DNA of 64,000 bases, from NCBI GenBank assembly GCA_965200475.1, contig CBDAUL010000010.1, positions 580,118 through 644,117 on the forward strand, in the 5' to 3' direction. A program made the position numbers and the translations under genes. The notes beneath the pieces were generated by a model. The model saw nothing but the letters and a program-made list of their open reading frames with translations, did not search any database and had not been told where the DNA came from. The DNA comes from Vicinamibacterales bacterium. Its GTDB lineage: Bacteria; Acidobacteriota; Vicinamibacteria; Vicinamibacterales; UBA8438. Shown piece by piece: positions 1 to 64,000 of the stretch (positions are counted from its first letter, which is position 1; every line of letters starts with the position of its first letter).

Positions 1-290
1 GTGCCCTGCCGGCGCGAGTAGTGGTCGACGACGAAGCGGTGCAGGAAGAACCCCGTGGTCGGGTCCAGCGGGTCGGCCTGTGCTTCCATCGCCTCGTAGG
101 CGACCGCCTCGGCGCGGCCGACCTCGTCGACGCGCACCACCAGAGGCTTCGGCGGCGGCGCCCAGGCGAGGCGCATCAGCGCGACGGCCAACACGAGGAC
201 GACCAGCGCCAATGCGCCGGTGACCACCCGCAGATGCCGCGCCGCGTGCATCTGCTCCCCCCAGATCTCCGCGAACTCCCGCGCCGCCAT
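1..290 (-). CDS. virB8: VirB8/TrbF-like T4SS protein, N-terminal part only (gene runs off the left edge)
   Basis: Own translation from ATG at 290: MAAREFAEIWGEQMHAARHLRVVTGALALVVLVLAVALMRLAWAPPPKPLVVRVDEVGRAEAVAYEAMEAQADPLDPTTGFFLHRFVVDHY. This gives a short tail, one TM helix, then a periplasmic domain. Starts 2 nt after the VirB6-like stop. Absent from the ORF track because it is truncated. Confidence 0.45.
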   Translation of the reverse strand, partial: MAAREFAEIWGEQMHAARHLRVVTGALALVVLVLAVALMRLAWAPPPKPLVVRVDEVGRAEAVAYEAMEAQADPLDPTTGFFLHRFVVDHYSRRQG

Positions 291-292
291 CT

Positions 293-1300
293 CTACAAGC
301 CTCCCGTCATCACGACGCGCGCCGCCGCCGCCGTCTGCACCGCGCGGCCCGACGCGCCCGAGCCGACGTTGCCTGAGCCCGAGACGAGCATCTGCGTCAG
401 CTCGCCCACCTTCATCGTCGCCAGACCCGCCGCCACGACGTAGGGAATGGTTACGAGCGACCGCCGCATGGCGGTCAGGATCCCCGTCGGCCCGGCCCAC
501 TCCACGTCGCCCGACACGTCGCCCGTCCAGCCCTGCACGACGAACATCCCCAGCTCGGTGACGACCCGGAAGACCGCCGCCGCGATGGCTCCGTAGAGCG
601 AATAGACGAGCACCGTCCGGAACCAGCCCCAGAAGAGGAACGAGAGCTGCGGCACCAGCACCCAGGGGATGAACACCGGGCCGAGCACCAGCGCGATCGA
701 GAGCGCGATCTGCGCCCACATGACCTGCGCCTGCCCGAGCGCGAAGACCACGATCAGGGAGACGAGCAGCACGGCCATCAGCCCGAGGGTCATGAAGAGG
801 TCGAAGGCCGCGTCGAGTACGCCCGGCAGGTCCGTGACGACGTTCCAGCCGAACGAGGCGAGACTGCCGAACCGCCCCTGGCCGGCGAACAGCTCCCGCC
901 ACGCGCCCGTCGCGAGACCGAGCTGCTCCAGCATCGCGGTCCCGGCGTCAGCGACGATCATTCCCTGGAGCCAGTCCCCCATCCCCGTGATCAGGTCCGG
1001 CACGCTCCGGCCGGTCCCCGGCAGCGGGGCGGTGTAGAAGCGGAGCATGCCGAGCGGGATCGACAGCCCGATGACCATGCGGACGACGGCGGCCATGTTC
1101 ACGCCGTGGCCCGAGAGCGCCATCTGCGCCCCGGTCCAGACGACGACGATCAGCGCGAGGCCCTGCCAGAGCTGCATGCCAGCGGCGGCCACGGCCGGCG
1201 CGACCGAGGCCATCAGTTGGTCGGACAGGACCGAGGCCTGCTGGAGCATCAGGAGCAGTTGTTGCGGCGTCATGACGTTGCTGTTTCTCTCGGAAGGCAC
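293..1300 (-). CDS. virB6: VirB6/TrbL-like polytopic T4SS inner-membrane protein
   Basis: 335 aa with multiple hydrophobic helices and a Gly/Ser-rich C-terminal tail. Position in the T4SS operon supports the call. Confidence 0.7.
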   Translation of the reverse strand: MPSERNSNVMTPQQLLLMLQQASVLSDQLMASVAPAVAAAGMQLWQGLALIVVVWTGAQMALSGHGVNMAAVVRMVIGLSIPLGMLRFYTAPLPGTGRSVPDLITGMGDWLQGMIVADAGTAMLEQLGLATGAWRELFAGQGRFGSLASFGWNVVTDLPGVLDAAFDLFMTLGLMAVLLVSLIVVFALGQAQVMWAQIALSIALVLGPVFIPWVLVPQLSFLFWGWFRTVLVYSLYGAIAAAVFRVVTELGMFVVQGWTGDVSGDVEWAGPTGILTAMRRSLVTIPYVVAAGLATMKVGELTQMLVSGSGNVGSGASGRAVQTAAAARVVMTGGL

Positions 1301-1309
1301 GCGGCCGGA

Positions 1310-2425
1310 CTACCAGTCCGACGGCGACGGGACGTGCCGGTGGCTGTCGATGACGGCGGACCCCGCCGCGAGCAGGTCGGCGACGAAGGCATCGTGCTCG
1401 GTCCGCGCCCGCGCGGTGTCGGCCTGCCAGCGGGCTGCCGACTCGCGCCGCGCGCGCTCGGCCTCGTAACGCGCGCGGGCTTGGCGTGCCGCCTCGTAGG
1501 CGGCCAGTTGCGCCTGCGCCAGCAGCAGCTCGGTCTGCGTCACGCCGTTGGCCAGCGCCGCCTGGTCGACGCGCTGGGTCCGCATCAGGTCGTCGCCGCG
1601 CAGGTCCGACAGGTGCGCCACCGACTCGCCCACCTGGACGGCCAGCGTCGAGGCGGCCTCGGCCACCGCATGCGCGTGCGTCAGCTCGGCCGCCGCCCGC
1701 CGCTCCGACCGCCGCCACATGCGCACCACCCGGTCGGCCACCTGACGCGCGAGCCGCAGCCCCCGCAGGTCGGCGGCCGTGACCGACGGCGGCAGCGCCG
1801 CCTCGAAGTCGTCCCACACCGTGCGCCACGTCGCCGTCCCCTCGGCCACGTCGCCGAGGACATCGAGCACCTCGCGTGCCGCGTTGCGGCCGGGGCCGGT
1901 CCATGCCGGGCCGCTCGGGGCGGCCCACGAGCGGAACGCACTCGATTCGGCCGCCGAGGTCTCCGTCGCCGGACGGCCGCCCAGCAGCACCGTCGCCGCC
2001 GCGGGATCGCCCAGGCCCGGCGCGGCCAGCACGTCGAGCCAGCCGGCCTCGTCCGTGACCCCGGGGATCCGCTGGAGGAACGCGCCGACGCCGCCCAGAC
2101 TGGTGCTCGTCGAGAGGCCGATGCCGTGGCGACCGATCAGCCACTCGGCGTCGGTCACCTCCCGCAGCCGGCCGATGTTGCCCATCCCAACATCGTTCGA
2201 CGTGACCAGCTCGGTCGTCGTCGACAGCACGCCGTCGAGCGACTGGAGCTGGTCGACCATCCTGCCGATCTGCGTCACCATGTGCCCGATCTGCGTGACC
2301 TGGTTGGCGATGATGATCGCGTCGCACGAGCCGAACAGGCACGCCTGCGCGCGCCGCGCCGTCCACGTCCCGGCCGCCGCGGCCACCACGAGGGCGGCGA
2401 CGAGCCAGCGCCATCTCTTCGTCAT
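1310..2425 (-). CDS. TrbJ/VirB5-like secreted coiled-coil T4SS protein
   Basis: Start MTKRWRWLVAALVVAAAAG (signal-like) at 2425, forming an ATGA overlap with the VirB10-like stop. N-terminal repeat IIANQVTQIGHMVTQIGRMVDQLQSL and a C-terminal Ala/Arg coiled coil. Longer than typical TrbJ. Confidence 0.45.
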   Translation of the reverse strand: MTKRWRWLVAALVVAAAAGTWTARRAQACLFGSCDAIIIANQVTQIGHMVTQIGRMVDQLQSLDGVLSTTTELVTSNDVGMGNIGRLREVTDAEWLIGRHGIGLSTSTSLGGVGAFLQRIPGVTDEAGWLDVLAAPGLGDPAAATVLLGGRPATETSAAESSAFRSWAAPSGPAWTGPGRNAAREVLDVLGDVAEGTATWRTVWDDFEAALPPSVTAADLRGLRLARQVADRVVRMWRRSERRAAAELTHAHAVAEAASTLAVQVGESVAHLSDLRGDDLMRTQRVDQAALANGVTQTELLLAQAQLAAYEAARQARARYEAERARRESAARWQADTARARTEHDAFVADLLAAGSAVIDSHRHVPSPSDW

Positions 2426-3729
2426 TTCCGAAACATCCTTTCCGGGTGCGGTTCGGGCCGCGGCACCAGCACGTCCGACGTCAGCCACACGCGCAGCCGG
2501 TGGCCGGCGCGGATGGTGACCGCGGGCAGGCGGTTGAGGAAACGCCCGAGGATCTGCGTCGCCGACTGGCCGAAGCCCTGCCCGGCCGCGGCCCGGAAGC
2601 CAGCTCCGCCGCCAGCGTACGGGTCGGAGCCCTGGAGGGTCAGCCCGGCCAAGAGTCCCACGGCGCCGGCCGCCGCGAACATCGACGCGTAGTGCCGGTT
2701 CACCTGGTCGGCCAGCGCGCTCTCGCCGAGGGCGCTGAGGCCGTGGAAGGCGAGGTCGACCCAGCGGCCGTCGGGCCAGATCAGGCGGTGGAACCCGACC
2801 GCGAGCCGGCTCTGGTCCTGGTGTCCGATGGCCTGCGCGGTGCCGAGCAGGCGCGCGCCGCGCGGGACGAGGATGCGCTGGCGGTCGGTCGAGTAGAACG
2901 GGATCGCCACCTGCGCGAGCACCGGGCCGGTGAACTCCCCGCTGAGCTGCGTGACCAGCACCGCGCTCAGCACCGACCCCTCGTAGACCCGCTCCCAGCC
3001 GGCCGGATCGTCCGCCGTCCGGATCACGGCCGGTTCCGCGGCGGGTCCCACCAGCGGCCCGGTGACGCCCGGCACCGTCCGGGCCGGCGGCGTGTAGGCG
3101 GGATCGGCATCCGCCAGGCCGGACAGGAGCGCCGCGTTCGCATCCCGCACCTGCTCGGCGATGGCAGCCGGGTCGGGCGGCGGCACGCCAGCGGTCGCGC
3201 TCTCGGTCGGCCCTGTCGCCGCAACGGCGGCAGGCGCATCAATCGCCTCCGCCTCACGACGCTCGCTGCCGGTTCTCCGCGGCTCGTCGTCGCGGAAGGT
3301 CTGCACGACGCTCGGCGCGCGCAACGACCGTGCCCGCCGCTCGATGGCTTCCAGCCGCAGCCGCTCGCGCAGTTCCAGCTCACCTGCCGTGGGCAGCACG
3401 CCGTCCGCGCCACCCGCGCCGAGCGTATGGTCGGCCGGCGGCGGCGTGAACGCGGAATCCGGGTCGTCCGTGGTCCCGGCGCGGCGGTCGGCATCGCTGA
3501 GCTGCTGGTCTTCGAGTTGCGTCAGTCTCGACAGGATCTGCCCGACCGTGCCCTCTCCCGCGGCCTCCGGCTCACCCGTCGCCGCCTCGTCGGTGTCCGG
3601 GTCGCCGCCCGACTGGCTCAGCACGAGACCGGCCAGCAGCACGGCGATGATGCCCACGCCCGCCTTGGTGACGAGGTTGGCCGGCAACGCCCCGGCCGGG
3701 GGCCGCAACAGTTGTTTCCAGCTCGCCAT
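2422..3729 (-). CDS. virB10: VirB10/TrbI-like T4SS protein
   Basis: Start MASWKQLLRPP at 3729, then a TM helix, a Pro/Ala-rich linker, and a C-terminal beta domain (VLVTQLSGEFTGPVLAQVAIPFYSTDRQRILVPRGARLLG...RAGHRLRVWLTSDV). The upstream 284 codons of the track ORF look like non-coding read-through. Confidence 0.8.
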   Translation of the reverse strand: MASWKQLLRPPAGALPANLVTKAGVGIIAVLLAGLVLSQSGGDPDTDEAATGEPEAAGEGTVGQILSRLTQLEDQQLSDADRRAGTTDDPDSAFTPPPADHTLGAGGADGVLPTAGELELRERLRLEAIERRARSLRAPSVVQTFRDDEPRRTGSERREAEAIDAPAAVAATGPTESATAGVPPPDPAAIAEQVRDANAALLSGLADADPAYTPPARTVPGVTGPLVGPAAEPAVIRTADDPAGWERVYEGSVLSAVLVTQLSGEFTGPVLAQVAIPFYSTDRQRILVPRGARLLGTAQAIGHQDQSRLAVGFHRLIWPDGRWVDLAFHGLSALGESALADQVNRHYASMFAAAGAVGLLAGLTLQGSDPYAGGGAGFRAAAGQGFGQSATQILGRFLNRLPAVTIRAGHRLRVWLTSDVLVPRPEPHPERMFRK

Positions 3730-4541
3730 CACGGACCCGCCTTGCGTGCATCCGCCGACCACGGGAGCCGCCGCCCGGCGACCTCCAGCGCACCGGCGCC
3801 GAGAACGCGGTCGACGACGTGCAGCACATCGCCGTGCACGGTGGAGACCTCCACCGGCCTGAACTCGCCGTCCACCCGCTCGTGGAACACGGGCCGGAGC
3901 GCCCGCGTCCGCACATACGTCCGCCGCCCGTCGTGCCACATCCCCTCGACCAGCCACGGGTAGTCGCCCGAACCGTCCGGCCAGCGGTAGTCGAAGTGCA
4001 ACTGCCGGGGATAGGCTGCGCGGCGCTCGTCGAGCCGTTCTCGCGCAGCGGTCCGCGCCGAATCGATCCGCGCCACCGCTCGCGTTTCCGCCGCCGCGAC
4101 CGACTCCCACGCCTCGGCCGCCCGCCGGGCCATCGCCGCCGCCGCGTCCCTGGAAGCGAGCACAGCGCCGGCGTCCCTCGGCGGCGCTTCCGATATCCCG
4201 ACCCGCACGACCGCATCGACCGTCGAGTCGGCGCTCTCGACCACCAGCAGCGGCACGATCGCCCCGGCCGCCGTCAGCAGCACCACGTTCGAGCGGGCGC
4301 CGGGGGCCAGCGGCCGGACGAACACCAGGTGCGCCGCCGCCGACACGTCCCAACGCTCCGGATCGCCCGCGACGACCTCGATGATCTCGGCCGTCTCCGG
4401 CAGCACCACCGTGCTGACGTGCCGCGCACGCGTCGTCACTTTGATCGGCGCGTCCCCGGGCGCGGCCGGCGCCCGAAGTCCTTGCCCCGCCGCGGGCGCG
4501 GCGGCCAGGGCGCATCCCAGCATCAGAGCCCACGTCCTCAT
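3729..4541 (-). CDS. virB9: VirB9/TrbG-like T4SS protein (paralog A)
   Basis: Start MRTWALMLGCALAAAPAAGQG (signal peptide) at 4541. N-domain VTTRARHVSTVVLPETAEIIEVVAGDPERWDVSAAAHLVFVRPL; C-domain WHDGRRTYVRT. Has an ATGA overlap with the upstream gene. Confidence 0.7.
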   Translation of the reverse strand: MRTWALMLGCALAAAPAAGQGLRAPAAPGDAPIKVTTRARHVSTVVLPETAEIIEVVAGDPERWDVSAAAHLVFVRPLAPGARSNVVLLTAAGAIVPLLVVESADSTVDAVVRVGISEAPPRDAGAVLASRDAAAAMARRAAEAWESVAAAETRAVARIDSARTAARERLDERRAAYPRQLHFDYRWPDGSGDYPWLVEGMWHDGRRTYVRTRALRPVFHERVDGEFRPVEVSTVHGDVLHVVDRVLGAGALEVAGRRLPWSADARKAGP

Positions 4542-5473
4542 CTCGCCATCCCCCGCACGAGCACGGCCGCCACGGCCGCAACCATCCCGCCCACCACCGC
4601 GCGGGCCTTCCACGTCCACCGTGGCCGCGGACGGTCGACCGTCCAGTCGGTCTCCGAGTCGCCGATGCGCAGCCGCCCCGCGCCGAGCACGTGGTCGGCC
4701 ACGTACAGCCCGTCGTCGTGCAGGTCGTACGTCACCAGGCTCGGCTCCAGCCCCTGGCGGCCGAAGCGACGGTCCGCCTCCCGCAGCTCGTAGAGCGCCG
4801 GGGTCTCCTCGGCCCGCGAGCGCAGGTACGTGAACCGGCCGTCGTGCCACAGCGCCTCGACCTCGAACGGCGGCCCGAACGCCGCGGGGTCGAGGCGGTA
4901 CGGGAAACGCAGCCGGCGCGGATACTCGTCGCGCCAGCGCGTCCACGCCGCGTCGTGCTCGGCCCACAAGGCGGCGACCTCGGAAGCCGCGGCCTCGTCG
5001 AGCGCTTCCAGCTCGGCGTGCGCCGCCCGCTCCTCGGCCTCGTGCGCGGCCAGCTCGCCGCCGGCCACGAACGCCGGCGCATGTCGCGGCGCGTCCGCCG
5101 GCGCCGGCCGCTCCGGTCCCTCGACGTAGACCACCAGATCCGGATCTCCGCCGGACGATTCCGCCACCAGCAGCGCCCACACCCGGCCGCTCTCGGCGAC
5201 CAGGGTCACGTTCGACGCGACACCGGCTTCGAGCGGCTTGACGTAGGCGACGTTCGCCGCCGCCGACACGTCCCAGTACTCCGCATCGCCCGCCACCACG
5301 TCGACGATGGTCTCGCCCTCCGGCAGCACGACGGTCGTCGTGTGCCGCACCTGCGCCGTGACCGGGATCGCCTGCTGCTCGGCACCCTCGACCACGGTCC
5401 GAATACCTTGCGCGGCGGCCGGCATCGCCGCCAGCACTCCGCAGCACCCGATCGCCGCCAGTCCCTGTCTCAT
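4538..5473 (-). CDS. virB9: VirB9/TrbG-like T4SS protein (paralog B)
   Basis: Start MRQGLAAIGCCGVLAAMPAAAQG at 5473. VTAQVRHTTTVVLPEGETIVDVVAGDAEYWDVSAAANVAYVKPL and WHDGRFTYLRS align by eye with paralog A. Confidence 0.7.
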   Translation of the reverse strand: MRQGLAAIGCCGVLAAMPAAAQGIRTVVEGAEQQAIPVTAQVRHTTTVVLPEGETIVDVVAGDAEYWDVSAAANVAYVKPLEAGVASNVTLVAESGRVWALLVAESSGGDPDLVVYVEGPERPAPADAPRHAPAFVAGGELAAHEAEERAAHAELEALDEAAASEVAALWAEHDAAWTRWRDEYPRRLRFPYRLDPAAFGPPFEVEALWHDGRFTYLRSRAEETPALYELREADRRFGRQGLEPSLVTYDLHDDGLYVADHVLGAGRLRIGDSETDWTVDRPRPRWTWKARAVVGGMVAAVAAVLVRGMAR

Positions 5474-5492
5474 CGGTCCCTCCTCTTTCGCG

Positions 5493-7913
5493 TCAGCCGA
5501 GCACCGCCGCCCGTTTGTGATCGAGTCCCGCCGCCAGCCGCACGATCGCGCCCTCCACCCCGTAGCGCGCCACCATCTCGGCGCGCCGCTGCGTCTCACC
5601 CGCCGACGACGTGTAGAGCCAGTAGCTCTCCGGGTCGACCACCAGCCGCAGGACCGCGGCCGACGTCGGTCGCCGCAGGTACAGCTCCCGCTTCGGCTCC
5701 AGCTCGCGGACTGTCCGCAGTTCCTCGTCGTTGAGCTGGAACGTCGCCTGACCCGCGGCCGGGAAGTCCGGATTGGCGAGGAACAGCCGCGTCGGCATCG
5801 ACTCCAGCAGCGCCGCCGCGCCGGCCGTCTCCGTGATGTCGGTGACGGACTGCGTCGCCAGGATCAGCGCGGCGTTGCGCTTGCGCCACGTGCGGGCGGC
5901 CTCCGTCAGCCGGCCCAGCACCACCGGGTCGCGCAGGTAGCGCCACGCCTCGTCGACCACCATCAGCTTCAGCCGCGTCGTCTCGGCCGGCGATTCGATC
6001 TCGGTCCGCAGCCTTTCGAGCAGGTAGAGCAGCGCCGCCTCGCACCAGTCCTCGTGCTCGACCGCCCCGGCCAGGTCGATCACCTGCCAGTCGGCCAGGG
6101 TGAGATCGGCATCCTCGGCCGGCGCGTTGTCGAACCACTTGCCCCACGCGCCCGAGCCGTGCCAGCGCGACAGCGCCGGCCACATCGGCGCCGGCAAGGA
6201 ACGCACGAGGTTCCCGAGAGACCGGCGCGGCGGGGCCAGCGCGTAGAGGTCCTCGATGCGCGCCCGGACTTCCGACAGGTCGCCGCTCGACTCCTCCCAG
6301 CCGCCGATCCGCAGCAGGCGCAGCACCCAGGCCGAGAGGAACTGGATCGTCCGCTCGGTCGGCTCCAGGCTGAACGGCCGGAGCGGGATCGCGTCCTTCT
6401 CCGGAGAGACCTCCAGGTAGCCGCCGCCGAGGAACTGCGTCAGCGCCCGGTAGGAGCCGCCCAGGTCGAGGATCAGGACGCGCGGGTCGTACTGGAGCGC
6501 CTGGACCAGCAGGAAGTTGAGCGTGAAGCTCTTGCCCGAGCCGGTCGCCCCGAGCATCAGCGTGTGGCCCACGTCTCGCCCTCCGAACAGGTCGTAGTGA
6601 TACGGCGTGCCGGCCGGCGTCTCGAACACGGTCAGGGCCGGCTTGTCGAGATGGGCGCAACGCCGGTCCCCCCGCGGCGGGCCGAACAGCGGCGCCATGC
6701 AGGCCGCCACGCCCGCCGACACGAACACCCGCCGCGGCTGCCGGGAGGCTGGCTGCCCCGGCAGCCGTCCGAACCAGACCGCCAATTGCCCGTAGGACTC
6801 GCGCGCCCCCTTGGCGTCGAGACCGCCGAAGACGCGCTGGATATCGGCGCCCCACTGCTCCAGTTGCTCAGCCGAGCCGCGCACCGCCACCGACAGCGCC
6901 ACGTCGCCGTACGAGACACCCTCGGTCTCCAGCTCGACCAGGGCCGCGCCCGCCCGCTGCGCCTCGATGCTCGCGGCGGCATCCTCGAGCGCCGCGGCCG
7001 TGCCCTCCTTCTCCTGCATGTGGGCGGCCATCGAGTAGCGCTTCGAGAAGTAGTGCCGCTGGGCCGAGCGCAGCTTCCGGCGCGCCGCCTCCCGCGGCCA
7101 CGGCCGCCACTCCAGGACGACCGTCATCGGCGCCCGCAGGGCGTACAGCTCCTCCAGCGCGTTCGCCGTAACGGTTGCCGGCGGCGCGACGCACGACCAG
7201 ACGCCGACCTTTGAGCCGCCGACGTGCAGCGCGTGCCGTTCGGCCGCCACGTCCTCGCCCGCCAGCCGCCAGTTGACACCGGCGGCCGTGCCCATGCCGG
7301 CGACCCACTGCCCGAGACCGCCGTTGACCAATCGATAGAGCACGGAGGCCGCCTCGTCGGCCATGAGGATCTCGATCGGCGTCGCGTCGACCACGCGGGC
7401 GGCGGAGGCGGCAACCAGCGCCGCCTCGGTCTTGACGGCCCGCGCGATGTCCGCGGCCAGGTACACCGACTCGTGCGGCGCGCGCCGACGACGCAGCCAC
7501 TCAGCCAGATATGTCCGCCACCAGCCGCTTCCACGCGCTTGCGCCGATTGCCGCAGCCTCGGGTTGAAGCTCCAGACGATGTGCGCCTCCGCATCCTGTA
7601 CGCGGCCGTCGAGGAATGCCTGCCGCTTGCGCTGGGCGAGACCCGCGATATCCGATCCGGGCGGCCGAAGCTCGAACGACGGCGGGTGGCGCTCGACGAT
7701 CCACGACACCCGCGTCTCCGGCGGGAGTCCGGAGAGCATCCGCTGCCAGCGGACCGACACCGCGTCGAGGTCCTCGGCCTTCCGGCCGTCGGTGACGACC
7801 GGCGTCAGCCGTCCCACCGTCACCAGCTCCCCGGCCCGCGTCAGGCAGGTGCGCTCGTCGACCCAGCCCCAGTACGGCAGCTCGTGCGCCAGCGGCCCGG
7901 CGTCGCCCGTCAC
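5493..7913 (-). CDS. virB4: VirB4/TrbE T4SS ATPase
   Basis: 806 aa. Walker A LMLGATGSGKSF, Walker B LMVVDEAW. Size and operon position are typical. Confidence 0.9.
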   Translation of the reverse strand: MTGDAGPLAHELPYWGWVDERTCLTRAGELVTVGRLTPVVTDGRKAEDLDAVSVRWQRMLSGLPPETRVSWIVERHPPSFELRPPGSDIAGLAQRKRQAFLDGRVQDAEAHIVWSFNPRLRQSAQARGSGWWRTYLAEWLRRRRAPHESVYLAADIARAVKTEAALVAASAARVVDATPIEILMADEAASVLYRLVNGGLGQWVAGMGTAAGVNWRLAGEDVAAERHALHVGGSKVGVWSCVAPPATVTANALEELYALRAPMTVVLEWRPWPREAARRKLRSAQRHYFSKRYSMAAHMQEKEGTAAALEDAAASIEAQRAGAALVELETEGVSYGDVALSVAVRGSAEQLEQWGADIQRVFGGLDAKGARESYGQLAVWFGRLPGQPASRQPRRVFVSAGVAACMAPLFGPPRGDRRCAHLDKPALTVFETPAGTPYHYDLFGGRDVGHTLMLGATGSGKSFTLNFLLVQALQYDPRVLILDLGGSYRALTQFLGGGYLEVSPEKDAIPLRPFSLEPTERTIQFLSAWVLRLLRIGGWEESSGDLSEVRARIEDLYALAPPRRSLGNLVRSLPAPMWPALSRWHGSGAWGKWFDNAPAEDADLTLADWQVIDLAGAVEHEDWCEAALLYLLERLRTEIESPAETTRLKLMVVDEAWRYLRDPVVLGRLTEAARTWRKRNAALILATQSVTDITETAGAAALLESMPTRLFLANPDFPAAGQATFQLNDEELRTVRELEPKRELYLRRPTSAAVLRLVVDPESYWLYTSSAGETQRRAEMVARYGVEGAIVRLAAGLDHKRAAVLG

Positions 7914-8215
7914 CCTTCACCTCGCTCGATGACCACGTACGGCGACCGGTCCAGCAGCAATCCCGCGTCGTACCGGCTGCGGTAACGGATCGCTGCGCGG
8001 ATCACGCCGACCAGGTTCTGGTCGTGCCGCCACGCCAGCCAACCGACGCCGTAGAGCACGCCGAACACCAGCCCGCCCGCCATCAGGCTGTTGACCGCGT
8101 TCCAGATGGCCGCGCCGAGGGTCGCCGCCAGCAGGAAGAACCGCCGCTCGACCCCCAGCACCGTGAGCGGCTGGCTCAGGATCGCGTAGCCCCGCCACTG
8201 CCTCTTGCCGCGCAT
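7910..8215 (-). CDS. virB3: VirB3/TrbD-like small membrane protein
   Basis: 101 aa with two hydrophobic helices. 4-nt overlap with the virB4 start. Confidence 0.65.
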   Translation of the reverse strand: MRGKRQWRGYAILSQPLTVLGVERRFFLLAATLGAAIWNAVNSLMAGGLVFGVLYGVGWLAWRHDQNLVGVIRAAIRYRSRYDAGLLLDRSPYVVIERGEG

Positions 8216-8218
8216 CAG

Positions 8219-8503
8219 TCAAAAGAGCCACGTGATGAAGTTGGCCGCGCCGAGCGCCATGCCCAGACCGAAGATGATCCCGGCCAGCGCCTGCTTGCTG
8301 CCGCCTTCCTGAAACGCGAACATCAACCCGCCGACGACGATCGCCACCAGCGCCAGCCCGCGCGCGATCGGTCCCGTGAACGCCTGCTGGAGGTTGTTGA
8401 CCGCCTGCACCCAGGGCGAGCGGCCCTGCGCCAGCAACACGCTCTCCTCGGCCATCAGCACCGCGGTCGCCACCGCACTCCACACCCACGCTCGCTGCCG
8501 CAT
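8219..8503 (-). CDS. virB2: VirB2/TrbC-like pilin
   Basis: 94 aa. Long signal-like N-terminus plus two hydrophobic helices (GLALVAIVVGGLMFAF, ALAGIIFGLGMALGAANFITWLF). Confidence 0.65.
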   Translation of the reverse strand: MRQRAWVWSAVATAVLMAEESVLLAQGRSPWVQAVNNLQQAFTGPIARGLALVAIVVGGLMFAFQEGGSKQALAGIIFGLGMALGAANFITWLF

Positions 8504-8516
8504 CTGACTCCTCCTG

Positions 8517-8711
8517 TCACCATGCCCCGCATGCCGTCGAGACGTACCAGGCCACCGTCACGAACAGACCCGCCGCGATCCCGCAGGCCAGCCCCACGTG
8601 CAGGCCCCCGCGGTCGCGGGGAAGTCCGACCGTCAACGCGACCACCGTGCCGCACACGCACAGGCCTGCGGCCCACACCACCAACAGGCCGCACCCGGCC
8701 GCGCCGCTCAC
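8517..8711 (-). CDS. Small two-TM membrane protein (GTG start)
   Basis: GTG at 8711 overlaps the upstream stop as GTGA. Sequence VSGAAGCGLLVVWAAGLCVCGTVVALTVGLPRDRGGLHVGLACGIAAGLFVTVAWYV. Confidence 0.3.
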   Translation of the reverse strand: MSGAAGCGLLVVWAAGLCVCGTVVALTVGLPRDRGGLHVGLACGIAAGLFVTVAWYVSTACGAW

Positions 8712-9022
8712 GAGTAGTCCCCCGCCTCGTCGCGAGCGAGCGCCTCGGCCAGCGCCGGATCCTGGCTGCCCCGCCGAATGCCTCGCTCCACCACGTCCAC
8801 CTTGCGGCCCACCGCGCCGAGACCGACCGCGCGCGCCGCCGCATACGCGCCGGTCCCGAACGCCGCGAGCGCCAGCCCGCCGTAGGCGGCGACATACATC
8901 CCGTGGTCGGCCGCGACCACCCGCCAGAACGGATGCAGATAGGCGACCTCGTTCCACAGCGCCCAGACGGCGAGCGCTCCGGCCGACACCGTCAGACCCA
9001 CGCCCACCTTCCACGGCCTCAC
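8708..9022 (-). CDS. Hypothetical membrane protein
   Basis: 104 aa with three hydrophobic segments. 4-nt overlap with the upstream gene. Confidence 0.4.
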   Translation of the reverse strand: MRPWKVGVGLTVSAGALAVWALWNEVAYLHPFWRVVAADHGMYVAAYGGLALAAFGTGAYAAARAVGLGAVGRKVDVVERGIRRGSQDPALAEALARDEAGDYS

Positions 9023-9927
9023 AGCTCGATCACCTCGTGCTCACGGCGCGGCCGGCCACCGCCGCGCCTGCCGCCGCCTCCGCCGCCCAGCGCCCGGCGC
9101 ATCGCCGACGCGGCGCGGGCCGACGCGGCGTACATCACGAAGCCGGCCCTCGACTTCGCCCGGATCGCCTCTCCCCGGTAGTGCTCCGAGGCGACTTCCA
9201 CGTTGCAGCGCCCGGTGCGGCCGGCCGCGTCGACGTACTCGACCTGCGCGTCCGGCACGAGGACCTTGCCGTCGTCGACCGGCAACCCCAGGGTCTCGGC
9301 GGCCTGCCGCCGGGCCTCGTCCGCCGCCTCCCGGCTCGCCGCCTGGCGCGCCTGCTCCGACCGGGACGCCAACAGGCTCTTCAGCTCCGCGTCGGTCCGG
9401 ACGCGCGTCACACGGCCGCCCGCTTCCTCGATCCGCGCCTGCTCCGCACACGCGGCCCGGTACACGGCCACGTCGTGGCGGACCTCAGCCTGCTTGACCG
9501 CGCCGCTCAGCGTCCGCTGGTGCGGCCGGCCGGAATCCCTCCAGAGCTTCTCGGCCCGAGACGCCCCGGCCGGCGTCGCCACGATCACCGTGAACTCTCC
9601 GCCCTTCGGGCCGCGCGCCTTCCGGCGCTCGACCCACCCCTTGCGCTCCGCCATCACGAGCCCCTTGCGCGCCGCGAACGGGTGCCCGTCGAACTGGCGC
9701 GCCACCAGGTCCTGCAACGCGACGCAGCGGAACGCCGCCACGTCGCGCACGAGGCCGTCGACCCGTTCACCGAACGAGCGGCGTCGTCGCTGCGGGTCGT
9801 ACTCGGACCGGTGGCCGCTTCGCCGACCGGCGTCGCGAGTCGGCTCGCGGCTGTCCTCACGCTCCGGCACGCCGGCTGCGACCCCACGGGCCGACACGGC
9901 GTCCGACGGGCTCCAGGGATCTCGCAT
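9019..9927 (-). CDS. Replication-relaxation-family-like protein (wHTH plus nuclease-like C-terminus), tentative
   Basis: Start MRDPW at 9927 (TGATG junction with the upstream gene). FRCVALQDLVARQFDGHPFAARKGLVMAERKGWVERRK resembles a winged helix. C-terminal VPDAQVEYVD...VEVASEHYRGEAIRAK looks like a D..E.K nuclease pattern. Confidence 0.35.
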   Translation of the reverse strand: MRDPWSPSDAVSARGVAAGVPEREDSREPTRDAGRRSGHRSEYDPQRRRRSFGERVDGLVRDVAAFRCVALQDLVARQFDGHPFAARKGLVMAERKGWVERRKARGPKGGEFTVIVATPAGASRAEKLWRDSGRPHQRTLSGAVKQAEVRHDVAVYRAACAEQARIEEAGGRVTRVRTDAELKSLLASRSEQARQAASREAADEARRQAAETLGLPVDDGKVLVPDAQVEYVDAAGRTGRCNVEVASEHYRGEAIRAKSRAGFVMYAASARAASAMRRALGGGGGGRRGGGRPRREHEVIEL

Positions 9928-10643
9928 CACGCCGCCCCCACAGCGCCGGGCGCGGCCCGACCGGGCTCGCTTGCAGACCGGTGCGCATCGGAATCCCGTA
10001 ACCGCCAGTCCCGGCCCTCCAGCGCAACGACGCGGCACCGGCCGGCGATCCGGCTCGCCAGGCGGTCGTCACCCATGAACTCGCCGATCGCCCGCGGCGT
10101 CCGGTTCGACGTCCAGACGGTCCGCCGCCCCGCGTCGTGCCGCGCCTCGTAGAGCATCAGCAGCGTCCGCCGCGTGTAGTCCGTCGCCGCCTCCCGCTCG
10201 GCGCCGAGATCGTCCAGCACCAGCAGCTCCCGCTCGATCAGCCGCTCGAACTCCTCGAACGGCTCCGCGTCGCCGCGCGGCTGGAGCCGGTAGAGCAGCA
10301 TCGGCACGCGCACGAACTCCACCGACCGTCGCTCGGAACGCCACGACTCGTTGAGCAGAGTGCAGGCCAGCCGCGTCTTGCCGCTGCCCACCGGACCGCA
10401 CAGGAACAGGTCCGTTTCCGCGTCCCCGGCGGCCGGCGGGTCCCGCGCCACCCGCATCGCGTGCCGGTTGTCCTCGGTCTCTTGCCAGGTCGCCCACCGT
10501 GCGTCCCGGAACTCGTGCGGCACCGACGGCGCGAAGCCGTGCGCACGCTCCCAGCACGCGCACCGCCGCAGCCGCCGCACGCCTCCGACTCGCGTCTCCT
10601 CCCAGCCGGGTGTCCGGCGGCACCGCTCGCATCCGGCTGTCAT
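9927..10643 (-). CDS. DnaC/IstB-like AAA+ ATPase (helicase-loader-like)
   Basis: Walker A GPVGSGKT, Walker B LLVLDDLG, TSNRTP sensor-like motif. N-terminal Cys cluster CERCRR...CACW. Confidence 0.75.
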   Translation of the reverse strand: MTAGCERCRRTPGWEETRVGGVRRLRRCACWERAHGFAPSVPHEFRDARWATWQETEDNRHAMRVARDPPAAGDAETDLFLCGPVGSGKTRLACTLLNESWRSERRSVEFVRVPMLLYRLQPRGDAEPFEEFERLIERELLVLDDLGAEREAATDYTRRTLLMLYEARHDAGRRTVWTSNRTPRAIGEFMGDDRLASRIAGRCRVVALEGRDWRLRDSDAHRSASEPGRAAPGAVGAA

Positions 10644-11710
10644 GGCTTCGCCCGCTCGATGACTGCGTCGTACGCCGCGCGGGGATCCGCCGACCGCGCC
10701 TCGCCGCCGCGCGAGTCGGCCCGCAGCCGCTCGGCCAGCGCCGGCGCCATCGACAGCAGCATCGACACCGTCCGCGTCCGGCCCTCCAGGAACCGATCGC
10801 CCTCAACCGTCAGGAACCGCTCCGCCAGCCGCTCCAGGTCCGCCGCGCCGTAGGCCGCGCACAGACGGCGCGCCGACTCCGCGTCCGACGCCTCGACCGC
10901 CCGCGTCGGCGCATACGCGACGCCCCGGTGGCGCGGATACAGTTCCGTCCGGTAGCGCTCGACGAACGCCGCCGCGCGAGCCGCCACGGCTTCCGGACCC
11001 TCTCCCCCCGCACCCCCCTCTTCCAGATCAGCCGTTGGCCGTAAGCCATTAGCCGTTTCGCAGCCGCGCGCGTGAGACGGGAAAATTCCCGGAGGATTTC
11101 TGGAACTTTCCGGGAAGATTCCCGGAGAATTCCCGGAATCCGCCGCCGGTGCCTCCGGTCGGATGCCGTCGTGCCGCGGGTTTGGAGCTTCCCGCGACCG
11201 CCTCGGGACGAACGGCAGAGCCGCGCCGGCCGCCTTCGGCTGCGCCGGCACCTTCACGCCGCCCGGATGCACCGACCACAGGTGGCGCGTCCTCGGGCTC
11301 ACCTCGGCCGTCGCCGGCAACGGATGGAGCGTCCGAAGCGGATACCGCACCCGCTGGAAGTCCTGCCAGTCGGACTGATAGAGGTAGCGCGCACCCTGAT
11401 GGACGAACGCCGCGACGAGACCCGTCGTCACCAGCCGCTCGATGCACCGGCCGATCACCTTGGCCGGCCGCCGGCTGAGGGCGTCGTGCGCCGCCTGGAA
11501 CGCGACCGCCTCAGCGCGCATCACGCCGAAGTCGTCGGCCCCGAGCAGGTAGGTCGTCCACACGCGGTACTCCAGGTCCGACAAGCTCGACACCTTCGCC
11601 GAGTGGCCGAGCCGGGCGTGCAGGAGCCGATCAGCGGGCATCGACCAACGCTCCCCCCGCTTGGCCCGACCGGCGCACGGCCGTCCGGCAGGAATGCGTG
11701 TCTTCGCCAT
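10640..11710 (-). CDS. Replication-initiator-like protein (phage/plasmid type), start uncertain (11710 or 11641)
   Basis: Sits immediately upstream of the DnaC-like gene with a 4-nt overlap. A central low-complexity linker is encoded by iteron-like DNA repeats. The alternative start is MPADRLLHARLGHS at 11641. Confidence 0.45.
   Translation of the reverse strand: MAKTRIPAGRPCAGRAKRGERWSMPADRLLHARLGHSAKVSSLSDLEYRVWTTYLLGADDFGVMRAEAVAFQAAHDALSRRPAKVIGRCIERLVTTGLVAAFVHQGARYLYQSDWQDFQRVRYPLRTLHPLPATAEVSPRTRHLWSVHPGGVKVPAQPKAAGAALPFVPRRSREAPNPRHDGIRPEAPAADSGNSPGIFPESSRNPPGIFPSHARGCETANGLRPTADLEEGGAGGEGPEAVAARAAAFVERYRTELYPRHRGVAYAPTRAVEASDAESARRLCAAYGAADLERLAERFLTVEGDRFLEGRTRTVSMLLSMAPALAERLRADSRGGEARSADPRAAYDAVIERAKP
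11081..11141. repeat. Four copies (three direct, one inverted) of TTCCCGGA(A/G) inside the initiator-like gene; candidate iterons/origin
   Basis: gaaaaTTCCCGGAGgatttctggaacTTTCCGGGAAgaTTCCCGGAGaaTTCCCGGAAtcc read directly from 11081-11141. Confidence 0.5.
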
Positions 11711-11713
11711 CCA

Positions 11714-11929
11714 TCAGCACACCGGCTCCGGATCGCACACCGCGCATCGAGCCCACTCCGGCCGCTCGTCGAGCAGCCTCACCGCAACCCCACGCCGGCC
11801 GCGCAGGCGCGCCGCCGTCTGCGGCCAGCACGCGGAGCAGACGATCACGGGCGCGTCCGTGCCCGCGTCCACCTCGCGCCACGGCGCAGCAGCCAGCGTC
11901 TGGCCGTCGCCTTCAAGCGGCTGGCTCAC
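11714..11929 (-). CDS. Small Cys-rich (zinc-ribbon-like) protein, GTG start
   Basis: GTG at 11929 overlaps the upstream stop as GTGA. Contains CSAC...CAVC. Stop lies 3 nt before the next ATG. Confidence 0.3.
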   Translation of the reverse strand: MSQPLEGDGQTLAAAPWREVDAGTDAPVIVCSACWPQTAARLRGRRGVAVRLLDERPEWARCAVCDPEPVC

Positions 11930-12465
11930 CGTCTCCTCCCCCGACGGGCCGGCTTGCGGCGGCCCGCGCTGGACGCGAGCCACTCCAGCACGGCCGCCTT
12001 GCTCCACCGCGGCCGGCGGTCGATTCCCGGAATCGGCGCCACCGGGAAGACATGCGCGTCGAGCCGGCGCCTGATCGTCTTCGGGTGGCAGCGCAGCAGC
12101 GCGGCCAAGTCGTCCAGGAACAACACGTCGGGTAGCTCGTCCGCCGCCACGTCCGGATCCCACGGATCTCGATTGCCGCGGCGCCCCGCGGCGCGCCCGC
12201 GGATCCGCGTCTCAATCCAGTCCGGCTGTCGTTCACGCATGCGCGTCAGCACCTCCTCCCGCGCCGCGTGCGCAGCGCTTTCCGCCTCTTCCACCATGTC
12301 CAGGACTTCGGTTGCCTGTTCTGCGAATCCGGCCGGCGGCCGGGTGTGGCCGTTGAGCCACCCGTTCAAGGTGGGCTGACTGACGCGGAGCATCGTCGCG
12401 AACTCGCGCTGCGACAGGTTCAGTCGCACCAACCGGGCGGCGATGGACTGTGCGGAAGTGACCAT
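11926..12465 (-). CDS. Cro/XRE-type HTH fused to an excisionase/MerR-like HTH
   Basis: N-terminus LSQREFATMLRVSQPTLNGWLNG (XRE HTH). C-terminus LFLDDLAALLRCHPKTIRRRL...RWSKAAVLEWL (Xis/AlpA-like). Divergent from the CI-like gene. Confidence 0.6.
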   Translation of the reverse strand: MVTSAQSIAARLVRLNLSQREFATMLRVSQPTLNGWLNGHTRPPAGFAEQATEVLDMVEEAESAAHAAREEVLTRMRERQPDWIETRIRGRAAGRRGNRDPWDPDVAADELPDVLFLDDLAALLRCHPKTIRRRLDAHVFPVAPIPGIDRRPRWSKAAVLEWLASSAGRRKPARRGRRR

Positions 12466-12509
12466 TGGCGCCTCCAGGATTTAGGGGCACCAAGAATCCC
12501 GTCAACTGT

Positions 12510-12528
12510 AATCATTGATTATCATTGG
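12510..12528. promoter_or_regulatory. Candidate operator in the 66-bp CI/Cro divergent intergenic region
   Basis: Perfect palindrome AATCAtTGATT at 12510-12520, followed by a repeated half site ATCATTGG. It is the only AT-rich patch between the two starts. Confidence 0.35.
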
Positions 12529-12531
12529 CGC

Positions 12532-13242
12532 GTGAGCATCGTCGGACAGCGCCTGCGCGCGGCCCGCGCCCTCCGGGGCTTCAACCAGAGTCAGCTCGCC
12601 GCCAAGCTCGCCTTTACGCGAGAGGCCATCTCCATGATCGAGCGCGGGAAGTCCCGCCTTCGGGTCGACAGGCTGGCCGCTGCCGCGAGGATGCTCGACG
12701 TGTCGACCGACTACCTCGCAGGGCTGACCGAGGACCCGACCCCCGCCGCGCAACTCACGCGCGCCCTGGCCGTCGCCACGGGCGGCGCGGCCCTCGATGA
12801 CCGGCGCGACCGCGCCGCAACCCGAGCCGAAGGCGACTACATCGCCGTCTACACGCTGGCCACGTCCGCGGGCGGCGGCGCCGTCGCGTACGACAAGCGC
12901 GTGACCGGCCGCCTCAAGTTCCGGAGGACGTGGCTGGCCCGCCACGGGCTCGTCGCCCGCCAATGTCGCGTCGTCAAGGTGGTCGGTGAGTCCATGGAGC
13001 CGACCCTGTTCGATGGCTGCTCGATCCTCGTCAACCACGCGAGCCGCCGCCGGCGTCTCGGCCACGTCTACGTCGTGCGCACCGAAGAGGGCCTTGTCGT
13101 CCAGCGCGCGGGCAGGGATCCGTCGGGGGTCTGGCAACTGGTCAGCGACAACCCGGACAAGCTGACCTGGCCGAACCGCCCCTGGCCGTCCGATGCCGAG
13201 ATCGTCGGCGAGGTCAGGTGGACCGCCAGGGCGCTCGTGTGA
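12532..13242 (+). CDS. CI/LexA-like repressor (XRE HTH plus S24 peptidase)
   Basis: GTG start, in frame with track ORF 12268. HTH FNQSQLAAKLAFTREAISMIERG. S24 core VVGESMEPTLFDGCSILV with a downstream K in the DNPDKL region. Confidence 0.8.
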   Translation: MSIVGQRLRAARALRGFNQSQLAAKLAFTREAISMIERGKSRLRVDRLAAAARMLDVSTDYLAGLTEDPTPAAQLTRALAVATGGAALDDRRDRAATRAEGDYIAVYTLATSAGGGAVAYDKRVTGRLKFRRTWLARHGLVARQCRVVKVVGESMEPTLFDGCSILVNHASRRRRLGHVYVVRTEEGLVVQRAGRDPSGVWQLVSDNPDKLTWPNRPWPSDAEIVGEVRWTARALV

Positions 13243-13256
13243 GGGAAGGAAACCCA

Positions 13257-14495
13257 ATGAAATCCACGCACAACAGGGTCGTCCCGTCACCGACAGACGC
13301 GAATGCCGCACCGGACAAGGGCGGTCGAGGCAGAGCGTCAACGCTTCGGCGGCGAACCCACGCGGCGGGATCGGATGCGGCTTCACCACCGCCAACGACG
13401 AAGGCAAGGCCCGACTCGCAGTCTCGCCGTCGCGTCCGCGTGGCCCAGGGCATCTACCGGGACCGTTGGGGCTTGGCCGCCACCGTGAAGGTGAACGGCG
13501 TCCAACGAGAGATCCGCTTCCCGGCCGGAACGCACCTCAAGACCATCCGGGCTCGCCGGGACGAGCTGCGCGCCAGCATGCGGACGCTCCCCGTGGGCGA
13601 ACGGCACACGCTGGCCGACGATGCGTCCCGGTACCTCCGGCAGATCGGCAACGACCTCGTGAGCATCGCGGACCGCCGGCACTACATCGGGGAGTGGGCC
13701 GCGCGCTTCGGCCACCTCAATACCCTCGCGCTGCCGCAGCACATGGCGTCGCTGAACGATCAGATGCGCAAGTGGCGGGAGACTCTGTCCGTCTCGGCCT
13801 GCAACCATCGACGGGATGCGCTGACGAATCTGGTGAAGGTGCTCTACGGACGCCGGGCCGCGGCCGAGCTGGTCGACCTCGTACGCTTCGCGCGTCCGGC
13901 GCCCCGGCCGCGCTGGCTCGACCGCGCTCACATCGCCGACGTGCTGGCCCGGTTGACGCCGGGGTCCAAGACCGTAGTACGCTTACGGTTGATGCACTGG
14001 ACGGGGATGCGGCCGTCGCAGATGGGCCGGCTCCGGCCCGAGGACTTCCGCCTCGACGAACCGACACCGTTCGTGGCGGTGCCGCGCGGCAAGGGAGGAC
14101 GGCTGGCGGCGGTCCCGCTCGTTGGCGAGGGGCTGGAAGCGGCCCGCGACTTCATGGCGGTCGGCGCCTACGGGAGCTGGTCCTGCCCCAGTGCGAACCG
14201 GGCGCTGGCGCAGGCGGCCCGGAAGGCCGGGCGCCCCGCGTTCACCGTGTACCAGATCCGCCACGCCTTCGCGACGGGGCTTCGGCGGACGGGATCGGAC
14301 GTGGCGGACATTCAAGATCTGTACGGGCATACGGACCCGGAGACGACGATGATCTACGCGCCGCCTCAACTGCAAAAGCAGGCGGAAGCGATCGAGCGCT
14401 TGCAGCGAGCCGACCGGGCGCAGGCGCCGGTCGAGGGAGGCATTCGGCTGGCAGTACCCGCTGGCAGTACTGGTGAAACACCCGCAAGTCGTTGA
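13257..14495 (+). CDS. Tyrosine recombinase/integrase
   Basis: ATG at 13257 preceded by GGGAAGGA. Catalytic region RLRLMHWTGMRPSQ ... VYQIRHAFATGL ... DLYGHTDPETTMIY (R..HxxR..Y pattern). Confidence 0.85.
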   Translation: MKSTHNRVVPSPTDANAAPDKGGRGRASTLRRRTHAAGSDAASPPPTTKARPDSQSRRRVRVAQGIYRDRWGLAATVKVNGVQREIRFPAGTHLKTIRARRDELRASMRTLPVGERHTLADDASRYLRQIGNDLVSIADRRHYIGEWAARFGHLNTLALPQHMASLNDQMRKWRETLSVSACNHRRDALTNLVKVLYGRRAAAELVDLVRFARPAPRPRWLDRAHIADVLARLTPGSKTVVRLRLMHWTGMRPSQMGRLRPEDFRLDEPTPFVAVPRGKGGRLAAVPLVGEGLEAARDFMAVGAYGSWSCPSANRALAQAARKAGRPAFTVYQIRHAFATGLRRTGSDVADIQDLYGHTDPETTMIYAPPQLQKQAEAIERLQRADRAQAPVEGGIRLAVPAGSTGETPASR

Positions 14496-14506
14496 TTCTA
14501 AAGCAC

Positions 14507-14583
14507 GCGCCCTTAGCTCAGCTGGATAGAGCGTCTGGCTACGAACCAGGAGGCCGCAGGTTCGAATCCTGCAGGGCGCGCCA
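14507..14583 (+). tRNA. tRNA-Arg (anticodon ACG), CCA encoded
   Basis: 77 nt cloverleaf folded by hand: acceptor GCGCCCT/AGGGCGC, D stem GCTC/GAGC, anticodon stem TCTGG/CCAGG with loop CTACGAA, T arm GCAGG-TTCGAAT-CCTGC, discriminator G, CCA. Confidence 0.9.
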
Positions 14584-14595
14584 CTTCCCCTTCCC
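14567..14595. repeat. attL-type direct repeat (tRNA 3' end plus 12 nt)
   Basis: TCCTGCAGGGCGCGCCActtccccttccc. The partner is at 44977-45005. Confidence 0.8.
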
Positions 14596-14905
14596 GTCAG
14601 GTCCCTTGAAATCCCAGAATACCCCGTAAATACTGGCGTTTCCGTTTCCTGGAGTTCGTGCCGTTCCACGCGATTCCTTGCCGTTCTCAGAAATGGCGTG
14701 GTATAGTTCATGGTATACTCGTTCCGTTCCCGGTTCTAATCCCTGTGGGGACGCCACTTGCCGGTTTCTCCCCTTCCCGCGCAGTCCCGTAAACACACCT
14801 AACCCATCGGAATTACAGGCACTTACTAGGCTTGACGGTTCCGTTCTAATCCCGTATGTTCCCGGATAGGTCGTTGGTCAATTCGTTGGGACAGAAAGGG
14901 GCGAC

Positions 14906-16087
14906 ATGGGGAACCTCACGATGGCGCGGGTGAAGGCGATCAAGGTACCCGGTCTGCACGGCGACGGCGGCACCCTGTATCTGCGGGTGGCGCCCGGCGG
15001 GTCGAAGAGCTGGATCCAGCGGCTCACCATCAACGGGCGGCGCCGGGACGTCGGCCTGGGCGGCTGGCCGCTGGTGACGCTCGCGGAGGCCCGGGAGTTC
15101 GCCTTCGAGAACCGTCGACTCGCGCGCCGCGGCGGCGACCCGCTGGCCGACAGGCACCGCCCGAGCCTGCCGACCTTCGAGCAGGCCGCGGTGCGGACCT
15201 TCGAGGCGAACCGAGCCCGTTGGCGCCACGCGAAGACCGCGACCAACTGGGCCGGCTCGATGGCGAAGTACGCATACCCCGTCTTCGGCGGCCGGCCCGT
15301 TGACCAGATCGGCCGAGAGGACGTACTCCGCGTCCTGTCCCCGATCTGGACATCTAAGCCCGCCGTCTCGCGGAAGCTCCGCCAGCGCATCCGGGCCGTC
15401 CTGTCCTGGGCGCAGGCGCACGGGCACGTCGAGCACAACGTCGCCGGCGAGGCCATCGACGGCGCGCTGCCGGCGATGCCGGCCGTCAAGGCGCACTTCC
15501 GGGCGCTGCCCTACCCCGACGTCCGCGCTGCGCTCGACACCATCGCCGGCTCGCGCGCGTCGATCGCGGCGAAGGCGTGCCTTCGGTTCCTGGTGCTGAC
15601 CGCGTGCCGGTCCGGCGAGGCGCGGGGCGCGACCTGGGACGAGATCGACACCGAGGCCCTGGAGTGGCGCATCCCCGCATCAAGAATGAAGGGCGGCGCC
15701 GAGCATCGCGTGCCGCTCTCCGAGCCAGCGGCGGCCGCGCTCGAGGCAGTCCGGCCGCTGCGTGACGACGCCGGTTTGGTGTTCCCGAGCCCGTCGAGGC
15801 GCGGCCGGACGCTCTCAGACATGACGCTGACGAAGGTGCTGCGGGATACCGGGCTCGCGGACCGGGCGACGGTTCACGGGTTCCGCACGGCGTTCCGGAC
15901 CTGGGCGAGCGAGCGGACGAATGCCGATCACGCCGTCATGGAGATGTGCCTCGCTCACCAGGTCGGGACCGCCGTCGAGCGGGCGTATGCGCGTTCGGAC
16001 CTGCTCGCGAAGCGGCGCCGGCTGATGGACCAGTGGGGGGCGTTCGTGACCGGCGGCTGTGCGAAGGTGGTCAAGCTGCATCGTTAA
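14906..16087 (+). CDS. P4-type tyrosine integrase (island 1, intact)
   Basis: 393 aa. N-terminus GLHGDGGTLYLRVAPGGSKSWIQR is typical of the P4 integrase arm-binding domain. Catalytic region LVLTACRSGEARGATW ... VHGFRTAFRTWASE ... LAHQVGTAVERAYARSD. Confidence 0.9.
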   Translation: MGNLTMARVKAIKVPGLHGDGGTLYLRVAPGGSKSWIQRLTINGRRRDVGLGGWPLVTLAEAREFAFENRRLARRGGDPLADRHRPSLPTFEQAAVRTFEANRARWRHAKTATNWAGSMAKYAYPVFGGRPVDQIGREDVLRVLSPIWTSKPAVSRKLRQRIRAVLSWAQAHGHVEHNVAGEAIDGALPAMPAVKAHFRALPYPDVRAALDTIAGSRASIAAKACLRFLVLTACRSGEARGATWDEIDTEALEWRIPASRMKGGAEHRVPLSEPAAAALEAVRPLRDDAGLVFPSPSRRGRTLSDMTLTKVLRDTGLADRATVHGFRTAFRTWASERTNADHAVMEMCLAHQVGTAVERAYARSDLLAKRRRLMDQWGAFVTGGCAKVVKLHR

Positions 16088-16111
16088 GGCGACCGCGACG
16101 AGCGACTGGGG

Positions 16112-16826
16112 CGCGCTTGGAGCGTCGCATCCGCGCGACGCTGGCCTGGGCGCAGGCGCACGGTCATGTCGAGCACAACCTCGCAGGCGACGCCATCGAC
16201 GGCGCGCTGCCGTCGCTGCCGGCTGTCAAGGCGCACTTCCGGGCGTTGCCGTACCGCGAGGTCGGCGCGGCGCTGGAGACCATCGAGGCGTCTCGGGCGT
16301 CGGTGTCCGCCAAGGCGTGCCTTCGGTTCGTCGCGCTCACCGCCTGCCGGTCAGGCGAGGCCCGCCTTGCGACGTGGGACGAGATCGACCTGGAGGCCCG
16401 CGAGTGGCGCATCCCGGCGTCCCGGATGAAGGCGGCCGTCGAGCACCGCGTCCCGCTCGCCGACGCCGCGCTGGACGTACTGGAATCCGTCCGGCCGCTG
16501 CGCAGTCCGGCCGACCTGTTGTTCCCGTCGCCGTCGAGGCCGGCAAGGACGCTCAGCGACATGACGTTGACGAAGATCCTGCGGGATACGGGGCTGGCCG
16601 GCCGCGCCACGGTGCATGGCTTCCGTTCGGCCTTCCGGACCTGGGCGAGCGAGCGGACGAGCGTGCCGCACGCCGTCTGCGAGATGGCGCTGGCCCACCG
16701 CGTGGGTTCCGATGTCGAGCGGTCCTACGCGCGGTCGGACCTGTTCGACAAGCGCCGCGGGTTGATGGACCAGTGGGCGACGTACGTGACGGCGGCGGCG
16801 CGAAGGTGCTGCGCCTGCACGGATGA
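16112..16826 (+). pseudogene. 5'-truncated, frameshifted copy of the island-2 integrase
   Basis: Aligns by eye with 29471-30173 (RIRATLAWAQAHGHVEHNLAGDAIDG... to ...GAKVLRLHG). Lacks about the first 165 codons. One G missing near 16790 shifts the frame. Confidence 0.8.
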
Positions 16827-16921
16827 GCCGCAGCGAACCGTCGGGCCCAGCGCTGTCGTCGTTCGGCGGCTGATAGGGTTACCCCCGTGGTATCATCGGG
16901 AACACCATGGGGCGATCCAAG

Positions 16922-17221
16922 ATGACGACGCCGACGGATCGACTGTTGACGCGCGCGGAGGTCGAGCGGCGCACCGGGCTCGGGCGGAGCGCGCTGTACC
17001 GCGCGATGCGCGAGGGCCGGTTCCCAGAGCCGTTTCGGGTTGGTCCGACAGCCGTTCGGTGGTCCGAGCGGGAGATCGAGGCGTGGGTAGCGGCGCTCCC
17101 GCGCTCCCGTGGCGATGGCATCCACCGCGCGAGCAAGCAAGACGTGCCGAGCGCGGCACACGGAAGCGAGAGGCATGCCCAAATCGCCACGCCACACCGT
17201 CAATCTCAAGCTCTCGATTGA
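16922..17221 (+). CDS. AlpA-family excisionase/regulator (copy 1)
   Basis: MTTPTDRLLTRAEVERRTGLGRSALYRAMREGRFPEPFRVGPTAVRWSEREIEAWV is the classic AlpA HTH. The C-terminal extension may be read-through. Confidence 0.7.
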   Translation: MTTPTDRLLTRAEVERRTGLGRSALYRAMREGRFPEPFRVGPTAVRWSEREIEAWVAALPRSRGDGIHRASKQDVPSAAHGSERHAQIATPHRQSQALD

Positions 17222-17594
17222 GGAGTTCGCGGCGCTCGCAGCGGATGCCGACAAGTGCGAGGTTGCGCCGACGACGATGGCGCTCAGTCAGGTCCTGGCC
17301 GGCATGCAGCAGTTCCGCGGCGTGGTCCCGGACTTGACCGTTCCCGCAAGCCGCGCCACGTACGCCCTGAAGGAAGCGGCGGAGGCCCTCCGTGCGGCCG
17401 GCAACGCAGAAGCCGCACAGGCCGCAGAATCTGCGGGCCAGGAGCTGTACCAGGCAGTGGCTGACACCCGGGAGGGGCTTGGCTGGCTCGTGTGGCCCGG
17501 CTGGCGGCTGGACGCCTTTCGCCACCGCATCCCGTGGGAGGGAGAGAACGGCGGACGGCCGGACTTGACCGAATCCATTCTCAAGATCCGATGA
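17175..17594 (+). CDS. RHH/MobC-like small protein (copy 1)
   Basis: MPKSPRHTVNLKLSIEEFAALAADADKCEVAPTTMALSQVL resembles the ribbon-helix-helix of mobilisation accessory proteins. The paralog is at 30532. Confidence 0.4.
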   Translation: MPKSPRHTVNLKLSIEEFAALAADADKCEVAPTTMALSQVLAGMQQFRGVVPDLTVPASRATYALKEAAEALRAAGNAEAAQAAESAGQELYQAVADTREGLGWLVWPGWRLDAFRHRIPWEGENGGRPDLTESILKIR

Positions 17595-17689
17595 ACTCAC
17601 GAGCGAGCAACGTGGGCTGGCAAACGCCTGCACGGTGCCGCGCGCCCTCGAACCGGGCGGGGGATTCGCAGGATCTCCTGGTGCTCGTC

Positions 17690-17899
17690 GGCGTGGAGAC
17701 TGGCTTCGGCTCGACATTCCGGGACTGGGCGGCCGAGGAGACGAACCACCCGCGGGAGGTCGTCGAGGCAGCGCTGGCCCACATCGTCCAGAACGAGGTC
17801 GAGGCGGCCTACGGCCCGTCGGACATGGTCGAGCGCCGCCGGCAGTTGATTGACGACTGGTTCCCCTACGTCGTCGACGGTACCGGGAGCGCCGCCTGA
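17690..17899 (+). pseudogene. C-terminal remnant of a third P4-type integrase
   Basis: GFGSTFRDWAAEETNHPREVVEAALAHIVQNEVEAAYGPSDMVERRRQLIDDW matches the HxxR...Y end of P4 integrases. No N-terminal part is present. Confidence 0.55.
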
Positions 17900-18418
17900 T
17901 GATCGCCCATCTTCGGGACCGGTCGGATGCTCTCGTCCGGTCCGGCTGGACTCGCCGGGAAGCCGAGTGGCTGTCGCTGGTCTGCCTCCACAGCGGCGTG
18001 TTCCTCCGCTCGCAGTACCTCGCCTTCATCGGCCGGACCAATCCGGCGCTCGCGAACCGCTTCGTCCGCCGGTGCCGCAAGCACGCCGTCGAACAGCCGT
18101 GGAACGGCTCCCGGCTCCGCATCTGCCGGATCGCGGCCCGGCACATCTACTGAGCCGTCGGCGCGGAGCGCGTTCGGCATCGCCGGCCGGCTGCGCCGGG
18201 GGTGGTGCTGCGGCGTCTGCTGTCGCTCGACTACGTACTCGAACACCCGCACGCCGCGTAGCTCCCGACCCAGGACGAGAAGGTGAACGCGCTGACCGCG
18301 GCGGGGATCGCCACGGAGTTGCCGCGCCGGCTCTACCAGGGCCGCGGTCCGGGCGTAGTACCGCTACTTTCCCCACAAGCTGCCCATCTCGCTCGACGGC
18401 GTGCGGGCGACGTTCCTG
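17899..18418 (+). pseudogene. Decayed copy of the island wHTH (replication-relaxation-like) gene
   Basis: The first 84 codons match 31094-onward. There is a premature TGA at 18151 and a TAG near 18259 where the intact copy has sense codons. Homology breaks at 18419. Confidence 0.6.
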
Positions 18419-18436
18419 TGGGTACAGGGAGAAGTT

Positions 18437-18517
18437 GGGAGCGACCCACCGCAAAACTGCCGTCTTACGGACCCGGCAGGTGTTCCTCCGTCACACCTGC
18501 CGCGCCGGGTCGCTCCC
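18437..18517. other. 81-nt three-way-junction element, copy 1 (ncRNA or DNA site, function unknown)
   Basis: Outer stem GGGAGCGACCC/GGGTCGCTCCC. Inner hairpin CGGCAGGTGT-tcctccgtc-ACACCTGCCG. A second, weaker hairpin at 18449-18473. Confidence 0.4.
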
Positions 18518-18840
18518 CTCGAAATCTTCCTTGCAGGAAGGCCAGGACCGACCCGTGGCGCTCGCTTGCACGCGAGGCCGGCAGCGCTGACCACGACAAC
18601 ATCAGCGCTCGCTCGCCTGACCGTCATCGCGTGCGACTGCTTCGACCGTCCCATGGGCCGAACGGCGGCTAGTAGCCTAGCAGACCGCCGCCAGCCGTTC
18701 GCGGAACATGACAGCATCAAGCCGCCCGAACCCGTCGCCGCAGTGACGGCACCCGCCCCGCACGCCGCCTCGATCCGAACCCCGGCCCGAACCAAACGGC
18801 CGTGCCACACAGCACCGCTCAACTTCCGGCCAAAAGGTCA

Positions 18841-19407
18841 TCAGCAAGCAGGTTCGTTCACGCGGAGGTACTCCGTCAGGAATTCATCGAGCACTTTCGA
18901 GATGACACCACTACCACCTCCACGCCAGAACCTTTCGAGCGTGAACAAGGACGCGAAACCCCACTGTCCGGTAAAGGCGTCGTACACTCGCTTGTCGAAC
19001 GTAAGCGAAACCTCGTTGAGGATATTTTCCGGCCGCACACCAGGTGCGGGGGGTACAGACATCACAAGAACGGACAGCGTAAAAGCCGCTTCAGGGTCGT
19101 AGAGCCGCGCAATTCTCAACCTCGATTCCACCAAGTTTGACACGTCGCCGAAGGCATCGCCGGCCAGAACGATTGGCCACATTGACGCGCACCCTGTCCA
19201 TAGCTTGAAACACGCCAGTTCGCCGTGCGTCTCGATGCACTCTGCCGCCCCGCTACGGGCTGTCAGTCCGTCGACTCGCACCAACTCCCGCGCCTGCTCC
19301 GCAAGCGTCGGCTGCTCGGGTGTCGTCACATCTTGCGCCGTGGCGTAGCCCGGCCCGCCGGCGAGCAGCAACGCTGCCACCAGCGCCCCGACGGCCGGCG
19401 CACTCAT
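18841..19407 (-). CDS. Hypothetical secreted protein
   Basis: Start MSAPAVGALVAALLLAGGPGYATAQ (signal peptide). Lower-GC cargo. ATGA overlap with the upstream small ORF. Confidence 0.5.
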   Translation of the reverse strand: MSAPAVGALVAALLLAGGPGYATAQDVTTPEQPTLAEQARELVRVDGLTARSGAAECIETHGELACFKLWTGCASMWPIVLAGDAFGDVSNLVESRLRIARLYDPEAAFTLSVLVMSVPPAPGVRPENILNEVSLTFDKRVYDAFTGQWGFASLFTLERFWRGGGSGVISKVLDEFLTEYLRVNEPAC

Positions 19408-19556
19408 GACGCCCCGCTTGACCGCAGCGCCACTTGGAACACCGCCGCTAGCGTGACGACCTGAATCGCGATCACTGTTTCGACCATCCACCGCAGGATT
19501 CTGACTTCGCCGCTGAGGCCGTCCACATCGGCTACAGTACCCGCCGCCGTCTCCAT
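19404..19556 (-). CDS. Small membrane protein (50 aa)
   Basis: METAAGTVADVDGLSGEVRILRWMVETVIAIQVVTLAAVFQVAL, preceded by a purine-rich RBS. Confidence 0.3.
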   Translation of the reverse strand: METAAGTVADVDGLSGEVRILRWMVETVIAIQVVTLAAVFQVALRSSGAS

Positions 19557-19715
19557 TTCCTCAGGCACCCGCCCTCCCCCCTCTTCATTGCTGGTTCGAG
19601 TTGCGGTGATGGCTTCAAATCCCGTCGGTCCCCTGTGTCCGGTAGCACTGCGTCCCCGCCACGGCGGGACAGTTTCGTCCCTGCCCTTCAGCCTGGGCGC
19701 AGCCACGTCGCTTCG

Positions 19716-20360
19716 TTACTGTGGATCCCATACCGCCTCAAGCATTTCACGCGTGGAACGTACAGGCGCGGCGTTCTCGAACTCTTTGGTTGCCCATTCC
19801 ACGAGCACGTTGGGAAAGTTCGGGAGTCTTTTGACGTCCGAGTTGCCGGGCGGACTCCAGCACCAGCCGATGGGGACGTACGGTGCAGTCTGCGCGGTGG
19901 TGTATCTGTAGCCCGGACCCCTTTGGACCCAAGCCAGCATTTCCTCAAAGTCGGCGATCGTGCCGTATATCGAAGCGAAGTCGTCGTAGCCGCGCTGGCA
20001 TTCGCCGTAGATTAACCGGATTGTTTCCTGGGCGGTTCTGTCCAGCTTCTGGAATACCCCTCGGGCATTGTGACCTAGCCTTTTGAACTCGCACTCGATC
20101 GCTCGCCGCTCGCGCGTGTCACCCTGCCGCATGAAGTCGCAAGCGAGGCAGTGTTTCAAGATCAACTCAATCACGGTAGCAGCATCGTCTATCAGTCCCA
20201 CTGGAGACGAGTAGTCCGCGAAGTCCGCAAACGTAAGCACGGGCAACTGGCCAGCGCGGGCGGCAGCTATGGCGTTGGCCTTCGCTTTCGCAGCCTCCAA
20301 CAACTCCCTGGCGAACTGTTCGGCACCCGACATGCGGCTGTGGGACATGGGAGAAAACAT
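19716..20360 (-). CDS. Hypothetical protein (214 aa), no recognisable domain
   Basis: Long ORF in a lower-GC region with normal-looking composition. Confidence 0.5.
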   Translation of the reverse strand: MFSPMSHSRMSGAEQFARELLEAAKAKANAIAAARAGQLPVLTFADFADYSSPVGLIDDAATVIELILKHCLACDFMRQGDTRERRAIECEFKRLGHNARGVFQKLDRTAQETIRLIYGECQRGYDDFASIYGTIADFEEMLAWVQRGPGYRYTTAQTAPYVPIGWCWSPPGNSDVKRLPNFPNVLVEWATKEFENAAPVRSTREMLEAVWDPQ

Positions 20361-20408
20361 CCAGCATCAACGAGCATCGTCGCGACACCCAGCACGTTGC
20401 GCGGACGT

Positions 20409-20747
20409 TCAGGCGGCGTTCGGGCTCCTGCGGGTGTTCATGAAGGTCGAGAGTGTTCCCTCGAGGGTACCGGTCCGGTCCCGGAGGTCAGCGATGTCGC
20501 GGCTGACCGTGTCGATCCGCTTGTTCGTGTCGTCGAGCCGCGTCTGGAGGTGCTCCAGACGGTTGGTAACAGTGTCGAGCCGCTGGTTTACGCCCTGGAA
20601 TTGCTGCGTGACACCGTCGAACTGGCGGTTCATCGCGTCGAACTGCCGGTTCATGCCGGTCCAGAGCATCCTTGTCATCAGGCCAGCGAGCCCGATAATC
20701 GCGATCCCGGTGCCGACAATCGACGTGACGATCGGTGCCGTTTCCAT
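20409..20747 (-). CDS. N-terminally membrane-anchored heptad-repeat protein (island 1 copy)
   Basis: TM IVTSIVGTGIAIIGLAGLM, then about ten consecutive heptads NRQFDAM NRQFDGV TQQFQGV NQRLDTV TNRLEHL QTRLDDT NKRIDTV SRDIADL. Confidence 0.5.
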   Translation of the reverse strand: METAPIVTSIVGTGIAIIGLAGLMTRMLWTGMNRQFDAMNRQFDGVTQQFQGVNQRLDTVTNRLEHLQTRLDDTNKRIDTVSRDIADLRDRTGTLEGTLSTFMNTRRSPNAA

Positions 20748-20911
20748 CGTTCGATCTCCAGGATACCACACGTTCGCGCGGGCGGTCTTGGTGCTGTCCC
20801 GTTCGCCAATGCGTCGCCGTTGCGGGCTGTCTTGCGCGCCCTGCCGACCCGTAGGTGTGGGGCGCCCGTCGGTGAACCTGTTCGTCCTGCTCGCCCCGTC
20901 TGCGGCTGGCC

Positions 20912-21070
20912 ATGAATTCAGCCCTGCTTCTTCTACGGCAGCCTACACCAAACCTATCGCACCTCGCCGACGACTTTCCCGGTCATGCAGCGCCTTGCCA
21001 ATCTTTACGTAGTGTGGAGCCGACCGCCACAGTGTACCGGTCCAGAGACACGGAATTTAGTTCGCCCTAC
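20912..21070 (+). pseudogene. Putative 5' segment of an IS-disrupted ~662-codon cargo gene
   Basis: Joins in frame with 23848 once the IS1182-like element and one CTAC copy are removed (..EFSSPY|VWNKPELF..). The start codon is uncertain. Confidence 0.35.
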
Positions 21071-21108
21071 CAGCCCGAGGTAGAAGTCGGTTCGCCGAGC
21101 CCTGCTGT

Positions 21109-21336
21109 TCAGGCCGCTTGGCGATGAGTAATTGAGCCGACGGGCGCCGGCGGTGTCCATTTGAGGCCCCAGGGACGCGTCAGACGCCCCCAGTGGTCGA
21201 TCAGGCGGTCGATCAGGCGGAAAATCGCCGAAAAAGCCCGCCCCTGCAGGCTCCGGGGCGTACCGATGCCGGTCTGGCGCCGCAGGAGCATCCCGATGTT
21301 GCAGGCAGCCGCCTGGATCAGCACCCGCTTGCGGAC
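21109..21336 (-). pseudogene. IS1182-family transposase, C-terminal fragment
   Basis: VRKRVLIQAAACNIGMLLRRQTGIGTPRSLQGR continues the N-terminal fragment, which ends ..GHENVRK. Confidence 0.7.
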
Positions 21337-22606
21337 CACTGCTGTCCCACGGGATTTCTAATTTAGGCGGCTTGAACCTTCTATGTCTGTTAGAATGGTT
21401 TTGCCACAAATCATTCAAAACACAGGAGATCCAAGCCGTGGCCCATCATAACACAGTCTTCGGGCAGTTTCTCGCGTTGCTTCCGCGACATGAATTCGAC
21501 GCCGAGTCGCGCGAGCATCAGCGCGGCCAGCGCCTGCGGGTGATGAGCCGCTGGGCGCAGTTCGTCGCGCTCGGGCTGGGCCAGGTGACGGGCCGGCAGA
21601 GCCTGCGCGACATCGTGGCCAACCTGCAGGTCCAATCCAGCAAGCTCTATCACCTGGGCGTGCGGACCGTCAGTCGTTCCTCGTTGGCACGGGTCAACGC
21701 CGAGCAGCCGTATACGCTCTACGAGGCGGTGTTCTCCCGTCTGCTGAGCCGCTGTCAGCAGCAGGCGCCGGGCCACCGCTTCCGCTTCAAGCACAAGCTG
21801 TATGCGGTCGATGCATCGACTATCGACCTGTGCCTGGCCCTCTTCCCGTGGGCCACGTTTCGCCGCACGAAAGCCGCGGTCAAGCTGCATGTCGGGCTCG
21901 ACCAGGCGGGCCAGTTGCCGAGCTTCGTCAGCCTCACCGAAGGCAAGCGCGGCGACGTGACCGTCGCCCGCACGTGGCGGTTTCCGGCCGGCAGCGTGGT
22001 CGTGGCCGACCGTGCGTATCTCGATTTCAAGTGGCTGCATCAATTGCAGACCCGTTCGGTGACGTTCGTCACCCGCCTCAAGCGGGGCGTGCGCTACCGG
22101 GTCACCCACGAGCACGACTTTCGGCCGGAGACCGGCGTGCTCGCCGACCAGCGGATCGAACTGACGAGCGCCCGCAGCGGCAAGGCCTACCCCGACCCGT
22201 TGCGCCGGGTGGTCTACCGCGACCCGCAGACGAAGAACCGCTACGTGTTCGTGACCAACAACACCACCTGGGTCGCCAAGACGATCGCCGACATCTACAA
22301 GTCTCGCTGGCAGATCGAGCTGTTCTTCAAGTGGATCAAGCAGCATCTGAAGGTCAAGCGCTTCATCGGCCGGTCGAAGAACGCCGTCTGGACCCAACTG
22401 TGGATCGCCACCTGCATGTACTTGCTGCTGGCCTATCTCAAATTCGTCCTGCGGCTGCGCTGGAGCCTCAATCAGATGCTCCAGGTGCTGCAGCTCAACA
22501 TCTTCGAACGTCGACCACTACACGAACTGTTCACCACACACGCGCCGCCAGACCCCGACCGTCCGCAACTGGCACTCGCGTGGACCTGAAACTGTGGGAC
22601 ACTAGT
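21337..22606 (+). mobile_element. IS4-family insertion sequence nested in the IS1182 transposase gene
   Basis: Flanked by the 10-bp direct repeat GCTTGCGGAC (21327-21336 and 22607-22616). Ends share TGTCCCAC in inverted orientation. Confidence 0.8.
21438..22589 (+). CDS. IS4-family DDE transposase (DUF4372-type N-terminus)
   Basis: GTG start after AGGAG. VAHHNTVFGQFLALLPRHEF..., DDE region LYAVDASTIDL ... VVADRAYLDF ... YKSRWQIELFFKWIKQHL. Confidence 0.85.
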   Translation: MAHHNTVFGQFLALLPRHEFDAESREHQRGQRLRVMSRWAQFVALGLGQVTGRQSLRDIVANLQVQSSKLYHLGVRTVSRSSLARVNAEQPYTLYEAVFSRLLSRCQQQAPGHRFRFKHKLYAVDASTIDLCLALFPWATFRRTKAAVKLHVGLDQAGQLPSFVSLTEGKRGDVTVARTWRFPAGSVVVADRAYLDFKWLHQLQTRSVTFVTRLKRGVRYRVTHEHDFRPETGVLADQRIELTSARSGKAYPDPLRRVVYRDPQTKNRYVFVTNNTTWVAKTIADIYKSRWQIELFFKWIKQHLKVKRFIGRSKNAVWTQLWIATCMYLLLAYLKFVLRLRWSLNQMLQVLQLNIFERRPLHELFTTHAPPDPDRPQLALAWT

Positions 22607-23774
22607 GCTTGCGGACATTCTCGTGACCGCGCACAAACACCCGACGCATGCCCCCCGTCTCATACATGTGCGCGAAAGTACGCTCCACCATCTCGCCCCG
22701 GCAGCGTTGCAGGCGACGACCCCGCCGCCCGTGCACACGCCGCCGGTTCGCATACAACGCCTGCTGCGCAGCACGCTTCGCCGGCGGCGTCTCTCCCGTC
22801 TTCTTGTCCTGCCAGACGCGCCGGCCGCGCTCGGGCTCCGATACGTAGCTCCGAACCCCGACCTCGCCGAGAGCCACCAGCGTCTCGTCGCTGTGATACC
22901 CCTTGTCAGCGACCAGCTCTTCGACCCCTCGACCGTCCGGCTGCACCAACTCCACCTGCTCGGCCGCCGCGGTCAGCGTCTCCGGCAGCGTGGCCGTATC
23001 GCCGTCCGATGCATCCTGCACCGTCACCGACACGATGGCCCCCGTCTCCATGTCGACCCCGTGCTCGACCTTGTGAGCCAAGTGCGTCCGGCCGTCCTTC
23101 ATCTTCGCGATCTTCGCGTCCGGGTCCTGCGGCGATTGCCAGTCCTTGTTCGACGTCTTCTTGTTCTTGCGAGACCGGTCGAACCGAGCCAGATCCGCCC
23201 GCGTCGGGGTCTCCACCCCAGACGCCTCCGCCAAGCGCCGAAGGAACGCTTCGTAGCTTTCTCCCGTGTCCCGCCGCTCGATGCTCCGCATCGCCGCGTT
23301 CGCTTCCAGCGTCGTCGCATCGACGCCCACCGTCTTCCCCTTGACCAGACCCGCCGCCGACAACTGCTCGAGAACCCACGTGAATACCGCCTCGTGCGTC
23401 TCGTCGTCGATCAGACGACGCGTCCGCGACAGCGTCGAGTGGTCCGGCGCCGCCTCGGTCACATCCAGGTCCAGGAACGACCGCAGGCTCAGAGAGTCGG
23501 CCACCCGCCACGCAATCCCACGCTCCGAAGACAGACCCTCGAAGTAGCCGATGAACAGCATCCGGAAATACCGCCCAGGACGCAGGCTCGGCCGCCCCAT
23601 CCGCGTCGCGTAGAACACCGCGCACAGCCCCTCGACGAACGCGTCGAACCCGGCCTCGTCCAGAACCCGGTTCAGACGCTCGAAGAACGGATGCCCCGCG
23701 TTCGTCGGCAAATCCGCCGTCGTCACCCACAGCGGCGCCCCTGGTCGCGCGGCCGGTTTCTTGCCCATCGCCAT
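22602..23774 (-). pseudogene. IS1182-family transposase, N-terminal fragment (native sequence ends at 22617)
   Basis: MAMGKKPAARPGAPLWVTTADLPTNAGHPFFERLNRVLDEAGFDAFVE..., DDE region VGVDATTLEANAA ... LVADKGYHS. The reading frame runs into the nested IS4 element. Confidence 0.8.
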
Positions 23775-23843
23775 AGCTGTTCAGTCTACGGGCTCGATCG
23801 CGCCCAGGCCAGGCCCGTTCCCCGACTTTCACCACGGGCTGCT

Positions 23844-25043
23844 CTACGTGTGGAACAAGCCGGAGCTGTTCTCCGCTGTCGAAGCCGCAGAGCGAATTCT
23901 CGTACTCCCAGACGAGGTGTTCTGGCGGTCCGACCAGCAGAGAGAGCTAATGTTCCTGCTGAGTGGCCGGTGGGCCGGTTTTTCCGCCGAGGGGCGTGAC
24001 GCCGTCGGTCGACGAATCCTCGACGGTCCTCCAAGACGCGCAGACGAGGATGAAGACGAAGCTGCGTATGCGGCTCGTCGACGGGCCGCCGCGATACGTT
24101 TCGGGTGGCTCGTGCAGGCCGGGTGTGGCTTTTCGGACGGTCTGGTGGCGGAGTGGACGGTATTGAAGAGCGGTTTCGTCGATTGGCAAGATAGCTGGAT
24201 CGTCGGCGCTGTGGCAGCTAGCGAAGTTGTCGTCAGCTCGGTGAGAACGGACGAGGACGCTTCCGTGCTGGACGGCGTGCCGATCGCGCGGATCGCAAAG
24301 GTGGCGCTGACCCATTCTGGACGCGCGTGGGATTCTTCCGTCGAGAAGAGGCCGTTCAATGGACTGGTGAAGTGTCATCCAGTCCGGGCCGTCTTGGCGC
24401 TTGCTGCTGCGGCTCGCTGCGGAAAGTACCCGGAGATTCTCTGGAACGCAGTCATCCGCGACTGGCCAGACAACGCGCCGCGCCGCGCGACCAGAGCGCT
24501 GCACGGCCGCCTGCGGCGGCTCCCGCCGGAGAGGGTATTCGCGATGCGCGGAACCGTCGCCGACTGGCTGGAAAGGCGGTTTCCGAAGGTAGCCGTCGAC
24601 GACAGGGTCCTTGCCTACGAGATCTTCGACCACGTCGTCGAGTGCCTTCCGGGCGTGGGCTCAGCGGAGACGCACAGCTCTTCAGGCGAACCGCCGATTC
24701 ACGGGACACGGGTTCAGGCGTCGCGCCGGACCTATGGGCATGCGATCAACGGGCCGACCGGCAAGGCCACGAAGGGGCTTCTGAAGGTACTTGCTGACAG
24801 CAATCTCGGCGAGAGCATGGGACTTCCGGAGGATTTCAAGACCCGAGTGAACCGGCTCTTGGCTGTCCCTGGCGAGGGGTCGGATCATGCCGTCTGCGTC
24901 CTGAGCAATCGAATTGGCCGGCTGAATCACGTTGACTCCGAGTGGGTGTCCGCGAAGATGATCCCGTGGTTTCGGCTGGATCGGCGTCGGAGTGAACCAG
25001 CTTGGAGTGGAATTCTGGAGAATCGCTGGCAGAGTGTCCAGGC
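23844..25043 (+). pseudogene. Middle segment of the IS-disrupted cargo gene
   Basis: Frame of track ORF 23761. The real sequence begins after the IS1182 end and is cut at the IS21 target site. Confidence 0.6.
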
Positions 25044-25429
25044 TGTCGGCGAGCGCGAAAAACTGACGGATTCTCGAGGCCTGTTCGGGCATGCGTGCCG
25101 TCGGCCGTGTTCGTCGATGTCTTGAGGAAGAAGAGGATGATGGCTGTGGTCGCTGTGCGAAACCGCGTCTGCGCGGTTTTGCAAACTGCTGTGGGCGCGG
25201 CTGTTTGCGTCCACAGCAGTGGCGGCGTCCACAGCCTCCGGGCAGGCGTGGCGGGCGGCGGCTCGTTGGGGTAGCGTTGACGGCGGACTCAGACGTGGGG
25301 TGAGGGCCCGGCAGAGCCACCGGACCCTCGTGACCGCCCCGTGCTCCGACAGAGCGAGCCGGTCGGTGCAGTTGTGCCACGGTTCGACCGCGTTGTCCAG
25401 TCGGAGACCGCCCCGCGCGCTCCGACGCC

Positions 25430-25903
25430 GTGGACGTCCCGCTTCGCCAGAAGACCTGCCGACACTGCAGCCGCCTGTTTGCGATCTGCGCGACGTGTGA
25501 TCGCGGCCATGCCTACTGCACGCCGTCGTGCCGAGCGATTGGCCGCCGCCGCTCGGTGCGGGCCGCCCGGGCCCGGCATCAGCGCAGCCTCGAAGGGCGC
25601 CTCGACCACCGCGACCGCCAGCGTGCCTATCGCCGCCGCGTGACGGATCAGGGTTCCGCCGCCCCCCGGCCATCGACCAGACTCCCCGTCGCGGACCTCG
25701 CCCCGGTTCGGGCGCCCGCGGCCACCCGTTGCGTGGTCTGCGGGCGGTCGAGCCGGTGGCTGCTCCCGATGCGCGAGCCTCGCGCGAATCGGAGGAGGAG
25801 CGACGATGATCACACCCGCGCAGCGCGCCGAGATCCGGCGCTTGTACTACGGCGAGCACTGGAAGATCGGGACCATCGCGGCCCAGCTCGGCCTCCACCG
25901 TGA
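25430..25903 (+). CDS. Zinc-ribbon protein inside the IS21-like element (passenger/accessory ORF), extent uncertain
   Basis: Cys pairs CRHC, CATC, CTPSC, CVVC. Arg-rich. The 3' end overlaps the istA start by about 98 nt, so the true stop or frame is doubtful. Confidence 0.35.
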   Translation: MDVPLRQKTCRHCSRLFAICATCDRGHAYCTPSCRAIGRRRSVRAARARHQRSLEGRLDHRDRQRAYRRRVTDQGSAAPRPSTRLPVADLAPVRAPAATRCVVCGRSSRWLLPMREPRANRRRSDDDHTRAARRDPALVLRRALEDRDHRGPARPPP

Positions 25904-27308
25904 GACCGTTCGCGCCGCGGTCGAGCGCGAGACGCCAGGCGTCCCCCCCAGCGTGTGTCGGCCCAGCATCCTCGACCCGTACCTGCCGTTCATCCGCGAC
26001 ACGCTGACGCAGTACCCGCGGCTGCGCGCCACGCGCATCCACGAGATGCTCCGCCAGCGCGGCTATGCCGGCTCGGTCTTCCCCGTCCGCAAACTCGTGC
26101 GGCGCCTGCGGCCCGAAACCTCCCGCGCCGTCTACCGCCGCGTGGTCACCCTGGCCGGCGAGTCCGCGCAGGTCGACTGGGGCTCGTTCGGCAAGGTCCG
26201 CATCGGACAGGGCACCCGCACCGTCTCCGGATTCGTCATGGTCCTCGGCTACTCGCGCGCGTTGGCCGCGCTGTTCACCCTCGACCAGACGCTCGAGAGC
26301 TTCCTCCGCGGGCACGTCGCCGCCTTCGAGGCGCTTGGAGGCGCCGCCCGCAATCTCGTCTACGACAACCTGCGCAGCGCTGTGCTCGACCGCCGCGGCG
26401 CCGCCGTCCAGTTTCATCCCCGCCTGCTCGAACTCGCCGGGCACTACCACTTCGCCCCCCGGCCCTGTACGCCGGGACGGGGAAATGAGAAGGGAAAAAT
26501 CGAACGCCAGATCCAATACCTGCGCCACGCCTACTTCGCCGCCCGGCCCTTCCGCGACCTCGACGACATCAACGCCCAGTTCCGACGCTGGCGTGACGAG
26601 GTCGCCCACCGCCGACGCCATCCCGACCAGCCCCATCGCCGGGTTGCCGAGGTCTGGGCCGAAGAAAAGCCCCGCCTACTGCCGCTGCCCGCCAATCGCT
26701 TCGAGACCGACCTGATGCGCGCCGTCCGCTCCGGCAAGACGCCCTACGTCCGCTTCGACCGCAATCTCTACTCGATTCCTCACACCCACGTCCGCAAGCC
26801 GCTCACCCTGCTCGCCTCAGCCACCCGCATCCGCATCCTCGACGGACAGACCGAGCTGGCCAGCCATCGCCGCACCTACGACACCGGACTGACCGTCGAG
26901 GACCCCGCCCATCTCGACGGCCTGCTTGCCGCCACCCGCCAAGCCAACGCCCACACCACCCGTGACCGCCTCCGCGCCGCCGTCCCCGCCACCGCCACGC
27001 TCTTCGAGCGCCTCGCCGAGCGCCAAGACGCCCTCCGCCCGCACGCCACCCGGCTAGTCGCCCTGCTCGACGATTACGGACCCGACGAGCTGGCCGCCGC
27101 CGTCCACATCGCCCTCGAACGCGATGCCCTCGGCGCCGGCTCGATCACCCACATCCTCGAAACCCGACGCCGACAGCGCGGACTCAAACCCCCGCTCCGC
27201 CTCACCCTGCCCGACCGACCCGGACTGCGTGACCTCGACGTCCGGCCGCACGACCTGGAGACCTACGATGCCCTCGGACAGAAAAACCCTGACGACGCTG
27301 GCGACTGA
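25806..27308 (+). CDS. istA: IS21-family transposase IstA
   Basis: 500 aa. N-terminal HTH, DDE region AQVDWGSF...VMVLGYSR...VYDNLRSAV...GNEKGKIER. Confidence 0.9.
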   Translation: MITPAQRAEIRRLYYGEHWKIGTIAAQLGLHRETVRAAVERETPGVPPSVCRPSILDPYLPFIRDTLTQYPRLRATRIHEMLRQRGYAGSVFPVRKLVRRLRPETSRAVYRRVVTLAGESAQVDWGSFGKVRIGQGTRTVSGFVMVLGYSRALAALFTLDQTLESFLRGHVAAFEALGGAARNLVYDNLRSAVLDRRGAAVQFHPRLLELAGHYHFAPRPCTPGRGNEKGKIERQIQYLRHAYFAARPFRDLDDINAQFRRWRDEVAHRRRHPDQPHRRVAEVWAEEKPRLLPLPANRFETDLMRAVRSGKTPYVRFDRNLYSIPHTHVRKPLTLLASATRIRILDGQTELASHRRTYDTGLTVEDPAHLDGLLAATRQANAHTTRDRLRAAVPATATLFERLAERQDALRPHATRLVALLDDYGPDELAAAVHIALERDALGAGSITHILETRRRQRGLKPPLRLTLPDRPGLRDLDVRPHDLETYDALGQKNPDDAGD

Positions 27309-28068
27309 CCTGCGTCGCCTCGGGCTCAACCGCACCGCCGACGAGCTGAACGACATCATCGCCCAGGCCACCCGCAAGCGCTCGAGCGCCACCGTCCTGC
27401 TCGAGCACATCGTCGCCGCCGAGCTTGAGGAAAAACAGCGCCGTAGCGTCGAGAGCCGACTGGGGCGTGCCCGACTCGGACGCTTCAAGCCGCTCGCCGA
27501 CTGGGACTGGGACTGGCCCACCGCGCTGGACCGGCGCGCCCTCGAACGCATCCTCACGCTCGACTTCCTCGCGCGCGGCGAGAACGTCGTGATCCTCGGC
27601 GCACAAGGCTTGGGGAAAACCATGCTGGCGAAGAACATCGCCCACCAGGCCATCCTCGCCGGGAAGACCGCCCTCTTCACCACGGCCGCTGACCTGCTGC
27701 TCGACCTCAACGGACAGGAGACCGCCCGCGCACTCGAACGCCGCCTGCGCCACTACACGCGCCCCGTGCTATTGTGCGTTGACGAGCTGGGCTACCTTGC
27801 CTACGACGCCCGTGCCGCGGACCTGATCTTCCAGCTCGTCAGCCGACGCTACGAGCACCGCTCCCTGCTGATCACCACCAACCTGCCCTTCAAGAACTGG
27901 GACACCGTCTTTCCCAACGCTTCATGCGCCGTCGCCCTGATCGACCGGCTGACCCACCACGTCGAAATCCTTCGCATCGAAGGCCGCAGCTATCGTCGCC
28001 GGGAGGCTGAACTCAGCCAGCAGGAGCGCAACCGCCAGCGTGCCCCGCGCGACGAAGACACCGAATGA
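27268..28068 (+). CDS. istB: IS21-family helper ATPase IstB
   Basis: Start MPSDRKTL. Walker A GAQGLGKT, Walker B LLCVDELGY, then TTNLPFKNW. Confidence 0.9.
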   Translation: MPSDRKTLTTLATDLRRLGLNRTADELNDIIAQATRKRSSATVLLEHIVAAELEEKQRRSVESRLGRARLGRFKPLADWDWDWPTALDRRALERILTLDFLARGENVVILGAQGLGKTMLAKNIAHQAILAGKTALFTTAADLLLDLNGQETARALERRLRHYTRPVLLCVDELGYLAYDARAADLIFQLVSRRYEHRSLLITTNLPFKNWDTVFPNASCAVALIDRLTHHVEILRIEGRSYRRREAELSQQERNRQRAPRDEDTE

Positions 28069-28140
28069 CACGATCAGCAGGGGCGTCCACAGGCAGTCGA
28101 CGGCACTTCAGAAATGATCACTTCCTCAAGCTCGCCGACA

Positions 28141-28781
28141 TCCAGGCTGTTTTCGGCGCGATCAAGGCCAGCTTTCTCGCCCTGCCGACGCGAATGTACA
28201 CATGGGCTTCGAGGCAGGAGACCGAACGGTACTGTCGCTGGATCGTTGAGGCGTCACTGTTCCAGGAAGACGACCGGCCCGGGCTCTCGTTCAAGGAGGC
28301 ACGCCAGTGTTTGCGTGAAATCAAGCAGGAAGGTCGTCAACACGTGATCGGGCTCCTGGGGCAGGTGGGCGCGGGACACGATGACGGGTGGGAGAAGCTG
28401 GCCATACCGTTTGTCAGGAGGGCGTGGCCGAACGAGCAGGCGTACCAGACGGGCGAGACAACGGAGGCGTGGCTGTCTCTGCTCGACAACACCGAAGATT
28501 CGTTCCCGAAGGTGCTCGCCGCCGTCCGGGACCACCTTCGCCCCGTCAACTCGGGGTCGCTGGCGCTGTACGCGTTCCATCGCGAGGCACAAGCGAACGA
28601 GCCGCTGACGACCAAGTTTCCGCGTGAAACACTCGACCTGCTGGACCGGGTCGCGCCGTCGAGTTCGGGGGATGTACCGCATGGGCTGTCGGAGGTCCTT
28701 GGACTGCTTGTGGAGGCAAAACCCGCTCTGATTGGTGACACGCGGTACACGAGGCTCCGCGCGCTCGCCGCTCAGCGCTGA
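28141..28781 (+). pseudogene. 3' segment of the IS-disrupted cargo gene
   Basis: After removing the IS21 element and one TSD copy, the frames of ORFs 23761 and 28065 join as ..ENRWQSVQA|VFGAIKASFLAL... Confidence 0.6.
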
Positions 28782-28970
28782 CTTGCTGCGTCCGCCGCCA
28801 ACGTTCCGACGGAGGGGAACCGCTGCATGTCGACCCCGATCTGGGCGCGGTGCCATTACCGCGCCGCCGCCCGGCGGCCGCTTCTCGTGGGTTCATTCGT
28901 GGGGCTCAGTTCTATCCTCATGACAGAAAACCCAATGATCTCAGCGGTTTTCTGACGAGTCCGAATCCCG

Positions 28971-30173
28971 TTGGGAAAAGAGAATCGAACCATGGGCAAG
29001 CTCACTGTCGCGATGCTGCGCTCGCTCTCCCGCCCCGGCCGGTACGGCGACGGCGGGACGCTGTTCCTCGTCGTGGCGCCGGGCGGGTCGAAGAGCTGGG
29101 TGCAGCGAGTCACCATCGGCAGCCGGCGTCGCGATCTCGGCTTGGGCGGGTGGCCGGTCGTCTCGCTCGCCAAGGCCCGACAGCGCGCGTTCGCCAACCG
29201 CGTCGCCATCGCGGACGGGATCGACCCGCTCGCCCGCAAGCGCCGGCCGAGCACCCCGACCTTCCGGGAGGCGAGCGAGCACGCCCTGGAAGCGAACCGG
29301 CCGCGCTGGCGCAACGCCAAGACGACGGACAACTGGATCGCCACGATGGACAAGTACGTGCATCCCGTCTTCGGCGACCGGCGCGTCGACCAGATCGGCA
29401 GAGAGGATGTCCTGCGCGTCCTGACGCCCATCTGGACGGCCAAGCCCGAGATCGGGCGCAAGGTCCGGCAGCGCATCCGCGCGACGCTGGCCTGGGCGCA
29501 GGCGCACGGCCATGTCGAGCACAACCTCGCAGGCGACGCCATCGACGGCGCGCTGCCGTCGCTGCCGGCCGTCAAGGCGCACTTCCGGGCGCTGCCGTAC
29601 CGGGAGGTCGGTGCGGCGCTGGAAACCATCGAGGCGTCTCGGGCGTCGGTGTCCGCCAAGGCGTGCCTCCGGTTCGTCGTGCTCACCGCCTGCCGATCGG
29701 GTGAGGCCCGCCTTGCGACGTGGGACGAGATCGATCTGGACGCCCGCGAGTGGCGCATCCCGGCGTCCCGGATGAAGGCGGGCATCGAGCATCGCGTACC
29801 GCTCGCCGACGCTGCGCTGGACGTGCTGGAATCCGTCCGGCCGCTACGCAGTCCGGCCGACCTGTTGTTCCCGTCGCCGTCGAGGCTGGCGAAGACGCTC
29901 AGCGACATGACGCTGACGAAGATCCTGCGGGACACGGGGCTGGCCGACCGGGCCACGGTGCACGGCTTCCGTTCGGCATTCCGAACGTGGGCGAGCGAGC
30001 GGACGAGCGTGCCGCACGCCGTCTGCGAGATGGCGCTGGCCCATCGCGTCGGTTCCGACGTGGAGCGGTCCTACGCGCGGTCGGACCTGTTCGACAAGCG
30101 CCGCGGGTTGATGGACCAGTGGGCTACGTACGTGACGGGCGGCGGCGCGAAGGTGCTGCGCCTGCACGGATGA
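28971..30173 (+). CDS. P4-type tyrosine integrase (island 2, intact); alternative start at 28992
   Basis: 400 aa. GRYGDGGTLFLVVAPGGSKSWVQR; catalytic region VVLTACRSGEARLATW ... VHGFRSAFRTWASE ... LAHRVGSDVERSYARSD. Confidence 0.9.
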   Translation: MGKENRTMGKLTVAMLRSLSRPGRYGDGGTLFLVVAPGGSKSWVQRVTIGSRRRDLGLGGWPVVSLAKARQRAFANRVAIADGIDPLARKRRPSTPTFREASEHALEANRPRWRNAKTTDNWIATMDKYVHPVFGDRRVDQIGREDVLRVLTPIWTAKPEIGRKVRQRIRATLAWAQAHGHVEHNLAGDAIDGALPSLPAVKAHFRALPYREVGAALETIEASRASVSAKACLRFVVLTACRSGEARLATWDEIDLDAREWRIPASRMKAGIEHRVPLADAALDVLESVRPLRSPADLLFPSPSRLAKTLSDMTLTKILRDTGLADRATVHGFRSAFRTWASERTSVPHAVCEMALAHRVGSDVERSYARSDLFDKRRGLMDQWATYVTGGGAKVLRLHG

Positions 30174-30278
30174 GCCGCAACGAACCGTCGGATTCAGCGC
30201 GCTGTCGGCGTTCGGCGGCGAGCAACGACGAGGGTTACCCCTGTGGTATCATTGGGAACATCTATGGGGTAATCCAAG

Positions 30279-30578
30279 ATGACGACGCCGACGGATCGAC
30301 TGTTGACACGCGCGGAGGTCGAGCGGCGCACCGGGCTCGGGCGGAGCGCGCTGTACCGCGCGATGCGCGAGGGCCGGTTCCCCGAGCCGTTTCGGGTCGG
30401 TCCGACAGCCGTTCGATGGTCCGAGCGGGAGATCGAGGCATGGGTAGCGGCACTCCCGCGCTCCCGCGGCGATGGGATCCACCGGGCGAGCAAGCAAGAC
30501 CTGCCGAGCGCGGCACACGGAAGCGAGAGGCATGCCCAAATCGCCACGCCACACCATCAATCTCAAGCTCTCGATTGA
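30279..30578 (+). CDS. AlpA-family excisionase/regulator (copy 2)
   Basis: Same HTH sequence as 16922-17221. Confidence 0.7.
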   Translation: MTTPTDRLLTRAEVERRTGLGRSALYRAMREGRFPEPFRVGPTAVRWSEREIEAWVAALPRSRGDGIHRASKQDLPSAAHGSERHAQIATPHHQSQALD

Positions 30579-30951
30579 GGAGTTCGCGGCGCTCGCCGCG
30601 GATGCCGACAAGTGCGAGGTCGCGCCGACGACGATGGCGCTCAGTCACGTCCTGGCCGGCATGCAGCAGTTCCGCGGCGTGGTCCCGGACTTGACTGTCC
30701 CCGCGAGCCGCGCCACGTACGTCCTGAAGGACGCGGCGGAGGCCCTCCGTGCGGCCGGCAAAGCCGAAGCCGCACAGGCCGCAGAATCTGCGGGTCAGGA
30801 GCTGTACCAGGCAGTGGCTGACACCCAGGAGGGGCTTGGCTGGATCGTGTGGCCCGGCTGGCGGCTGGACGCCTTTCGCCACCGTATCCCGTGGGAGGGA
30901 GAGCTCGGCGGCCGGCCGGACTTGACAGAGTCCATTCTCAAGAGCCGATGA
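30532..30951 (+). CDS. RHH/MobC-like small protein (copy 2)
   Basis: MPKSPRHTINLKLSIEEFAALAADADKCEV..., a paralog of 17175-17594. Confidence 0.4.
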   Translation: MPKSPRHTINLKLSIEEFAALAADADKCEVAPTTMALSHVLAGMQQFRGVVPDLTVPASRATYVLKDAAEALRAAGKAEAAQAAESAGQELYQAVADTQEGLGWIVWPGWRLDAFRHRIPWEGELGGRPDLTESILKSR

Positions 30952-31093
30952 ACCTGCGCGAGGTGCGGTGCTGGTCCACGTCATCCAGAAGGTCGAGGCA
31001 GCCAACGCCCGGTCGGACCTGTTCGAGCGGCGCCGGCAGTTGGATGGACGACTGGTCCGCCTACGTCGTCGGCGGTGCACGGAGCGCCGGCCG

Positions 31094-32047
31094 ATGATCG
31101 CCCATCTTCGGGACCGGTCGGACGCGCTCGTCCGGTCCGGCTGGACTCGCCGGGAAGCCGAGTGGCTGGCGCTGGTCTGCCTGCACAGCGGCGTGTTCCT
31201 CCGCTCGCAGTACCTCGCCTTCATCGGCCGGACCAACCCGGCGCTGGCTAACCGTTTCGTCCGCCGGTGCCGCAGGCACGCCGTCGAACAGCCGTGGAAC
31301 GGGTCGCGGCTCCGCATCTGCCGGATCGCGGCCCGGCGCATCTACCGGACGCTCGGCGCGGAGCACGTCCGGCACCGCCGGCCCGCCGCGCCCGAGGTCG
31401 TGCTGCGGCGGCTCCTGTCGCTCGACTACGTGCTCGAACATCCCCACGCCGCGTGGCTCCCGACCGAGCACGAGAAGGTGACGGCGCTGACCGAGGCGGG
31501 GATCGCCAGGGAGTTGCTGCCGCGCCGGCTCTACCAGGGCGCGGTCGGGGCGCAGTACCGCTACTTTCCCCACAAGCTGCCGCTGGCGCTCGACGGACGG
31601 CGGGCGACGTTCCTGTTCGTGCAGGCCGGGGACGAGACCGAGAGCGCGGTGCGCACGTGGGGCGGGCAGCACACGGCGCTGTGGGCGGCGCTGGCCGCGG
31701 CCGGCCGCGCCGTCGAAGTGGTCGTCGTCGGCCGGGACCCGGTGCGTCTGGCGGCGGCCGGCCGGGTGCTCGACAAGTGGGCGGCGACGCCTCCCGAGGC
31801 CGTGCTGCTGTCCCATCAGGACGCGGCATCGGAACTGGCGGCGATCAAGAAGGCGATCGCGACGAGCGACTGGGACGCGCTGGAGAGGTACGGCGGCCTG
31901 AACCCCGCCCTCCAGCGGGCGTGCGTCCTCAGCGCCGCTTGCGCCGGAGACCGGAGGTCGAAGGCGGCGATCACGACCGGCCGGACGTGGCGCTCGACGC
32001 GGGTGCCGGAATGGACCCGGATCGGCCGCGCCGACGAGGCCGCCTGA
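31094..32047 (+). CDS. Island wHTH protein, possibly replication-relaxation-like (intact copy)
   Basis: MIAHLRDRSDALVRSGWTRREAEWLALVCLHSGVFLRSQYLAFIG...RFVRRC..., 317 aa. The start overlaps the stop of a short integrase remnant (TGATGA). Confidence 0.45.
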   Translation: MIAHLRDRSDALVRSGWTRREAEWLALVCLHSGVFLRSQYLAFIGRTNPALANRFVRRCRRHAVEQPWNGSRLRICRIAARRIYRTLGAEHVRHRRPAAPEVVLRRLLSLDYVLEHPHAAWLPTEHEKVTALTEAGIARELLPRRLYQGAVGAQYRYFPHKLPLALDGRRATFLFVQAGDETESAVRTWGGQHTALWAALAAAGRAVEVVVVGRDPVRLAAAGRVLDKWAATPPEAVLLSHQDAASELAAIKKAIATSDWDALERYGGLNPALQRACVLSAACAGDRRSKAAITTGRTWRSTRVPEWTRIGRADEAA

Positions 32048-32746
32048 CGAGAGGGACCACGCCGGCCGCCGACGTGTCAAGCCTGCGGCTCCTCCACTGC
32101 GTTCCGGCTCTGCGAGTGACACGCCGGCCACCGGCGTGGTGTTGTGCGTTTATGGGCCGAACGCAGGCGTCCGGCCCGTAGACGGACCCGGACTGCCACC
32201 ACGTCCTCGAACCGCTCCCCGTCGGAGTCGTCGACGAGCACGCCCGCCTTCGAACCGACCCGCCACGAGACCCGCACCCCGTTCCACGGCGGCGACATCG
32301 AGGGAGGCGGTCGGACACGAGGACGACTGTGACATCATCAGTACAGAAAGGATCGCCGGATCCACTTCAGCAGGACGAGGCAAGGGCCGTGCCATGGATC
32401 CAGGCAGAGGAGGCGGTTACGGCGATCAACGGGAATCAGAAGGTGGCGAAGGTGACGGAGAGCGGGCGCGGGATGGAAGTCGAGGTCAGGGAGTGGACTA
32501 CGATGACAATAGGGGACAGGGTGGGCGTTGTGATCAGCCCAGTCACCCGATCACAACGAGACACGGCCCGAACTTACACCCGGAGATGCCGCACTGGAGG
32601 TGTAAGCGGACCCAGGACCTTAACTTACACCCCGGAGTCACACTTCCGGTCACCACCCCTGTATCCGATAAACCCTTCCATATCAACCGGATCCCCACCC
32701 AACATGCCACTCCCCGGTGCCGCAGATTGGTACAGGGGGGAAGTTG

Positions 32747-32827
32747 GGGAGCGACCCTGCCGAAAACCTGCGGTTTTCGGACCCGGCAGGTGTTCCTCCG
32801 TCACACCCGCCGCGCCGGGTCGCTCCC
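32747..32827. other. 81-nt three-way-junction element, copy 2
   Basis: Same outer stem as copy 1 (GGGAGCGACCC/GGGTCGCTCCC). Hairpin CCGAAAACC-tgc-GGTTTTCGG (perfect 9 bp) and hairpin CGGCAGGTGT...ACACCCGCCG. Confidence 0.4.
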
Positions 32828-32941
32828 CTCGTGGAAGGAGTCCCTGCGGGAAGGCCAACGACGAGGATCGCCGTCACCGCCGCCCTGGTTGGCCGCGGCT
32901 CATGCACAGTCCGCTCCACTCAAATCAGGACGCCCGCCGAG

Positions 32942-33253
32942 CTATTCTCCGGGTTGCTCTGGCGTCGGCAGAACGAAACGTTCGATGATGAGAAGTCTCT
33001 GGTCCACCTTGCCGAAGGCGACCTCGACGCTGCGTAGGCGGGTGTCGAAGCTCTCCATGCGGGCGTTCACTTCGGTACGGAAACCCCGTAGTTCGCCGCG
33101 TACGTCATCGATCCGGGCACTCACGTCATCGATCCTGCTGTTCATGCCGGTGATCAACGAGATCATGAGCGCGGCGAGGCCCACACCGGTCGTCAAGATG
33201 GCCACGACGATTCCGATCCCGGTGCCGACGATCCACTTCGTGTCGCTGCTCAT
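32942..33253 (-). CDS. N-terminally membrane-anchored heptad-repeat protein (island 2 copy)
   Basis: MSSDTKWIVGTGIGIVVAILTTGVGLAALMISLITGMNSRIDDVSARIDDVRGELRGF... Same architecture as 20409-20747. Confidence 0.5.
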   Translation of the reverse strand: MSSDTKWIVGTGIGIVVAILTTGVGLAALMISLITGMNSRIDDVSARIDDVRGELRGFRTEVNARMESFDTRLRSVEVAFGKVDQRLLIIERFVLPTPEQPGE

Positions 33254-33479
33254 GCCCGCAGAATAGCACGCACCGGACGCGGGTCGAAACACGTTGCAGT
33301 CTCGACTCCGAACCATCCCTCTCAGACGAACGCGCGTCGACCCGACATCGGGAGCGTCAGCACGACCGAGAGGCCCCTCGACTGTCGGTGTCCTCACATG
33401 TGTGCGTACGATCGTGTATTATCGGGCACAACCGTGTGGCGCCGTGCATTCTCGTGCAGTGTTCCACGGAGGCCGCTAG

Positions 33480-33668
33480 ATGTCCACTGGCCGGCGACTC
33501 AACACGACGATCGAGCCGAAACTCGCCGATCGCCTCCACCGTGAGACGGACGGCAGAACCCCGAAGCTGCCGAAGCGGTACGTCGTCGAGCTGGCCCTGA
33601 AGAGGCTGTTCGACGACCTGGATCGCGGTCAACTGAAGCTCGATCTAGCGGGGGATGTCCGTGACTAA
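33480..33668 (+). CDS. Ribbon-helix-helix (CopG/Arc-like) protein, candidate controller of the methyltransferase operon
   Basis: 62 aa. RLNTTIEPKLADRLHRE...RYVVELALKRLFDDL (beta strand plus two helices). GGAGG lies 7 nt upstream. The 3' end overlaps the MTase start. Confidence 0.6.
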   Translation: MSTGRRLNTTIEPKLADRLHRETDGRTPKLPKRYVVELALKRLFDDLDRGQLKLDLAGDVRD

Positions 33669-35022
33669 GGCGTTGGGCAAGGCCGGCAGGCGACGGAGGC
33701 CAGTGATCTCGCTGTTCAGCGGCGCGATGGGGCTCGACCTCGGCCTCGAATCGGCCGGTCTAGACCTCGCGGTCGCGCTGGAGTGCAAGTCCTTCCCGAT
33801 CGCGACCATCGCCCGCAACCGGCCCTCGCTGCCGCTCATCGACAGGCGGATCGAGGACGCTTCGAGCGAAGAGATACTGGAGGCGGGGCAGCTAGCGCCC
33901 GGGAAGGCGTTTGCCGTCGTTGGCGGCCCCTCCTGCCAAGTGTTCAGCACTGCGGGCCGGCGGAGGTCCCTCGGAGATCCTCGGAGCACGATGTTCCAGC
34001 ACTTCGTCCGAGTGGTCCGCGACGTTAGACCCAAGTTCCTCGTCATGGAGAACGTGCGGGGCCTGCTCTCCGCGGCTGTGCGACATCGCCCCCTGAAACA
34101 GCGAGGCCCCGGCTATCCTCGCCTCGCAGAGGAGGAGCTGTTGGGTTCCGCCTTCCAGGTCGTCGCAGAGACCCTTCGGGGCCTCGGCTACTACTGCGTG
34201 TTCGATGTGCTGGACGCGGCCGACTACGGTGTGCCTCAGACACGCCAGCGGCTCGTGATCATCGGCAGCCGCGACGGCAAGAGAGTGCGGATGCCGGAGC
34301 CGACCCACGACTCAGAGGGAGCCCGAGAGTTGCCGAGGTGGCGGACGCTCGGTGAGGCGCTGGAGGGCCTGAACGAGGACGCCCCGGACTACTACGAGTT
34401 CTGCCCCGCGAAGGCACGCTACCTGAAGCTTGTCCCGGAGGGCGGCAACTGGCGCCAGTTGCCGGAAGAACTCAGGAGCGACGCCCTCGGAAGTGCCTTC
34501 CAGTCCTGGGGAGGGCGCTCCGGCTTCTTCCGTCGCCTCTCTCGCGAACGCCCATGCCCGGCGCTAACAACACGACCGGACAGCAAGGCCACCACCTTGT
34601 GCCACCCGACGGAGCTGCGGCCGCTAACGGTCGGCGAGTACGCGCGGATACAGCAGTTCCCGGACGACTGGGTCTTCGAGGGTCCCGTGCGGCAGAAGTA
34701 CGAGCAGGTCGGCAACGCGGTACCGATCGGCTTGGGTGCGGCGATAGGGAGGGCTCTGATCACGGCCTCCCGCAGCCATGTGAGCGCCGACCGGTTTGGT
34801 CGCTTCGAGACGTTCAACCTCGACCTGCTTGGCAAGCTGGCCAGGAGGCCCAAGACGATCGTTAACCCTCCGAGGATGAGACAGGACGACGAACAGAACA
34901 CGATTGCGGACTGGCACGGTGACGGTCAGAGGATGCGCGAAGACGCCCATGACTACGTTCCCGCCGACATCGCCAAGGAGTTCGAGAGCCTCATCGCTCG
35001 GAGTTCCCGGCGCGCACGATGA
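33655..35022 (+). CDS. DNA (cytosine-5)-methyltransferase
   Basis: Motif I ISLFSGAMGLDLG, motif IV GGPSCQVFSTAG, motif VI ENVRGLL, motif VIII QTRQRLVIIG, motif IX/X region EYARIQQFPDDW and GNAVP. Confidence 0.9.
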   Translation: MSVTKALGKAGRRRRPVISLFSGAMGLDLGLESAGLDLAVALECKSFPIATIARNRPSLPLIDRRIEDASSEEILEAGQLAPGKAFAVVGGPSCQVFSTAGRRRSLGDPRSTMFQHFVRVVRDVRPKFLVMENVRGLLSAAVRHRPLKQRGPGYPRLAEEELLGSAFQVVAETLRGLGYYCVFDVLDAADYGVPQTRQRLVIIGSRDGKRVRMPEPTHDSEGARELPRWRTLGEALEGLNEDAPDYYEFCPAKARYLKLVPEGGNWRQLPEELRSDALGSAFQSWGGRSGFFRRLSRERPCPALTTRPDSKATTLCHPTELRPLTVGEYARIQQFPDDWVFEGPVRQKYEQVGNAVPIGLGAAIGRALITASRSHVSADRFGRFETFNLDLLGKLARRPKTIVNPPRMRQDDEQNTIADWHGDGQRMREDAHDYVPADIAKEFESLIARSSRRAR

Positions 35023-35731
35023 TCCGGTCGGGTCACTTCGCACGCTGCGGACCAGACGGAAGCGGGCAAGGCGCAGCGTCGAGATCCTGAAGGGGCGCTA
35101 CAGCTCGACGTTGCTGAATAACAAGGACGACCCGCTCGACGAGCTAGTGTTCATCATGCTGTCGCAGATGACGACCGGCCCGAGCTACGAACGGGTCTAC
35201 GACCGCCTGAAGGCCGCGATGCCGCACTGGCGGAGCCTGACCGAAACGTCCGTCGCCGACCTCACGTCGCTCATCGCCGACGCCGGCTTGGCTGGACAAC
35301 GGGCCGTCCGGCTCAAGCAGATCGCCGATCGGCTGGTCCACGACTTCGGTGAGGTCTCCCTGACCGCTCTCACTACCTCGGACGACGACGCGGCGCAGCG
35401 CTACCTCACGTCGCTGCCCGGCGTTGGGGTGAAGACCGCCAAGTGCGTCATGATGTACAGCCTCGGACGACAGGTTCTACCGGTGGACACCCACACCGCA
35501 CGTGTCGCTACCCGGTTGGGACTCGTCTCGACGGGGAGTGCGGCAGCCGTTGACCGAGACCTCTCCGTCGTCGTTCTGCCGTCGCTCCGTTTCGATTTCC
35601 ACGTGAACGCCGTCGCCCACGGCCGTGCGGTGTGTCGTGCGGTCACGCCCCGTTGTGACCACTGCGTCCTGTCCTCGCTGTGTCCGGTAGGCCGTGCCGC
35701 CAGCCGGACGACCCGAAGACGACGAACGTGA
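34949..35731 (+). CDS. HhH-GPD superfamily DNA glycosylase (EndoIII/Mig-like) with 4Fe-4S Cys motif; start uncertain
   Basis: DPLDELVFIMLSQMT, HhH LTSLPGVGVKTAKCVMMY, catalytic-Asp region LPVDTHTARV, cluster CRAVTPRCDHCVLSSLC. All ATG starts overlap the MTase 3' end; a TTG start near 35110 is possible. Confidence 0.75.
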   Translation: MTTFPPTSPRSSRASSLGVPGAHDDPVGSLRTLRTRRKRARRSVEILKGRYSSTLLNNKDDPLDELVFIMLSQMTTGPSYERVYDRLKAAMPHWRSLTETSVADLTSLIADAGLAGQRAVRLKQIADRLVHDFGEVSLTALTTSDDDAAQRYLTSLPGVGVKTAKCVMMYSLGRQVLPVDTHTARVATRLGLVSTGSAAAVDRDLSVVVLPSLRFDFHVNAVAHGRAVCRAVTPRCDHCVLSSLCPVGRAASRTTRRRRT

Positions 35732-36137
35732 CCGTGGTGGTCGGGGTCACGGCCGTACTGCCAACGACTCGCTCGATCCCCAGACCCTGGCAGAGCCAGT
35801 CCACGCGATGCCTCCAAGGGCGCCCCAGACCGCGCGGGTGCGCGACGGCGAGTACGCTGCCCACGGCCCGCTCGCAAGGTGGCACGAGCCATCTGAGGTA
35901 GTCGCGGAGCCGATCGGCGCTGTGCAGGTCGCACGGCCCCTCCGTGTGCTTCGCCTCCCCGAGGAACAGACCCGCCCGGTCGACATGGACGCGAAGTACG
36001 TCCGGGCGCCTGCCGTCCGGCAGCGGCATCGTCAGGCGGAAGCCGGCAGCGTCGGCGATGGTCTCCAGAAGGGCACGCCGCGTCTCATGCGCGCGACTCG
36101 GAGTCATCGTCGAACGATCAGGCCCGCGGCTCATCAA
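35643..36137 (-). CDS. Small PD-(D/E)xK-like nuclease (tentative)
   Basis: 164 aa. RRPDVLRVHVDRAGLFLGEAKHTE fits D-x(n)-E-x-K. ATGA overlap with the SNF2 stop. The 3' end overlaps the convergent glycosylase gene by 89 nt. Confidence 0.45.
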   Translation of the reverse strand: MMSRGPDRSTMTPSRAHETRRALLETIADAAGFRLTMPLPDGRRPDVLRVHVDRAGLFLGEAKHTEGPCDLHSADRLRDYLRWLVPPCERAVGSVLAVAHPRGLGRPWRHRVDWLCQGLGIERVVGSTAVTPTTTVTFVVFGSSGWRHGLPDTARTGRSGHNGA

Positions 36138-37912
36138 GCTTCCACCGCGGCCAGCAGCGCAGCCGCCTCACGGACGTCGGCGAGGAACGCCTCGCGCGTG
36201 ATCGGGGTGTCAACCTGGTCCCCGAGTAGGTCTTGCGCCGCCTGCTCCTTCTGCACAAGCCGGTCGTACTCAGAGACCTCGATCGTGCCATCACACAGCA
36301 TGACCACGTACTCGACGTCCCGCTCCTGCCCACGGCGGTGGATGCGGTCGAGGCTCTGAAGGTAGTGGGCTGCTTGGTTCGAGAGCGACTCGTAGATCGC
36401 CACACGTGCCCGGTGCAGCGTCAGCCCCGCACCGGCAGCTGCGGGGTTGGCGACGAAGACCATCGTCTCGTCGTCCTCCTGGAACCGAAGCACTGCGTCT
36501 CGCCGTGCGCCAACGTCCGACACCGAACCGTCGTACCGGACGACGCCGTAGCGGGCGTATCGCTGGGTGATCGCCCCCACGGATGCCGTGTAGAACGACC
36601 AGACCACCACCTTCTCACGTTGCCGGCCGACCAACTCTCCGACGAGTGCATCGAGAGCCGCCAGCTTTGCAGGCGTCTCGCAGTAGGCCTCTGACACGCC
36701 CTTCGGGTTCGAGCAGATCTGCAGGAGTGCCGCGCGACGAGCCAGGAAGCTCGCGCGTCGCTTGACGAAACCCGTGTCGTCGACCGCCTCGGCGTCCGTC
36801 ACCAAGCCGTCCAGCGTCGCCCGGTAGAGACGAGCCTGCTCCTCCGCCATCGAGACCAGGACACGCTGGAACCGCTTCAGCGGCAGCTCAGGCAGCACGT
36901 CTGTCTTCAGATGTCGGAGGAAGAGCCCCCGTTCCTCGATCGCGGACTGCACGACAGGGGCCGCCAGCGCTCGGTCCGCAGGCAGATCGACGCCCTCGAA
37001 ACAGTAGCCGAAGTCGACGAGGCTGAACTGTTGGACGAGGTCGGAGGGCGAGTTCGGTGCGGGAGTGCCGCAGAGCACGTAGGCCCGGCCAGCCCACTCC
37101 CGCAAGCGCCGGAGGGCGCGCGTCCGTCTCGCATAGAGCGACTTGATGAAGAACGACTCGTCGATGGCGAGCACTGTCCGCCCGGTCCGTGCGCGCATCA
37201 GAGCGCGCAGTTCCCGCTCCATGGACACCGCCGTCTCGAAGTTCGTGACGAAGATATCGGCACCCACCGCGAGCAGGCGGCGCTTCTCCCGCGCGGTGCC
37301 GGTCAGCACGGAGGTGCGGTAGATGTCGCCCCGGAACCGTTCCAGGTCCTTGGGCCACTCGCCGATCATGCTCTTCGGCGCGACGATGATCGCGGCGTCA
37401 GCGTGGTCGCGCTCCATGAGCAGATCGAACGCGAAGATGAACGTCACCGTCTTGCCGGCACCCTGCTCGTCGAAGACACACAGGCCGGGGCTGTCCGGCA
37501 GGGTCATGGCCGCGACGTTGACGACCTGATGCCCGTCCAGAACACCGAGACCGTCGCTGTCCGCGATCATCCGCTCGGCGAGGCGGAGACCCTCGCGCCG
37601 GATCCGACGGAGTGCCTCGAACACTCCCGCGTGGACCGATGCCACGTGCTGTCGGTTCTCGACGAAACGCCGGGCCTCGGGCGTCCAGATCATCTCGACC
37701 TCCGAGACCAGCTCGTCCAGGCGTCGGGCTAGCGGGACTGGGATCCTGACCCCTTCGGCAGAACGCGTGACGCCGGCCCCTTGAGGACCGAGGCCCCTCC
37801 TGACCGCCCGTAGCAACGAGGTGCCTTCACCGCGTTCCGGTACCAGGAACAGGGCGTCGAGGGTCTCCGTGGGTCTCAACTCGGCGCGGACCGGGTGGCG
37901 GTCAGGCTCCAT
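36134..37912 (-). CDS. SNF2-family helicase/translocase
   Basis: Motif I DEQGAGKT, motif II LAIDESFFIKS, C-terminal lobe VVWSFYT...GAGLTLHRARVAIYESLSNQAAHYLQSLDRIHRRGQ. Confidence 0.85.
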   Translation of the reverse strand: MEPDRHPVRAELRPTETLDALFLVPERGEGTSLLRAVRRGLGPQGAGVTRSAEGVRIPVPLARRLDELVSEVEMIWTPEARRFVENRQHVASVHAGVFEALRRIRREGLRLAERMIADSDGLGVLDGHQVVNVAAMTLPDSPGLCVFDEQGAGKTVTFIFAFDLLMERDHADAAIIVAPKSMIGEWPKDLERFRGDIYRTSVLTGTAREKRRLLAVGADIFVTNFETAVSMERELRALMRARTGRTVLAIDESFFIKSLYARRTRALRRLREWAGRAYVLCGTPAPNSPSDLVQQFSLVDFGYCFEGVDLPADRALAAPVVQSAIEERGLFLRHLKTDVLPELPLKRFQRVLVSMAEEQARLYRATLDGLVTDAEAVDDTGFVKRRASFLARRAALLQICSNPKGVSEAYCETPAKLAALDALVGELVGRQREKVVVWSFYTASVGAITQRYARYGVVRYDGSVSDVGARRDAVLRFQEDDETMVFVANPAAAGAGLTLHRARVAIYESLSNQAAHYLQSLDRIHRRGQERDVEYVVMLCDGTIEVSEYDRLVQKEQAAQDLLGDQVDTPITREAFLADVREAAALLAAVEA

Positions 37913-39494
37913 CGCCCTGAGCCTCCTCCGCGTCGTCCGTCTCCAGGTAGGTCTCAACGTGTTTCAGCACGTTCCGCAGACGCTCCAGGTTCTCCCGCTT
38001 CACCGAACCGGACTCGTTCGGGTCGAACGCCTTGAGCGGCAATGAGAGGAACCAGTCCGCGAAGACCCTGATCCTCGTGTTGGCTGCAGTCTGGCGGCGC
38101 TCCGCACGGCTCACCCGCGCTAGGTCGATCGCGTTGTTGACCTCGTCCCGGGCCGCCTCCAGATCGGACTCGTCGCGTGCCTTCCGCAGGAGGTCGATCG
38201 CGTCGTCGTTCTCGTAGACGTACTTGAGATCCCGGATCTTCTGCCAGCTCTGGAACTTGCCGTCGTACAGGAGGTCGAAGACGAGGTGCTTGAAGCTGTC
38301 GTCTTGGTTCAGCGACCAGTGTACTCCCCCCGCGTTCTTCCCCTTGTTCAACTCGTCGAAGTACTGGAACTTGTCTGACGCGCGGTGTTTCGCGGCGAAC
38401 CGGTCCTTGGCGCGGTCGACAACGTGGTAGTCCTCGAATTCCCGTGCGAGCCCCACCATGTTGATGTAGCGGGTGACCTCGTTCGTCGACAGCGCGAACT
38501 TCCGCGCGATATCCCGCCTGATCTCTCTCAGCCGCACCGTCCCGGGGTTCGCCCGGGGCTCGAGCGACAGCCGGGCCTCCCACTCGTCACGCACCTTCAG
38601 GGCCTTGACGTACTCGGGCCAGTCCTGCTTGTAGTCAGGCTCGAAGTTCAGCGACACGATCACAGCCTCGCGGTCTTGCGCCGTCGCGTGCTCGGTGAGT
38701 TGCCAGACCTTCAACCACTCCGCCCGCTGCTTCTCCTCCGCCGTGAACTCACCGTTGTCGTCCTCCAGGATGTGGTAGCAGGCCGTGACCCGCCGGTTCC
38801 CGTCCAACAGCTTCCCGTCTAGGTCGACGATGGGAGGTTTCCGTACGCCGTTGACCGCGACACTCTTGGCCAGCGCGTGGATCGCGAACTGGTCGGTCTC
38901 CTCGATGCCTGGCAGCGGCATCGTGCCCCTCATGATCGCCACCAACTCCTCGGCGTCTGGGCCGCGGCCGTACTTCTGGTGGAACTGGTTCAGGTGGATG
39001 TCGAGCCGTTCGTTCTCGTCCCAGAGTTGGATGTCCCGCGTGCGGACGAACCCCTCCACTACCGCGACGGCGCGCTCGTGGAACACGGGCATCGGTCGCA
39101 CCGGTGCCGGGTCGATCCCGTCGTACGGCTGCAACTGTAGGCGCCCCTGGCCGTTTGCCGATGGACCGGCCTGTGTGTCAGGTCCGGCGGTGTTGGTGGT
39201 CGGGGTGCCCGTGCCCCCGCCGACCGAGAGCTGCGCCCGCACTCGCTCGGTCTGGGCAATGAAGGCCTCGGCATCGCGATCCAGGAGCTTGACGGTCTCC
39301 GTGTCACCGCGCCTCGCAGCACCGGCACGAACGACCTCCACCACCCTCGTCAGCAGCGCTCGAACCTCTTCTACCGAGATCGGATTCTCCAGCCCCTCGC
39401 GCAGCATTCCCTCGATCGACGCGCGGACATCGGAGGACATGGCCTCTGCTGCCCGCAGTAGTTCCGTCAGTGCCTTCTTCAATCCTGCGTTCAT
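37902..39494 (-). CDS. ParB-N (ParB/Srx-fold) domain protein with a long helical C-terminal region
   Basis: Start MNAGLKKAL at 39494 (ATGA overlap with the sigma-like stop). Core LAKSVAVNGVRKPPIVDLDGKLLDGNRRVTACYHIL (the GxxR box of ParB). HTH-like STNEVTRYINMV. A Gly/Thr/Pro linker follows an N-terminal helical segment. Confidence 0.7.
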   Translation of the reverse strand: MNAGLKKALTELLRAAEAMSSDVRASIEGMLREGLENPISVEEVRALLTRVVEVVRAGAARRGDTETVKLLDRDAEAFIAQTERVRAQLSVGGGTGTPTTNTAGPDTQAGPSANGQGRLQLQPYDGIDPAPVRPMPVFHERAVAVVEGFVRTRDIQLWDENERLDIHLNQFHQKYGRGPDAEELVAIMRGTMPLPGIEETDQFAIHALAKSVAVNGVRKPPIVDLDGKLLDGNRRVTACYHILEDDNGEFTAEEKQRAEWLKVWQLTEHATAQDREAVIVSLNFEPDYKQDWPEYVKALKVRDEWEARLSLEPRANPGTVRLREIRRDIARKFALSTNEVTRYINMVGLAREFEDYHVVDRAKDRFAAKHRASDKFQYFDELNKGKNAGGVHWSLNQDDSFKHLVFDLLYDGKFQSWQKIRDLKYVYENDDAIDLLRKARDESDLEAARDEVNNAIDLARVSRAERRQTAANTRIRVFADWFLSLPLKAFDPNESGSVKRENLERLRNVLKHVETYLETDDAEEAQGDGA

Positions 39495-40189
39495 CGTTGC
39501 ACCTTTCCGTCGCCGTCCGTGTCTGTCTCCGGGAGGTCCATCGGTACTCCGACGCCCTCCCGTTCCGCGAGCCGACCGAGCCGTTTCAACCCCCGCGAGA
39601 CGAGGGTCCGAGCGGCGTTCTCCGAAATGCCAACGTGTTCCGCGATGGCAGACGCCGGCAGGTCGGGCAGATTGTTCTCGGCTGCGTCGATCAGCACCTC
39701 CATGACGGCGACTACTTGGCCGTGGCCAATCCTCGGCAGAAGCTCGCGGGCAACCCGGATCGCCTCCTTGCGGCGCGCTTCTTCCAGTGCGCGACGCTCC
39801 GCGGCCTCTCGAACCGTCTCGCTTGGGTCCGGCCGCGCTGGAAGGGCGGCCGTGTCGAAGTCCTGTCGGCGCGAGTAGTCCGTCTGCCACTTGTCGTCTG
39901 CGATGTTCCTGGCCGCCTTCCACAGCCACGCGCCGAGCATGCCGATGCGCCGACCTTGGAAGACTGCGGCGCAGGCCGCATCCACGGCCTGCGCGATGCA
40001 CTCGTCCACCTCTGACGTCGGAAGAGCGTCCCACTGCTTCTGCAACCGGCGTCTCAGGCCATCGAGGTAGCCACTTGCGGTCAGCGCTTCGAGCATCTCC
40101 AGCGGCTCGCCGCCGTTGACCGCCGCCTGTGCCCGCTGGAGTAGCCGAGCTGCGTCGTCGATTCCTGCGTCTTGTTGGCTCGTCGTCAT
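39491..40189 (-). CDS. Sigma-70/ECF-like protein (regions 2 and 4)
   Basis: Start MTTSQQDAG at 40189. Region-2-like LGAWLWKAARNIADDKWQ. Region-4 HTH LPASAIAEHVGISENAARTLVSRGLKRL. Confidence 0.6.
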   Translation of the reverse strand: MTTSQQDAGIDDAARLLQRAQAAVNGGEPLEMLEALTASGYLDGLRRRLQKQWDALPTSEVDECIAQAVDAACAAVFQGRRIGMLGAWLWKAARNIADDKWQTDYSRRQDFDTAALPARPDPSETVREAAERRALEEARRKEAIRVARELLPRIGHGQVVAVMEVLIDAAENNLPDLPASAIAEHVGISENAARTLVSRGLKRLGRLAEREGVGVPMDLPETDTDGDGKVQR

Positions 40190-40639
40190 GACACCTATCC
40201 GCGACCGAATCTGCCGGGTCGAACTGTCGCCATACCCGGTAGTCTCTGGGCGAAACAGGCGACGCCGTGGAACTGATGAGCGACCTCCGTCCGTGGTCGC
40301 TGGCGACGCGCCGGATTGGTCCTTCCCGGTCGCCAGGTGCAACAAATGGGCGGCCGACCGAACGGCTCCCCGGGTGCGGCGAGAAGAGCGTCAGCGTGGG
40401 AGGGCGTCGGTGATTGGCGACCGCCAGGCCGACGGCTGTCCGGTGTCCGTCAGGAGACGAGCGACACGCTGTCGCCGGCGTTCAGGCAGTCGGAGAATGG
40501 CGACGGCAGGACTTGGTGAGGCGCCCGGGCGAGGGAATTTGTCCCATCCCTGATGTTCCGCATGATGTTCCGCAGGCGGCGTTCTTGGTCCGCTGAAGCC
40601 CGGTACAGAACGGGGGATGTACCGAGGGGAACCAACCCG

Positions 40640-41867
40640 CTCGGATCACATAAGTGTCACATTATGGATGGTTTATGGGATTCGGGCGTCGGACACCTTG
40701 GCGCGGCAGCGCCTGATGGCGGCGACGTTCGACTACTACCGGCTCGCCCACCCGGACGAGGGGGTGGGCAGCGGCTTCGAGTACCGGACGGTCCCCAAGG
40801 TGTCGGCTGGCAGTCTGGCCTACGGCCGGACAGAAGAGACGACCCTCTACGACCAACCGCTCCGCGACAAGACCAAGGTGCGCGTCACTGGTCCGTTCAC
40901 GGTCGAGGCCGTGCCGCGCTGACCGTTGCGTCCGTGGATGACGCGATCACGGCGGGGAGCGCCCAACCGGATGCCGATGCGCCACTGGCCGGTGCGTCCG
41001 TGGCGCGGGACGGCGAGACCCTGCGCGAGAGCGACTGGCGCGCCGAGCTGCTACAGACCGGCATCCGAGGCCGGGCTGGTCAACGATTGACGTTCACCCG
41101 CCTGGAACCGCTGCCGGGCGCACGGTGGCTGCACGCCGATGGGGAGAGTGTGCCGGCTGCGGCATCGCCCGAACGCCCGGAACAGGACGAGCCATCGAGC
41201 GACGACACCGGACCGGAACGCGTCGTGGTCTCGTTCGGGCCGGACCACGCGCCGCTGGAGCAGCGGCATGTGGACCGTGCCATCGAGGAGGCGCGGAAGC
41301 TGGCTCCCCGCCCGACGGTGATCGTCTTCGCCGCCTTCCAGTTCGACCCGGAGGCCGCGAAGGACATCGACGAGACCCGCTGGCCCGGCGTGATGCTGCT
41401 CAAGGCGCAGATGAACGCCGACCTGCTGGCCGACGACCTGAAGAAGACACGGGCCAGCAACGAGAGCTTCTGGCTCGTCGGCCAGCCGGATGTCGAGGCG
41501 GTGCCGGTCGACGACGGACCGGACCCCGGCAAGGTGCTGGTGACGGTCCACGGCTTCGACTACTACGACACCCGCAGCGGAACGGTGGATTCGGGCGGCG
41601 CGGAGAAGATCGCCTTGTGGATGCTCGACCCGACTACGACGGCCGGAGCCTCTTCCCGCGCGGCAGGTGTTCTTCCCCCAGGCCGGCGCGAAGGACGGCT
41701 GGGCGAAGCTGGCGAAGGCGCTGAGGACGGAGATCGATCTGGCGTTGATCGAGCGGTACCGAGGCACGGTTTCGTTGCCGTTCGATCCCGGCCCGCACCG
41801 CCGGGCGGCGGTGAAGATCGTGGACGACCGGGGCATCGAGAGCCTCAAGGTGCTGGACCTGCCATGA
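40640..41867 (+). pseudogene. Type III-like DNA methyltransferase (mod), 5'-truncated with at least two frameshifts
   Basis: Pieces in three frames: ..GFEYRTVPKVSAGSLAY..LYDQPLRDKTKVRVTGPFTVEAVP | ..VVVSFGPDHAPL..IVFAAFQFDPEAAKDIDE..NESFWLVGQPDVE..GFDYYDTRSG | FFPQAGAKDGWAKLAKAL..RGTVSLPFDPG..VKIVDDRGIESLKV. No catalytic N-terminal half is present. Confidence 0.7.
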
Positions 41868-43982
41868 CCGGCCGGCGAACGATAGACCAGCTCATCATCA
41901 ACTCGCCCTACGACGTTCCGGCTGAGCACTGGCGCTACAACCGGGGCGAGCGGCCCGGCGAGGCCGGGACGTTCACGCGCGAAACCGGCCGCCGCCCGGC
42001 CGGCTACCACGTGCCCGTGGCGAGCGATGCCCGGCGCGACCCGTACGATCCGGGCGAGTTCGTCGAGCTGCCGCTGGTCAACCGGATCCGGACGCGTGTG
42101 GACGAGTGGCGGGCTGCCGGCTATCCGGGGGCGACGGGCATCACACGGCGGCTGCTTGACCACTGGCGGCGCGAGACTGGACCGTCAGCGACTTCGGGCT
42201 GAACGACGCCATCGAGTCCGGGCTGGCCAAGACGCCGAGGGTCGTGGTCCGGGACGACGCGCGGGCCGATGCGAAGACCGACCGCTCCCGCCTGTACCAC
42301 CTGTACGGCGACGAGACGGTGAAGGACGACCTGAAACGGAAGGCTGAACCGCACGAGCCGCTGCCCGATCTGGTCGTCAACGGATGCCACCTGCTCGGTC
42401 ACGACTGGGACGAGACGCGGCGCAGGTGGGAGGAGCTGGGCCATTCGACCCGGCCGGTGCTCATCACCGTCACCAACCGAACGGAGACGGCCGCCCGCAT
42501 CAAGCACGCATTCGACAAGGGGAAGGTGCGGATCGACGCGCTGCGGAACCCGGAGCGGACGCTGCATATCGACTCGAAGGTGCTCGGCGAGGCGGAAGCG
42601 TCAGGTGAGCCGCTGGCGCTGGTCGATGGAACCATCGCGGACGGGCCGGGCGCGGGCCACGACGACGCCGGCACCCCGAAGCTGACGCGGCAGGAGCGAG
42701 CCGAGTTACTGCGGCGGCAGGTCGATACGGTCGGCAAGCCGGGCCAGGCGGGCGAACGGATCCAGAACGTCGTCTCGGTCGGCATGCTCTCGGAAGGATG
42801 GGACGCCCGGACGGTGACCCACATCATGGGGCTGCGCGCCTTCACGAGCCAGCTTCTGTGCGAGCAGGTGGTCGGTCGCGGCCTGCGGCGGACCTCCTAC
42901 GACATCAACCGCGAGACTGGACGGTTCACGCCGGAGCACGTCAACGTGTTCGGCATCCCGTTCCTGCCGCACGAGCAGGGCGACGGTCCGCCGCCTCCGC
43001 CCCCGCCGCCGAAGACCGCCGTGATGCCGGTGCCGGAGAAGGCCCGGTTCGAGATCACGTGGCCCAACGTTGTCCGGGTCGCGCACGTCTACCGGCCGCG
43101 GCTCTCGCCGACATCGATCGGTTGGATCCGCTGGAACTGGATGCCGGAGACACGGCGCGACTCGTGGAACTGGCCGAGGTGGTCGATGGCGTGCCGGACG
43201 TTGCCCGCGTCAGCGGCATCGATCTGGACGCGCTGGCGCAGGAGTTTAGGACGCAGCGCATCGTTTTCGAGACGGCCGGCGACATCTACGACCAGACGCA
43301 GCCCGGCTGGCGCGGCGCGCGGGCCATCCTGCTGGCTCAGATCGTCCGCCTCGTCGAACGCGTGATCGGGTCGGACCGCATCCGAGTCATCCCGGAATCG
43401 CCCCTGTTCGGCAGGGGCAGGCTCGGACGTCGGCTCGTCATCACCCTGAACATGACGAGGGTCGTCCAGCATCTGTGGGAGGCGATCCGGTTCGAGAACG
43501 CCGAAGCGCTCGACCTCGTGCTCGACCCCGAGCGCGCCATCGTTGCGACCGGCGACATGCCGCTCTGGCACACCGGAAGGCCTTGCCGGGACGCTCGACG
43601 CAGCCACATCAACCACTGCGTCTGCGACAGCGGCTGGGAGGCGGAGACGGCCGCCGTCCTCGACCGCAGCCCGCACGTTGCGGCGTGGGTGAAGAACGAC
43701 CACCTGGGATTCGAGATCCTCTACCTCTACAAGGGCGTCGTGCGGAGGTTCCTGCCCGACTTCCTGATCCGCCTGACCAACGGACGCCGGCTCGTCCTGG
43801 AGGTCAAGGGCGAGGACACGGACCGGAACCGGACCAAGCGCCGGTTTCTCGCCGAGTGGGTGCGGGGCGTGAACGCCGACGGGCGCTTTGGCCGATGGGC
43901 GTCGGATGTCCTGCTCGATCCCGATGAGATCGGCGGAATCCTCGACCGACACGGGAGGGCCGATCCGCGCACGACGCCGTGA
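41864..43982 (+). pseudogene. Type III-like restriction helicase (res), with an internal deletion and a frameshift
   Basis: N-terminus MTGRRTIDQLIINSPYDVPAEHWRY...LVNRIRTRVDEWRAAGYPGATGITRRLLDHW, then a stop at 42202. Resumes ..NDAIESGLAKTPRVV.. with helicase C-lobe motifs VSVGMLSEGWDARTVTHIMGLRAF..QVVGRGLRR. A frameshift near 43090 leads into the C-terminal endonuclease-like part (..FLIRLTNGRRLVLEVKGED..). Helicase motifs I-III are missing. Confidence 0.7.
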
Positions 43983-43984
43983 GT

Positions 43985-44170
43985 TGCCCCAACGCAACCC
44001 CGGTGCTGGTAGCACCAGATCTCGCCAGCGTCGCCGTCGAGCGCCAGCGTCGAGTTGTGGTAGAGATCCGTGTTGTCGGTGCCGCCCATCAGGAACTTCG
44101 GCGCGGGGACCTGACCGACGTGCCGACGTAGACGAGGTTCAGCTCCGGATCGTAGGCTCGGCACCATTCC
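43985..44170 (-). pseudogene. Short frameshifted fragment of a PQQ-type beta-propeller dehydrogenase
   Basis: Own translation gives YDPELNLVYVGT.. then GGTDNTDLYHNSTLALDGDAGEIWCYQH, which resembles the conserved ..LY.NS.VALD..TG...W..Q propeller blade. No start or end is present. Confidence 0.3.
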
Positions 44171-44200
44171 ACGGTATCATCGCTTGTAGAGGAGGAACCA

Positions 44201-44452
44201 ATGGCAGGAAAACCCCTCGCTGAAGAGTCCAGCACTTACGAAGCCAACCTGGAGCGGTGGGCGGCGGAGCACCCCGGCGAATTCGTCCTCATTCGAGGCA
44301 CAGAGGTCGTCGGGTTCTTCGCGACAAACGAGAAGGCCCTGACCGAGGGCTACAAGCGCTTCGGAATCGCCCCGTTCTTCGTCAAGCAGGTCACCCCGCG
44401 CGGCCAAGCCCACTTCATTTCCCGACTCACGGCCCCGGCGCCGATGACCTAA
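44201..44452 (+). CDS. Small DUF5678-like protein
   Basis: 83 aa. HPGEFVLIRGTEVVGFFATNEKALTEGYKRFG. GGAGGA RBS. Sits upstream of a retropepsin-like gene. Confidence 0.45.
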   Translation: MAGKPLAEESSTYEANLERWAAEHPGEFVLIRGTEVVGFFATNEKALTEGYKRFGIAPFFVKQVTPRGQAHFISRLTAPAPMT

Positions 44453-44460
44453 GCAGCAGC

Positions 44461-44904
44461 GTGCCTTCGGTCACGGAACCCATCGTCGACAGAAGGCCGA
44501 TCATCACGGCTGCCTTCCACGTCAGCCGCCCACGTTGGGTCGCGCTGGATCATGCGCGTCAGACAATACCCGACCCCATCCTCGGTCGCGCGTTGATCGA
44601 CACGGGGGCGACTGATTCGTGCGTGGATCCAGCCGTCACGGTCGCGTTGGGGCTCGATCCCAGGGCGACCTCGCGAGTTCACACCGCGTCAACCGCCGGC
44701 GAACCCCACCGCGTGGTCCTGGTGGACATGTCCATCATTCTGATACCTTCCGACGAGGGTACCCCGTTGGTCTTGCCTTCGATGTTGACGGTGCAGATCG
44801 ATCTTCGGAGCCAAGGGATCCATGCACTGATCGGCCAAGACGTCCTGGCGCGCTGTCGTCTGGTGCACGACGGGCCACGGCAGTGCTTCACACTGTCGTG
44901 GTAG
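44461..44904 (+). CDS. Retropepsin-like (clan AA) aspartyl protease
   Basis: GTG start, in frame with track ORF 44257. Active-site-like ALIDTGATDSCVD and C-terminal IGQDVLARCRLVHDG. Confidence 0.55.
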   Translation: MPSVTEPIVDRRPIITAAFHVSRPRWVALDHARQTIPDPILGRALIDTGATDSCVDPAVTVALGLDPRATSRVHTASTAGEPHRVVLVDMSIILIPSDEGTPLVLPSMLTVQIDLRSQGIHALIGQDVLARCRLVHDGPRQCFTLSW

Positions 44905-44976
44905 CTTCCGTGGGATAACTGAAAACCAAGACGGGCTAACCTGTTGTTGGGTTTTGACTTACATGCTTGATTCTAG

Positions 44977-45005
44977 TCCTGCAGGGCGCGCCATCTCCCC
45001 TTCCC
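44977..45005. repeat. attR-type direct repeat (displaced copy of the tRNA-Arg 3' end)
   Basis: TCCTGCAGGGCGCGCCAtctccccttccc: 17/17 then 10/12 identical to 14567-14595. Weaker identity extends about 8 nt upstream into the T-loop. Confidence 0.8.
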
Positions 45006-45031
45006 TTCCACGCTACGATGGGGGCACCGTC

Positions 45032-45599
45032 ATGAGAGCCACAGTGTCCGACGTCGCCTTCCGCCGCTACCGCCTGAGCCGGGTCGAGTACGACCGCGCT
45101 GTAGAAGCCGGCGCGTTCGAGCCGGACGCTAGGCTGGAGCTCATCGAGGGAAGCCTGAGCGCCATGACACCGGAGGGGTCAGCCACGCGATCGGCATTGA
45201 CCTCATGGCCGAGTGCCTGCGGCGGGTGTTCGGCCGCGGGTTCTACATACGGATACAGCACCCGCTGGCGGCCGACGACTACTCGGAGCCCGAGCCGGAC
45301 GTGGCGGTCGTGAGGGGCGCAATCCGCGACTACGACAAGGGCCATCCAACGTCGGCGGTGCTGGTCGTCGAGGTCTCGAACGAATCACCGGGGTACGATC
45401 GGACGGTCAAGCAGCGCCTGTACGCTCGGTGCGGAATTCCCGAGTACTGGATCCTCGCCCTCCCCGAGGCCCGTCTCGATGTCTGCCGAGACCGGCTGGA
45501 GACGGCTACCAGCGCGTCACCCGCCATGCAGCCGGGGACAGGGTCGCGCCGCTGGCTCGCCCCGATGCACGGATCGTCGTCGACGATCTGCTTCCCTGA
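45032..45599 (+). pseudogene. Uma2-family (DUF820) endonuclease with two apparent frameshifts
   Basis: Three frames carry MRATVSDVAFRRYRLSRVEYDRAVEAGAFEPDARLELIEGSLSAMTPEGS | HAIGIDLMAECLRRVFG..SEPEPDVAVV..LVVEVSNES..DRTVKQRLYARCGIPEYWIL | ..GDGYQRVTRHAAGDRVAPLARPDARIVVDDLLP. Confidence 0.6.
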
Positions 45600-45621
45600 C
45601 GCCGAGAGGCAGCGCTGAACT

Positions 45622-46878
45622 TCAGGGGATCAGCGCGTCGTACACCGCCTCTGTGAAGTTCTCCCGGAACCCGTTTCCGTGGGCCGGCGACGCGGCGCCC
45701 ATGATGACGGTCACCATGTCCTCCACCGGGTCGATGAAGAACCGCGTGCCGGAGGAGCCGTCCCACCAGAAGGTGCCCTCGCGGACCGGGTGCGCGGACG
45801 CGTCGGCGTCCATCACGACGCAGAACCCGAGGGTCCATCCGCGGCCCGGTTGCGGGGCGCCGAAGCCGAGCGGCAGGAGGGCGTCGGGGACACGGTTGAC
45901 GGTCATCAGGGCGACCGTAGCGGGCTGCAGGACGCGCACGCCGTCGAGCTCGCCGCCGTTGAGGAACATCTGGGCGAAGCGGAGGTAGTCGCGGACGGTG
46001 GAGACCAGGCCGACGCCGCCCTCGATCAGGGCCGGCCGCTCGGTGAAGGGCACCACCTCTATGGCGTGCGGCCGCAGCTCGCCGTCGGGTCCGGGACGGT
46101 AGGCCGGGCCGAAGCGGTCGGCTCGCGAGGCATCGACCCGAAACACGGTATCGGTCATCCCGAGGGGCTCGAAGACCCGCTCCCGGAGGAATTGGTCGAA
46201 CGGCATGCCGGACCAGATCTCGACGAGCCGGCCGAGAATGGTGGTGGAGATGCCGTAGCGCCAGCGCGTCCCCGGGTCCTCGAAGAGCGGCACGCGGGCG
46301 GCGTTGCTCACCATCTCGGACAGCGTGATGGAGCGCAGTCGGACCTGCCCGGCGCGGTAGACGGGCGAGTTGCGGCTGCCCAGTCCGGAGGTGTGCAGCA
46401 GGAGGTGCTCGACGGTCATCTCGGTGCGCCGCGGGCGGGTCGCCGCCAGGTCGGGGTTGGACGCATCGACGAAGACGCGCTGGTCCGCGAACTCGGGCAG
46501 ATACAGGGCGACGGGATCGTCGAGCTCGAAGCGGTCCTCCTCCCAGAGGATCATCGCGGCGAGGCTGGTGATAGGGCGCGTCATCGAGTAGAGGCGGAAG
46601 AGCGCGTCGTCGCGCATCGCCAGGCGGCGCTCGCGGTCCAGCTCGCCGAGGGCCTCAAGGTACGCGAGCCGGCCGTGCCGGACGACGGCGGCCACCACGC
46701 CGGCGATGTCTCCGGCGTCCACGTAAGACTGCAGCCGGCGCGTGGCTTCGCCCAGCCGTTCCGACGAGAGCCCGACCGCTTCCGGCGTTGCCGTCGGGAG
46801 GTCCTGCGCCCGTGCGCGAGCGCCGCCCGCGGCGAGGCCGCCAACAGCAAACAGAACGACGATGAGCCTGCAAGTCAT
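45622..46878 (-). CDS. Beta-lactamase-fold serine hydrolase family protein (secreted)
   Basis: 418 aa with a signal peptide. The nucleophile motif reads YSMTRPITS (S-x-x-R instead of S-x-x-K). Confidence 0.7.
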   Translation of the reverse strand: MTCRLIVVLFAVGGLAAGGARARAQDLPTATPEAVGLSSERLGEATRRLQSYVDAGDIAGVVAAVVRHGRLAYLEALGELDRERRLAMRDDALFRLYSMTRPITSLAAMILWEEDRFELDDPVALYLPEFADQRVFVDASNPDLAATRPRRTEMTVEHLLLHTSGLGSRNSPVYRAGQVRLRSITLSEMVSNAARVPLFEDPGTRWRYGISTTILGRLVEIWSGMPFDQFLRERVFEPLGMTDTVFRVDASRADRFGPAYRPGPDGELRPHAIEVVPFTERPALIEGGVGLVSTVRDYLRFAQMFLNGGELDGVRVLQPATVALMTVNRVPDALLPLGFGAPQPGRGWTLGFCVVMDADASAHPVREGTFWWDGSSGTRFFIDPVEDMVTVIMGAASPAHGNGFRENFTEAVYDALIP

Positions 46879-46959
46879 GGAGACGCTCCCTTGGGCAGCC
46901 GGGTGGCCCGCTGCGCGGCTGCCGCGCCGCCGGCCGGCTGCACTCCCGTTGCCCGGGGC

Positions 46960-47889
46960 TCAGCGGCGCGTCCCGGCGATGTCCATGGCGGCGCGGAACA
47001 CGGTGTTGCCCGACGTCACGTACAGGGTCTTCATGTCCGGGCCGCCGAAGGCGAGGTTGGTGATGGTGTCCTGCGGGATCGGAATCCGGTTGACGAGCTC
47101 GCCGGCGGGGGAGAAGACGTAGACGCCGGCCGGGTTGTCCAGCGTCTCGCTCGTGTCCCGCGTCTGGTTCATGCCGGCGGCGACGTACACGTTGCCGTCG
47201 ACGTCGATGCCCATGCCGTCCCCGCCGCGGCCCGGGGCGAAGTCGTGGAACACGCGCGGATTGGACAGCGTGCCCTCGGGGCTGAGGTCGAACTCGCGAA
47301 TCCGCCGGGGCTCGCCCGCGCCGCGGTTGATCTCCACCAGGTACAGCGTGCTGTCGTCGAGCGACAGGATCAGGCCGTTCGAGCCCTGCACCAGCGGGGA
47401 CGCGGCAATCTTCGTCACGGCGCCGTCCGTGTCGAGGCGATAGACCTCGCCCGATCCGCTGAAGTAGATGCGCCCGCGGGCGTCGAAGGTCAGGTCGTTC
47501 GGCACGCCGAAGTCCACCGCGCCGGAGCTGTCCGCGAGCACCTCGATCTCGCCGGTCTCCAGATCGGTCCGCGTGATTCGGCCCGGCGTGCCGCGCTCCG
47601 GGTCGCCCCGTTCGGCGGCGAGCAGCCTGAACTCGGCGTCGAGCCGCAGGCCGTTCGGGCGGTTGGCCGGCTGGCGGTACGTCGTGACCAGCCCGTCCGT
47701 TCCCAGCCTCAGAATGCGGTCGTTGACCAGATCCGTGAAGTAGACCGTCCCGTCCGGATGGGCGACCGGCCCTTCCGTCATCACCACATGGACGTTGGCG
47801 AGATGCTCCGCGGTCTGCGCGGAGCCGAAGCTCGCGAGCAGCAGCAGGCAGGCTGCCGCCGGAATCGCACGGACAGACAGGCTGGTCAT
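46960..47889 (-). CDS. SMP-30/gluconolactonase/LRE-like beta-propeller protein (secreted)
   Basis: Start MTSLSVRAIPAAACLLLLASFGSAQ. EGPVAHPDGTVYFTD, PNGLRLD, PNDLTFD, SNGLILS, GDGMGIDVDGNVYVA, LAFGGPDMKTLYVTS. Confidence 0.75.
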   Translation of the reverse strand: MTSLSVRAIPAAACLLLLASFGSAQTAEHLANVHVVMTEGPVAHPDGTVYFTDLVNDRILRLGTDGLVTTYRQPANRPNGLRLDAEFRLLAAERGDPERGTPGRITRTDLETGEIEVLADSSGAVDFGVPNDLTFDARGRIYFSGSGEVYRLDTDGAVTKIAASPLVQGSNGLILSLDDSTLYLVEINRGAGEPRRIREFDLSPEGTLSNPRVFHDFAPGRGGDGMGIDVDGNVYVAAGMNQTRDTSETLDNPAGVYVFSPAGELVNRIPIPQDTITNLAFGGPDMKTLYVTSGNTVFRAAMDIAGTRR

Positions 47890-48250
47890 CGGCGTCTTCC
47901 TCTCCGGAAACCGGTCTACGGCGCAGACTCCTGACGGGCGGCGTCGCGCGCCGGCGCGCCGCTGAGGGCGGTGACGATGGCGTAGTTCCCCTCGTGGCAC
48001 GCGTACTCCAGTATCCCGTCCCGGCAGCGCGCCGATTGCGGCTCGCGCATCCCAGCCGTAGCTTACCGCGGGGTGCCTGCCTCCGCAATCGGCCCGAATC
48101 CGAAATCAGCGCTAGGGTCCGGCCGCGGTGAGCGGTAAACTGTTTCCCTTGGGCACCGTCTCCCGGGGCGGGTCCCGAAGGCACGCGAAGCGCGTTCTCG
48201 TCCGGCGTCCGATATGCGAGCGGGCTGCTCGCGAGAGAGGAGATTCTCCG

Positions 48251-49705
48251 ATGGCTGTGCATCTGCCCAGGAGACCGGCGTTCGGGCTCGGCGTCGCCGC
48301 CGCGGTGCTGGCGGCGGTGCTCGCCGGCGGACAGGCCGTGTCGGCGCAGGACGCGGCGGCGCCCGACCCGGTGACGTTCAACCGGGACATCGCGCCCATC
48401 CTGCAGCGCGCCTGCCAGGACTGCCACCGGCCGGATTCGATCGCCCCCATGTCGCTGCTCACCTACGAGGAGGTGCGGCCGTGGGCGCGCTCCATCAAGG
48501 CCAAGACCGGCCTGGGGCCGCGGCCCGGCGTGATGCCGCCGTGGTACGTGGACAAGACCATCGGCATTCAGGAGTACAAGAACGACCCGTCGCTCAGCGA
48601 GGCGGAGATCGACCTGATCGCGGCCTGGGTCGATGCCGGCGCGCCGCGCGGCAACCCGGCCGACCTGCCGCCGCCGGTCGAGTTCAACGACGGCTGGACC
48701 ATCGGGACGCCGGACCTGGTGCTGTCGAGCCCGGTGATCGAGATGCCGGCCGCCGGCTCCGACTGGTGGGGCACCGTCCCCGGCGAGGTCCCGACCGGGC
48801 TGACGGAGGACCGCTACGTCTCGGCGATCCAGATGAAGGAGGTCACGCTCTCGATGGAGGGCGACAAGGACCTCACCTCGGTCGGCGGGCGCTTCATCAT
48901 CCACCACCTGAGCTTCTACGCCCTGCCCGAGGGCGTCGACAGCCTGGCGGATCGGCCGGCCGACGCCGTCGGCGAGACGCACGAGGTGGGGCGCAACGAG
49001 GACGTCTTCGACCCCGGCGTGGGCCGGCTGATGAAGGCCAACTCCCGGCTGGTGTTCGGGAGCGCCCACCTGCATCCGAACGGCCGGCATACGCAGGCCC
49101 GCCTGGACATCGGGTTCAAGTTCCATCCGCGGGGCTGGCAGCCGAGCCGCACCATCCGGCAGCGCGGCCTGTTCGGCAACAGCATGAACCTGGACATTCG
49201 TCCGAACGAGGCCGACCAGAAGTTCGAGGCGTTCTCGGTGCTCCCCGAGCACGCGCGCATCGTCTCCTACGAGCCGCACATGCACGCGGCCGGCGTGCGC
49301 ATGTGCCTCGACGCCATCTACGGCACCGGGGTGACGTTCGAGACGCTGAGCTGCGTCGGCTACGACCACAGTTGGGTGCGGGTCTACAACTTCGCCGACC
49401 ACGTCCAGCCGCTGCTGCCCAAGGGCACCATCTTGCGGCTCACGGGGTACTTCGACAACACCTCGGCGAATCCCAACGTCACCGAGCCCCGCAACTGGTC
49501 GGGCATGGGGCATCGGTCGATCGACAACATGATGAACGAGCTCGGCGAGGTCCAGCTCCTCACCGACGAGGAGTTCCAGCAGGAGATGGTGGAGCGCGTG
49601 CGGGAGCTCGGGCTGCAGCCCGGCGAGGCCGTGCTCGGCTGCCCCCTGTGCGGCGTCGTCGCGCTGCGCGAGCGTCAGGCCACGACGACGAACCAGCAGG
49701 AGTAA
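48251..49705 (+). CDS. Secreted cytochrome-c-domain protein fused to a copper type-II monooxygenase-like domain (tentative)
   Basis: Start MAVHLPRRPAF after GAGAGAGGAG. Haem motif CQDCH. His clusters IIHHLSF, HLHPNGRH, YEPHMHAAGVRM resemble CuH/CuM sites. Confidence 0.5.
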   Translation: MAVHLPRRPAFGLGVAAAVLAAVLAGGQAVSAQDAAAPDPVTFNRDIAPILQRACQDCHRPDSIAPMSLLTYEEVRPWARSIKAKTGLGPRPGVMPPWYVDKTIGIQEYKNDPSLSEAEIDLIAAWVDAGAPRGNPADLPPPVEFNDGWTIGTPDLVLSSPVIEMPAAGSDWWGTVPGEVPTGLTEDRYVSAIQMKEVTLSMEGDKDLTSVGGRFIIHHLSFYALPEGVDSLADRPADAVGETHEVGRNEDVFDPGVGRLMKANSRLVFGSAHLHPNGRHTQARLDIGFKFHPRGWQPSRTIRQRGLFGNSMNLDIRPNEADQKFEAFSVLPEHARIVSYEPHMHAAGVRMCLDAIYGTGVTFETLSCVGYDHSWVRVYNFADHVQPLLPKGTILRLTGYFDNTSANPNVTEPRNWSGMGHRSIDNMMNELGEVQLLTDEEFQQEMVERVRELGLQPGEAVLGCPLCGVVALRERQATTTNQQE

Positions 49706-49720
49706 CGGGAGGCCGACAAG

Positions 49721-50668
49721 ATGTACGAAGGAATCTGCTGCGCCGGTTTCCGGACCGCGCTGCGCCGCGCCGCGGTGGCGGCGCTCATCCTGCTGCTGGG
49801 GGCCTGGGCTCTCGGCGCCCAGGGCGTCCCGTATTCCGGCCAGGACATCGCGCCCGTGTACGAGGGGTGGCAGGACAACCCCGACGGGTCGTTCGACATG
49901 CTCTTCGGGTACTTCAACCGCAACCAGGAGCAGGAGCTGGACGTCCCCGTCGGGCCCGACAACCGCATCGAGCCCGGCGGACCCGATCTGGGCCAGCCCA
50001 CCCACTTCTACCCGCAGCGCAACCGCTTCGTCTTCCGCGTGCGGGTTCCCCCGGACTTCGGAAACCGGGAGGTGGTGTGGACGCTCACCAGCAGCGGGCG
50101 GACGAATACCGCGCACGGCATCCTGCACCCCGACTACTACACCGACAACATCGTGATCATGAACAACCAGGGTGCGGGCGGCAGCGGAGGCGGCGCCAAC
50201 TTCATCAACAACAACACGCCGCCGAAGCTGATCGTCGCCGGCGCGCCGGCGCGGAACGCCGCGGCGGGGCAGCCGGTGGCGCTGTCCGCGGTGGCGACCG
50301 ACGACGGCATTCCGGAGCGGCGCGAGGTGCCGCTGCTGCTGCCCTGGGAGGAAGGCGACATCCTCGAGCGCCGGATCGGCTCGCGCTGCTGCCCGAACTC
50401 GGCCAGCGGCCTGCGGCTGTCCTGGTTCGTCTATCGCGGGCCGGCCGAGCACGTGGCGTTCGACCCGCCGCAGTTCGCGCAGTGGGAGGACTACCGGGAC
50501 GCGCGCAACTCGCCATGGTCGGCGGGCTGGGAAGTGCCGCCGATCCCCGCGAACAACCGCTGGACGGCGGAGGTCACCTTTGCCGAGCCGGGGCAGTACG
50601 TGCTCCGCACGCTCGCGCACGACGGGGGCCTGATGGCGTCGCAGGACATCACCTTCACGGTGAGGTAG
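49721..50668 (+). CDS. Hypothetical secreted protein
   Basis: 315 aa with a signal-like N-terminus. No recognised motif. Confidence 0.5.
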   Translation: MYEGICCAGFRTALRRAAVAALILLLGAWALGAQGVPYSGQDIAPVYEGWQDNPDGSFDMLFGYFNRNQEQELDVPVGPDNRIEPGGPDLGQPTHFYPQRNRFVFRVRVPPDFGNREVVWTLTSSGRTNTAHGILHPDYYTDNIVIMNNQGAGGSGGGANFINNNTPPKLIVAGAPARNAAAGQPVALSAVATDDGIPERREVPLLLPWEEGDILERRIGSRCCPNSASGLRLSWFVYRGPAEHVAFDPPQFAQWEDYRDARNSPWSAGWEVPPIPANNRWTAEVTFAEPGQYVLRTLAHDGGLMASQDITFTVR

Positions 50669-50693
50669 GAGAGGAAGACAAGGGAGAAGCGAC

Positions 50694-51140
50694 ATGCAGA
50701 GACAGGCTCGATCCCGTGTGGGCGTGCTGCTCGCCATCGTGGCGGTGGGCGCGTTCACCGCCTTCACGTTCGGCCAGCCGGCGACGACCGCGGCGGTCCA
50801 GAGCAACTTCGTCGGCGGCGAGCCGAGCCGGCCCGACTCGTCCGACATGCGGGCGGTGCGCCTGCGCTTCGAGGCCGGGGTGCGCTCGAACTGGCATGCC
50901 CACGCCGGCTGGCAGATCCTGGCCGCCGAGGAGGGCCGCGGCCGCACGCAGGAGCGCGGCGGCGAGATCATCGAGCTGGTGCCCGGCGGCCGGCCGATCT
51001 TCGCGGCGGCGGGCGTGGAGCACTGGCACGGCGCGTCCCCCGACGAGCACGTCGTGCAGCTCACCGTCCTCGGCGGCGGCGACGGCGGTCCGACCTCCTG
51101 GTTCGGGCCCGTGAGCGAGGAGGACTACCGGGGGCAGTAG
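50694..51140 (+). CDS. Cupin-domain protein (secreted)
   Basis: 148 aa. NWHAHAGWQILAAEEGRG...GVEHWHGA (two-His cupin motifs). Confidence 0.6.
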   Translation: MQRQARSRVGVLLAIVAVGAFTAFTFGQPATTAAVQSNFVGGEPSRPDSSDMRAVRLRFEAGVRSNWHAHAGWQILAAEEGRGRTQERGGEIIELVPGGRPIFAAAGVEHWHGASPDEHVVQLTVLGGGDGGPTSWFGPVSEEDYRGQ

Positions 51141-51357
51141 CCCGCCGGATCGCTATCGATGGCGGCGGCGGTCCGGCTCCGCGGGCCGCGGACCGGGCGC
51201 CGCCGCCGTCGCGTACGCCAACCACCCGGAAGAATCGACCCGCCCGTGCGGCGGAGGCGCACCGACGTGCGCTTCCGGCCGGCCGCGATGCCGGCGTTGA
51301 TCCCCGCCCTGCGCCACTGGTGCCAACCGCCGCTCCCCGAACTGCTGCAAGCGCCCC

Positions 51358-54300
51358 ATGATTGACTGGTTCGCCCGCAACTCCGTTGCCGCCAATCTGC
51401 TGATGGCGTTCATCATCGTCAGCGGGGTGATCGGGCTCCTCAACGTCCGCGGCGAGGAATTTCCGACGGTTGCGCTCGACATGGTGACCATCGAGGTTCC
51501 CTATCTCGGCGCTGCCCCCGAAGAGGTGGAGGAAGGCGTCTGCATCCGGATCGAGGAAGCGATCCAGGGCATCGACGGGATCAAGCGGATCACCTCGACG
51601 GCAGCCGAGGACAGGGGTACGGTCCTGATCGAAATCGAGCTGGGCGCCGACGTGCGAACGGTGCTCGATGACGTGAAGAACCGCGTGGACGCCATCGATA
51701 CGTTTCCGGAGCAGACCGAGACGCCGATCATCAGCGAGCTGCTCCCGCGCACCAAGGTGATCGACCTCGCCGTATCGGGCGCGGTCGACGAGCGCACGCT
51801 CAAGATCGTCGCGGAGAGGATCCGCGACGATCTCGCGGCCATCCCCCAGATCTCGCAGATCGAGCTGGTGAGCGCCCGGCCGTACGAGATCTCCGTCGAG
51901 GTGTCCGAGGCCGCCCTGCGGCGCCACGCGCTGACCTTCGACGACGTGGCCCGGGCGGTCCGGCGTTCCTCGCTCGACCTGCCCGGCGGCGCGGTACGCA
52001 GCGACAGCGGCGAGATCCTGCTCAGAACCGTCGGCCAGGCGTATCGCGGCGCGGAGTACGAGCGCCTCGTCGTCCTTGCCCGCCCCGACGGAACCCGTCT
52101 GCGCCTGGGGGATGTCGCCACGGTCGTCGACGGATTCGCCGAAACGGATCAGTCCGCCAGGTTCGATCTGGAGCCCGCGGTGCTCGTCTCGGTGCTGCGC
52201 AGCGGCGAGCAGAGCGATCTCGAGATCGCCGACCTCGTTCTCGACTACGTGGAGCGCACCGCGCCGACGCTGCCGCCGGGCATCTCGCTCACGGTCTGGC
52301 AGAACACGGCGCGTATCCTGAGCGACCGACTGTGGCTCATGGCGCGCAACGGGGCGACGGGGTTCGTGCTGGTGTTCATCGTCCTGGCGCTGCTGACGGA
52401 GCTGCGGCTCGCGTTCTGGGTGAGCCTGGGGATTCCGATTTCCTTCCTGGGCGCGTTCATGGTGATGCCGGGGCTCGACGTGACGGCGAACTTCGTCTCC
52501 ACGTTCGCGTTCATCCTGGTCCTGGGGATCGTCGTCGACGACGCGATCATCGTCGGCGAGAACATCTTCCGGCATCGAGAGGCCCATGGCGACAAGCTGC
52601 GGAGCGCCATCGAAGGGGCGCGGGAGATCGCGACCCCGGTCGTGTTCGCGGTCCTGACGACGGTCGCCGCGTTCTCGCCGATGTTCTTCGTTCCGGGCGA
52701 GTCGGGCAAGGTCGCGCGCTTCGTCCCGCTCGTCGTGGTGCCGTGCCTGCTGTTCTCGCTCGTCGAGTGCCTCGCCATTCTTCCGGCCCACCTTGCGCAC
52801 ACGGGCACGCCGCGAGAGGGCGCGTGGCGGCGGTTTCAGAAACGCATCGCGGACGGGCTCAACGCACTCGGGCGCAACGTGTATCGCCCGGGCCTGGCGT
52901 TCGCGCTCCGCTGGCGCTATCTGGCGCTGGCCGCCGGCGTCGCAACGCTGGTTGTCACCGTGGGCATCGTGCTGAGCGGCAGGGTCGCGTTCCACTTCTT
53001 TCCCGCACCCGAAGCCGAGCTGATCACGGGTGCGGTCACCTTGCCCGAAGGCACGCCCGTTGCCGCGACGTCGGTCGCGGTGGCGAGGCTCGAGACGGGG
53101 GCGCAACGGCTCCGTCGCGACGTGCTGGAACGGACCGGACAGGACGTCTTCCGCCACGTCTATGCGGCCGTGGGGGACCAGCCGATGGGCGACGAGGGTC
53201 CCGGGACCGCCACCGCCGCGGATACCGCGGCGTCCCACGTCGGGCAGGTGATGGTAGAGCTGGCTCCGGCGGACGAGCGCGTTCTGCGAGCCGAGGAGCT
53301 GGCGAATCGCTGGCGGGAGCTGACCGGGCCAATCCCGGAAGCGACCAGCCTGGTCTTCGGCACGTCCGGGCCGACCGCGGGCAACGACGTCGACGTCATG
53401 CTGGTCGGCCTCAACGTCGAGCAGCTCACCCGGGCGGCGAACGCCGTCAAGGCGCAACTGCGGACGTACGCCGGCGTCTACGACATATCCGACACGTTCC
53501 AGCGGGGGAAGGAGGAGGTCAAGCTCGGCATCACCCCGCACGCCGAGCGGCTCGGCCTGAGCCTCCTCGATCTCGGCCGCCAGGTGCGGCAGGCGTTCTA
53601 CGGGGAAGAGGCCCAGCGGATCCAGCGTGGTCGCGACGACATCCGCGTGATGGTCAGGTATCCCGGCGACCAGCGACGCTCGCTGGGGAGCCTCGAGGAG
53701 ATGAGAATCCGCACGCCCGAGGGCGGGGAGGTGCCGTTCCGCCTCGTGGCGGCGGTCGAGCCCGGCCGCGGCTATGCGTCGATCAAGCGCGTGGACCGAC
53801 AGCGGGCGGTCAACGTGACGGCCGCGATCGACGAGAGCGCGACGACGAGCGCCGTCGTGACCGCGGCGCTGGAAGGCCGCATTCTCCCCGACGTGCTCGC
53901 CGCGCACCCCGGCGTGCGCTACTCGCTCGAAGGCGTCCAGGCGGAGCAGCAGGACTTCCTGGGCGGGATACTCATCGGCTTCACGCTCGCCCTGTTCGGC
54001 ATCTTCACGCTGCTGGCCATTCCGCTCAAGTCGTACGCGCAACCGCTCATCATCATGAGCGCGATCCCGTTCGGTTTCGTGGGGGCGGTGTGGGGACACA
54101 TCATCATGGGAGTCGACGTCTCGATGATGTCGGTGATGGGTCTGGTCGCGCTCGCCGGCGTGGTGGTCAACGACAGCCTGATCATGGTCGACTTCATCAA
54201 CCGCAACCGCAGGGACTCGAGCGTGCTCGCCGCCGTCCAGCAGGCCGGCGCCGAGCGGTTTCGCCCCATCGTCCTCACCTCGCTGACGACCTTCGCGGGA

Positions 54301-54498
54301 CTGGCGCCGATCATGTTCGAGGGCAGTTCCGTGGCGGAGTTCATCCTGCCGCTGGCGGTAGCGCTGGCCTGCGTCGTGTTCGCGACGTTCATCACGCTCA
54401 TTCTGGTACCGACCCTGTACATGGTCATGGAGGATGCGGGATGGCTGCTCAGGAGCGTTTTCCGTCACGTCGGGCGCGGCGCTTCCGCCTGGTCGTGA
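51358..54498 (+). CDS. RND-family efflux transporter (AcrB/CzcA-like)
   Basis: 1046 aa. MIDWFARNSVAANLLMAFIIVSG. Twelve-TM layout with two large loops. No adjacent MFP or OMF gene in the window. Confidence 0.9.
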   Translation: MIDWFARNSVAANLLMAFIIVSGVIGLLNVRGEEFPTVALDMVTIEVPYLGAAPEEVEEGVCIRIEEAIQGIDGIKRITSTAAEDRGTVLIEIELGADVRTVLDDVKNRVDAIDTFPEQTETPIISELLPRTKVIDLAVSGAVDERTLKIVAERIRDDLAAIPQISQIELVSARPYEISVEVSEAALRRHALTFDDVARAVRRSSLDLPGGAVRSDSGEILLRTVGQAYRGAEYERLVVLARPDGTRLRLGDVATVVDGFAETDQSARFDLEPAVLVSVLRSGEQSDLEIADLVLDYVERTAPTLPPGISLTVWQNTARILSDRLWLMARNGATGFVLVFIVLALLTELRLAFWVSLGIPISFLGAFMVMPGLDVTANFVSTFAFILVLGIVVDDAIIVGENIFRHREAHGDKLRSAIEGAREIATPVVFAVLTTVAAFSPMFFVPGESGKVARFVPLVVVPCLLFSLVECLAILPAHLAHTGTPREGAWRRFQKRIADGLNALGRNVYRPGLAFALRWRYLALAAGVATLVVTVGIVLSGRVAFHFFPAPEAELITGAVTLPEGTPVAATSVAVARLETGAQRLRRDVLERTGQDVFRHVYAAVGDQPMGDEGPGTATAADTAASHVGQVMVELAPADERVLRAEELANRWRELTGPIPEATSLVFGTSGPTAGNDVDVMLVGLNVEQLTRAANAVKAQLRTYAGVYDISDTFQRGKEEVKLGITPHAERLGLSLLDLGRQVRQAFYGEEAQRIQRGRDDIRVMVRYPGDQRRSLGSLEEMRIRTPEGGEVPFRLVAAVEPGRGYASIKRVDRQRAVNVTAAIDESATTSAVVTAALEGRILPDVLAAHPGVRYSLEGVQAEQQDFLGGILIGFTLALFGIFTLLAIPLKSYAQPLIIMSAIPFGFVGAVWGHIIMGVDVSMMSVMGLVALAGVVVNDSLIMVDFINRNRRDSSVLAAVQQAGAERFRPIVLTSLTTFAGLAPIMFEGSSVAEFILPLAVALACVVFATFITLILVPTLYMVMEDAGWLLRSVFRHVGRGASAWS

Positions 54499-56258
54499 TG
54501 CTCGCGTCGATCTCGCTGGCGCAACTGCCGCCGGCGGCCGCGCCCCAGGAAGCGGCCGACGTCGGCTGGCCGTCGCACAACTTCGACCTCGGGAACGCCC
54601 GCTTCTCGCCGCTCGACCAGATCGACACGTCCAACGTGGACCGTCTCGCGCCGGCCTGGTCGCTCGACGTCGCCCCCGACACGGTCGGTCAGGAGACGCC
54701 GCTGGTGGTGGACGGCGTGCTGTACTTCAACAACGGAACCAGGCTGTTCGCCGTGGATGCCGGGACCGGCCGCATCCTGTGGACCGTCGAGGCCGAGCTG
54801 CCCGCCCTGCTCACGGCGCGGAACAGGGATGCGGGCGGCACCGGCGGCCGCGGGCCCACGTTCGGCGGAGGCCGCGTCTACGCCACGGTCGGGGCGCTGC
54901 TCTACGCCGTGGACGCGCAGGCGGGCGAGCTGGCGGACTCGTTCGGCCGGCAGGGCGCGGTCTCGATGATCGCCGACGCCCTGGCGCTCAAGTACCCCGA
55001 CTGGTATCCGAGCGGCGTCTACGACCCCAGGACCTTCGGCCACCGCCTGACCGCGCCGCCGCTGCATCACGACGGCAGGGTCTTCGTGGCGACGGCGGGC
55101 AGCGCCAACCTCATCCGCGGCGGCCTGCTGATTGCGCTCGACGCCGCGACCGGGGCGGTCGAGTGGGCGTTCGCGACGATTCCCCAGCGGCCGGCGGACG
55201 AAGGGTGGGAGCTGGCGAAGGATACCTGGGGCTCGGGCGAACGCTGGGGCGGAGGCATCTGGACGCAGCCGGCCGTCGATCCCGGGCTGGGCATGATCTA
55301 CTTCAACGTCGCGAACCCCACGCCCGACTTCTACGGCGCCGAGCGGCCCGGGCTGAACCTCTTCACCAACTCCATCGTCGCCCTGCACCTGGAGACCGGC
55401 GAGCTCGCGTGGCACTTCCAGACGGTTCACCACGACCTGTGGGACTTCGATTTCAGCAACGGGCCGGTCCTGTTCGATCGCACGGTCGACGGCGAACCGG
55501 TGCGCGGCATCGCCTCGTTCGGCAAGCACTGCTACGCGTACTTCCTGCATCGCGCGACGGGGCAGCCGATCAACCCCATCGTCGAGATGCCGGTCCCCAC
55601 GACGACCGACGTCCCCGGGGAACGGCCCTGGCCGACGCAGCCCATCCCGTACACCGCGCACGGCACGCCGCAGCAGCCGCTGTGCAGCGTCTATCCGGTC
55701 CTCGACGATCCGGACGAGGCCGCCCGGGCGCGGCCCCTGTTTCATCCCTACCTGATGAACGAGCGCATCATCCACTCCCCGGGATTCGCCGGCGGCGCGA
55801 CCTGGGGCTCGCCGTCGTTCAGTCCGCGGACGGGCCTCGTGTACGCCCTGGGCAAGAACACGGCGGGCAGCATGCAGGTGCGGGTGGTGCGCGGCGACAG
55901 CCTGGCGCCGGAGCCGACCTCGCCCGGCTTCTGGGAGAGCTTCGAGCCCGCCGGCCAAACGACGATGCGGACCACCTCCACGCTGGCGGCCTACGACCCG
56001 GTGACCGGCGCGCAGGCGTGGCGCGCGGAGCTGCCGATCGGCACGAACACGGGCAACCTCGTGACCGCGGGCGACCTCGTCTTCCAGGGCGCGGGCGGCG
56101 AGTTCCTGGCGTTCGACGCGCGGACCGGCCGCCGGCTCTTCGAGGCGGCGGTGGGGACGGTCACCGGCAGCCCGCTCACCTACGAGGTCAACGGGACGCA
56201 GTACGTCGCGGCGGCCACAGGCTCGACGCTCGTCGCGTTCAGCCTGCCGGCACGCTGA
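54441..56258 (+). CDS. PQQ-dependent dehydrogenase-like beta-propeller; alternative start at 54498
   Basis: WPSHNFDLGNARFSPLDQI, ETPLVVDGVLYF, NLFTNSIVALHLETGELAWHFQTVHHDLWDFD, YVAAATGSTLVAFSLP. Overlaps the RND gene's 3' end by 58 nt if it starts at 54441. Confidence 0.8.
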   Translation: MAAQERFPSRRARRFRLVVMLASISLAQLPPAAAPQEAADVGWPSHNFDLGNARFSPLDQIDTSNVDRLAPAWSLDVAPDTVGQETPLVVDGVLYFNNGTRLFAVDAGTGRILWTVEAELPALLTARNRDAGGTGGRGPTFGGGRVYATVGALLYAVDAQAGELADSFGRQGAVSMIADALALKYPDWYPSGVYDPRTFGHRLTAPPLHHDGRVFVATAGSANLIRGGLLIALDAATGAVEWAFATIPQRPADEGWELAKDTWGSGERWGGGIWTQPAVDPGLGMIYFNVANPTPDFYGAERPGLNLFTNSIVALHLETGELAWHFQTVHHDLWDFDFSNGPVLFDRTVDGEPVRGIASFGKHCYAYFLHRATGQPINPIVEMPVPTTTDVPGERPWPTQPIPYTAHGTPQQPLCSVYPVLDDPDEAARARPLFHPYLMNERIIHSPGFAGGATWGSPSFSPRTGLVYALGKNTAGSMQVRVVRGDSLAPEPTSPGFWESFEPAGQTTMRTTSTLAAYDPVTGAQAWRAELPIGTNTGNLVTAGDLVFQGAGGEFLAFDARTGRRLFEAAVGTVTGSPLTYEVNGTQYVAAATGSTLVAFSLPAR

Positions 56259-56344
56259 CTGACAGGATGGCCGCCTCGAAGGGATGGCCCTTGGCCTGAC
56301 TGGCGACCGGGCGCAATGGAATAGACTGGAACGCAGCAGGGCCG

Positions 56345-56755
56345 TTGGAGAAACGGGGAGCGGTGGGACTGTTCAGCGTCACGTGTCTGCTCGAGAACCA
56401 GCAGGATCGAACCCGGTCGGTTCGGGTGCCCGGCGTGATGGTCGATACCGGCAGCGAGTTGACCTGGGTCAACCGGGAGCACCTCGCGCTGATCGGCATC
56501 GAGCCGGAGAAACGTGACAGGCGGTTCGTACTGGCCAACGGGGAGGAAATCAGCCGGTCGATCGGCTTCGCCGTCATCTGGGTCGGCGAGGAGTTGACCA
56601 CGGACGAAGTCGTGTTCGCGGAACCGGGCGATCTGCAGTTGCTCGGGGCTCGTACGCTGGAGGGCCTGAACATGAAGGTGGACTCGCGCGGCAGGAAGCT
56701 GGTTGCCTCGGGTCCACTCATCGCGGCGGGCAACGTGTCCGGGAGCAGCGACTGA
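56345..56755 (+). CDS. Retropepsin-like (clan AA) aspartyl protease
   Basis: 136 aa. VMVDTGSELTWVN active-site-like motif and LLGARTLEGL. Confidence 0.55.
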   Translation: MEKRGAVGLFSVTCLLENQQDRTRSVRVPGVMVDTGSELTWVNREHLALIGIEPEKRDRRFVLANGEEISRSIGFAVIWVGEELTTDEVVFAEPGDLQLLGARTLEGLNMKVDSRGRKLVASGPLIAAGNVSGSSD

Positions 56756-56797
56756 TGCGTGAACTGCGCATGGAGACGCTCGACGGCGTGCCGGAAT

Positions 56798-56875
56798 TCA
56801 ACTGGCCTCCGGCGGCGGGTTGAAGTCGATCCACACTGCATCCCCTCGAGCGGGAACTCGCCGCCGTGGCGTCAC
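56798..56875 (-). pseudogene. Truncated mazF-like toxin remnant (25 codons)
   Basis: GTG overlaps the mazE stop as GTGA. VTPRRRVPARGDAVWIDFNPPPEAS-stop matches the MazF N-terminus (..P.RGD.VW.DF.P..G.E), then terminates. Confidence 0.45.
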
Positions 56876-57114
56876 CACGCTTCGCCGCCCACCGCGGGGC
56901 CGGTCTCGACCTCGCGATGGAGATTGTCCTCGGTCACGCGGGCGAGGACGTCATCCAGTTCGGCGCCGGGTCGGCTCAGGACCGAGACGACCAACTGCCC
57001 GTCTCGAGGGGTCAGCTCTACCGCCGTGTTCCGGGTAATGCCCACGCTGGCGGCGACGGACTGCGGAATCCTGAGCGCCAGACTGTTCCCCCACTTGCCG
57101 ATACGTGTCTCCAT
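56872..57114 (-). CDS. mazE: MazE/AbrB-type antitoxin
   Basis: METRIGKWGNSLALRIPQSVAASVGI (SpoVT/AbrB swapped hairpin). C-terminus ..EDNLHREVETGPAVGGEAW. Confidence 0.7.
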   Translation of the reverse strand: METRIGKWGNSLALRIPQSVAASVGITRNTAVELTPRDGQLVVSVLSRPGAELDDVLARVTEDNLHREVETGPAVGGEAW

Positions 57115-57272
57115 GCCGGCTCCCGCTCTCACTGTGGGAAGGAAGGATTACGTAGATACAATGTTTATACTCGTGCCCGGCGGCGGGCGTCAAGCCCGCG
57201 CTGACAGCCGGGTGGTCGCTGCTCGTTGCCGTGCGATGCCGCGCAGCGGGCACGAGGTGCATCCTAGTGAGA

Positions 57273-57710
57273 CTACCTGCCCGCGGCCGCCAATGGCGAT
57301 CTCGTAATCCCCGGAGTCGCCGTGTCCACCTCTCTAAGCTGCAATTTACCGGCTCGGTCGTGGGCACGCATCGCCTCGCCATAGCGTAGACGGTAGTCGA
57401 TAAAGATACGTTCCCCTGACTTCAGGGAAATAATGGCTCGAATTGTGAACACGTTTGATGTCCATATTCTCAGGGCACAGTTTGGGTTCGAGATCGTACG
57501 GTCGACTCTATGCATTCGCTCCCTGAAAGAGACAGGAAGCTGGTATGTCGCCGATGCGACGTAAGGCAGATCCATGCCGGCTAGACGAATGTTGACTCTG
57601 TAGAGTGCCCGCCGACTAGACGATTGCCAGTCGTAGTAGACTACCAAGTTCCCGTTGGCATCCATCTCGCCGGCGCTGTCGACGACGCTGATGTTATACT
57701 GCCGTTTCAT
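57273..57710 (-). CDS. Hypothetical protein, possibly prokaryotic YEATS-like (low confidence)
   Basis: 145 aa in a clearly lower-GC patch. YRVNIRLAGMDLPYVASATYQLPVSFRERMHRVDR...FTIRAIISLKSGERIFIDYRL resembles the pYEATS pattern from memory. Confidence 0.3.
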   Translation of the reverse strand: MKRQYNISVVDSAGEMDANGNLVVYYDWQSSSRRALYRVNIRLAGMDLPYVASATYQLPVSFRERMHRVDRTISNPNCALRIWTSNVFTIRAIISLKSGERIFIDYRLRYGEAMRAHDRAGKLQLREVDTATPGITRSPLAAAGR

Positions 57711-58014
57711 GGCTCGTTCTCACGATCCTGGCCGCCGGATCCCGGAGGCGGAGTTGGTTGGATATCGACAGGCGTGGCCGCACCGTTGTAGCCTGTGCGA
57801 ACGTGGCAACTGCCGCGACAGTGACGCTGATGGTCGCAACGGCGATCAAGCACTGGCGAAGCATCGCGAACTCTCTATTAGGTACCCGATCAGTCGCTCG
57901 ATTCGTCCCTTCCGGTGTCGCGCGCCCAAGATTTCATGTTCAGCCAAGTCACGATCATCAACGATGTGGGACGTCATCGGCCTAGGCGGCCGGCGCAGCC
58001 GTCGACCAGGAACT

Positions 58015-58263
58015 TCACCGTGTCTCAACCGAGACCGCAGCCAGTGTGTCGCCGGCGATCACCGCGTGCGCATACGCGATGCAAGCGCGGACATCGTCCT
58101 TTTCAAGCTGCGGGTAGTCGTCCAGGATTTCCTCGGCGCTCACTCCTTGCGCCAGCAGGCTCAGGATCGTCTCCACTGAGAAGCGCATGTTCCGGATGAT
58201 CGGTTTTCCGCCGAAGACGTCCGCTCGTACGGTGATCCGCTTCAGCAGCTCGGAATTGTCCAT
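58015..58263 (-). CDS. DUF433-domain protein (antitoxin-like)
   Basis: MDNSELLKRITVRADVFGGKPIIRNMRFSVETILSLLAQGVSAEEILDDYPQLEKDDVRACIAYA. Confidence 0.65.
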   Translation of the reverse strand: MDNSELLKRITVRADVFGGKPIIRNMRFSVETILSLLAQGVSAEEILDDYPQLEKDDVRACIAYAHAVIAGDTLAAVSVETR

Positions 58264-58345
58264 GTCTCCTGCTCTGTCATCAGTGTGCAGGCTCCCCCGC
58301 ACGCGCGCGCGACGCGGAGCCTTCTCGTAGTGCCCAGGCCCAGAG

Positions 58346-59692
58346 CTACACGGAGAGGCGCTTCAGCGTGCCCGTGCTGTCGCCGAAGCTCTCGACCGGC
58401 GTCCCCAGCATCTCGAGGACGGTCATGTGCAGGTTCGCCAGCGGGGTGCCTTCCGGATACCGCACGTAGCGTCCGCCGGTGATCCCGGTGCGCTTGCCGC
58501 CGATCAGCGCAATCGGCAGGTCCTCGTGGAAGTGGGTGTTGCTGTCGCTGATGCCGGTCCCGTAGAGGAACAGCGTCGAGTCGAGCAGCGTCCCGTCGCC
58601 TTCCGGCGTCGCCGCGAGGCGCTCGACGAGATGGGCGAACTGCCGGAAGTGGTACTCGTTGACCAGGTGCAGCCGCTGCAGGTTGATCGGGCGGTCCTGG
58701 TGGTGCGACAGCGGGTGGTGCGCGTCCGACACGCCAATCTCGGGATAGGCGCGCGAGCTCACCTCGCGGGCCAGCATGAACGTGCTGATCCGCGTCATGT
58801 CCGTCTGGTACGCCAGCGCCAGCAGGTCCATGAGCAGCTTCGCGTGCTCGGCGTAGTCGCTCGGCGTGCCGATGGGGCGGTCGACCACCGGCAGGTCCGT
58901 CTCGCCCTGGCGCTCCGCCAACTGGATTCGCCGCTCGGCGTCGCGCACCGCCGACAGGTACTCGTCGAGCTTGACCTGATCGCCCGGTCCGAGCGACCGG
59001 CCGAGATGCTCGAGCTCGCCGTTGACCGCGTCGAGCAGGCTGCGGTCCCGGCGCATGCGCGCCGTGCGCGCCTCGGGATCGGTCGTGCCGCTCGAGCCGA
59101 ACAGGCGCTCGAACACGGCGCGCGGGTTGTTCTCGATGGGGAGCGGCGTGGTCGGCGTCCGCCACGCGACCGTGTTCGTGTAGGCGCAGCTCGCGCCGCC
59201 GTCGCACGACCCGAGCATCGCGTTCGACTCGATTCCGAGCTCCAGCGACGTGAGCTGGGTCTGCCTGCCCAGCTCGCGGGCAGCCATCTGGTCCACCGAC
59301 ACCGCGGCGTAGACGTCCGCGCCGGCGGTGAGCTTGTAGGGCACGCAGGTCAGGAACGTCCCGGCCGAGCGCGAGTGGTCGCCGCCGCCCTTGACCCTGT
59401 TGGCGGCCTCGTCGTCGAGACCGCCGCACAGGAGGACGTGCTCCCTGAGGTCGTTCAGCGACCGCAGCGTCGGCGGCAGCGCGTCGAGCGGTCCTTCCCG
59501 CTCCGGCGTCCAGAACGGCATCGACATGCCGTTGGGCACGTAGAACACGCCGAACCGCCTGACCGGCGCGGCGGCGGTCCTGCTCAGCGCCGTCAGCGCG
59601 GGCACCATGCTGTCGAGGAAAGGCAGCGCGAGCGTGGTCCCGAGGCCCCGCAACACGGTGCGACGCGGCAAGTGCTTCCTGCTGATGAACAT
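58346..59692 (-). CDS. DUF1552-family protein (Tat-signal-like N-terminus)
   Basis: MFISRKHLPRRTVLRGLGTTLALPFLDSM. The usual partner of DUF1592-type cytochrome proteins. Confidence 0.75.
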   Translation of the reverse strand: MFISRKHLPRRTVLRGLGTTLALPFLDSMVPALTALSRTAAAPVRRFGVFYVPNGMSMPFWTPEREGPLDALPPTLRSLNDLREHVLLCGGLDDEAANRVKGGGDHSRSAGTFLTCVPYKLTAGADVYAAVSVDQMAARELGRQTQLTSLELGIESNAMLGSCDGGASCAYTNTVAWRTPTTPLPIENNPRAVFERLFGSSGTTDPEARTARMRRDRSLLDAVNGELEHLGRSLGPGDQVKLDEYLSAVRDAERRIQLAERQGETDLPVVDRPIGTPSDYAEHAKLLMDLLALAYQTDMTRISTFMLAREVSSRAYPEIGVSDAHHPLSHHQDRPINLQRLHLVNEYHFRQFAHLVERLAATPEGDGTLLDSTLFLYGTGISDSNTHFHEDLPIALIGGKRTGITGGRYVRYPEGTPLANLHMTVLEMLGTPVESFGDSTGTLKRLSV

Positions 59693-59723
59693 GGCAGTAC
59701 CCTCTCCGGCCACTACAAACGGT

Positions 59724-62147
59724 CTAGCGATTATCCCCTCGACGCGGTTCGTTAGCAACGGCCGCCGTGGCGACCACGTTGGCGGCGGCCGGGGCCTGCC
59801 GCATCCGGAACGGCGTGCTGCCGACGATGCCCTCGATCAACGCCGACCAGCGGTAGTCGTTCGCCGCGAGGTCGCGGACCAGGCGCCGCACGGTGGGCGC
59901 GTCCCGGTAGTCGAGGCCGCGGCCGAGCGCGTAGGTCAGCAGCTTCTCGGTCACCGTGCTCACGAACGTCGTGCCCTGCCCGAGCAGCGCCTCGCGGAAC
60001 GCGCGGGGACTGTCGACCGTCCGTCCCTGCCAGTCGATCGTCGCGTTGATCGGCGCGCCGCCGTCCGTCTCGCGCCACTGGCCGATCGCGTCGAAGTGCT
60101 CGAGCGCGAACCCGAGCGGGTCGATCATCGCGTGGCAGCTCGCGCACACCGGATTGCTCCGGTGCTGCTCCATCTTCGCGCGCAGCGAGGTCGGCTCACC
60201 GGCCGGATCGTTCTCCGCGAGCGGAGGCACGTTCGGCGGCGGGGCCGGCGGCGGGGCGCCGAGGATGTTCTCCAGCATCCACTTGCCGCGCAGCACCACC
60301 GACGTGCGGTTGGCGTAGGAAGTGATCGTCAGGATGCTCGCGTGCCCCAGCAGCCCGTGGCGGCGGTCGTCGTCGAGCTCGACGCGGCGGAACCGGCTGC
60401 CGTAGACGCCGTCCACGCCGTAGTGCCCCGCGAGCTGCGCGTTCAGGTAGGTGTAGCCCGCGCGCAGCAGCTCCGGGATCGGCCGGTTCTCCCGCACCTG
60501 GCTCCGGAAGAACAGCTCCGTCTCGGTCACCATGGCCTTGCGGAGCGTGTCGTTGAATTGCGCGAACAGGCCGCCGTCCGGCGACTGCTCGTTGATGTTG
60601 CGCACCTGCAGCCACTGGCCGACGAAGTCGTCCATGAAGCGGACGGCCTTGGGGTCGGCCAGCATCCGCCGGACCTGCCGCTCGAGGACGTCCGGCTCGC
60701 CCAGGCGGCCCTGCGCGGCGACGTCGAGCAGCTCGTCGTCGGGAATGCTGCGCCACAGGAAGAACGAGAGGCGCGCGGCGAGCTCCGGATCCGACAGGCG
60801 GTACGGCTCGCCCGCGGCGACGCCGGCCGGCTGGCGCTCCGCCCGCAGCAGAAACGCCGGCATCGACAGGATGGCCTCGAGCCCGCGCTCGATCCCGGTC
60901 TCGAAGTCGCCCTCGCGGCGGCCCGCCCGGTAGAACGGCAGCAGCACCCCGAGATCGCGCTCCGTCACGGGCCGCCGATACGCGCGGCGGGCCAGCGCGG
61001 CGAGGATCTCGCGCGCGCACGACTCCTCGTCCGCGGCGGCCCCGCCTGCGGGACGGCAGACGAAGATCCGCGCGCGGCTCGGCGTGGCGTCGGGCACCGT
61101 CCCGCCGTAGGGGCCGGCGATGAAGACGCGGTCGATCCCCGGCCGGCCGTACACGCCGTCGACCGGCGACGGATTCGAGTCGGTGAAGGCGACGCTCACC
61201 AGCCGCTGGCCGGCCTCCACCGGGATCCGAAGCTCCATCTCGTGGTCGGCCGTCATCCGGTACTGGTTCGTCCGAATGGCCTCGACGTTGTCGTCGGCGA
61301 TGGTGAGGCCGGGTATCTGGCCGCGGAACCGGCCCCCGATGTTCCAGCGCTTGACGAGGGCGTGGTCGATGCGGAGCTCGACGTCGTGGCCGTCCTCGGC
61401 GATGCCCTGGATGGTGCCGCTCCGCGCCCCGGCGGTGCGCTTCATCCGAATCGTGAAGAGGTACTCGCCGTCGAGCGGGAACACGTGGCGCGCCGCCAGC
61501 CCGCCGTGCGTGCCGAACGGCATGTCCTCGTGCATGCGCGCGTCCTGCACCTCGAAGCCGAGCGAGTAGACGCGGCCGTCCGGGCGGTTGTCCGGGCTGC
61601 CGACTGCCAGGCGGCTGATGGTCGTCGCGGCGGTGATGTAGCGCGCCATCAGCGACGGGGTCATCGCGAGGACCTCGGCGTTGTTGTCGAAGCCGAAGCC
61701 GGCCATGTCGCTGGGCAGCAGCTCCGCGCCGTCCACGCGCAGATCGAGCAGGTCCTCGATGGCGTTGACGTACTCCACCCGGTTCAGCCGCCGCGAGGCG
61801 ACGCGGCCCGGCGCGAGCCGTCCGGCGGCCTCGCGATCGAGCGCCGCCTCGAGCGCCGCGACGAACGTCTCGACGGCGTCACGCCCGGGCCGCGGGCGCC
61901 CCTCGGGCGGCATCTGTCCGGCGCGGAGCTTGCGCACGACCTTCTCGAGGGCCTCGGCGTGCGCGCCCGGCTGCTCGAGGTCGACCCGGTCGAGCATCAG
62001 GTTCGCCGTCTGCAGCCGCTCGTTGTGGCAGGTGACGCAGTAGCGGTCGAGGAGCGCGCGCGACGGCGCCTGGGCCCCGACCTGGGAAACGGTCGCAACG
62101 GCGAGCGCGAGCGCGCAGCCGACGACGCCGGCAGTTCCCTGCAGCAT
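59724..62147 (-). CDS. DUF1592/DUF1588/DUF1585-type protein with N-terminal cytochrome c motif
   Basis: 807 aa. CVTCHNERLQTANLMLD and a second CASCH. Adjacent to the DUF1552 gene. Confidence 0.75.
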   Translation of the reverse strand: MLQGTAGVVGCALALAVATVSQVGAQAPSRALLDRYCVTCHNERLQTANLMLDRVDLEQPGAHAEALEKVVRKLRAGQMPPEGRPRPGRDAVETFVAALEAALDREAAGRLAPGRVASRRLNRVEYVNAIEDLLDLRVDGAELLPSDMAGFGFDNNAEVLAMTPSLMARYITAATTISRLAVGSPDNRPDGRVYSLGFEVQDARMHEDMPFGTHGGLAARHVFPLDGEYLFTIRMKRTAGARSGTIQGIAEDGHDVELRIDHALVKRWNIGGRFRGQIPGLTIADDNVEAIRTNQYRMTADHEMELRIPVEAGQRLVSVAFTDSNPSPVDGVYGRPGIDRVFIAGPYGGTVPDATPSRARIFVCRPAGGAAADEESCAREILAALARRAYRRPVTERDLGVLLPFYRAGRREGDFETGIERGLEAILSMPAFLLRAERQPAGVAAGEPYRLSDPELAARLSFFLWRSIPDDELLDVAAQGRLGEPDVLERQVRRMLADPKAVRFMDDFVGQWLQVRNINEQSPDGGLFAQFNDTLRKAMVTETELFFRSQVRENRPIPELLRAGYTYLNAQLAGHYGVDGVYGSRFRRVELDDDRRHGLLGHASILTITSYANRTSVVLRGKWMLENILGAPPPAPPPNVPPLAENDPAGEPTSLRAKMEQHRSNPVCASCHAMIDPLGFALEHFDAIGQWRETDGGAPINATIDWQGRTVDSPRAFREALLGQGTTFVSTVTEKLLTYALGRGLDYRDAPTVRRLVRDLAANDYRWSALIEGIVGSTPFRMRQAPAAANVVATAAVANEPRRGDNR

Positions 62148-62160
62148 GAGCTCGGCGATC

Positions 62161-63804
62161 TCAGCGGTCTTCCGGACCGCCGACGGTCTCGACGAGCGCC
62201 TCGCGGTCGGCGCGCTCGTGGATCGTGCCCGGTATGCCCAGGCGCGGGTTGGCGCCGAGCTGCTCGAGGAACGCCGCCGTCTCCGGGAAGGCCTGGTACT
62301 GGAACGACTGCTTGGCGCCTTCCGCCATGCGGTAGGCGGTGCGGCCGCGGTAGTCGCGCGCGTCGATGTCCGCGCCCTGCTCGACGAGGTACTGGATCAC
62401 CTCGTTGAGGCCGCGGAACGTGGCGCCGTGCAGCGCCGTGAAGTCCCCGTGGTTCACCGCGTTGACGTCGGCGCCCGCCTCGACCAGCACCCGGACCGCC
62501 TGCTCGGCCGGTGGCGACGGCACGCCGCGCGGCGTGAGCGGCTGATGCGACCGCACGCCGAGCCCGGCCGCCATCATCAGCGGCGTGGTGCCGTCGTCCG
62601 TCGCGAGATTCGGGTCGGCGCCGGCCGCCAGCAGGGCCCGGATGATGTCCGGGCTGCTGTCGTAGCGGTACCGTGACGTCGGACCCTGCGCGCCCTGCAG
62701 GCCGCCCCCGTTGGACGACTTGGCGGCCACCCACAGCGGCGTCGCGCCCCGCACGTCCCCGGTGCCGACCGAGTTCTGCTCGAACACGCCGTAGCGCGTC
62801 GTGCCGATGTAGCTCAGCACGACCGCCGACTTGTCGACCCGCGCGTTCGGGTCGGCGCCGCGGGCGAGGAGCGCCTCGACCAGCGGCAGCCGCCGTTCGG
62901 GGGTGAGCCCGGCGAGACCGCGCCCGCCGGCGTCCACGGCCCGGCGCCCGCCGTGCTCCCGGTACCAGTCCACCAGCCAGGTGCCGACGTCGCCGGCCGC
63001 GGCGTGGAGCGCCGGCACGCCGTCGATCGTGCTGCCGGGGTCGGCCCCCCGCGCGAGCAGGAACCGGGCGAACGGGTCGTGACCGCTGATGATGGCCAGC
63101 GGCAGCGCGTGGGTACCGTCGGACCCCGGCTGATTGACGTCGGCGCCCGCCGCGATCAGGAGGCGCCCCAGCTCGACGTCCCCGTTGCGCGCGGCCAGCA
63201 GCAGCGGCGTGAACCCCTTGCTCGACGACACGCTGACGTCGGCCGCGCTCTCGAGCAGGATGTGTGCGACGGCGGGGTGCGGCGCCTCGACCGCCCACAT
63301 CAGGGCGGTCACGCCCGAGCCGTGCGTCACCGCGTTGACCTCCGCCCCGTGCGCCAGCAGCGCCCGCACCACGTCGCGGCTGCCGCTCCCGGCGGCCAGC
63401 ATGAGCGCCGTGAGGCCGCTGGCCTGCGCCGCGTTGGGGTTCGCGCCCGCCTCGAGCAGGGCCCGGGCGACTTCGACGCCCGCGTTCTCGCTCGCCCGCA
63501 TCAGCGGCGTCACGCCGTGGTCGTCCGCCGCGTTGGGGTCCGCGCCGGCGCGCAGCAGGACCTGCACCGTCTCGACGTCGTCCCAATGCGCCGCCCAGAG
63601 GAGCGCCGTTACGCCGTCGGCGCGCAAGGCGTTGACGTCGGCGCCCTCGTCGAGCAACGCCCGCACCCGCGGCCAGTCCTGGCGTGCGGCAGCGTCGACG
63701 AGGCGCAGGTCGGCGGCCGCGGCGGCGTGCGCAATCGCCGTCGCCTGCAGGAGAACGAGGACGAGGACGATGGCTTGCCCGACGAGGCCGCGAACGATGC
63801 GCAT
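62161..63804 (-). CDS. Secreted ankyrin-repeat protein
   Basis: Start MRIVRGLVGQAIVLVLVLLQATAIAHA. Many repeats of the type GADVNA...G.TALM.AA..G...VV..LL.. Confidence 0.8.
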   Translation of the reverse strand: MRIVRGLVGQAIVLVLVLLQATAIAHAAAAADLRLVDAAARQDWPRVRALLDEGADVNALRADGVTALLWAAHWDDVETVQVLLRAGADPNAADDHGVTPLMRASENAGVEVARALLEAGANPNAAQASGLTALMLAAGSGSRDVVRALLAHGAEVNAVTHGSGVTALMWAVEAPHPAVAHILLESAADVSVSSSKGFTPLLLAARNGDVELGRLLIAAGADVNQPGSDGTHALPLAIISGHDPFARFLLARGADPGSTIDGVPALHAAAGDVGTWLVDWYREHGGRRAVDAGGRGLAGLTPERRLPLVEALLARGADPNARVDKSAVVLSYIGTTRYGVFEQNSVGTGDVRGATPLWVAAKSSNGGGLQGAQGPTSRYRYDSSPDIIRALLAAGADPNLATDDGTTPLMMAAGLGVRSHQPLTPRGVPSPPAEQAVRVLVEAGADVNAVNHGDFTALHGATFRGLNEVIQYLVEQGADIDARDYRGRTAYRMAEGAKQSFQYQAFPETAAFLEQLGANPRLGIPGTIHERADREALVETVGGPEDR

Positions 63805-63833
63805 GGCGGGACCTCCTCCTGTCAGCGGTCCGG

Positions 63834-64000
63834 TCAGCGGTCGGGATTGACCTCCTCGACCGCGCCGTCGACCGCGGGCACGGTCCCGGTCCGCAGCCAC
63901 TCCTCGGTCCTGGCTCTCAACGCCGCGATCTCGGGGCGGCGGAGCTCGGCCGCCTCGAGCGCCGCGCGCATCGCGTAGTCCTCGTCGGCCCGCGCCGCGC
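63834..64000 (-). CDS. 3' end of an unidentified gene running off the right edge
   Basis: Own translation ..ADEDYAMRAALEAAELRRPEIAALRARTEEWLRTGTVPAVDGAVEEVNPDR-stop (TGA at 63834-63836). Not in the ORF track. Confidence 0.3.
   Translation of the reverse strand, partial: AARADEDYAMRAALEAAELRRPEIAALRARTEEWLRTGTVPAVDGAVEEVNPDR

Follow-up and report, generated by a model that had tools for sequence, protein, structure and literature searches.

What separates the tRNA-Arg(ACG) gene of this Vicinamibacterales bacterium (Acidobacteriota) from the conserved genes downstream of it, and how did that DNA come to be there? The window, that is, the whole 64-kb stretch of DNA analysed here, contains a single tRNA, an intact tRNA-Arg(ACG) found by ARAGORN at 14507-14583 on the + strand. 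We consider it very probable, together with the rest of the explanation developed below, that positions 14567-45005 form a composite genomic island, inserted by P4-type integrases into the 3' end of this tRNA gene. The repeats, the gene content and the absence from relatives are direct observations.

The last 17 nt of the tRNA (TCCTGCAGGGCGCGCCA) are present in two copies in the 64 kb when both strands are searched, at 14567-14583 and 44977-44993. Tolerating two mismatches on both strands still yields just these two copies, compared with a mean of 0.09 matches at ≤2 mismatches in shuffled sequences. The recurrence of the tRNA 3' end is far above chance. The original prediction described a 29-nt repeat with weaker identity reaching back into the T-loop, and the computational alignment of both repeats agrees with it. 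The blocks 14567-14595 and 44977-45005, in equal orientation, are as quoted there, identical at 27 of 29 positions (two differences), with the 17-mer exact at both sites, and the repeat reaches 38 nt at 87% identity (14561-14598 and 44971-45008, with a start-to-start spacing of 30410). On the T-loop side, GGTTCGAATCC is paired with GATTCTAGTCC, giving 22/25 matches across the T-arm and acceptor end. The attL identity block (14567-14595, +) comprises the 3' strand of the T-stem, the acceptor stem, CCA and 12 nt of CT-rich flank, while attR (44969-45005, +) is a displaced tRNA 3' fragment made of a T-loop-like GATTCTAGT, the exact 17-mer and TCTCCCCTTCCC. In the 81 related loci examined, the 17-mer is confined to the tRNA-Arg gene itself; it is not a dispersed repeat, and the island reading passes this check. 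Between attL and the first integrase gene, a spacer (14596-14905, +) corresponding to the P' arm and the integrase promoter region carries GTTCCGTTC at 14721 and 14838, as well as a CTTGACGGTTCCGTTCTAATCCCGTA block common to related islands; these motifs may act as arm sites. A further motif, GTGGGATAA, occurs once in the window, at 44910-44918, and is repeated beside the integrase gene in two other loci (L082 and L084).

P4-type integrases had been expected just inside the repeats, and two intact ones were found, Int1 (14906-16087, +), starting 323 nt past the tRNA, and Int2 (28971-30173, +), 77% identical to Int1 in nucleotides. Both display the three-domain architecture Arm-DNA-bind_3 (PF13356), Phage_int_M (PF22022) and Phage_integrase (PF00589), all above the gathering score. 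A third copy, Int2' (16126-16826, +), retains only the C-terminal ~233 aa and is 94% identical in nucleotides to 29472-30173. The invariant columns of alignment A4 (R235, K262, H324/R327, Y361 and the H of a LAH motif) are, from general knowledge of tyrosine recombinases, taken by us to be the catalytic R, K, HxxR, H/W and Y. Homologues of Int1 in metagenomes (31-75% identity) are always located just 3' of tRNA or tmRNA genes, on the shared strand: ~140-260 nt 3' of tRNA-Arg(CCT), tRNA-Cys, tRNA-Ala and tRNA-Ser genes and within ~1.2 kb of a tmRNA gene. One such locus (L085) is a complete 10.2-kb island with 24 nt of the tRNA-Cys 3' end repeated at its borders. The att sites of the window, this island and the positions of the homologues all point to an integrase subfamily that uses the 3'-terminal part of tRNA and tmRNA genes.

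Comparison with three related Vicinamibacterales genomes shows how variable the site is. In L100 (95% nucleotide identity over the right flank), the tRNA and the SGL gene are 1.37 kb apart, compared with 32.3 kb here, and in L001 (92%) the tRNA is followed by an amidohydrolase gene and then a beta-lactamase gene. The sister genome L003 (93%) has a truncated integrase gene fused 42 nt after the tRNA, plus an unrelated 3.4 kb, in a remnant of 4.4 kb. The 30 kb is missing at this tRNA in L100 and L001, and L003 has only the remnant; the claim that it was horizontally acquired holds. No clean, empty attB with the window's right-hand flank was found among the relatives compared. L003 and L100 share the 42 nt that follow the tRNA, though L003 runs on into the integrase fragment, which shows that the site has been rearranged beyond what a simple model explains. 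With a different filling behind the tRNA in each of four related genomes, the tRNA-Arg locus shows itself to be a turnover hotspot. The predicted integration signature, which is also that of Islander, is present: the window has an intact tRNA, a 3' fragment in the same orientation 30.4 kb downstream and tyrosine integrases in between, and the island is absent from this locus in relatives.

The right border deserves separate consideration. Outside attR lies variable DNA (45006-46916) with a Uma2-family gene that is 5'-truncated or frameshifted (about 45133-45618, +) and a gene of the beta-lactamase family (45622-46878, -); conserved core DNA on the right begins at ~46916. The island might therefore extend to near 46916, the Uma2 remnant and the beta-lactamase gene belonging to an older island with a decayed att site, and we regard this as possible, if on the unlikely side. 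Indeed, 45006-46916 is absent from L100, which carries DUF433 and DUF2268 instead, and L001 keeps the beta-lactamase gene with the amidohydrolase gene in place of Uma2. However, no tRNA fragment was found further to the right at ≤7 mismatches in 25 nt, and in more than 35 other Vicinamibacterales genomes the beta-lactamase gene is located away from any tRNA, and thus behaves like a chromosomal gene whose synteny shifts.

Taking attR as the right end of the island, the enclosed DNA has a G+C content mostly of 0.62-0.70, against 0.72-0.75 to its left and ~0.70 to its right. Its cargo is mostly anti-phage defence, much of it inactivated. Module A (16126-18544, +) is a decayed sibling of the downstream module B; in self-blastn the two are collinear at 88-94% nucleotide identity, module A having no counterpart of 31625-32729. 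Each module has a gene for an AlpA-family regulator/excisionase (PF05930), at 16907-17221 (+; 54.5 bits, cut-off 21) in module A and at 30279-30578 (+) in module B. Module B also contains an ORF of unknown function (30968-32047, +), part of which is found in module A (17773-18428). Three insertion sequences had been predicted between the repeats, and all three were identified. The first is an IS4-like element (21337-22607, +) with 14-nt terminal inverted repeats and a transposase with DUF4372 and DDE_Tnp_1 domains (21372-22589, +). It is followed by an IS5-like transposase with DUF772 and DDE_Tnp_1 (22602-23774, -). The third, an IS21-family element (25038-28146, +) with 29-nt imperfect terminal inverted repeats, encoding istA (25806-27308) and istB (27124-28068), sits inside a gene for Dsr1, a defence-associated sirtuin. 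The two Dsr1 fragments, at 23761-25125 (+, model positions ~667-1054) and 28065-28781 (+, C-terminal, model positions 1062-1261), score 77.8 and 64.6 bits against the NCBIfam cut-off of 1400, so that a full-length Dsr1 was not found, and they do not include the N-terminal SIR2 part (NCBIfam NF041818 and PADLOC Dsr1 profiles).

Further downstream, a C5 cytosine methyltransferase (33655-35022, +) is encoded together with an HhH-GPD nicking-endonuclease-like protein (34904-35731, +). They are followed by the candidate defence locus of the original prediction (35643-40034, -), which turned out to be SNF2-based: a 164-aa ORF, a ZorD/DpdE-like SNF2 helicase (36134-37957, -) and a 710-aa ORF for which no family match was found. 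The restriction-modification system described as decayed (40553-43365, +) is indeed so; it is type-III-like, with an MTase_III-like segment and fragments of a BPTD_3080-family restriction endonuclease over two ORFs, their scores (77.8 and 296 bits) lying far under the full-length cut-off of 800. The final gene ahead of attR is an ORF for a retropepsin-like aspartyl protease (44257-44904, +).

Two intact P4-type integrases, a third that is truncated and a pair of AlpA genes suggest that roughly three P4-like elements have accreted in this island. In the mechanism that we propose, the chromosomal tRNA-Arg(ACG) would be targeted at its 3' end, which takes in the T-loop, acceptor stem and CCA, and the attP of each incoming circular element would have carried a copy of this 3' end, so that the tRNA was regenerated at attL and the earlier 3' end was displaced downstream; the surviving displaced end would be the attR at 44977-45005. 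About three successive insertions at the one tRNA probably took place, the newest adjoining the tRNA, an order that we infer: an element now reduced to Int1 alone; an island A with the truncated Int2', AlpA and the IS-broken Dsr1; and an island B with Int2, AlpA, the cytosine methylase, the SNF2 locus and the decayed type-III-like restriction-modification system. Deletions would have taken out the internal att sites, leaving the outer pair only, and the 30.4 kb could thus presumably excise just as one unit today, if at all.

A search for internal att sites around 16100 and within 28782-28970, allowing up to 7 mismatches per 25 nt, detected none, and tandem accretion is therefore argued from the duplicated integrase modules. 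The same result, together with the collinearity of modules A and B, would suit a single P4-like integration whose second module (Int2'/Int2, AlpA and neighbouring ORFs) arose later, either duplicated internally or gained from a related element by recombination. We find this unlikely, since the three integrase genes and fragments, at 77% and 94% nucleotide identity, are too diverged for a recent duplication, the cargo after each module is different, and tandem arrays at one tDNA are documented, numbering 125 among the 3919 Islander islands (PMC4383910). A still weaker proposal, that the repeat is either fortuitous or a functional motif (for instance a terminator or a tRNA-like element) in 30 kb of ordinary variable chromosome, can draw on the CT-rich flank found after the tRNA in all relatives, which could make part of the 12-nt extension a matter of shared composition, but it was already disfavoured and is extremely improbable given an exact 17-mer present twice in the window and, in related loci, in tRNA genes only, its correct orientation and side, integrases directly inside from a family always found 3' of tRNA genes, and a local alignment score for the tRNA 3' region of 51 at attR, when the best unrelated tiles of the window reach ~30.

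The composite island thus described resembles P4/CP4-57-type islands in the integrase architecture with its Arm-DNA-bind_3 N-terminus, in AlpA following the integrase gene, in an integrase a few hundred nt 3' of an intact tDNA on the shared strand, and in a far boundary where a short stretch of the tDNA 3' end recurs as a direct repeat. It differs from them in its host, a Vicinamibacterales acidobacterium, in its tRNA-Arg(ACG) target, and in being decayed and IS-riddled, with three integrase copies and the internal att sites lost. Several integrase-bearing units downstream of one tRNA gene recall the tandem arrays of Islander, although these are defined by a tDNA fragment per unit (PMC4383910). 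Only the outermost fragment is present here, and the locus is therefore an accreted composite and not a clean array. As in defence islands, Dsr1, the cytosine methylase and nicking enzyme, the SNF2 helicase locus and the type-III-like restriction-modification system dominate the cargo, but the majority are fragmentary or IS-interrupted, none reaching the curated full-length threshold.

On the 5' side of the tRNA, the left flank is, judging by Pfam and PHROGs matches, not core but the right-hand part of a type-IV-secretion conjugative element (ICE; 1-14503), which continues past the window's left end; as a consequence, the tRNA has no core-genome border on either side. The genes comprise TrbL/VirB6 (293-1300, -), TrbI/VirB10 (2422-4581, -), CagX/VirB9 (4538-5599, -), a VirB4-like ATPase (5493-7913, -), VirB3 (7910-8215, -), the TrbC pilin (8219-8557, -), a DnaC-like loader (9927-10643, -), a replication initiator (10640-11710, -), an HTH protein (11926-12465, -), a LexA-like repressor (12268-13242, +) and a tyrosine integrase that is not P4-type (13218-14495, +; PF00589, phrog_1). 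Homologues of VirB2, B3, B4, B6, B9 and B10 and the integrase thus lie in one contiguous block within the window part of the ICE. The integrase gene points toward the tRNA and ends 12 nt short of it, and its homologues in L097 (41%) and L083/L084 (35%) are also directly 5' of a tRNA-Arg gene. L001 shares 10989-14589 at 86% nucleotide identity, a stretch that L003 and L100 lack.

The att site of the ICE in this genome would be the 5' half of the tRNA. In L084, the tRNA 5' half is repeated exactly, over 44 nt, on the flanks of an element with a homologous integrase. L103 belongs to the same contig as L001 and has the native promoter and tRNA nt 1-39 beside DinB_2, the intact tRNA following ~237 kb downstream on the shared strand. 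A displaced tRNA 5' fragment is also found in L101, and a contig carrying the source genome's GH3 protein (L102) ends with the native promoter and the first 30 nt of the tRNA. Comparison with these relatives suggests that the ICE recombines at the anticodon loop of the tRNA and supplies its own tRNA 5' half and upstream region, the native 5' fragment being left at its far end, off the window. Similar islands with a displaced 5' tDNA fragment and an anticodon-centred att site are a minority configuration (159 of 3919 in Islander; PMC4383910). The ICE resembles them in lying 5' of an intact tRNA with its integrase pointing toward it, and in the 40-44-nt repeat seen in relatives, which covers the tRNA 5' half up to and including the anticodon loop; unlike them, it has a VirB-type secretion system, and in L001's genome the 5' fragment is ~237 kb away from the tRNA.

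By comparison with relatives (alignments A1 and A3), then, nt 1 to about 39-43 of the tRNA and the upstream promoter region probably come from the ICE, and at least the last 17 nt from the P4-like island. A conjugative element in the 5' half of a tRNA whose 3' end holds islands is the unusual point of this locus; the rest is a textbook arrangement. The layout of ICE-type integrase, tRNA-Arg and P4-type integrase is found in an unrelated metagenomic contig as well (L083/L084). It is tempting to go further and view one tRNA-Arg as serving two unrelated integrase families, that of an anticodon-loop, 5'-fragment conjugative element and that of P4-like islands at the 3' end, the working tRNA being a three-part chimera with an ICE-supplied promoter and the two elements possibly being functional partners, an idea that we put forward as speculative and rather improbable. 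If it were true, P4-like defence islands could depend on a neighbouring conjugative element for transfer.

All together, this is an ordinary case of a known arrangement, and the general understanding of island integration is unchanged by it. For the annotation of this genome, it means that the window consists of mobile DNA over nearly its first 47 kb, in which native chromosome appears to be just a short piece of the tRNA gene. It also marks the enclosed genes, among them the uncharacterised pair of SNF2 helicase and 710-aa protein, as mobile defence cargo, and gives precise borders to DNA acquired horizontally in a soil phylum that has seen little study.

The tRNA-Arg(ACG) gene at 14507-14583 on the + strand is the only tRNA that ARAGORN finds in the window, and the direct repeat of its 3' end is confirmed. 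The two repeat sequences quoted in the original prediction match the window letter for letter, and the 17 nt of the tRNA that were said to recur (TCCTGCAGGGCGCGCCA, comprising the 3' strand of the T-stem, the acceptor stem, the discriminator and CCA) lie at 14567-14583 and again at 44977-44993. The two 29-nt repeat blocks, which differ at 2 positions, belong to a longer match of 38 nt (87% identity) whose copies are spaced 30,410 nt apart; the claim that identity reaches the T-loop is also borne out, at 22 of 25 positions over GGTTCGAATCCTGCAGGGCGCGCCA. With both strands searched and up to 2 mismatches allowed, TCCTGCAGGGCGCGCCA has just these two sites in the window (shuffles give 0.09 matches), and local alignment of the tRNA 3' region with window tiles scores 51 at the right-hand repeat (attR) against about 30 for the best unrelated tiles. 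Among the 81 related loci fetched, the 17-mer is found only within tRNA-Arg genes, and thus is not a dispersed repeat. A further att copy at 14732-14756 (GGTTCTAATCCCTGTGGGGACGCCA), tempting by eye, is unsupported, with 7 mismatches in 25 nt, about 0.7 such matches per window in shuffles and a local alignment score of 25, below that of unrelated tiles. No tRNA fragment was found between the end of the Dsr1 gene (28781) and the integrase gene at 28971, after the first integrase gene, or to the right of attR within the window.

The 30.4 kb between the repeats (14567-45005) is an integrated element, as judged from the habit of its integrase family, its absence from relatives and its composition. 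Its G+C is mostly 0.62-0.70, as compared with 0.72-0.75 to the left and about 0.70 to the right. Since the DNA is 62-75% G+C and spurious ORFs are plentiful, gene calls were steered by third-position G+C. Int1 (14906-16087), starting 323 nt after the tRNA, is a P4-type integrase with Arm-DNA-bind_3, Phage_int_M and Phage_integrase domains, directly followed by Int2' (16126-16826), a truncated copy that keeps the C-terminal ~233 residues. In DNA, Int2' has 94% identity to the intact Int2 (28971-30173) and Int1 has 77%; the Arg, Lys, His-x-x-Arg, His and Tyr columns are invariant in Int1, Int2 and the metagenomic homologues (alignment A4). In this regard, the inventory originally proposed for the island is right in its listed content, except that the integrase copies number three, not two.

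Relatives of Int1 are encoded at 15 metagenomic loci; on every contig of sufficient length, a tRNA gene lies about 140-260 nt upstream of the integrase gene and on its strand. Such relatives are found 3' of tRNA-Arg(CCT) in L082, L083 and L084 (69-75% identity) and in L093 and L094, of tRNA-Cys in L085, of tRNA-Ala in L086 and of tRNA-Ser in L088; in L090 and L091, a tmRNA gene is no more than about 1.2 kb away from the integrase. The L085 locus holds a complete island of 10.2 kb, whose boundaries are formed by a 24-nt repeat (23/24 identity) of the tRNA-Cys 3' end, T-loop to CCA, and its att site occupies the same part of the tRNA as that of the window. The spacer between tRNA and integrase has blocks in common with related islands, such as CTTGACNGTTCC...AATCCC. 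GTTCCGTTC has exactly two copies in the window (14721-14729 and 14838-14846), both in the spacer between the left-hand repeat (attL) and Int1, and GTGGGAYAA, in the form GTGGGATAA, a single one at 44910-44918, 59 nt left of the attR core; GTGGGAYAA is repeated beside the integrase in L082 and L084. These resemblances are hints only, by which GTTCCGTTC and GTGGGATAA may be putative arm-type integrase binding sites.

An AlpA-family gene (PF05930) comes after each Int2-type module, at 16907-17221 and 30279-30578. Module A (16126-18544) shares 88-94% identity with module B (28971-32857), of which it is a decayed sibling. A 37-nt piece directly 3' of the Int1 stop codon (16086-16122), which is 92% identical to 31850-31885 in an ORF of module B, is probably a deletion scar, left when the remainder of the Int1 element was lost. 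The cargo after module A comprises an IS4-like element with terminal inverted repeats (21337-22607), an IS5-like transposase (22602-23774) and the C-terminal half of a Dsr1 defence-sirtuin gene (23761-25125 and 28065-28781), whose N-terminal SIR2 half is lost and whose remainder is split by an IS21 element (25038-28146). After module B come a cytosine-5 methyltransferase with an HhH-GPD nicking-type enzyme, a SNF2 helicase (ZorD/DpdE-like) with an overlapping 710-residue ORF on the - strand (36134-40034), fragments of a type-III-like methyltransferase and of a BPTD_3080-family restriction enzyme, and, just inside attR, a retropepsin-like ORF (44257-44904). The helicase and the 710-residue ORF, which has no match in Pfam, NCBIfam or PADLOC, form a putative pair that corresponds to the candidate defence locus already pointed out; most of the defence genes are fragmentary, and we do not count them as functional systems. 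Small ORFs in a low-G+C patch at 56000-58300 (0.63 versus about 0.70 around it) include another retropepsin-like aspartyl protease (56345-56755), of a kind with that beside attR; the patch may be another small foreign insert.

The simplest reading of this arrangement, which we infer from the layout, is a history of three insertions. New elements would enter at the intact tRNA and push older ones rightward, so that island B (Int2 to attR) would have come first, island A (Int2' to the end of Dsr1) second and the Int1 element last; later deletions would have cost the Int1 element its cargo, Int2' its 5' third and the island both internal att sites. A single island with an internal duplication fits less well, accounting less well both for the two levels of divergence (77% and 94% identity) and for the differing cargos. 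The island is not a strict tandem array, because internal tRNA fragments are missing, and is better called an accreted composite. The whole 30.4 kb could conceivably be excised, on sequence grounds, because Int1, Int2 and the two AlpA genes are intact and the outer 17-nt core is perfect. The excised circle would carry a predicted attP of ...GGGTTTTGACTTACATGCTTGATTCTAG-TCCTGCAGGGCGCGCCA-CTTCCCCTTCCCGTCAGG..., and the repaired attB would read tRNA followed by TCTCCCCTTCCCTTCCACGCTACGATG. The three IS elements and several broken genes indicate decay.

Comparison with related genomes at the same tRNA shows that L100 and L001 are without the island, and that L003 has a truncated P4-type integrase followed by unrelated DNA. 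In L100, which is 95% identical in DNA to the right-hand core of the window, the order is MoeA, MoaB, GH3, DinB_2, tRNA-Arg(ACG), DUF433, DUF2268, an SGL gene and AcrB, and the conserved block lies 1.37 kb from the tRNA, rather than 32.3 kb as in the window. L001 (92% identity; on one contig with L004) has an amidohydrolase 70 nt after the tRNA and then a beta-lactamase. L003 is the closest by its beta-lactamase (96% protein and 93% DNA identity); its truncated integrase begins 42 nt after the tRNA, and next come unrelated DNA (3.4 kb), 68 nt left over from the 3' end of the Uma2 gene, and the beta-lactamase. No relative has the right-hand flank of the window directly after an intact tRNA, as a pristine attB.

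The right-hand flank is itself variable. The sequence after the tRNA differs among the window's attL, the window's attR, L001 and the pair L100/L003 (alignment A2), and no attR remnants above background were found in L003, L100 or L001. L100 is without the Uma2 remnant and the beta-lactamase (45006-46916), and therefore this stretch is variable as well. In 40 related beta-lactamase loci scanned, a tRNA lies within 10 kb only in L003 and L004, and over 35 further Vicinamibacterales genomes have the beta-lactamase more than 10 kb from any tRNA. The Uma2-family gene just outside attR (45032-45618; putative restriction endonuclease fold), whose Pfam match spans only profile positions 55-142, appears 5'-truncated or frameshifted. 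The first 42 nt after the tRNA are common to L003 and L100, although L003 then enters its integrase fragment, a pattern that a simple one-step model leaves unexplained. With its repeated turnover, the locus is a hotspot rather than the site of a single clean insertion.

The tRNA is also occupied from its other end. The DNA at 1-14503 is a conjugative element (ICE) that runs off the window, not core genome. Its tyrosine integrase (13218-14495), of another type (PF00589 only), ends 12 nt before the tRNA; upstream of it are a LexA-like repressor, an HTH protein, a replication initiator and a DnaC-like loader, and the conjugation operon encodes homologues of TrbC pilin (VirB2), VirB3, VirB4-type ATPase, VirB9, VirB10 and VirB6. 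A prophage in this flank, suggested by a weak terminase match in PHROGs, is dismissed by Pfam, which assigns the match to a VirB4/TraG-type ATPase inside the conjugation operon. L001 has the integrase-proximal 3.6 kb of the ICE at 86% identity; in L003 and L100, the tRNA is directly preceded by core genes with a TTGCTATAAT promoter, and the similarity of the window to ICE-free genomes starts exactly at the tRNA 5' end. Homologues of the ICE integrase lie immediately 5' of tRNA-Arg(TCG) in L097 (41% identity) and of tRNA-Arg(CCT) in L083 and L084 (35%). L084 contains a 7.2-kb element that encodes such an integrase and has an exact 44-nt repeat on either side; this repeat consists of 3 nt and the first 41 nt of the tRNA, its 5' half through the anticodon loop. 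TTGATTCTAAAGC precedes the tRNA in the window, L001 and L084. The contig of L001 has the native promoter and tRNA nt 1-39 beside DinB_2 at ~139.0 kb (alignment A3) and the intact tRNA at ~376.4 kb on the same strand (positions calculated from record ranges). The fragment (L103 12549-12588) and the intact gene (L001 12985-13061) are thus ~237 kb apart on one 4.17-Mb contig, a gap that suggests a very large element or a long 5'-side array of elements. The order in L101 is integrase fragment, tRNA nt 1-43, foreign DNA, which stacking of such elements would produce. L102, a short contig that encodes the same GH3 protein as the contig from which the window probably comes, runs through the native promoter and stops after the first 30 nt of the tRNA. 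Because these relatives (L084, the L001 contig, L101 and L102) show fragments of the tRNA 5' half, the ICE most likely integrates by recombination at the anticodon loop and provides the working tRNA with its 5' half and the region upstream. In an IMG/VR contig with a homologue of the ICE integrase, exact scans with both tRNA halves gave one copy only, with no second att. A literature search by phrase turned up nothing of use on integration at tRNA 5' ends; in Islander, a displaced 5' fragment is recorded in 159 of 3919 islands, versus 3760 with a 3' fragment (PMC4383910), and it is in this known minority class that the relatives lead us to place the ICE.

All together, the island has the class-defining sequence features of P4/CP4-57-type islands in tRNA genes. 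The layout of ICE-type integrase, tRNA-Arg(CCT) and P4-type integrase is seen again in L083 (2894-5323) and L084 (8744-11173), contigs from different assemblies with the same sequence. The occupation of one tRNA gene from both ends, in a layout that recurs in these loci, is mildly unusual, and a functional link between the ICE and the P4-like island is possible but unsupported. The finding of an island in tRNA-Arg(ACG) is correct and useful for annotation, and otherwise ordinary.
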